A stretch of 20,000 nt of DNA from an uncultured virus (IMG/VR IMGVR_UViG_3300038303_000074) (taxonomy: Duplodnaviria > Heunggongvirae > Uroviricota > Caudoviricetes). The position numbers and the translations under genes were made by a program. How positions within the stretch are numbered: position 1 is the first letter of the stretch; every line of letters begins with the position of its first letter. Shown here one piece after another: positions 1 through 20,000 of this stretch. The stretch is taken from the IMG/VR virus record IMGVR_UViG_3300038303_000074, one strand, 5' to 3'. The notes under the pieces were generated by a model that did not search any database, was not told the origin of the DNA, and worked only from the letters and a program-made list of their open reading frames with translations.

Positions 1-1233
1 TTCAAGGCTCTGCGTGACGCAGGCGTCTCGCCGAAGCAGGCAGCCTTCGCAGCCAAGAACCTGACCGTCAACTTCAACAAGGGCGGCGAGGCCAAGACCC
101 TGGCCAACAGCCTGTACCTGTTCTACAACGCCAGTCTGCAGGGCACCTTCGTACTGGCCCGCGGCCTGCGCAACAAGCGCGTCCAGAAGTTCGTCGGCGG
201 CATCGTCGCCACCGGCTTCATGATGGACATGATGGCGCGCATGATGTGGGACGACGAGGATGAAGACGGCAAGCTGATCTACGACAAAATCCCCGACCAC
301 ATCCTTGAGCATAACATCATCATCCCGTGGGACACCGACCCCAAGGGCTATAAGAAAATCCCCCTGCCCTACGGGTTCAACGCCTTCTACAACACAGGCC
401 GGGCGCTCAGCGCCTACGCCAACGGCGGCAAGAAGGGCGGCGAGACAGCGAAGAGCATCGTCATGTCAGCAGTCGACGCCTTCAACCCGATGGGCGGCAC
501 GAACTCCTTCATCAACCTGGTCACGCCAACCATCCTCGACCCGGTCGTCGACCTCGCGGTGAACGAAGATTTCTCCGGGCGCAACATCGTGCCGGAGCGG
601 ATCGCCATGGGAACACGTCCTGCTCCACCACCACATGAACTTTACTGGAACAGCACCAGCACGGCATGGAAGACCCTGGCCACCGGCGTCGCAGAACTCA
701 CCGGCGGGTCGAAGGGTCGCGAGGGCGGCATCGACTTCAGCCCTGAGCACTACGAGTATGTCTGGGACTACTTCCTCGGCGGCGTTGGCAAGTTCGTCAT
801 GCGGACCTACAGCCTGGGCGAGAGCGTGACCACCGGCATGATCAAGGATGACTTCAGCGACATCGAGGTCGGGCAGATACCTTTCCTGCGCAAGGTCGTG
901 GGCTCGGTTACGAACCGCGAGAACACCTCGGCCTACTACGAGAACGGCAAAGACGTCATGGCCGCCAAGATGGAGGTCGATGCCTACCGCAAGAACCAGA
1001 ACTACGACGCCATGCGTCAGGTCCGCAAGGAGTACCCCCGGCAGCTCCGGCTGGTGGGCGTGTTCCGGTCTGCCGATCGCCGCCTCAACAACCTGCGCCA
1101 GCAGCTGGCCCGGGTACGCAGGCAGAAGGGCGATCTCAGCGCACGTCTTAAGAGAGAACAGAAGATCAAGGACCAGATGGACGTTGTAATTAACCGGACA
1201 AACCGCCTATACTACGCGGCGATGGAACGTTAA
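1..1233 (+). CDS. Large phage virion/DNA-ejection protein, C-terminal part with LPD38-like domain (5'-truncated by window edge)
   Basis: Frame 1 is open from base 1 (FKALRDAGVSPKQAAFAAKNLTVNFNKGG...FYNASLQG) into the 220..1233 ORF. The motifs TVNFN, FYNASLQG, KIPLPYGFNAF and N.DFSGRNIVP resemble LPD38-containing large polyvalent virion proteins. Confidence 0.75.
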   Translation, partial: FKALRDAGVSPKQAAFAAKNLTVNFNKGGEAKTLANSLYLFYNASLQGTFVLARGLRNKRVQKFVGGIVATGFMMDMMARMMWDDEDEDGKLIYDKIPDHILEHNIIIPWDTDPKGYKKIPLPYGFNAFYNTGRALSAYANGGKKGGETAKSIVMSAVDAFNPMGGTNSFINLVTPTILDPVVDLAVNEDFSGRNIVPERIAMGTRPAPPPHELYWNSTSTAWKTLATGVAELTGGSKGREGGIDFSPEHYEYVWDYFLGGVGKFVMRTYSLGESVTTGMIKDDFSDIEVGQIPFLRKVVGSVTNRENTSAYYENGKDVMAAKMEVDAYRKNQNYDAMRQVRKEYPRQLRLVGVFRSADRRLNNLRQQLARVRRQKGDLSARLKREQKIKDQMDVVINRTNRLYYAAMER

Positions 1234-1241
1234 TCAGGGAA

Positions 1242-1496
1242 ATGATCATGTCTGCTGTAATGAATATCGGCGACGCTGTCGCTGCGATGGAGACCGGCGA
1301 GAAGGTTGCGCGCATCGGGTGGAACGGGAAGGGCATGTGGCTTGAGCTGCAGGTTCCTGACGAGCATTCGAAGATGACGCTGCCATACGTCTACATCAAC
1401 TACCCCGCGGATGCCGACAACACCCCCGGCGCTCGGTGCCCGTGGCTGGCCAGCCAGACAGATTTGCTGGCCAAGGACTGGGTGCTGGTGCAATGA
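1242..1496 (+). CDS. DUF2829 family protein, Thoeris anti-defence 2 (Tad2)-like nucleotide sponge
   Basis: Family signature G.KVARxGWNGKGMWL...PY.YI...PWLASQTDLLAxDW. The start could be 1242, 1248 or 1260. Confidence 0.85.
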   Translation: MIMSAVMNIGDAVAAMETGEKVARIGWNGKGMWLELQVPDEHSKMTLPYVYINYPADADNTPGARCPWLASQTDLLAKDWVLVQ

Positions 1497-1948
1497 CCCC
1501 TCGTGGAATCCGGAACAACAACCCGGGCAACCTTGACTTCAACAAGGCGGCTTTCGGTCGCGACCCCTGGGTTGGTGAAGCCGGACCCGAGACTTTAAGC
1601 ACCGGGCGAGAGGGTCGCTTTACGACTTTCGACAGCCCCGAGCATGGCATCCGTGCCCTGTCCAAGGTGCTGCTAACTTACTGCCGCCTGCGCAAAGCCG
1701 CTGACGGTAGTCCGATCGACACGGTGCAGGAAATTCTCAACCGCTGGGCCCCGCCCCACGAGAACGACACCACGTCCTACGCCCGTCACGTCCGCGCACA
1801 GCTCGATCTCGAAGAGGGTGAGCTCGTGGACATCACTGACGTGGACGTGCTGGAAGACCTGGTCACCTCGATCATTGCTCACGAGAACGGCCAGCAGCCG
1901 TACTCCGAGGAAGTCATCGCCGAAGGTGTGCGACTAGCCCTGGCGTAA
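1493..1948 (+). CDS. Putative endolysin / lysozyme-like cell-wall hydrolase (structural protein P5-like family)
   Basis: ATG at 1493 overlaps the upstream TGA (ATGA). Motifs PRGIRNNNPGNL, F.SPEHGIRAL, RWAPPxENDTxSY and HENG. Lies directly upstream of holin- and spanin-like genes. Confidence 0.75.
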   Translation: MTPRGIRNNNPGNLDFNKAAFGRDPWVGEAGPETLSTGREGRFTTFDSPEHGIRALSKVLLTYCRLRKAADGSPIDTVQEILNRWAPPHENDTTSYARHVRAQLDLEEGELVDITDVDVLEDLVTSIIAHENGQQPYSEEVIAEGVRLALA

Positions 1949-1978
1949 CCACTCACCCCCAGTCGCGAGGAGAAGACA

Positions 1979-2164
1979 ATGGAAACCATGCTTAAAGGTA
2001 AGAAGTCCTACATCGTTGCGATCCTGATGCTCGCCGTCGGCGTCGTCAACATGCTGACCGGCGATGCCAGTGGCACGCAGATGGTCATGGACAACGCGAT
2101 GGTCCTGCTTAATGGCGCTGGCCTGATGGCGCTGCGTGCCGGTGTTGATAAAGCCGCAGGCTGA
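1979..2164 (+). CDS. Putative holin (61 aa, two hydrophobic segments)
   Basis: RBS GAGGAG upstream. The pattern LKGKKSYIVA...LMALRAGV with two TM-like stretches fits a small holin, as does its position in the lysis cassette. Confidence 0.65.
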   Translation: METMLKGKKSYIVAILMLAVGVVNMLTGDASGTQMVMDNAMVLLNGAGLMALRAGVDKAAG

Positions 2165-2403
2165 TGTTCACCTGGGCGTCAATAATTGCTAACGTCCTGA
2201 AGCTGGGTAACCTGATCATGGGAATGGTCAGGGATGCCCGGCTTCGTCGGGACGGCAAGAACGAACTCGCGGCAGACAATGCTGTCGTGGCTGAAAAGGC
2301 AAGGGAGAAGGCTGATGAAATCCAGACGCTTGACGATGCCAATGATGCTTTTGAGCGCAATGCTCCTGACCGCGTGTCAGGCAACTCCGCTCCTGATAAC
2401 TAG
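2164..2403 (+). CDS. Putative inner-membrane spanin (Rz-like)
   Basis: N-terminal hydrophobic anchor followed by an Ala/charged helical periplasmic part; overlapped by a lipoprotein ORF in another frame. Confidence 0.6.
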   Translation: MFTWASIIANVLKLGNLIMGMVRDARLRRDGKNELAADNAVVAEKAREKADEIQTLDDANDAFERNAPDRVSGNSAPDN

Positions 2404-2539
2404 CTGTCCCACCTTCACATGGCCACCGTCAAAGGTCATAAAGGTTATGAAGGCAGAGGCGGCTAAGGATACCGCTGTTGCTCTCTGGTGGCGCGACCTG
2501 GCCCGCCACGGCACTGAGTGCAAAGCGCTAAATGAATGA
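2315..2539 (+). CDS. Putative outer-membrane spanin lipoprotein (Rz1-like)
   Basis: ATG 2315 follows AGGGAG. MKSRRLTMPMMLLSAMLLTA-C gives a lipobox (LTAC) followed by a Pro/Cys-containing mature part; overlaps the 3' part of the i-spanin gene. Confidence 0.65.
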   Translation: MKSRRLTMPMMLLSAMLLTACQATPLLITSCPTFTWPPSKVIKVMKAEAAKDTAVALWWRDLARHGTECKALNE

Positions 2540-2727
2540 GCATCTGGCTCCTCGTAGCCATGTGGTGCATCGCACAGCCGGTGCCCTTCTGTGTGAGGAT
2601 GGAGATACCAGACCTGACCCTCGGCCAGTGCTATAGAGCCAAGCCCCTCGCGATCAACCGCGCCATGCAAGAGGGTGCGTTTGAGTTCGACGCCTACTGC
2701 GTCGTCGGCACCAGCTATCCTACGTAA
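2536..2727 (+). CDS. Small hypothetical protein with hydrophobic N-terminus and 4 Cys
   Basis: ATGA overlap with the o-spanin stop; GC3-rich codons; converges on the next gene. Confidence 0.5.
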   Translation: MSIWLLVAMWCIAQPVPFCVRMEIPDLTLGQCYRAKPLAINRAMQEGAFEFDAYCVVGTSYPT

Positions 2728-3529
2728 CCACCTCGTAGTCTTTCGACACGAACCCCCGCCCGCCGATCAGCGTCGCCGGGATCATAATTTTCTTTTCTTC
2801 CAGCGTGTCCCTGTGCAAGGTGCGGATGTGCCCTCGCCGCCAGTGCTGGCGGGGGCTGGCGTGGGTGCCGCCCAGCGGGATAATGCCGCCTGATTTGCTG
2901 ACGCCTTTAATCTTGACGACGTGGTGGTCGTACAGCGGGACCTTCCCCTTTTTCAGGCGGCGCTTGTTGAGCCTTTTCGGGGCGGCTACCTCCGCGACTT
3001 CGACGGCGTCAGAAGCCAGAAGCGCCATCGCGACAAGTACCAGGTATACGGATTTATCAATCAAGTTATTGATTGCCTCGTCGGGCTCTGGCTCTCCTAC
3101 GAGCCCCGAGCGGCGGTAGGCGAGCTCGCCGTCTTCGACAGTTAGCGTGACCTTGTACAGGATGGGCACGTTACCAAGGCCGTACTCTGGAATTTTTGCC
3201 CCGCAGATAAACGGAGTGGCGCTGATGGCCCCCGCGCCATCGTTCCAAACGATCGCTGCAGCAAGCTGCCCGTTCATGGAGCACTCAAAGTACGAGATGT
3301 CAAAAGGCAGCTGCCCTAAGCCTTCCTCGAACATGTTTTGGCCTGTTGCGCCCAGCTGTTTGACGTCGTCAAAGGTAAAATCGCCCAGGTTAAACTTACC
3401 TGCGATGGCTAGTTGCGCTTGGCACGTAATGAAGTAGTCCCTTCTGGGTTTCATGTTTGAGCCAGACGTCGCCCCCCACATATTAATCAACGTGGTGAGG
3501 TCTTCCATAAGCTTATGTGCGTGTAACAT
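2720..3529 (-). CDS. Conserved phage hypothetical protein with C-terminal SPRxHxRRGHxR motif
   Basis: 269-aa ORF. The C-terminus KRLNKRRLKKGK...GGTHASPRQHWRRGHIRTL...KDY is a pattern I recognise from uncharacterised phage proteins. Confidence 0.75.
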   Translation of the reverse strand: MLHAHKLMEDLTTLINMWGATSGSNMKPRRDYFITCQAQLAIAGKFNLGDFTFDDVKQLGATGQNMFEEGLGQLPFDISYFECSMNGQLAAAIVWNDGAGAISATPFICGAKIPEYGLGNVPILYKVTLTVEDGELAYRRSGLVGEPEPDEAINNLIDKSVYLVLVAMALLASDAVEVAEVAAPKRLNKRRLKKGKVPLYDHHVVKIKGVSKSGGIIPLGGTHASPRQHWRRGHIRTLHRDTLEEKKIMIPATLIGGRGFVSKDYEVVT

Positions 3530-3541
3530 CTCAGGTCCCTT

Positions 3542-4198
3542 TCATTTCAACATCTCCCGCCGCACCCTGTCGATCACGTCGCCAGCGCGGTGGCGCTTCC
3601 ACTCCTCGAACGCATTCTGATCGCTCGCCGGGTACGCCACGCCATTGAAGACGCGTGCGGTGTTTTCATCCTCGGGCGCGTTGCCGAGCAGATGGTGGTG
3701 GTACTCGAACTTGACGCCCGGGCGGTAGCACCGGACGCCCAGCTCCTTGACCAGCAGTTCCCAGTAATCATCCACGAACCAGTGGATCAGGGTGCGGGGC
3801 ACCCAGTAGCCTATAGCTCTGAGCAGCTTGCCCCCGAACACCACACCGCCAGCGACACGATGGCCATGCTTCCAGCCGTCGTCCCCCCAGGCGATGCCCC
3901 AGTCACCGGCAGCCTCGATCAGGGTCTGGTCCCAGCCCTGCGTCACAGGGCGGCAGCCATCCGTCAGGAAGCCGTAGTATGGTCGATCAGGGGATGTGTC
4001 GAAACAGTGGTTCATGGTCTGGGCCAGCTCACGGTGCGGCTCAAGGTTCCAGGTCGACCAGTTGTCTGGCTCGATCAGGACGAGTTCGTCGCCGCCGTCG
4101 TTCACAGCGACAGCGGGGGCGGTCATGCCGGTGGCTTCGCAGTGTTCGACAGTCTGCCGGGCTGCACCGATCCGGTTGCGGGTTATAAGAAAAAACAT
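3542..4198 (-). CDS. Glycosyltransferase family 2 (GT-A fold)-like protein
   Basis: Motifs VNDGG, YGFLTDGCRPVTQGWD, IAWGDDG, HWFVDD and EYHHH resemble phage GT2-like proteins. Confidence 0.65.
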   Translation of the reverse strand: MFFLITRNRIGAARQTVEHCEATGMTAPAVAVNDGGDELVLIEPDNWSTWNLEPHRELAQTMNHCFDTSPDRPYYGFLTDGCRPVTQGWDQTLIEAAGDWGIAWGDDGWKHGHRVAGGVVFGGKLLRAIGYWVPRTLIHWFVDDYWELLVKELGVRCYRPGVKFEYHHHLLGNAPEDENTARVFNGVAYPASDQNAFEEWKRHRAGDVIDRVRREMLK

Positions 4199-4216
4199 CA
4201 GGGCTCCCGGTTAATA

Positions 4217-4264
4217 TTGCTTGTAAACAAGAGCACCGTATCGTATAGCTTGTGCATACACAAG
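4217..4264 (+). promoter_or_regulatory. Putative sigma70 promoter plus 16-bp inverted-repeat operator upstream of HTH gene
   Basis: Candidate promoters TTGCTT-16-TATCGT (4217-4244) or TTGTAA-17-TATAGC (4221-4249). Inverted repeat CTTGTG-CATA-CACAAG at 4249-4264 abuts the RBS AAGGAG. Confidence 0.5.
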
Positions 4265-4274
4265 GAGAAATTTA

Positions 4275-4559
4275 ATGGGTATCAAAAAAGAGTTGATCGC
4301 CGAGATCGACGCCTTCCTGAAATACTACGAGATCGCCCCGACATCGTTCGGTCGCGACTGCATGAACAACACCGCGTTCATGGAGCGCCTGCGCAACGTG
4401 GATGGCCGTGTCACCGACGCCACCATCGACAAGGTGCGGGCGTACATCAAGAAGCACGACGACAAGGACGACGCAGCCAAGCCCGTGGAGATCGCCCGGC
4501 GTGCAGGTCCACCTACCCCTGCCCGGCGCAAGGGTTCGAGCTGGAGGGCTGCCGTGTGA
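4275..4559 (+). CDS. Small HTH (Cro/XRE-like) transcriptional regulator
   Basis: The pattern IDAFL...IAPTSFGR..MNN..F..RLR...T..T.DKVRAYI is typical of small alphaproteobacterial phage HTH proteins; strong RBS. Confidence 0.7.
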   Translation: MGIKKELIAEIDAFLKYYEIAPTSFGRDCMNNTAFMERLRNVDGRVTDATIDKVRAYIKKHDDKDDAAKPVEIARRAGPPTPARRKGSSWRAAV

Positions 4560-4840
4560 GTACGTTAAAAGATTTCGACGAGACCTTCGAGACGATCACC
4601 CAGGACCGCGGCGTAGACTACGGCCACCCGCTGGACGACTTCGCCATCGCAGCCGCTATCAAGGAGGCGGTGGCGTCCTGCCCGGACAAGGAAGTCCGGC
4701 ACGCGCTGGAAATGATCGGGGTCAAAATGGCCAGGCTCTGCAAAACGCCGACCCACCCGGACAGCGTCATTGATATTGCAGGCTATGCCCGCACCATCCC
4801 CATGATACACGACGAGCGAGCACGGCGTAAGTTGCTTTGA
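4556..4840 (+). CDS. DUF6378-like (nucleotide-modification-associated, all-alpha) protein
   Basis: GTG at 4556 overlaps the upstream TGA; RBS GGAGG at 4543. Motif DRGxDYGHP.DDF...M..VKMAR...H.DS.IDIAGY. Confidence 0.75.
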   Translation: MSTLKDFDETFETITQDRGVDYGHPLDDFAIAAAIKEAVASCPDKEVRHALEMIGVKMARLCKTPTHPDSVIDIAGYARTIPMIHDERARRKLL

Positions 4841-4852
4841 CAAAGGTGACGT

Positions 4853-6937
4853 TCATTTCTTGTACCTCTTGCCGTGCCAGAGCTCGACCTCAAGCGGCAG
4901 GCCGGGGGCCCATAGCGGCACGTCTTTCATGACGTCCTCAAGGGTGCCCCAGGCATCGCCGACTTCAGCGTCGAGAACCTCCAGCAATATTTCATCGTGG
5001 ACGTGACCAACGATGGGCCAGTCCAGCTCGTCCATCATGCGCAGCCCGCGCTTGAGGATCGACGCCGACACTGCCTGCGTGTTGTTCTCGGCCAGCAGCC
5101 CGCCGTAGAGCTGGACCCTGCCCCACTCAGTCTCGCCGCGCTTGGGTTTCCAGCCAGCTTTGACAGCTGTCAGCCGGTCCTGAAAGCCCCAGCGGCCCTC
5201 GACCGTCTCGATCCGGGGCTTGGGGTACGACAGCACCTGCCCGCTCGGCAACATGCAGTACAGGGCCTGCATGTTCTCGGGGCACATGTATGTCACGAAC
5301 CCCACCTTGTAGCTCTTGCCGGGGTTCGATACCGCGTTGGTGGCAGCGAAGTCGAGGTCGGCCCAGTAGTCCACGGCCCACGGGTTCGACGCACGCCATG
5401 CCTTTTTGATCTTGTCGGCCTCACTGTCTTCAATGTGGACCCCGTAATTTCTCGCCATGGACTGGAAGGCCTTGACGCCACCCTGGTAGCCCATGGACAG
5501 CACGGTGACCTTGCCGATCTGGCGCTCCGGCTTTGTGATCGCATCGGCCGGAACGTTATAGATGCCTGAAGCGGCCACCATATAGACGTCAGGCCGGGCG
5601 GGGTTCTCGTCCACGTCCTTGAAGACCTTGAGCATCTTGCGCCCGCCTGCACTGTCGGTCAGCCACGGCAGCACCCGGGCCTCAATGCCAGCCCAGTCAC
5701 TGCAGACGTAGGAGTATCCCTCCTGAGCGATCAGGGAGGGCCTGAGCATGGACGCCAGCGTGTTCATAACCTCGCCTTCAGCGATCGGCGTGTGGGCCAT
5801 CAGGGAGGCCCTGAGGACCTCTGGCTCCTTCGAGCAGTCTCTGGTGAAGTTGTGTACCTGAAGGCCTTGAGACGAAGCCCTGAGCGTCTGGCCAGCCCCT
5901 GCGAAGCTGAACGCACCCCGTACGCGATCGTCGTCAGGGTCAGAGCGCAGGCACATGGCCTTGTACTTGGAGATCGATGACCGCCCGGCATCCTCCAGCA
6001 GCTGCACAAACTCAAGGCAGATCGGTGCGATCCGCCCGGGGCTCATAGTCTCCAGCTTCAGGATGTCAGCCCGTGCGGTCTTGTCGAGGGTGATCTTGCG
6101 GGTCTCTTCACGGGTCTGGCGATCGGTGGTGACGCGGGTCATGGCCTTGCGGATGTCGTCGTCGCCGTCCATGTAGATTTCCATCCACTCTTTATGGCGG
6201 GCGAACTGGCGGGGGCTGTCGATCTGGCCGTTGGTAATGCGGTTCAGCTCGACGCTGATCTCATAGACCTCGGCGTCGGCGTACTTGATGGCCGCCTCGG
6301 CGAACTCGCGATCCACCTTGAGGCCGCGGTCGTTGATGCGCTCGTTGACGATATAGTCCTGCCACTCCTCGTCGGTCAGGGGCGGGGTCATCTTGGCAGC
6401 GGTGCGCTCGACGATGACGTCGGTGTCACAGTAGCGGTACATCTCCTCCAGCAGGTCGGGGTCCATGTTGAAGACGCCGGTGTCCAGATCGGGCGGCCCG
6501 GGTATGGAGAGCAGCTTGATCAGCTCCTTGCCGCGGCGGTCTTTCTGGGTCCGCAGTCCGAGGCAGGCACCTAGATCGTCGAGGCCACCAGGCAGTGCGC
6601 GGGCACGGGCCTGCGCCATGGTGCAGTAGAACATTTCGAGCGGCGGCTCGGGCACGTCGTAGTCAGGGCAGACCACATACCAGAAGATCACCCGCTCGAA
6701 CGCTGCGTTGTGAGCGTGTATGCTGCGATCGTGACCGGCTTTGATATGGTCGATGATAACCTGGGGGAACGGCTCACCGCTGAGCGGGTTCCAGCTGGTC
6801 GGCTTGTCGTCGCCGAAGCCGTAGCTCAAACAGATCAGGCTGGTGGAGGGGTGGACAGCGTAGTTGTACGCGCCTTCCTTGATCAGGTTGACCCGGCTCC
6901 GGGTCTCGAAGTCGATGTGCAGTTCAGGTATCTGCAT
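4853..6937 (-). CDS. polA: Phage DNA polymerase, family A, with 3'-5' exonuclease domain
   Basis: Start MQIPELHIDFETRS at 6937 with RBS GGAGG. Exo motifs DFETRS, AHNAAFE and YCDTDV; polymerase motif A DWAGIEARV, motif B RQIGKVTVLSMGYQGG, motif C HVHDEI. Confidence 0.95.
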   Translation of the reverse strand: MQIPELHIDFETRSRVNLIKEGAYNYAVHPSTSLICLSYGFGDDKPTSWNPLSGEPFPQVIIDHIKAGHDRSIHAHNAAFERVIFWYVVCPDYDVPEPPLEMFYCTMAQARARALPGGLDDLGACLGLRTQKDRRGKELIKLLSIPGPPDLDTGVFNMDPDLLEEMYRYCDTDVIVERTAAKMTPPLTDEEWQDYIVNERINDRGLKVDREFAEAAIKYADAEVYEISVELNRITNGQIDSPRQFARHKEWMEIYMDGDDDIRKAMTRVTTDRQTREETRKITLDKTARADILKLETMSPGRIAPICLEFVQLLEDAGRSSISKYKAMCLRSDPDDDRVRGAFSFAGAGQTLRASSQGLQVHNFTRDCSKEPEVLRASLMAHTPIAEGEVMNTLASMLRPSLIAQEGYSYVCSDWAGIEARVLPWLTDSAGGRKMLKVFKDVDENPARPDVYMVAASGIYNVPADAITKPERQIGKVTVLSMGYQGGVKAFQSMARNYGVHIEDSEADKIKKAWRASNPWAVDYWADLDFAATNAVSNPGKSYKVGFVTYMCPENMQALYCMLPSGQVLSYPKPRIETVEGRWGFQDRLTAVKAGWKPKRGETEWGRVQLYGGLLAENNTQAVSASILKRGLRMMDELDWPIVGHVHDEILLEVLDAEVGDAWGTLEDVMKDVPLWAPGLPLEVELWHGKRYKK

Positions 6938-6938
6938 G

Positions 6939-7562
6939 TTATAAATCCTCCCACTGCTTAGCCAGACGCTCCGCGTTCTCTGCGGTGCGCTCGGCTTTAA
7001 GCTCTTCGATCCTGCCAGCGATCTGCTGCTCGTCGTCAAGGTAGCCCCAGGTCTTGCGGTTAATGATGGGACTGAGGTTCCCTTTCGACATTGGGTAAAC
7101 CTCTATTATGTCCGCGTAGCTATCACCAAGTTTGCGACGCGCGCGCATGTCAATGATGTCGGTCTCTTCATAGACGCGGTTACCCAACCTGTGGTTTCCG
7201 TGCCGCACTTTATCCGCAGCGTTCTCGGCGGCAGTCGCCCAGCGCAGGTTGGTGTAGTGGTTGTTCGAGGGGTTCCCGTCGTAGTGGGCGCACTGGTGAT
7301 CGTCGGAAGGTTTCGGCCCTACGAAAGCGTGGAGCACCAGAGTATGCGCCTGAACGGTTTTCGACGGTGCGTTGCGCCCCGCCATACCGGCGTCACGCAG
7401 TTTATATTTAACATACCCCTGGGGGTCGGAAGTCCCCGTCATAATTTTTCCGGCAGGGTACCTGTACGAACCGTCCAGGAGCTGGTAGCGGTCAACGAGG
7501 CTGCGTAGCTGGCCATATTCGGACACCTCGTACTCAGGGTGAATGCTCTGTCTCCACTCCAT
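6939..7562 (-). CDS. Free-standing NUMOD4-HNH homing endonuclease
   Basis: ATG at 7562 overlaps the MTase TAA (TAATG). NUMOD4 motif WR.....YEVS.YGQLRS; HNH motif HTLVLHAFVGPKP...CAHYDGNPSNNHYTNLRWAT.AEN; C-terminal HTH-like part. Confidence 0.9.
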   Translation of the reverse strand: MEWRQSIHPEYEVSEYGQLRSLVDRYQLLDGSYRYPAGKIMTGTSDPQGYVKYKLRDAGMAGRNAPSKTVQAHTLVLHAFVGPKPSDDHQCAHYDGNPSNNHYTNLRWATAAENAADKVRHGNHRLGNRVYEETDIIDMRARRKLGDSYADIIEVYPMSKGNLSPIINRKTWGYLDDEQQIAGRIEELKAERTAENAERLAKQWEDL

Positions 7563-8182
7563 TACAAGTCTCCCCATTGATCGGCCATAGCATCCGCCAG
7601 GCCCTGATAAGTTATCGACCGCAACATTTGACGATCTTCTGACGGCGGCAGGTAGTGCAGCCGCTGTTGAATGTTCTTGGGCAGTGCATCTGTCTCGGTC
7701 TTGACGTTGTTCGTCGGCACCAACGGCGGCAGGTTCTTGAGCCACAGGCAAGTTGCCTTCTTTTCCATGTGACCGAACATCCACGGTTGGACTACCTGCG
7801 TCTGCTTGACGCCGATTAGTTCCTTGGCATAGCCGTGCATCACAGGATTTTCGACGCAGATTTTATCAGCAGGTGCGTTGAGCATCGCTTCAAAGAACCG
7901 GGCACCGTCCACCATGTCAGCCCAACGCTTGACGTTGACGCCGTTCTCTTTGCGTTTGTCCTTGTACAAGTGGCAAACCCCGGAGTTTGAAAGATAAGTG
8001 CAGGGCGGGTGCGCGATTATTAAGTCCCACTTATGCCGGTCCAAGTGATCAAGAACATCCCCTTGAATGTGGTATTCTGGATCATCACTTGGTAGAATAT
8101 CACACGACCAGGCAACATGCCCTTTGGCCCTGAACGCATCGCGCACGACGCCGGAAAATTCACATGCGACGAGGACCCTCAC
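7562..8182 (-). CDS. Short DNA cytosine-C5 methyltransferase-like protein
   Basis: GTG start. VLVACEFSG (variant motif I), SCD, DLIIAHPPC (catalytic PC) and ENPV; only 206 aa with no obvious large TRD. Confidence 0.8.
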   Translation of the reverse strand: MRVLVACEFSGVVRDAFRAKGHVAWSCDILPSDDPEYHIQGDVLDHLDRHKWDLIIAHPPCTYLSNSGVCHLYKDKRKENGVNVKRWADMVDGARFFEAMLNAPADKICVENPVMHGYAKELIGVKQTQVVQPWMFGHMEKKATCLWLKNLPPLVPTNNVKTETDALPKNIQQRLHYLPPSEDRQMLRSITYQGLADAMADQWGDL

Positions 8183-8436
8183 TTGTCGTACTCCGCGCCG
8201 ACCCCGTCGAGCACGCTCTCCAGGTACTTGATGCGGGCGTGGTCTGCGGTCGCGGAAGTTTCAATCTCCTGCTCGATCTCTTCATCGCTGTTCACTTCAC
8301 TGTCGCGCAGGAACTGTATCTCGGCCAGCACGTCATGCAACCACGGCAGTTTCTTGGCCGTCGTCATCTCCATGCGGAACAGATCGTTATCGCTAGGGGT
8401 GCGACGACCCCGTAAATTATAGTTGAGTGTTGTCAT
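8179..8436 (-). CDS. Hypothetical protein (85 aa, acidic)
   Basis: ATG 8436 preceded by GGGAAGG; stop overlaps the MTase GTG start. Confidence 0.6.
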   Translation of the reverse strand: MTTLNYNLRGRRTPSDNDLFRMEMTTAKKLPWLHDVLAEIQFLRDSEVNSDEEIEQEIETSATADHARIKYLESVLDGVGAEYDK

Positions 8437-8465
8437 AGCAAAAACCTTCCCGGTTAAAGTTAGTG

Positions 8466-8645
8466 CGTGGTGACGGCTCAGCGTCCAGCCGCTAAGCCAT
8501 AGCCATGCCGCCACCACGTTTCGGAGAGGCCGCGGCCTAACTGGGATCAAGGGCGCTTCTGTTTCAAAGCGCCACCAGTACCGCGACGGCTCCTATCCGG
8601 TCGAGCGGGGTACCTCAGCCCCGAAGGGCTCAGCTCGCCCGACCG
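8466..8645 (-). ncRNA. Candidate structured RNA (or ssDNA) element with three stem-loop domains
   Basis: Minus strand: CGGTCGGGCG/CGCTCGACCG enclosing AGCCC-TTCG-GGGCT; GTCGCGGT/GCCGCGGC plus ACTGG/CCAGT plus GGCGCTT/AAGCGCC; CGTGGTGGCGG/CCGTCACCACG enclosing CTTAGCG/CGCTGAG. The imperfect pairs are G-U on the minus strand. Confidence 0.55.
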
Positions 8646-8652
8646 AGGTCTC

Positions 8653-9459
8653 TTATGCCGCGCCGCGACGACGGCGGCGACCACCAGCAGCTTCTGCCGG
8701 AGCAGCTTCTGCCGGAGCAGCTTCTTCTGCCGGGGCAGCTTCAGCAACTTCTTCCGCCGGAGCAGTTTCAACAGGTGCTGCCTCCGCCGGAGCAGCCTCA
8801 GCAACCGCAGCCCTGCCTGCAGGTTTGGCATCGGCAGGGGGTGCTGCGATCGCACCTTTGACTGCACTCAGCAAACCGTTCTGGAGGTCCGCCCAGTCCA
8901 CAATCTTGAAGATCGGCGTGTACTGTTTGCCGTACTGCTTGTGGGTGTAGCTGTCACTTTCCAACACGACGATCGGAACCGGGTGCTGGTGTGACGGGCG
9001 GTTCTTGACTTCCTTGCGGACTTCATTGTACGCATTGATGCCGCCCTTGGAGGAGGCGTAGTATGCAGTCTGCACACCCACGTCTTCGCCGTTCAGGCAG
9101 ACCATCGGGAAACCAACCTGGGTCGTCCACGGAAAGTCGGGGTTACCATACGGAGGGGCAGGCTTGTTAGCCGGACCCATGGTCTCACCGAGTTTCGTAC
9201 CGGCCTGAGGCGAACCATCTTTACCCCAGGCAACCCAACCATGAGCGAGCTCAAAAATATTGATCGCCCAGTTGCTGTTTTCCTGTACTTCAACGTTGTC
9301 CGCACCGTAGACCCAGATGCCGTCCTTACCCATACGCATATAGGTTTCGCCGGACGTGCTGGTCGGGGCGTGCGCATCACCTTCAGCCATTGCGGCGTCA
9401 AGGTCTTCTACGGAGTTCACCGCTGCCGAGGCAGCGAAGTTCGCGATATCAGTACTCAT
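8653..9459 (-). CDS. Putative phage single-stranded DNA-binding protein with Ala/Glu/Pro repeat tail
   Basis: Motifs G.WVYG, HGWVAW, SSKGG and PVPIV.L.SDSY.HKQYGK.YTPIF.IVDW; located between the DUF2800 nuclease and polA; RBS AAGGAG. Confidence 0.7.
   Translation of the reverse strand: MSTDIANFAASAAVNSVEDLDAAMAEGDAHAPTSTSGETYMRMGKDGIWVYGADNVEVQENSNWAINIFELAHGWVAWGKDGSPQAGTKLGETMGPANKPAPPYGNPDFPWTTQVGFPMVCLNGEDVGVQTAYYASSKGGINAYNEVRKEVKNRPSHQHPVPIVVLESDSYTHKQYGKQYTPIFKIVDWADLQNGLLSAVKGAIAAPPADAKPAGRAAVAEAAPAEAAPVETAPAEEVAEAAPAEEAAPAEAAPAEAAGGRRRRRGAA
8686..8800. repeat. Imperfect ~15-bp coding tandem repeat (AGCAGCTTCTGCCGG) encoding (APAEA)n
   Basis: Directly visible at 8686-8715, with degenerate copies to about 8800; encodes the low-complexity tail of the SSB-like protein. 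Confidence 0.8.
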
Positions 9460-9523
9460 TCGTCATCTCCTTCTTCAAAGTTAACCGTAACCTCAAGCTA
9501 ATCTTTCGGTTTTCTGCTTAACT

Positions 9524-10780
9524 TTAACCTTCGTCTTCATTCGTAACTTCAACCTTAGGCAGGCCGAGATCATCGTCTGCCGCTACCACGCTGAGCGCCG
9601 CCCGAGGGTCTGACGTCCGCGCCATGGTCGTGCCTGACGAGTGTCCAGTGGACAGATCGTCTACCACGCCAATCTCTTTGCCGTCCACTCTGACGGTCGC
9701 TTTAATACCCTTGGATTTTAGCAGCTTTTCGGCTGCAGCGGGAGTGATAAAGGTCGTTATTTCGAGCTCTTTCACCTTAACTTTCAGCGCCCGCAGCCGC
9801 CGCTTGGCCTCGACCTCGTCATCCCACTGGCGAGTCTTGCGCTTGTCCACCAGCTTCCAGCCGTCGACGTTGAAGCCTTCCTCCAGCTGCTGGTGCGCGA
9901 AGCTTTGCACCGCCTTGCACCACGGCCCGATCGCGTCGGCCATCTCCAACAGGGTGGGCAGGTCATAGTCGTTGCCTGCCTTGTAGTTGACGACTTCAAG
10001 GTCGCCCGTCGTCACCGGCAGGCCGAGGTCCATCACAGCGATGGCTGCGTTCTTCTGGGTCGGACAGACCGCAGACGCAGGGCACCAGCGGCAATGGTCA
10101 CCGGTCTCGCTGTCGGGGTTTTCTGTGGCGCTGTTGGCCAGCGCGTCTTCGAGGTCCAGCTGCAGGCCGTCAAGGTCGTCGCGGGTGATCTCGTGCGAGG
10201 TCCACGGCGTGTCCATGGCTGGCTGCACGATGGCGATCAGGATGCGGCGCTTGCCGTTACCTTCCTCGAACAGTTCGGCAAAGCCGGGGGTCTTGCGAGC
10301 CGCACCGGCGTAATACATTAGCTGAGTGTTTCCGTCGCCCGCCGATCCGGCAGCGGATACTGGCACGCCGCGCCCGAACTTCCAGTCGAGGATGACAACC
10401 CACTCGTCGTTCCAGCCAATGATGTCTGCCGTACCGAAACAACCTTCAAGGGCTCCGGGCCACGCGACCCGTTCTTCAATATCGATATCCATAGCACCGA
10501 CCATACGGCAGACGTCGTCGAAGCAGTCAAGCGCTGGCTTGAAGAGTTCATTCATCAGCTCCTCGGTGAGAGTGTGGCCTTCGAACTCGTAGCCGATCAT
10601 CTGGTCGAGCGGCGTGTCCTCAAGCAGGTGCTTGGCCATAGCCTCGTGCAGCATGGTGCCTTCAGCTGCGAATTTAGAAGACGGTTTCTTCGGCACCGTG
10701 CTCTTGAGCTTCACGCTGAGCGGACAGGCGATAGCACGTTCGCTCTCGCTGCCGCCGATGACGTCGGAATGTTCTGACAT
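9524..10780 (-). CDS. DUF2800 family Cas4-like PD-(D/E)xK exonuclease
   Basis: HS..GGS...R...CP.S, EGTMLHE, FGTADII, DWKFG, QLMYYA and CRWCPA...CP (1+3 Cys pattern of Fe-S Cas4-like nucleases). Confidence 0.9.
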   Translation of the reverse strand: MSEHSDVIGGSESERAIACPLSVKLKSTVPKKPSSKFAAEGTMLHEAMAKHLLEDTPLDQMIGYEFEGHTLTEELMNELFKPALDCFDDVCRMVGAMDIDIEERVAWPGALEGCFGTADIIGWNDEWVVILDWKFGRGVPVSAAGSAGDGNTQLMYYAGAARKTPGFAELFEEGNGKRRILIAIVQPAMDTPWTSHEITRDDLDGLQLDLEDALANSATENPDSETGDHCRWCPASAVCPTQKNAAIAVMDLGLPVTTGDLEVVNYKAGNDYDLPTLLEMADAIGPWCKAVQSFAHQQLEEGFNVDGWKLVDKRKTRQWDDEVEAKRRLRALKVKVKELEITTFITPAAAEKLLKSKGIKATVRVDGKEIGVVDDLSTGHSSGTTMARTSDPRAALSVVAADDDLGLPKVEVTNEDEG

Positions 10781-10783
10781 TAG

Positions 10784-11566
10784 TTATTTCCCTGCTATTT
10801 TACGGAGGTCTGAAAAGAGTTTGCCAATAAGGCCTTTGGTTTTTGGCGGGCCTTCTTCCCAGAACATTTTGGCGAGGACCGTATCTCCGGCAACCCCTAT
10901 GATCTCGCCTGGCTTGGGGGCGTACATGTTCTGGGTCAGGTTTCCCTGCATGGCTACCCGTGCTCTGGCGGCTTTCGCCTGCATCTGCTCGGGGGTTACA
11001 GTGCTGCCGCTGCCTGTGGTGAAGCCTCCGACGACGCGCGACTGACCGAAGTCAGAAGGCCCCGGCACCCGCTCGACCGAGACCTTGACGACGCAGTCAA
11101 GCATGTTGGTGTACTCACCAGCCTGGGTCGTCATGCGCTCGCCGGGCTGCACCATGAACTTCTCGATCACGGCCGACTTCGTCTCTGACGTGACGGTATC
11201 TTCATCCAGCTCGGGGATCAGCGCGAACGTAGACTTCAGCAGCTTGTGCCAGCCATGGCCAAGGCCGTGCTCCATCGCGTCGAACTGGGCCTCGTAATAG
11301 TCGTCGTCTTCGGCGTTGCGAAGCAGTGCGGTCTTGCCGTTCATTAAAGGGTGGTTGCCGGTGTAGATGCCGCGCAAGGTTTTACCTGCCATGGGCTCGT
11401 CCTCTATCGAGGCGAAGATGTCCGAGCTCACGCCCATCGACCGGGCCAGTGATTTTACGTAGGTCGCTGACACGTTCGAGTACATGTCCCGCCAGGCCGC
11501 CACAGCTATGGCGTGACGCTGGTGCGCCTTCGCCATCACGGTGGAAGTGTTGAAGTCCGTAGCCAT
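10784..11566 (-). CDS. Hypothetical protein (260 aa), first gene of the leftward replication operon
   Basis: Long ORF with RBS GAGGAG; internal segment YTG...GKTALL...AQFD...GWH. Confidence 0.7.
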   Translation of the reverse strand: MATDFNTSTVMAKAHQRHAIAVAAWRDMYSNVSATYVKSLARSMGVSSDIFASIEDEPMAGKTLRGIYTGNHPLMNGKTALLRNAEDDDYYEAQFDAMEHGLGHGWHKLLKSTFALIPELDEDTVTSETKSAVIEKFMVQPGERMTTQAGEYTNMLDCVVKVSVERVPGPSDFGQSRVVGGFTTGSGSTVTPEQMQAKAARARVAMQGNLTQNMYAPKPGEIIGVAGDTVLAKMFWEEGPPKTKGLIGKLFSDLRKIAGK

Positions 11567-11598
11567 TCATAAATTTCTCCTCAGGTCTCAAAATTGTC

Positions 11599-11661
11599 TT
11601 GACGCAAACTTTGCTCATGCGCTAGTGTGCATTAATATACCGACTTGTTCCAAAGCGTCAA
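11599..11661. promoter_or_regulatory. Overlapping divergent sigma70-like promoters with an internal operator-like site
   Basis: Plus strand TTGACG(11599)-18-TAGTGT; minus strand TTGACG(11661)-16-TATATT. Near-palindrome TTTGCTCATGCGCTAG at 11610-11625. Confidence 0.6.
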
Positions 11662-11675
11662 CAGGAAAATGACCA

Positions 11676-11996
11676 ATGCTTGAAAAAACTCTCGAAAAGA
11701 AATGCGGCGCTGCAGCAAAGAAGGCTGGAGCCCTGTTCTATAAGTGGAGCTCACCCTCTGTGCGCGGCGTGCCGGATCGCATCCTGATCAAGGAGGGTGG
11801 CGAGGTCATCTTCATTGAGATGAAGCGGCCGGGGGCCAAGGCCACCAAGCTGCAGCAATCACACATAAAGCAGATCAACCTCCGCGGCGGGTCCGCCTGC
11901 GTCATAGACGACTACGACGCATTCCTCCGCCTGCTGGAAGACCCCTTCAAACAGTTCGACTTCGAGACCCGCGCCCGTGCGCTGGATGGTCAGTGA
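11676..11996 (+). CDS. VRR-NUC domain nuclease
   Basis: E..LEK....A...G...YKW.SP..RGVPDRI......FIEMKRPG...T.LQ. Confidence 0.9.
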   Translation: MLEKTLEKKCGAAAKKAGALFYKWSSPSVRGVPDRILIKEGGEVIFIEMKRPGAKATKLQQSHIKQINLRGGSACVIDDYDAFLRLLEDPFKQFDFETRARALDGQ

Positions 11997-11999
11997 CCG

Positions 12000-12350
12000 A
12001 TGCCCAGCTCTGCCGGAGCCTCGCACATCGCCCCTCGGGCGGAGACGCTACGCAACATGGCGTTCTCGGCGATCGCGCGCAGCCAGTTTCACGGTATGAC
12101 TGCTGACGAGGTGGCGCGTGCGCTGGGCGAGACGGTACTGGCGATCCGCCCCCGCATCACCGAGCTTAAGAAAGCCGGGGCTGTTGTCTGCTCCGGCGGG
12201 AAGCGCCCGAACATCAGCGGCGTGTCTGCTGACGTCATGGTCATCATTAAATACCTGCCTCCAAAAACGCGGCGCGGCCAGTGCTATCGCAGCGCCGGTC
12301 GGCGTGGCGTGCGCAGGCGGACAGGAGCACCCCATGCACAAAAAATCTGA
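12000..12350 (+). CDS. Winged-HTH DNA-binding protein
   Basis: GMTADEVA..LG...LAIRPRITEL.K.G.V..SG.KR.N.SG..A.V; same frame as VRR-NUC, with only TGA-CCG between them. Confidence 0.7.
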   Translation: MPSSAGASHIAPRAETLRNMAFSAIARSQFHGMTADEVARALGETVLAIRPRITELKKAGAVVCSGGKRPNISGVSADVMVIIKYLPPKTRRGQCYRSAGRRGVRRRTGAPHAQKI

Positions 12351-13971
12351 TCTCGACCCTGCCCAGAACATCGTCATCGACCACATGTTCGAGCACGACC
12401 ACACCCTGGCCCTCGTCCCCATGGGCGGCGGCAAGACTGTCTGCAGCGCGACTGCCGCGGTCGAGCTCAACGCCACCGGCTTCACCAGTCGCTGGCTGAT
12501 CCTCGGGACCAAGCGCATCTGCGAGCTGGTCTGGCCGAAGGAGTTCCCGGGTTGGGAGCACCTGCAGGGTCAGACGTGGGCTGTGGCCTGTGGCACGCCG
12601 AAGCAGCGCAGTGCTGCCATCGAGAGCGATGCCACCTTCGTGTTCCTTAACTATGAAAACGTGGCATGGTTCATCAAGACGTACAACGGCGTCTATAACT
12701 TCGATGCCTTGATCATCGACGAGCTGACGAAGCTGAAGTCGTCCAGCGGCAAGGGCTACAAGGCCATCAACCGGCACCTGACCAAGTTCAAGGTCCGCAT
12801 CGGCATGACCGGACTGTTCACACCCAACGGCATCAAGGATGTTTTCGGGCAGGTCATGTGCGTGGACAAGGGTGCGTCACTCGGTCGCACCAAGGAAGCC
12901 TTCAAGAACCGCTTCTTCCAGAGCACCGGCCCGATGCCGTGGCAGGAGGAGCCGGTCGAGGGTGCGCTTGAAAAAATTATCGAGGCCATCGCACCGATCA
13001 CCGTGCAGATGCCGGACAGCGCCTACGTGGACAGCCTGCCGCCCCTGATCCCGAACAACATCGTGGTAGCATTACCAGCAAAAGCAAGAAAGCTGTACGA
13101 AGAGCTGGAGGACGAGTATTGCTCATTAGGCGGAGGTGACGGAGGCCTCCAGGACGCCACAGATTTGCTGCAAAATTTTTCAACTTTTTCTGACTTGGCT
13201 CCGGCGCATCTTGTTGAAGATGCCGTCGAGCCGCTGGTCAGACTTTACGAAGACATGTTGGCTGATGGCGCTTTAAACCTGGAGAACACTGGCGCGGTCT
13301 CCGACATGCTCGACGAATTTCCAGAGATGGGCTTTCACGCCTCGCAAGCACTCAACACCATCCGCGAAGCCTTCGACGCCATCCTCGACGAGAACCTGCA
13401 GATGATCGCCAACGGCGGGGTGCTGGTCGGCAAGCTGCAGGAGATCGCCAACGGCTTCTTATATAATGGCCAGCCGAAGAAGGGTTTCGACCTCGTGCAT
13501 GAGCAGAAGCTGGACGCGCTGGACGAGCTGATCAGCAGTCTGCATGGTTCACCCCTGCTGGTAGCCTACAAGTTCAACGCCGAGTTCGAGCTGCTGCAGG
13601 AGCGCTTTCCGGCACCGCACCTCGGGTCAGGTATCAACGCGAAGCAGGCAGCGGAGACTGAGCGCGCATGGAATAACTCCGAACTCCCCCTGATGTACGT
13701 TCACCCTGCATCGGCCGGTCACGGACTGAACCTGCAGTACGGTACCTGCCAGACAATATGCTGGTACGCCATGACGTGGTCGCTGGAAGAATACGACCAG
13801 CTGACCGCACGCATCCGGCGGCGGGGCCAGACCGCCTCACAAATTCGCGCGCACCACCTGGTGTGCAACGACACTGTCGATGAAGACCTGCTACAGGCCG
13901 TAGCTGACAAAGCGGATGTGGAGAGTGCCGTTCAAGGCGGCATTCGCATGCGTAATTTAAAACGAAAATAA
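12334..13971 (+). CDS. SNF2-like (SF2) phage helicase
   Basis: Start 12334 after AGGAG. Walker A MGGGKT, IIDE, GMTG, HPASAGHGLNLQ and ARIRRRGQ. Confidence 0.92.
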   Translation: MHKKSDLDPAQNIVIDHMFEHDHTLALVPMGGGKTVCSATAAVELNATGFTSRWLILGTKRICELVWPKEFPGWEHLQGQTWAVACGTPKQRSAAIESDATFVFLNYENVAWFIKTYNGVYNFDALIIDELTKLKSSSGKGYKAINRHLTKFKVRIGMTGLFTPNGIKDVFGQVMCVDKGASLGRTKEAFKNRFFQSTGPMPWQEEPVEGALEKIIEAIAPITVQMPDSAYVDSLPPLIPNNIVVALPAKARKLYEELEDEYCSLGGGDGGLQDATDLLQNFSTFSDLAPAHLVEDAVEPLVRLYEDMLADGALNLENTGAVSDMLDEFPEMGFHASQALNTIREAFDAILDENLQMIANGGVLVGKLQEIANGFLYNGQPKKGFDLVHEQKLDALDELISSLHGSPLLVAYKFNAEFELLQERFPAPHLGSGINAKQAAETERAWNNSELPLMYVHPASAGHGLNLQYGTCQTICWYAMTWSLEEYDQLTARIRRRGQTASQIRAHHLVCNDTVDEDLLQAVADKADVESAVQGGIRMRNLKRK

Positions 13972-13973
13972 AA

Positions 13974-14003
13974 CTTGCGCATGAGCAAGATGCGTGTCAA
14001 TGT
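13974..14003 (+). promoter_or_regulatory. Operator-like near-palindrome overlapping a putative promoter for the accessory gene run
   Basis: CTTGCGCATGAGCAAG (13974-13989); candidate promoter TTGCGC-17-CAATGT; shares a 12-bp core with 11611-11622 in inverted orientation. Confidence 0.5.
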
Positions 14004-14031
14004 AAATTCGCAACAAAGAAAGGTTACCGAG

Positions 14032-14652
14032 ATGTCAAAAACGAAGGAGCTCAAGATGCAGCCCGCGCCGCGGTCGATGTTCGAGGTCACCTTCCGGTCG
14101 CAGCTGCTACCGCTCGACGCCGATGAGTACCTGGACGACCTCGCGGTAGCGTCAGGCCGACTGGTCGGAGGGCCGCTTTTAACAGTGGCGTCGAGAGAGC
14201 CGAAGCGGCTGTCAAACTACGAGGCCCACCTTAAATTCGAGCGCGAAGCTAAAGAGCTTCGCAAACGTGAACTCGACGCTGCGACCAGAGCTCGCGCGGC
14301 CAGCGCCGCAACCAGCGTCAAGGTCCGTAACTACGTCGCCTACATGGAGGAGCGGGGCTACCGGCCCAGCCACATCAAGGCGCAGCTTAAACTTATGTTC
14401 GACGGGTATGACCCCTTCGAGGAGTTCGATATTGCAGCGGCGAAACGCCACGTAGAAGCCGTGGAAGCCCGAGCTAGAGAGGCTCAGCGCGTAGCAGAAG
14501 AGGCGCGCAGGCGTCGGCCTTCCGTAGAGCAGACCGACAGGGCTGCGCGCCTGGCTGCCCGACGTGTTGCATCCGACGCGCAAATCAAACTTAACAATGA
14601 CTACGTAGAAGACGCTCTGGCCAAAATGAGAGCAGGAACCTGGCGTGACTGA
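14032..14652 (+). CDS. Hypothetical protein, Arg/Ala/Glu-rich helical
   Basis: ATG 14032 with RBS GAAAGG; long open frame. Confidence 0.65.
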   Translation: MSKTKELKMQPAPRSMFEVTFRSQLLPLDADEYLDDLAVASGRLVGGPLLTVASREPKRLSNYEAHLKFEREAKELRKRELDAATRARAASAATSVKVRNYVAYMEERGYRPSHIKAQLKLMFDGYDPFEEFDIAAAKRHVEAVEARAREAQRVAEEARRRRPSVEQTDRAARLAARRVASDAQIKLNNDYVEDALAKMRAGTWRD

Positions 14653-14679
14653 CATTAAAAAGAGAAATGGAGAAGATTG

Positions 14680-15000
14680 ATGGCACAGATACCAAAAGCA
14701 GAACTTGAAATGTTGCGGCGCAACAACGCCGTGCTCGTCAACCTGGCTACGATGGTAGACAGCGGGGCGCAGGTGCGGATCAAAGAGCTCGACCAGCGCC
14801 TTAAAGATCGCGCCGACGCCCACGCCGAGACCAAGGCCTCGCGCAAGATGTGGACTGAACGTGCCAGCGAGCTAGGCGACAAGGTCGACATGCTCGAAGC
14901 CTGCCTCACCGAAATCCGCGACGTCGCAGCTGTCAGCGAGGGTGTGGAATTTTACGTCATGCTCGCTCAGCAGGGACTTGACGGGGAGTTCAAGCGATGA
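14680..15000 (+). CDS. Hypothetical coiled-coil protein
   Basis: RBS GGAG; stop overlaps the next ATG. Confidence 0.65.
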   Translation: MAQIPKAELEMLRRNNAVLVNLATMVDSGAQVRIKELDQRLKDRADAHAETKASRKMWTERASELGDKVDMLEACLTEIRDVAAVSEGVEFYVMLAQQGLDGEFKR

Positions 15001-15185
15001 CCCCCGGAATGACCGACCTCGTCAAACGGCTGCGCGCTTACGGCCCCACGTCAGAGGCCTGGGAGGCAGCCACGGCCATCGAGCACCTGGACAGAAAACT
15101 GGCCTGGGAGAGAGACAGCCACGCCCACACCAAACGCCTGTACAATGACGTGCTGGCAAGCCGACCAAAAAGGAATGACCTGTGA
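14997..15185 (+). CDS. Hypothetical protein (TDLVKRLR...EAA.AIE.L phage motif)
   Basis: Coupled to both neighbours by ATGA/GTGA overlaps; RBS GGGGAG. Confidence 0.65.
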   Translation: MTPGMTDLVKRLRAYGPTSEAWEAATAIEHLDRKLAWERDSHAHTKRLYNDVLASRPKRNDL

Positions 15186-15511
15186 AAGATATATCCGACG
15201 AGACCGCCACTGTGCTGGAACACTTCCAGCGCCAGTCGCGCAGCGAGGCGGCCATTGCCGTCGATGCCTTTAACACTATCGTGCGCCGGTTCGTCTGGCT
15301 GCAGGAAGAGCTGACCAGGCTGGAAGACCAGCTGGACAGCAGCATCGAGATCGCCCCGCCCATGTGCAAGGAGCGGTTCATGCAGGAGGGCCTCCTGCGG
15401 GCGGTGGTCGCGGGCGGCCACGCCAACGGCGACAACGTCAGAATGCTCGACCGGATGCACGACCTTATCAACGGCGTGCTCAACGGATCGATCGTGCCTG
15501 AAGATGAATAG
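15182..15511 (+). CDS. Hypothetical protein
   Basis: GTG start overlapping the upstream stop; GC3-rich codons. Confidence 0.6.
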   Translation: MKDISDETATVLEHFQRQSRSEAAIAVDAFNTIVRRFVWLQEELTRLEDQLDSSIEIAPPMCKERFMQEGLLRAVVAGGHANGDNVRMLDRMHDLINGVLNGSIVPEDE

Positions 15512-15845
15512 GTCGCTCAAAGTCTTTCTGCGCGGGTACTTGTGGTTCGACGTAAACGGCGAGTACTTCCTGGTCTACCAACATGCCAAGGATCGCCGCA
15601 AGTTGCTGTCCGAGTATGATGGTGACATCGACTTCCAGGGCTTCCACATATTCAAAGGCTGGTTGGGCTTCTACTCGCGCTCGTCGAGCTTCTTTTTCAT
15701 AGACCCGGACGAGCCGACACACTGCACCTGTGACGAGAAGGATCACGGCACGACCGAATGCCCGTACTCCTCTGACATCCACAATCTGGTCGTGGGCTGC
15801 AACTGCTGTCCTTACTGCCAGCAACAATGCGCGGACGAAGTATGA
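15504..15845 (+). CDS. Hypothetical protein with Cys-rich C-terminal (putative Zn-binding) domain
   Basis: CTC...CPY..DI.....CNCCPYCQQQCADEV. Confidence 0.65.
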   Translation: MNRSLKVFLRGYLWFDVNGEYFLVYQHAKDRRKLLSEYDGDIDFQGFHIFKGWLGFYSRSSSFFFIDPDEPTHCTCDEKDHGTTECPYSSDIHNLVVGCNCCPYCQQQCADEV

Positions 15846-15943
15846 CCCCCGGCAACCCCAAGCCGGGTAGACTGACCGTCAGTGGCCTCGTGATCCGATT
15901 GGACCCGGCACCTGCGACACTGGCGGTTCTTTTTTATGGAGAT

Positions 15944-16366
15944 TGAATGATGATTGACCAGAAAGCATTGGAAGCTGCTTATGAAGTCCTGCTTGATAAC
16001 TCTGACTTCAATATGTTCCCCGGTTTTGAGAAAGCCATCGAAGCATACGAGGCCGCAAAGCCACAGCCAGACATCAAAGAGTTATGGGCGTGTATCAGTG
16101 TTCTGTACGATGCCGCGTGTAGCTATAACCGCATTATGGATGCTGTTGGGACTACAGTTCCCATGTTGACGATGGACAGCAAAACATCCCCGCAAACTAT
16201 TGCGATAGCCAGAGACAAGCTGTCTGCATTTATAACTGGCACCGATGGGGAATGAATTATGATTAACCAGAAAGCATTGGAAGCTGCTGTTGAGGCCATG
16301 CGTGACTGCCACGCGCCCGACGCTTGTGCTGCTGTGGCAGTAGCCATCACAGCCTACGAGGCCGCA
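15944..16366 (+). repeat. Direct repeat pair at 309-bp offset (duplicated gene 5' ends)
   Basis: 15944-15979 vs 16253-16288 match at 34/36; 16034-16057 vs 16343-16366 match at 21/24. Confidence 0.9.
15947..16255 (+). CDS. Hypothetical protein; N-terminus paralogous to next ORF
   Basis: RBS GGAG; MIDQKALEAA...AIEAYEAA. Confidence 0.65.
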   Translation: MMIDQKALEAAYEVLLDNSDFNMFPGFEKAIEAYEAAKPQPDIKELWACISVLYDAACSYNRIMDAVGTTVPMLTMDSKTSPQTIAIARDKLSAFITGTDGE

Positions 16367-16588
16367 CTGTGGCAACCAATTGAGACGTTGGAATACAGCG
16401 ACGATCCGGTTATTGGTGAAAGTGAAAAAGTGCTCTTGGTCGATGATGCCGGAAGGGTTTGGGTTGGTAGTCTCATGTATGCGATCGGTAAAGGTCTCCT
16501 GTCATGGGGTTGGAACAACAAGCCTACCCACTGGATGCCGCTACCAGAGCCGCCGTCCCTTAAATCCACGGAAGGCGGCACGACATGA
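16259..16588 (+). CDS. DUF551-like domain protein
   Basis: WQPIET...VLL...PTHWMPLPEPP. Confidence 0.75.
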   Translation: MINQKALEAAVEAMRDCHAPDACAAVAVAITAYEAALWQPIETLEYSDDPVIGESEKVLLVDDAGRVWVGSLMYAIGKGLLSWGWNNKPTHWMPLPEPPSLKSTEGGTT

Positions 16589-16836
16589 GTTATCCAGCTA
16601 GTTGTCAGAACCCACGTTGTCGAGAAACCACACAACTGGAAGACCCACGCAGTCGTTGGTGGTGCGATGAGCCGATATTTGTTGCCGCCGATATTGTTGG
16701 TGAACGGACCGTTTTCAATATCGGCGGCAACAAATATCGGCTCGTCGCCTTAATAGATTATGAACTGCACGGTGTCTTAATCAGGTTTGTAGGAACCCAC
16801 AAGGAGTATGACAGAATAGACGTAGCGACGACTTAA
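16585..16836 (+). CDS. higB: Chimeric ORF: Cys-containing N-terminus fused to C-terminal half of a HigB (RelE-superfamily) toxin
   Basis: ADIVGERTVFNIGGNKYRLVALIDY...IRFVGTHKEYDRID is the classic HigB C-terminal half; the normal HigB N-terminal helices are absent. Confidence 0.75.
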   Translation: MSYPASCQNPRCRETTQLEDPRSRWWCDEPIFVAADIVGERTVFNIGGNKYRLVALIDYELHGVLIRFVGTHKEYDRIDVATT

Positions 16837-16874
16837 GCGATAAACACGTATTTATACACTCAAGGCGATAAACC

Positions 16875-17273
16875 ATGAAAACTGTAACCGTACCCGTTAT
16901 TAAAACCGACAAGGACCACGCAGCGGCTGTGAAGCAAATCGAGAGACTTTGGGGTGCCAAGTCCAGTTCCAAAGATGGGCAAACCCTCGATGTTCTCCTG
17001 ACCCTCGTGGATGCTTACGAAACCAAACACTTCCCGATAGACACACCCGACCCGTTAGAAGCGATCCTGTTCCGCATGGACCAGCAAGGCTACGGCCGTC
17101 GCGACCTGGTGCCAGACAAAGAGGCGCTGGAGATTGTGCTTGTTGCTGCTGAAAGTTTTATCACAATTATTGAGGATTACCCGCAAGAGGCAGACGCAGT
17201 GGCTAAATACAAAGCCGCCATTGCAAAACTGTATGCCGAAATCATAGACACACTTGATCAAGTGTCTACTTAG
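16875..17273 (+). CDS. higA: Chimeric ORF: HigA antitoxin N-terminal region, truncated within the HTH and fused to an unrelated helical tail
   Basis: IKTDKDHAAA...LDVL.TLVDAYE.KHFPI..PDPLEAI.FRMDQQG...RDLVP matches HigA. The expected continuation (IGSR.RVSEVL..KR.L) is missing. Confidence 0.75.
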   Translation: MKTVTVPVIKTDKDHAAAVKQIERLWGAKSSSKDGQTLDVLLTLVDAYETKHFPIDTPDPLEAILFRMDQQGYGRRDLVPDKEALEIVLVAAESFITIIEDYPQEADAVAKYKAAIAKLYAEIIDTLDQVST

Positions 17274-17290
17274 ACCAGCGAGGCGTAAAC

Positions 17291-17434
17291 ATGGCAAACG
17301 TACCCGAGACACAAACCAGAGTGGCACAGCTTGAGCGCAAGGTTGAGCTTATGGAAGAACGGCTAAAGAAACTTGAACTGGATAAATGGCCAGAGCCATG
17401 CAAATGTATTGGCTGTAGGCCGGACCTTTACTAA
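17291..17434 (+). CDS. Small hypothetical protein (47 aa; coiled coil plus CxCxxC), not in ORF track
   Basis: MANVPETQTRVAQLERKVELMEERLKKLELDKWPEPCKCIGCRPDLY; RBS GAGG; TAATG overlap with the next gene. Confidence 0.6.
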   Translation: MANVPETQTRVAQLERKVELMEERLKKLELDKWPEPCKCIGCRPDLY

Positions 17435-17631
17435 TGGACACAACAGGCGAGGCCGTGAACCTGATTATTGAGTTATGTAATATGCCGCGAGAACTACACC
17501 CGGCAGCAGAGCAAGTGCTTCGTGACGCCATCGCAGGCCATGCTACCGTGACCGAGTTTCGACAAATGTTTCACCTGTTTAATTCCGACTACCTGCAATA
17601 CGTCAGATGTGTTGCTCAATATTTAACCTGA
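17434..17631 (+). CDS. Hypothetical protein
   Basis: Translationally coupled 65-aa ORF. Confidence 0.55.
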   Translation: MDTTGEAVNLIIELCNMPRELHPAAEQVLRDAIAGHATVTEFRQMFHLFNSDYLQYVRCVAQYLT

Positions 17632-17642
17632 GGAGACCTGAG

Positions 17643-17882
17643 ATGGGAGCTTACCACAATGCACTGCGCGAGGAAGGCACGCGCGACGACCTGATGGAGG
17701 CGCTGGAGAAGGCGTGGACCGAGATCGAAGAGCTGCGCGCGCAGCGAGAGAACCAAGCCGCCCGCATGAGCATGATGACGTCGGTGGACCCGGGGGCACT
17801 GCAGTTCGTGATCGGCTACCTGCAAGACAACCCTTCACCCTTCGTGCAGAAAGTAATTAAAATACTTAAAGGGGAGACCTGA
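17643..17882 (+). CDS. Hypothetical protein
   Basis: ATG 17643 after GAGGAGACCTGAG; GC3-rich codons. Confidence 0.65.
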   Translation: MGAYHNALREEGTRDDLMEALEKAWTEIEELRAQRENQAARMSMMTSVDPGALQFVIGYLQDNPSPFVQKVIKILKGET

Positions 17883-17883
17883 G

Positions 17884-18228
17884 ATGAACAAAGCAGAATA
17901 CGCAGCGATCGTGAACCTGATCGACACCACCGTCCACCTGGCCAACAACGTGGTGATCGACCCGAAGATCACGCCGCACCTGGAGAAGCTTATAAAAGAG
18001 CGCGACACCGCCCGGCATGTCCTGCAGGCCCTCGTCGAGGAGCCCGACACCAACGTCGCCACCGTCGGCACCAAGCCGGTCGATGCTGAAGGCCGGGTCA
18101 TGCACAAGGTGCTTGGGGTTATCCCGCACGGTGGCCACGGCGACGACGCCTTCCAGGTCGTGCTGCCCAACGGCACCACCCTGCGAGAGGGCCTGATCGA
18201 AGCGATGTACGTGGTGGGGAAAAGCTGA
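17884..18228 (+). CDS. Hypothetical protein
   Basis: ATG 17884 after GGGGAGACCTGAG; GC3-rich codons. Confidence 0.7.
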   Translation: MNKAEYAAIVNLIDTTVHLANNVVIDPKITPHLEKLIKERDTARHVLQALVEEPDTNVATVGTKPVDAEGRVMHKVLGVIPHGGHGDDAFQVVLPNGTTLREGLIEAMYVVGKS

Positions 18229-18449
18229 TGGGAAGCTTCAGCAACCGACCAACCGAGGGCGGGTTCGCCTCCAGCAACCACAAGTTCCGCACCTGCCAGC
18301 ACAGCAGCGGCTGTGACAAGCCGGTGACCAAACAATCCTATTGCGATGTTCACTATGCGGCCTGCTATAAGCCTGCACCGGCAAAGAACACGTCGTTGCC
18401 GCGCACCGGCTACATGGGCAAAGTTGCGTGGGGAGGGAGCAGGAGATGA
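18228..18449 (+). CDS. Small protein resembling the C-terminal Cys/His domain of GcrA
   Basis: TCQ....CDKPV...SYCDVH...CYKP resembles the GcrA C-terminal C..P...C......YC..H...Y.P pattern. Confidence 0.5.
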   Translation: MGSFSNRPTEGGFASSNHKFRTCQHSSGCDKPVTKQSYCDVHYAACYKPAPAKNTSLPRTGYMGKVAWGGSRR

Positions 18450-18616
18450 TCGACAAGTCCATGAAGCGCAACAACTCGGCCCACCGTCCAGCTGGTAGCG
18501 AGGAGGGCCGTGCCGCCCACAGGTTCCAGTTCAGGAAGAAAAAATCTGTGAAGTGCGGGCTGCGGAAGAAGAAGGTTTTCAACCGCAAAATAAAACCTTA
18601 CCTGACCAAGCCCTGA
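18446..18616 (+). CDS. Small Lys/Arg-rich hypothetical protein
   Basis: ATGA overlap; strong RBS AGGAG. Confidence 0.5.
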   Translation: MIDKSMKRNNSAHRPAGSEEGRAAHRFQFRKKKSVKCGLRKKKVFNRKIKPYLTKP

Positions 18617-18658
18617 AATAGAAAACGCCCCGAGACCTGAGGATACCGGGGCGCTTTC
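18616..18658 (-). terminator. Intrinsic terminator (possibly bidirectional)
   Basis: Minus strand CGCCCCG-14 nt-CGGGGCG followed by TTTTCTATTT; the plus-strand tail (CTTTCATT) is weaker. Confidence 0.65.
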
Positions 18659-18720
18659 ATTCACCTGATGGGCTAACCGGGAAGTCAAAACCATCACAGA
18701 GGGTTCCAGGGGAGGAACTG
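18616..18720 (-). ncRNA. Candidate three-hairpin antisense sRNA
   Basis: Upstream minus-strand promoter, three hairpins with CU-rich loops, terminal hairpin with U-rich tail. Loops are complementary to repeated motifs at gene starts. Confidence 0.65.
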
Positions 18721-18723
18721 TTT

Positions 18724-18756
18724 TTGACAATACTCGAAAAACCGCCTACGTTGCAA
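18724..18756. promoter_or_regulatory. Overlapping divergent sigma70-like promoters
   Basis: Plus strand TTGACA(18724)-17-TACGTT; minus strand TTGCAA(18756)-18-TATTGT(18732-18727). Confidence 0.65.
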
Positions 18757-18779
18757 CCCTTATTAACCGGGATAGAAAT

Positions 18780-19436
18780 ATGCTAAAAAATCCATGCGAA
18801 AAATCCGGCTGCAAATACCACTTCGGTAACAGCTGCTTTCCAACGCTCGCTGCCGTGAAGGCGTGGGCCAAACCAAACAGTCCTGAACGCCTCAAGGGCT
18901 TCGCCCCCTCCCCCGGCGATGACATCTACGCGTTTCTCTGCGAAGCGCTGGAGTGCAGTCCTGATCGCGCCGACTACCCTGAAGAGCTGCCCCACAGGTT
19001 CTACCTGCAAGAGCGTGGTGGCGGCGACACCGGGCACTGGCCGCACTTCGGATACGAGCCTGAGTGGGATTTCCCGCACTCAGGTCCTGAACAGTTCGCC
19101 TATCGGCACATCTTCGAGCGCGACGCGACCCGGGCGCTGCGCCTGACCATACTGCGCCGCGCCATCCGCCCACAGCTCGATGCCGTGCGCGACAACGCTG
19201 TGGGCAACGTACATATCCATCATAACCCCCCGTTCGCAAAGCTGGTTACGGAGTGGCTCGCGCTTATAGGCGCGCCCCTGGAAGCGCTGGATATCACGCA
19301 CTACATCGACGACGGCTGGCTGTTGGAAGATGAGGACCTGGAGCTTAGCTGGATCGCGTTCCACGCGCACCGTAGCACCTTAACCGCCATGACCCCTGAA
19401 GAGCATATGGCTGCGCACCACGGGGCCAAGACGTGA
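18780..19436 (+). CDS. Hypothetical protein with HNH-like C-terminus (resembles DCL/DUF3223-associated proteins)
   Basis: LRRAIRPQ...VHIHH.PPFA.LV.EWL...D..L..SW.AFH....L......EH...H. Confidence 0.55.
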   Translation: MLKNPCEKSGCKYHFGNSCFPTLAAVKAWAKPNSPERLKGFAPSPGDDIYAFLCEALECSPDRADYPEELPHRFYLQERGGGDTGHWPHFGYEPEWDFPHSGPEQFAYRHIFERDATRALRLTILRRAIRPQLDAVRDNAVGNVHIHHNPPFAKLVTEWLALIGAPLEALDITHYIDDGWLLEDEDLELSWIAFHAHRSTLTAMTPEEHMAAHHGAKT

Positions 19437-20000
19437 CCCGCCCCGCAGGCTACACCCCCGTCACCGTCACCAACGCCGAGTTTGTCAAAGGCGTTTTCCA
19501 CGATCTTCCTGAAGGTGCCCATGTGATGGGCGTCGCGTTCGATACGCCTCCTGACCAGTCAGGACACGGCGTCTGGTTTGCGCGAGAGCTGACTGACAAG
19601 GCCCTGCGTCGCACGCGCGCCTTCAACGGGGGTCAGCATAACACCTTCTATACTGTGAGCTCTTTCTACCCCGACGAGGAAGGCAAAGTCCGCAGGCGCA
19701 AGGCGCAGGTGGCGGCCACGCATGTCCTGACGCTGGACGACATCGGAGATGGCGCATCCGCAAAAATCCCATGGTCGCGGATCAAACTGCCGCCGTCGTT
19801 CGTGGTCGAGACGAGCCCTTTCAACGACCAGGTGGGCTACATCTTTCGCAGCTCGCTCGGGCCTGAAGACAGCGGCCTCTTCAACCGCACCGTCAACGCC
19901 ATGATCTTCCAGGGCCTCGCCGCCGAGGCGGACCCCGGCATGATCGGATTGACGCGGCTGGTGCGGTTGCCGGTGGGCATCAACAACAAGACGAAATATA
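19433..20000 (+). CDS. DNA primase, RepB-primase-like N-terminal domain (3'-truncated by window edge)
   Basis: GTG 19433 overlaps the upstream TGA and the frame stays open to the window end. Motifs NTFYTVSSF, RRRK, VLTLDDIG, PSFVVETSPFNDQVGY and TRLVRLPVGINNK. Confidence 0.85.
   Translation, partial: MTRPAGYTPVTVTNAEFVKGVFHDLPEGAHVMGVAFDTPPDQSGHGVWFARELTDKALRRTRAFNGGQHNTFYTVSSFYPDEEGKVRRRKAQVAATHVLTLDDIGDGASAKIPWSRIKLPPSFVVETSPFNDQVGYIFRSSLGPEDSGLFNRTVNAMIFQGLAAEADPGMIGLTRLVRLPVGINNKTKY

What the first reader, a model, noticed from the sequence alone, without database searches (positions are those of the whole stretch)
3530..17883. Recurrent motif GAGACCTGAG at translation starts
Seen at 3530-3539(-) (GGGACCTGAG-ATG), 11578-11589(-) (GAGACCTGAGGA), 17626-17642(+) (ACCTGAGGAGACCTGAG-ATG, tandem) and 17874-17883(+) (GAGACCTGAG-ATG), plus the 18632-18643 hairpin loop. 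Weaker variants occur at about 14021-14031 (AGGTTACCGAG-ATG) and 8643-8652(-) (GAGACCTCGG). In three cases the motif abuts the ATG, so it is more than a Shine-Dalgarno. Inference: an RNA-level control site. Alternatively it is a short homology used for shuffling gene cassettes.
Basis: seen in the sequence. Interest (0 to 1): 0.7.

Follow-up and report, generated by a model that had tools for sequence, protein, structure and literature searches.

The report
Phage small RNA matching ribosome sites
A marine phage marks the ribosome-landing sites of seven non-structural genes with two private sequence tags and carries, between two genes, what looks like a small RNA gene whose hairpin loops are the mirror image of both tags, which suggests, from sequence alone and not yet by experiment, one RNA that switches this gene set off.

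Summary
The motif is real. GAGACCTGAG occurs 4 times exactly in the 42.4-kb phage contig (about 0.1 expected), and 3 of 50 gene starts share its last 7 bases (P=0.0004). The two 'weak variants' are chance. Repeated leader words alone are common in phages. The clue is the ATG-less copy at 18632. A second leader word (TTAACCGGGA; genes 4198-, 8436-, 18780+) has its only ATG-less copy 40 bases away. Read on the minus strand, 18720-18612 looks like a ~109-nt RNA. It has a promoter-like site, three hairpins (z -4.0 against -0.8 on the plus strand) and a U-tailed terminator. Two loops plus their 3' arms are complementary to the two words, and predicted binding singles out 8 of 49 leaders. Best reading (0.6): a trans-acting antisense RNA that blocks translation of early genes, working like P1 c4 or AbcR1/2 but not in any Rfam family. 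No expression data and no homologue for covariation were found, so duplicated-leader relics beside a two-way terminator remain possible. Cassette shuffling through this word was not supported. Unchecked notes of this scan describe the same layout in other phages.

The parts
18612..18720 (-). Candidate ~109-nt antisense small RNA with three hairpins; ends inferred from promoter-like site and U-tract
   Evidence: MFE -43.2, z -4.0, 0 of 200 shuffles; plus strand -32.9, z -0.79. Best 109-nt window of 16,902 for 9-nt complements to leaders
18727..18756 (-). Promoter-like site for the candidate RNA (TTG-type -35 at 18756-18751, 18-nt spacer, -10 at 18732-18727)
   Evidence: 1 of 18 TTG-N3-(16-18)-TA-N3-T sites in the contig; 8 of 12 consensus bases, below the cut-off of the scanner
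18724..18752 (+). Overlapping divergent promoter-like site (TTGACA, 17 nt, -10) for the 18780 / primase / helicase operon
18703..18718 (-). SL1, 5' hairpin with C-rich loop (generic anti-SD); on the plus strand the same stem plus a T-run scores as a terminator
   Evidence: predicted -6.9 kcal/mol with the 18446 leader
18664..18698 (-). SL2; loop UCCC plus 3' arm = seed B (18684-18673), complement of the TTAACCGGGA leaders; 3 of the 6 upper pairs are G-U
18616..18658 (-). SL3 / terminator with U-tract; loop CUCA plus 3' arm = seed D (18643-18632), complement of the reported motif
   Evidence: 3 of the 4 plus-strand mismatches in the stem are A-C, i.e. G-U pairs on the minus strand
11578..11589 (-). 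Target word 1 overlapping the SD of the 260-aa first gene (11566) of the leftward replication operon; 12-nt match
   Evidence: -13.4 kcal/mol
17626..17642 (+). Tandem target word 1: stop of gene 17434-17631, then SD and spacer of gene 17643; right edge of a low-GC foreign block
   Evidence: -8.1
17874..17883 (+). Target word 1: stop of gene 17643-17882 and spacer of gene 17884
   Evidence: -9.2
3530..3539 (-). Target word 1 with one A-to-G change that becomes a G-U pair with the seed; leader of the 269-aa gene 3529
   Evidence: -8.2
8446..8457 (-). Target word 2 in the leader of the 85-aa gene 8436
   Evidence: -8.9
4204..4214 (-). Target word 2 in the leader of the glycosyltransferase-like gene 4198
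   Evidence: -4.1
18763..18772 (+). Target word 2 in the leader of gene 18780, first gene of the primase operon
   Evidence: -5.5
18430..18438 (+). Possible SL1 target, G-rich SD of the 56-aa gene 18446
   Evidence: -6.9; generic SD match, weakest claim

Best explanation
The motif is one of two phage-private address words in the ribosome-binding regions of seven non-structural genes, and they are read by one phage-encoded trans-acting antisense RNA (18720-18612, minus strand). SHOWN in sequence: the two words; their single ATG-less copies 40 bases apart; a minus-strand three-hairpin fold with a U-tail; a promoter-like site; and complementarity that starts in two 4-nt loops and runs down G-U-weakened 3' arms. 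INFERRED: host sigma-70-type RNA polymerase makes the RNA leftward. A loop first pairs with the G-rich SD part of a leader, the arm is invaded to give 9-12 bp, and 30S loading is blocked. This would silence together the first genes of the leftward replication operon (11566), the primase operon (18780) and the 4198-3529 operon, plus 8436, 17643 and 17884. SPECULATIVE: the RNA's promoter overlaps the divergent primase-operon promoter, and the 3' end of the rightward early transcript is its full antisense. The pair could form a switch or timer, either an early-gene shut-off or a dormant state.
For: (1) Among 16,902 109-nt windows on both strands, only the 12 overlapping windows at this locus have 9-nt complements to 6 of 49 leaders; the next best have 4. 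(2) Two seeds that each hit 3 or more leaders: 0 of 20,000 dinucleotide shuffles; one such seed 0.0076, the relevant figure for the second word, which was not part of the original finding. (3) Strand asymmetry: z -4.0 vs -0.79; 7 of 38 minus-strand pairs are G-U vs 1 of 30 on plus; 4th best of 774 strand-windows and 2nd most minus-favoured of 387. (4) Terminator stronger on minus (-18.9, tail 4.79) than on plus (-14.6, tail 3.92), although no leftward gene was set or called to its right. (5) A promoter-like site at the right place, 1 of 18 in the contig. (6) Accessibility-corrected binding gives 8 of 49 leaders at -4.1 to -13.4 kcal/mol, then a gap to -1.5; the plus-strand control has 0 of 49 at -5 or better. 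(7) Differences between locus and targets are G-U-compatible: 3529 site, first base of all three word-2 sites. (8) Few off-targets: seed D 7 sites (4 leaders, the locus itself, 2 coding); seed B 6 sites (3 leaders, the locus, 2 other). (9) Targets lie on both strands over 15 kb, whereas shared leaders in comparators are mostly neighbours (13 of 15 pairs within 3 genes). None of 66 comparator loci has orphan copies of two words together.
Against: No expression data and no homologue of the locus (blastn against 349 loci, 3.3 Mb: self only), so no covariation. The segment, its ends and the leader list were chosen after seeing the motif; one search is framed on the candidate. At K=8 a coding window scores higher (11 vs 10). 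Three of 66 comparator loci also reach 6 leaders in a mostly non-coding window, though with scattered matches. The mirror-strand energy control did not discriminate: true orientation better in 8 of 9, but non-targets show the same bias. SL3 begins a few bases after the stop of plus-strand gene 18446-18616, where an ordinary terminator would sit. The -10 box partly follows from the overlapping plus-strand -35. Opening the seeds costs 2.8-6.1 kcal/mol. 11 of 66 comparators have a 9-mer in 3 or more leaders, and none of them shows such an RNA in the part fetched. A 45-codon minus-strand ORF starts at 18694.
Confidence: 0.6

Rival explanations
1. Copy-by-descent without regulation. Leader words were spread by local duplication or micro-homologous recombination as small genes came and went. 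The 18617-18779 gap holds relic leaders of lost genes inside an ordinary two-way terminator region.
For: In 66 non-redundant comparator loci (1,611 called starts), identical pre-start 9-mers form 15 pairs against 0.45 expected; 8 are adjacent against 1.5 expected, and none shares an N-terminus. Gene 17643-17882 is flanked by a 14-nt direct repeat. The word supplies stop, SD and start in one junction, as in unrelated viruses (31 of 66 contexts have a long frame ending at its TGA against 12% background). A low-GC block ends at the tandem copy (change point 17614-17684).
Against: It does not explain why both orphans lie in loop-plus-arm positions of a fold that forms only on the minus strand, nor the leftward promoter-like site and U-tail, nor copies on both strands 15 kb apart. 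The donor-type blocks lack the word at the junction. No joint between copies was listed.
Confidence: 0.22
2. The words are binding sites for a phage translational repressor protein (RegA-like; recalled), and the plus-strand 3' end of the early operon (18617-18725) is a same-sense decoy.
For: All copies are in sense orientation at SD sites. The plus strand has a terminator-like hairpin at 18702-18719, so this stretch is probably transcribed rightward, and word 1 lies in a plus-strand loop.
Against: The plus strand folds no better than shuffles (z -0.79). Two different words would need one protein. No candidate RNA-binding protein was named by PHROGs or Pfam among the ORFs scanned, although many have no family.
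Confidence: 0.08
3. Convergence and chance: strong SD plus stop-start coupling in a GC-rich host, noticed after the fact.
For: The 14-mer is a common single-copy gene junction in unrelated viruses. The 7-nt core is not enriched genome-wide (7 observed, 5-9 expected).
Against: P=0.0004 for three identical spacers; ACCTGAG precedes 0 of 1,611 comparator starts; two-seed shuffle result.
Confidence: 0.07
4. DNA-level operator or stoperator bound by a phage repressor.
For: Asymmetric, oriented with transcription, at gene boundaries, like the L5 stoperators that PMC3203893 mentions. A small Cro-like ORF at 4275 (my recalled resemblance; no family hit).
Against: Only 5-6 copies of 10 bp, locked to SD position rather than to promoters. 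Separate operator-like palindromes lie over the promoters. No integrase or resolvase family match in the contig (contig probably incomplete).
Confidence: 0.03

Closest known systems
c4 antisense RNA of phages P1/P7 (Rfam RF01695; PMC12197685 section 9 passage; PMC2864571 table row)
   Same: Phage-encoded RNA with loop-displayed sequences complementary to the ribosome-binding region of a phage mRNA, blocking translation.
   Different: c4 targets the ant (antirepressor) mRNA; this candidate matches 7-8 unlinked leaders with two seeds. No Rfam match. Own promoter and terminator are inferred here; RNase P processing of c4 is recalled and was not tested.
Start Associated Sequences (SAS) of cluster K mycobacteriophages and Microbacterium cluster EF phages (PMC3203893, PMC7302621; passages)
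   Same: Asymmetric, sense-oriented word at the RBS of non-structural genes, conserved beyond the bases that pair with 16S rRNA; reader unknown there.
   Different: SAS: 13 bp, 10-19 copies, conserved across a cluster, 3-7 bp before the start, often with ESAS repeats. Here: two words of 10-12 nt, 3-5 copies each, no cross-phage conservation shown, and a candidate complementary RNA.
AbcR1/AbcR2 and NfeR1 sRNAs of Sinorhizobium (PMC8844928, passages)
   Same: ~110-120-nt alphaproteobacterial sRNA with several independent anti-SD motifs, one in a 5' hairpin loop, silencing many mRNAs.
   Different: Host-encoded, with generic C-rich seeds and transport targets. Here the seeds extend into phage-private words, one seed is in the terminator loop, and there is no sequence-family match.
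PeSL cassettes of T4-type phages RB49/phi1 (PMC2839356, passages)
   Same: Repeated intergenic sequence ending in SD and ATG in a variable gene region; the model for the shuffling rival.
   Different: PeSLs are ~100 bp with promoter and stem-loop and were shown to recombine. Here the shared stretch is 10-14 nt with no promoter or stem-loop per copy, and no exchange at it was seen.

Membership tests
c4 antisense RNA (RF01695) | Match to the Rfam covariance model | tested here: not met
   cmscan of 43.6 kb at E up to 5: 3 weak hits far below gathering scores, none c4, none over 18612-18720
c4 antisense RNA (RF01695) | Loop-displayed complement to a phage RBS | tested here: met
   Predicted only: loops UCCC and CUCA start the two seeds
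c4 antisense RNA (RF01695) | Target is the antirepressor (ant) mRNA | tested here: inconclusive
   No target ORF was named an antirepressor, but most have no family
SAS (cluster K / EF) | Asymmetric word, one orientation, at RBS of non-structural genes, conserved beyond SD pairing | tested here: met
   none in the leaders set for the structural-side ORFs
SAS (cluster K / EF) | 10-19 copies of a 13-bp word per genome | tested here: not met
   4 exact plus 1 wobble copy and a tandem half-copy of word 1; 4 copies of word 2 in 42.4 kb; part of the genome may be missing
SAS (cluster K / EF) | Conserved across related phages | tested here: inconclusive
   0 copies of G[AG]GACCTGAG in 79 helicase-relative loci and 0 in 42 loci of gene-3529 homologues, but all are only 24-51% identical in protein apart from one 81% match over 21 residues; no close relative found
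AbcR/NfeR-type anti-SD sRNA | Sequence-family match | tested here: not met
AbcR/NfeR-type anti-SD sRNA | Several independent anti-SD seeds in a ~110-nt RNA | tested here: met
   Predicted: SL1, SL2 and SL3 seeds hit different leaders
Trans-acting sRNA (general) | Transcript detected; seed-dependent repression | not testable with these tools
   needs RNA data or reporter assays
PeSL cassette | ~100-bp repeated promoter + stem-loop + SD unit | tested here: not met
   no such family among the repeats listed; shared stretch 10-14 nt
PeSL cassette | Gene gain or loss by exchange between copies | tested here: inconclusive
   no joint between copies in 4 of 24 runs, contigs only, low depth; donor-type block lacks the word
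Hammerhead ribozyme | CUGANGA core, stem II, GAAA | tested here: not met
   descriptor scan printed no site; no Rfam hit

The most novel reading that the evidence does not exclude
Some phages write private address tags into the ribosome-binding sites of chosen early genes and silence the whole tagged set with one multi-loop antisense RNA, here two tags and two loops, made from a promoter interlocked with the replication-operon promoter. That would be an RNA-based master switch of the early programme and a testable answer to what reads SAS-type repeats.
Probability: 0.45. Interest if true: 0.82.

Novelty: new variant of a known kind. Interest (0 to 1): 0.64.

Why it matters
The phage antisense RNAs with phage targets that I read about (c4, sar, OOP, aQ; PMC12197685, parts 1-2 of 6 and one passage) mostly act on one transcript. 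What reads SAS-type RBS repeats was left open in PMC3203893 and PMC7302621. A single RNA addressing 7-8 leaders through two private words would show regulon-scale translational control inside a phage. It also gives a simple screen for other genomes: look for the ATG-less copy of a repeated leader word and read the other strand. The claim is cheap to test with reporters, without culturing the phage. Four full-text searches listed no paper whose title or abstract start describes such a multi-target phage RNA; the library lacks most subscription papers, so this does not show absence from print.

Tried and rejected
No RNA holder listed among 24 runs; this says nothing about expression. Laying 4 of the 24 runs (contigs only; tables cut) showed no joint between motif copies, and one record over 18490-18671 had no difference. 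Searches for close relatives gave only a near-identical IMG/VR contig. GenBank phages gave a polymerase at 38% at best in the rows shown, and no match for genes 3529, 17884 or 11566. Gene 18780 has no homologue by sequence. The closest primase relatives with DNA (50-55%) sit behind integrase-like genes in two alphaproteobacterial MAGs, where neither the polymerase nor the helicase query found a match. Rfam gave nothing. The hammerhead idea, prompted by note e1-8120214 and the CTGAGGA look, was rejected. The mirror-orientation energy control was uninformative. The candidate 'third seed' against the start of gene 18228 (8 nt) did not survive the accessibility correction (not among the 11 leaders with negative energy). 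The tandem 16-mer occurs in 13 IMG/VR stretches in mixed contexts; I have no background count, so it is not used. In five comparator loci with private words every copy precedes an ATG; those loci are 11-21-kb pieces, so an RNA elsewhere in those genomes is not excluded. Atlas searches named no function for genes 11566 or 18780. Supplements of the papers were not read; SAS alignments there might show orphan copies.
Full report
SETTING. The window is G000:C1:2090-22089 (minus strand) of a 42,364-bp linear virus record, held in seawater and marine metagenome runs. It differs from G000 by one base. It encodes a PolA-type polymerase, SNF2-type helicase, exonuclease, endonuclease, primase and many small orphan genes; the rest of the contig is mostly tail and ejection genes. 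CheckV calls the record complete. However, it ends inside a gene, none of the ORFs I scanned was named terminase or portal, and a 70.4-kb contig encodes the identical 18780 protein. So 'genome-wide' below means these 42 kb. Primase relatives carry alphaproteobacterial names, which suggests but does not show the host group. No integrase or resolvase family match was found.

OBSERVATION. There are four exact copies of GAGACCTGAG, all in the window, against 0.05 expected. The one-mismatch copy at 3530-3539 and the tandem at 17626-17642 are as described. The word is the top 10-mer under an order-3 model, but 75 10-mers occur four or more times and the 7-nt core is not enriched. Position carries the signal: 3 of 50 hand-set starts share the same seven preceding bases (P=0.0004; two of the 50 starts were mis-set and later calls used 49 leaders). 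An automatic caller picked the same starts for all seven target genes, and homologues of gene 3529 begin at the same Met. The two weak variants are at chance level.

HOW ORDINARY IS A REPEATED LEADER WORD? In the 80 with full flanks, minus the self-match, 36 of 66 distinct contexts are start-like (background 14%), and 31 of 66 have a long frame ending at the motif's TGA (12%). It is a workable stop-SD-start junction. I then called genes in comparator phage loci: 106 loci of at least 10 kb out of 124 fetched, 66 after removing redundancy, with the terminal duplication of L224 trimmed. Among 1,611 starts, identical pre-start 9-mers form 15 pairs against 0.45 expected, 8 of them adjacent genes against 1.5, and 5 of 66 loci have a private word in three or more leaders (11 of 66 by a 9-mer criterion). 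Private RBS words are thus a general phage trait, probably from local copying (inference). This phage's words are absent from 79 helicase-relative loci and from the leaders of 25 homologues of gene 3529, all distant relatives.

SHUFFLING TEST. A block from about 15.9 to 17.6 kb has GC3 0.47-0.56 against 0.68-0.85 in the plus-strand genes beside it, with its right change point at 17614-17684. Other contigs lie on it with joints among the repeated gene starts at 15936/16245 and across the higBA-like insert. Metagenome locus L215 is 88% identical over 17114-17600. Its last gene and that of L216 end Tyr-Leu-Lys-stop, the window's ends Tyr-Leu-Thr-stop, and similarity stops there. The donor-type blocks have no motif at this junction, so the word is resident and the block abuts it; it was not the shared homology. 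No joint between motif copies was listed in 4 of 24 runs (contigs, low depth, cut tables).

THE CLUE. A second word, TTAACCGGGA, ranks second and lies in the leaders of 4198(-), 8436(-) and 18780(+). The only other copy of its core, without ATG, is at 18674, 40 bases from the ATG-less copy of word 1. Read leftward, 18720-18612 folds into three hairpins (z -4.0, 0 of 200 shuffles); the plus strand does not beat shuffles (z -0.79). Seven of 38 pairs are G-U, against 1 of 30 on plus. With the grid framed on it, it ranks 4th of 774 strand-windows. The last hairpin has a better stem and U-tail on minus than on plus, and one of only 18 promoter-like sites in the contig lies just upstream on minus, interlocked with the rightward promoter-like site of the primase operon. 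Both seeds have the same build: a 4-nt loop (UCCC, CUCA) facing the G-rich SD part, then the 3' arm of a G-U-rich upper stem facing the private bases. CUCA fits the YUNR U-turn motif described for antisense systems (PMC6562991, passages); a 4-base match is weak evidence.

STATISTICS OF THE MATCH. At 9 nt the locus is the unique best of 16,902 windows (6 leaders, next 4); at 8 nt it is second (10 against 11 for a coding window). Two seeds each hitting three leaders occurred in 0 of 20,000 shuffles, one seed in 0.76%. With opening costs on both sides, 8 of 49 leaders score -4.1 to -13.4 kcal/mol (the seven word-bearing leaders and 18446 through the 5' loop), the next -1.5; the plus strand gives none at -5. 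The mismatch at 3530 and the first base of all three word-2 sites become G-U pairs. Against: the mirror control was uninformative. Three of 66 comparators reach six leaders in a mostly non-coding window, by scattered matches. Three have one orphan copy, none two together. No homologue of the locus exists in 349 fetched loci, so covariation could not be tested, and there is no expression evidence.

MECHANISM. Most likely (0.6) a trans-acting antisense RNA blocks ribosome loading on a tagged set that includes the first genes of three early operons. The sequence features are shown; transcription, pairing and repression are inferred; the timing (shut-off or dormancy) is speculation. Rivals: relic leaders beside a two-way terminator (0.22), protein repressor with a sense decoy (0.08), chance (0.07), DNA operator (0.03). 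Local copying and RNA control can both hold: copying could supply the tags that the RNA exploits.

COMPARISON. It would work like P1/P7 c4 RNA (PMC12197685: parts 1-2 of 6 and the section 9 passage read) and like AbcR1/2 (PMC8844928, passages), but it matches no Rfam family and is not filed under either. The words resemble SAS (PMC3203893 and PMC7302621, passages) but fail on copy number, and conservation is untested. They are not PeSLs (PMC2839356, passages). PMC2864571 was seen as one table row and one passage. No supplements were read. Searches listed no description of a multi-target phage RNA of this type (titles and abstract starts only). I wrote the antisense idea down. At I then saw unchecked scan notes reporting hairpin loops complementary to private early-gene RBS words in other phages, some claiming covariation; I did not test them and they are not counted as support. 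One related note was later marked as partly fallen.

VERDICT. Observation real in its strong copies. New variant of a known kind, interest 0.64: a specific, cheaply testable RNA-regulon hypothesis resting on one genome.

Noticed in passing
window 12334-13971 (+): The SNF2-type helicase has an ~85-aa acidic insertion (about residues 262-347) absent from 7 of 7 aligned relatives.
   Followed up: no
window 15870-17631: Low-GC mosaic block shared with other marine contigs. Genes 15947 and 16259 share a 61-nt 5' repeat at which contigs join in several ways; L215 has a fused form of genes 16259 and 16875. This longer repeat, not the reported motif, looks like the shuffling site.
   Followed up: partly
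window 16558-17230: higB/higA-like insert (HigB Pfam match), absent in joined contigs, with a 33-bp inverted repeat at 16664-16748 replacing the start of higB; the one base that differs from G000 (16668) lies in it.
   Followed up: partly
window 13974-13989, 11609-11623, 4249-4264: Related near-palindromes overlying divergent promoter-like sites; operator candidates.
   Followed up: no
window 4217-4263, 11599-11661, 18724-18756: Three intergenic gaps hold overlapping back-to-back promoter-like pairs; the sites at 1184(+) and 18724(+) share the 8 bases before the -10 box.
   Followed up: partly
window 8437-8652 (-): Highly structured 216-nt gap (z -3.3 for 8420-8580) with several hairpins and a near-complement of word 2 about 80 nt upstream of the 8436 leader on the same strand; possible second RNA or cis-acting leader.
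   Followed up: partly
window 2153-2261 (+): Unusually stable fold (z about -8 on few shuffles) at the start of a small gene in the lysis region.
   Followed up: no
window 19053-19088: 8-bp inverted repeat inside gene 18780 whose arm is the reverse complement of the motif core.
   Followed up: no
L348 2311-7083; L349 309-3456: The closest primase relatives with DNA (50-55%) lie in satellite-like elements (integrase-like gene, small DNA-binding-type gene, primase; names by my reading of the ORFs) of alphaproteobacterial MAGs.
   Followed up: partly
L231, L263, L150, L196, L147: Other phages carry their own private leader words (up to 10 copies in L231), some with longer shared leader cassettes.
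   Followed up: partly
window 2720-3529 (-): Gene of a large family without Pfam or PHROG match (2,764 representatives at E 0.001 or better) with a conserved His/Arg-rich C-terminal motif.
   Followed up: partly
L200, L206/L207, L203: The same tandem arrangement of the motif core around GGAG precedes ATGs in other viral contigs.
   Followed up: partly

Follow-up and report, generated by a model that had tools for sequence, protein, structure and literature searches.

We find that a 163-nt intergenic gap (18617-18779) in the rightward arm of this phage genome carries, in the loops of neighbouring hairpins, a copy of each of the two sequence motifs that recur just upstream of its start codons. 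Chance offers no explanation for the co-location of both copies in adjacent hairpin loops, which is the core of the finding. Judged from the sequence, the gap element is genuinely linked to the ribosome-binding regions of seven genes, since the further copy of both families, apart from one stray match each, falls in adjacent loops of this gap, and the association is very probably functional. The mechanism that we regard as the most economical, and to which we give slightly less than an even chance, is that the gap encodes a ~105-nt minus-strand small RNA (sRNA) that would pair with the start regions and block initiation. That this RNA is made, that it pairs with the sites and that the effect is repression we infer from the arrangement of the sequences.

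A non-coding element in the rightward arm

The window, by which we mean the whole 20,000-nt stretch analysed here (58% G+C), is taken from a 42,364-bp IMG/VR virus record, rated complete by CheckV, of which it represents bases 2090-22089 in reverse complement. Gene starts (47 genes) are our own calls from codon statistics and not an annotation. Recognisable genes encode a family A DNA polymerase, a DUF2800/PD-(D/E)XK exonuclease, a VRR-NUC nuclease, an SNF2 helicase, a RepB-type primase, DNA methyltransferases and a 3,656-aa polyvalent virion protein; the polymerase is only 34-38% identical to those of the nearest named phages. Codon statistics resolve a leftward arm, which runs from 11566 down to 2720, and a rightward arm, which runs from 11676 to the end of the record and continues into the structural genes; within 11676-22089 all coding is on the plus strand. 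Two plus-strand genes at 4275-4840, one of which carries a DUF6378 domain (E 1.6e-11), oppose and break the surrounding leftward replication arm and thereby make gene 4198 the first of a transcription unit.

The gap that contains the element is flanked by a gene for 56 aa, which ends at 18616, and by an orphan gene for 218 aa, whose start is at 18780. The minus-strand ORFs that cross the gap have negative coding scores, and the gap is therefore non-coding on both strands; an earlier note on this DNA had likewise read a stretch of ~105 nt here as non-coding. Coding readings of the minus-strand ORFs at 18410-18730 and 17835-18353 are ruled out by negative codon scores, and a search for tRNA and tmRNA genes found none.

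All strings, hairpins, motifs and coordinates given in the earlier note are reproduced on re-reading the sequence (Table 1). The CCUCCCCU of hairpin 1 is a generic anti-Shine-Dalgarno sequence, and the same hairpin followed by GTTTTTG forms a weak terminator-like site on the plus strand. The upper part of hairpin 3 carries UCCUCAGGUCUC, the complement of GAGACCTGAGGA (18632-18643), and its U-tract TTTTCTATTT (18625-18616, minus strand) adjoins the TGA stop of the upstream plus-strand gene. The run of A (8/10) that follows this stop on the plus strand would have no evident purpose beyond serving as the TTTTCTATTT U-tract.

Table 1. Coordinates of the element, its candidate signals and the proposed target sites
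Feature	Position	Strand	Remarks
Candidate non-coding RNA, ~105 nt, three hairpins	18617..18721	-	fold and negative coding scores
Candidate sigma-70-type promoter, TTGCAA (18756-18751), 18-nt spacer, TATTGT (18732-18727)	18727..18756	-	8/12 positions
Hairpin 1, GTTCC / UCCCCU / GGAAC	18703..18718	-	loop UCCCCU at 18713-18708, inside CCUCCCCU
Hairpin 2, TGATGG, 19-nt loop, CCATCA	18666..18696	-	loop with CUUCCCGGUUA, complement of TAACCGGGAAG (18674-18684)
Hairpin 3, CGCCCCG, 14-nt loop, CGGGGCG (18626-18653), with U-tract	18616..18653	-	intrinsic terminator
Candidate promoter of gene 18780, TTGACA, 17-nt spacer, TACGTT	18724..18752	+	9/12 positions; predicted
Target GAGACCTGAGGA, 12 nt	11578..11589	-	12 nt before ATG 11566, first gene of leftward operon
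Targets ACCTGAGGA (17626-17634) and GAGACCTGAG	17626..17642	+	GAGACCTGAG adjoins ATG 17643
Target GAGACCTGAG	17874..17883	+	adjoins ATG 17884
Target GGGACCTGAG	3530..3539	-	adjoins ATG 3529; 8 Watson-Crick pairs, 10 with one G-U
Target TAACCGGGAAG	8446..8456	-	10 nt before ATG 8436
Target TTAACCGGGA / TAACCGGGA	4205..4214	-	7 nt before ATG 4198
Target TTAACCGGGA / TAACCGGGA	18763..18772	+	8 nt before ATG 18780

The novelty of the element stands with respect to Rfam, which gives no match in the 20-kb window and none at E values up to 10. The best Rfam match within 18500-18900, to His_leader (E 0.41), reaches 20.4 bits where the threshold is 49, and no score for C4 antisense RNA, CsrB/Rsm, cuckoo or the alpha-proteobacterial sRNAs reaches the gathering threshold.

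Two motif families recur upstream of start codons

To describe the start regions independently of the gap, we counted the 8-mers in positions -24 to -1 of the 47 called genes without reference to the element. Only two families occur upstream of at least three of these genes, namely GACCTGAG (four genes, starting at 3529, 11566, 17643 and 17884) and TTAACCGGGA (three genes, starting at 4198, 8436 and 18780), which bears out the proposed enrichment of both motifs at start codons genome-wide. No 8-mer recurs upstream of at least three genes in a control phage with 49 annotated genes, and no start-associated 8-mers are seen in MW202483, the nearest named phage by PolA (38% identity). With at most one mismatch on both strands of the 42,364 bp, GAGACCTGAG has six matches, comprising the four starts, one in hairpin 3 and one elsewhere, compared with a single match in the reversed-genome control. 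TTAACCGGGA, treated alike over the whole genome, has five, comprising the three starts, one in hairpin 2 and one elsewhere, compared with none in the reversed genome. The element copies of the GACCTGAG and TTAACCGGGA families share the same orientation and lie ~40 nt apart. The motifs are thus asymmetric, placed near several starts in one orientation and rare elsewhere in the genome, as are the start-associated sequences (SAS) of the Cluster K type, and the genes that bear them are all non-structural. At 11578-11589, GAGACCTGAGGA is predicted to form the loop of a weak local hairpin.

The partly palindromic cores (CCTGAGG, a CCTNAGG palindrome, and the palindrome CCGG) would suit operators of a DNA-binding regulator, with the element as a cluster of such sites, and each of the three TTAACCGGGA sites comes after a gap (76-216 nt) that may contain a promoter. 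However, for three of the four GACCTGAG sites the position is internal to an operon, 1-12 nt past the previous gene and adjoining the ATG, and every copy keeps one orientation relative to its gene, which fits a role at the RNA level. We consider such a DNA-level function highly improbable.

The element is complementary to seven ribosome-binding regions

The complementarity of the element to seven ribosome-binding regions, first described in the earlier note, is present in the sequence, and its placement at starts is non-random. Matches of at least 10 nt between the element and the genome number eight in total, which is about the chance level, but four of the eight sit 1-12 nt before a same-sense start, so that their number is unremarkable and their placement is the non-random part. 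All seven sites match the plus-strand text of the element, in keeping with the sense orientation claimed for the targets; consequently only a minus-strand transcript can pair with them, and a plus-strand transcript can only mimic them. The sole other source of an anti-motif on a transcribed strand is one 8-mer at 19079, as expected by chance.

We compared the duplexes formed by the strict loop sequences in 47 initiation regions and 3041 coding windows at a cut-off of -16 kcal/mol or better. Loop 3 reaches this energy in 4/47 initiation regions versus 6/3041 coding windows (Fisher 9e-6) and loop 2 in 4/47 versus 40/3041 (p 0.004), and the sense-loop controls reach it in none of the 47 initiation regions. 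Seed complementarity to initiation regions, as expected of a base-pairing sRNA, therefore exceeds chance. Energies that include the stem bases are unspecific, with many GC-rich control windows beating the initiation regions, and duplex prediction with the whole RNA was set aside for its long meaningless duplexes. An apparent wobble bias at site boundaries, counted by hand (6/16 compatible versus ~3 expected), was discarded because the sites are not independent.

The ribosome-binding-site copies are slightly closer to each other than to the element (GGAGACCTGAGATG; TATTAACCGGGA), and the element is therefore no clear hub; neither similarity beyond the motif cores nor extended repeats around the motifs were found. 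The mutual closeness of the ribosome-binding-site copies, which includes SD-GACCTGAG-ATG as one cassette, would be expected if the motifs were initiation cassettes like the Cluster K SAS and the gap a bidirectional terminator and promoter region, whose loop motifs are relics of decayed gene starts or recombination joints without riboregulation. The confinement of the motifs to non-structural genes, as reported in parts of PMC3203893 for Cluster K, the T-rich flanks of hairpin 3 in both directions and the weak matches of both promoters would fit this explanation as well. It has to account, however, for the copying of both families into adjacent loops within ~50 nt and in the same orientation, for which we estimate a rough chance of at most 1e-3. 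Moreover, no similarity past the cores points to relic genes, and loops of 14 and 19 nt are unusual in plain terminators. We therefore judge incidental copying unlikely, if by no means far-fetched.

Terminator and fold lean to a minus-strand RNA

Hairpin 3 and TTTTCTATTT form a good intrinsic terminator only in the minus orientation, as had been proposed. In a census of 80 terminator-like sites hairpin 3 ranks seventh overall and first among the intergenic sites, and it points against the flanking genes. In the minus RNA it becomes, through G-U pairs, a near-continuous stem with a tetraloop, followed by TTTTCTATTT. Folding shows the same asymmetry. The minus RNA (105 nt) has a minimum free energy of -42.6 kcal/mol (z -4.13), which none of 200 shuffles equals, and the plus RNA one of -34.2 kcal/mol (z -1.23), for which 26 of 200 shuffles are as good.

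The proposed minus-strand promoter is borne out in its string and in its spacing to hairpin 1 but not in its strength. TTG and TAnnnT are present and the predicted start lies near 18721, ~3 nt ahead of hairpin 1, but TTGCAA-18-TATTGT agrees with the consensus at only eight of 12 positions, a common level of matching, and is reported by neither promoter scan, as it falls below both thresholds. It interdigitates back-to-back with the candidate plus-strand promoter TTGACA-17-TACGTT, that of the downstream (primase and packaging) operon. By eye, a possible 20-codon upstream ORF is also visible at 18724-18785 (plus strand); its start would be the TTG within the TTGACA box, 7 nt past GGAGGA, and its end would overlap the ATG of gene 18780.

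The free display of the seeds in loops, as pictured in the earlier note, is not supported. The seeds are partly hidden by the very G-U pairs that make the minus RNA more stable, the loop of hairpin 2 is partly closed by an inner wobble-rich helix, and opening the partly paired seeds costs 5-6 kcal/mol. As an independent transcript, the ~105-nt minus-strand RNA is thus favoured by the orientation of its terminator and by its fold, and disfavoured by its promoter and by seed accessibility. On balance, these strand-specific features lean to a minus-strand RNA.

In the plus RNA the motif copies are more accessible, requiring 0.9 and 4.0 kcal/mol to open. This would favour a plus-strand mimic, in which the element, as the 3' end or an intercistronic part of the rightward operon, exposes open loops that resemble ribosome-binding regions and titrates a trans-acting factor; candidates for this factor are a translational repressor, a GGA-binding protein of the CsrA/RsmA type and a host sRNA, the last of which would be sponged by the element. 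No extra promoter would be needed, given the continuous plus-strand coding of this arm, and both the GGA in every plus-strand loop and the terminator-like hairpin 1 with GTTTTTG would find a place. Yet two or three unrelated motifs would demand several factors or else a GGA-only reader, and the latter leaves 9-12 nt of identity with the ribosome-binding regions unexplained, just as the minus-oriented U-tract is left unexplained. The plus fold is no better than shuffles, no RNA-binding domain occurs among 22 small proteins, and no CsrB, Rsm or other family was matched in Rfam.

Csr/Rsm RNAs are built of several short hairpins that carry ANGGA in small loops. The plus-strand reading resembles CsrB, RsmY and RsmZ in its several hairpins with GGA in the loops and its terminal terminator. 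By contrast, the three GGA-bearing plus loops measure 6, 19 and 14 nt, far larger than those of these RNAs, and share more sequence with ribosome-binding regions than a GGA reader needs, so that the element does not look like a CsrA/RsmA sponge. We regard titration by a plus-strand transcript as distinctly unlikely; if true, the phage would carry a mimic of ribosome-binding sites, which would be unusual as well.

A possible modular antisense RNA

In the preferred mechanism, TTGCAA-18-TATTGT would drive the minus-strand sRNA in the direction opposite to the plus-strand operon around it, and transcription of the sRNA would end at hairpin 3 and the U-tract. Hairpin 2 would pair with the TTAACCGGGA family (genes starting at 8436, 4198 and 18780) and hairpin 3 with the GAGACCTGAG family (genes starting at 11566, 17643, 17884 and 3529), while the loop of hairpin 1 would serve as a general anti-Shine-Dalgarno sequence. 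Duplexes of 8-12 nt within -23 to -1 of the starts would block 30S binding, and the outcome would be translational repression of a non-structural gene set on both transcription arms. For the modular antisense sRNA of the earlier note, the seven-site complementarity and the strand features hold up, but the weak promoter and the buried seeds do not speak for it.

Separate hairpins may thus address two motif families on both arms, with a general anti-Shine-Dalgarno loop in addition. Extended to a self-contained translational regulon governed by one ~105-nt RNA, with phage SAS as docking sites for phage-encoded, loop-displayed complementary RNAs, the proposal is one that we hold tentatively and on balance rather doubt. 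If true, such an RNA, built of modules with a separate seed for each gene set, would allow compact timing of early-gene translation and would supply a concrete partner for start-associated sequences.

The element fits no described RNA family and, if the mechanism is true, would represent a new variant of phage antisense control. The c4 RNA of P1/P7 is processed from the transcript that also contains its target. The candidate RNA described here would differ in being transcribed from the opposite strand, between a promoter and a terminator of its own, and in addressing seven genes distributed over both arms. The likeness to c4 is that of a phage-encoded structured sRNA whose loops pair around a ribosome-binding site, in that case the ant ribosome-binding site on the ant mRNA, so that translation is blocked (sections on c4 in PMC12197685). 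Lambda OOP, as treated in the same review, is a short RNA of 77 nt that likewise has a promoter and a terminator to itself, is directed against the surrounding operon and acts in cis on the overlapping cII message (PMC12197685). The element here, unlike OOP, lies clear of any coding sequence, and the distance to its proposed targets is as much as 15 kb. There is hardly any documentation of phage sRNAs that govern, in trans, many genes of the phage itself, and the phage RNAs described in the relevant parts of PMC12197685 have as their targets either one message or host genes.

A parallel in Cluster K mycobacteriophages

The nearest parallel to the motifs of the element is the SAS of Cluster K mycobacteriophages (Pope et al. 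2011, PMC3203893), a 13-bp sequence found before 11-19 genes whose role is still called unknown in passages of papers from 2011, 2024 and 2025 (PMC3203893, PMC11373665, PMC12699233). Where they discuss it, the authors of PMC3203893 leave possible a host- or phage-encoded RNA or protein as its partner. From these accounts, the Cluster K SAS and the motifs of this phage share a short asymmetric sequence that lies a few bases before several non-structural starts, extends past the Shine-Dalgarno core and almost always keeps one orientation. Cluster K has one family with 11-19 copies, whereas this phage has two families with four and three. The Cluster K consensus GGGATAGGAGCCC, as given there, is unrelated in sequence, so that the resemblance is functional and positional only. 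Unlike what is described for Cluster K, each family here has an extra hairpin-loop copy in one intergenic element, a possible source of a complementary RNA. The literature that we retrieved, in the parts dealing with the SAS, contains no link between it and a complementary RNA.

K1 phages carry a single SAS copy in the opposite orientation, according to the corresponding part of PMC3203893. In Mycobacterium phage Anaya (record 59849-59899) we find this reverse copy in a 385-nt gap near the right genome end, where it forms the 10-nt loop and flanking bases of a hairpin, GCGCGG/CCGCGC, on a longer stem (fold z -3.99). The hairpin region is present in 138 phage records, 13 of which we aligned. 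The hairpin is kept in the aligned phages, with compensatory changes in 3/20 pairs; the loop is invariant in nine of 13 (eight at full length, and Murucutumbu without the last base) and its flanks are variable. The K1 hairpins are a second case in which the complement of a start motif is displayed in a loop. The loop differs in the other four records, including that of Ekdilam, which has 17 SAS copies within two mismatches of the consensus, 11 of them exact, and a homologous loop that is not fully complementary. Since Ekdilam keeps its SAS copies with an altered loop, such a complement is not a universal partner of start motifs.

Relatives and further features of the window

The only other record of this virus in IMG/VR is a contig that is 99.98% identical. 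The 218-aa neighbour starting at 18780 remains an orphan in the homologue search, the best homologues of the helicase are at most 44% identical, and a protein scan of metagenome contigs found no relatives. The two-seed pattern has no match in genome contigs, and in viral contigs, with the second seed two bases shorter, it matches the same virus only. Its single metagenome match lies inside a 454-aa ORF with no other similarity and no fold signal, and was rejected as chance; the 16-mer of loop 3 in four unrelated viral contigs was likewise judged to be chance matches.

Several further features of the window are recorded here in their own right. The 12-mer GCGCATGAGCAA occurs twice in inverted orientation, at 11611-11622 (minus) and 13977-13988 (plus), and two matches arise in seven of 200 shuffles; the first copy lies in the divergent promoter gap beside the palindrome GCAAAGTTTGC, the second directly past the helicase gene, and the copies may be operator sites. 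An island with lower third-position G+C at 15947-17434 (plus) follows a plus-strand terminator-like hairpin at ~15927. It contains two paralogous small genes at 15947 and 16259 (84% identity over 61 nt), a HigB-like toxin gene at 16585-16836 (Pfam E 3.5e-20) and a regulator-like gene at 16875-17273. Eight tandem copies of a 15-nt unit lie in 8667-8814, within the gene at 8653-9459. An HNH endonuclease gene at 6939-7562 (minus), between the DNA polymerase and DNA methyltransferase genes, may encode a homing endonuclease, and the gene at 1242-1496 (plus) encodes an 84-aa protein with a Tad2-like (Thoeris anti-defence 2) domain (Pfam E 2.2e-21).
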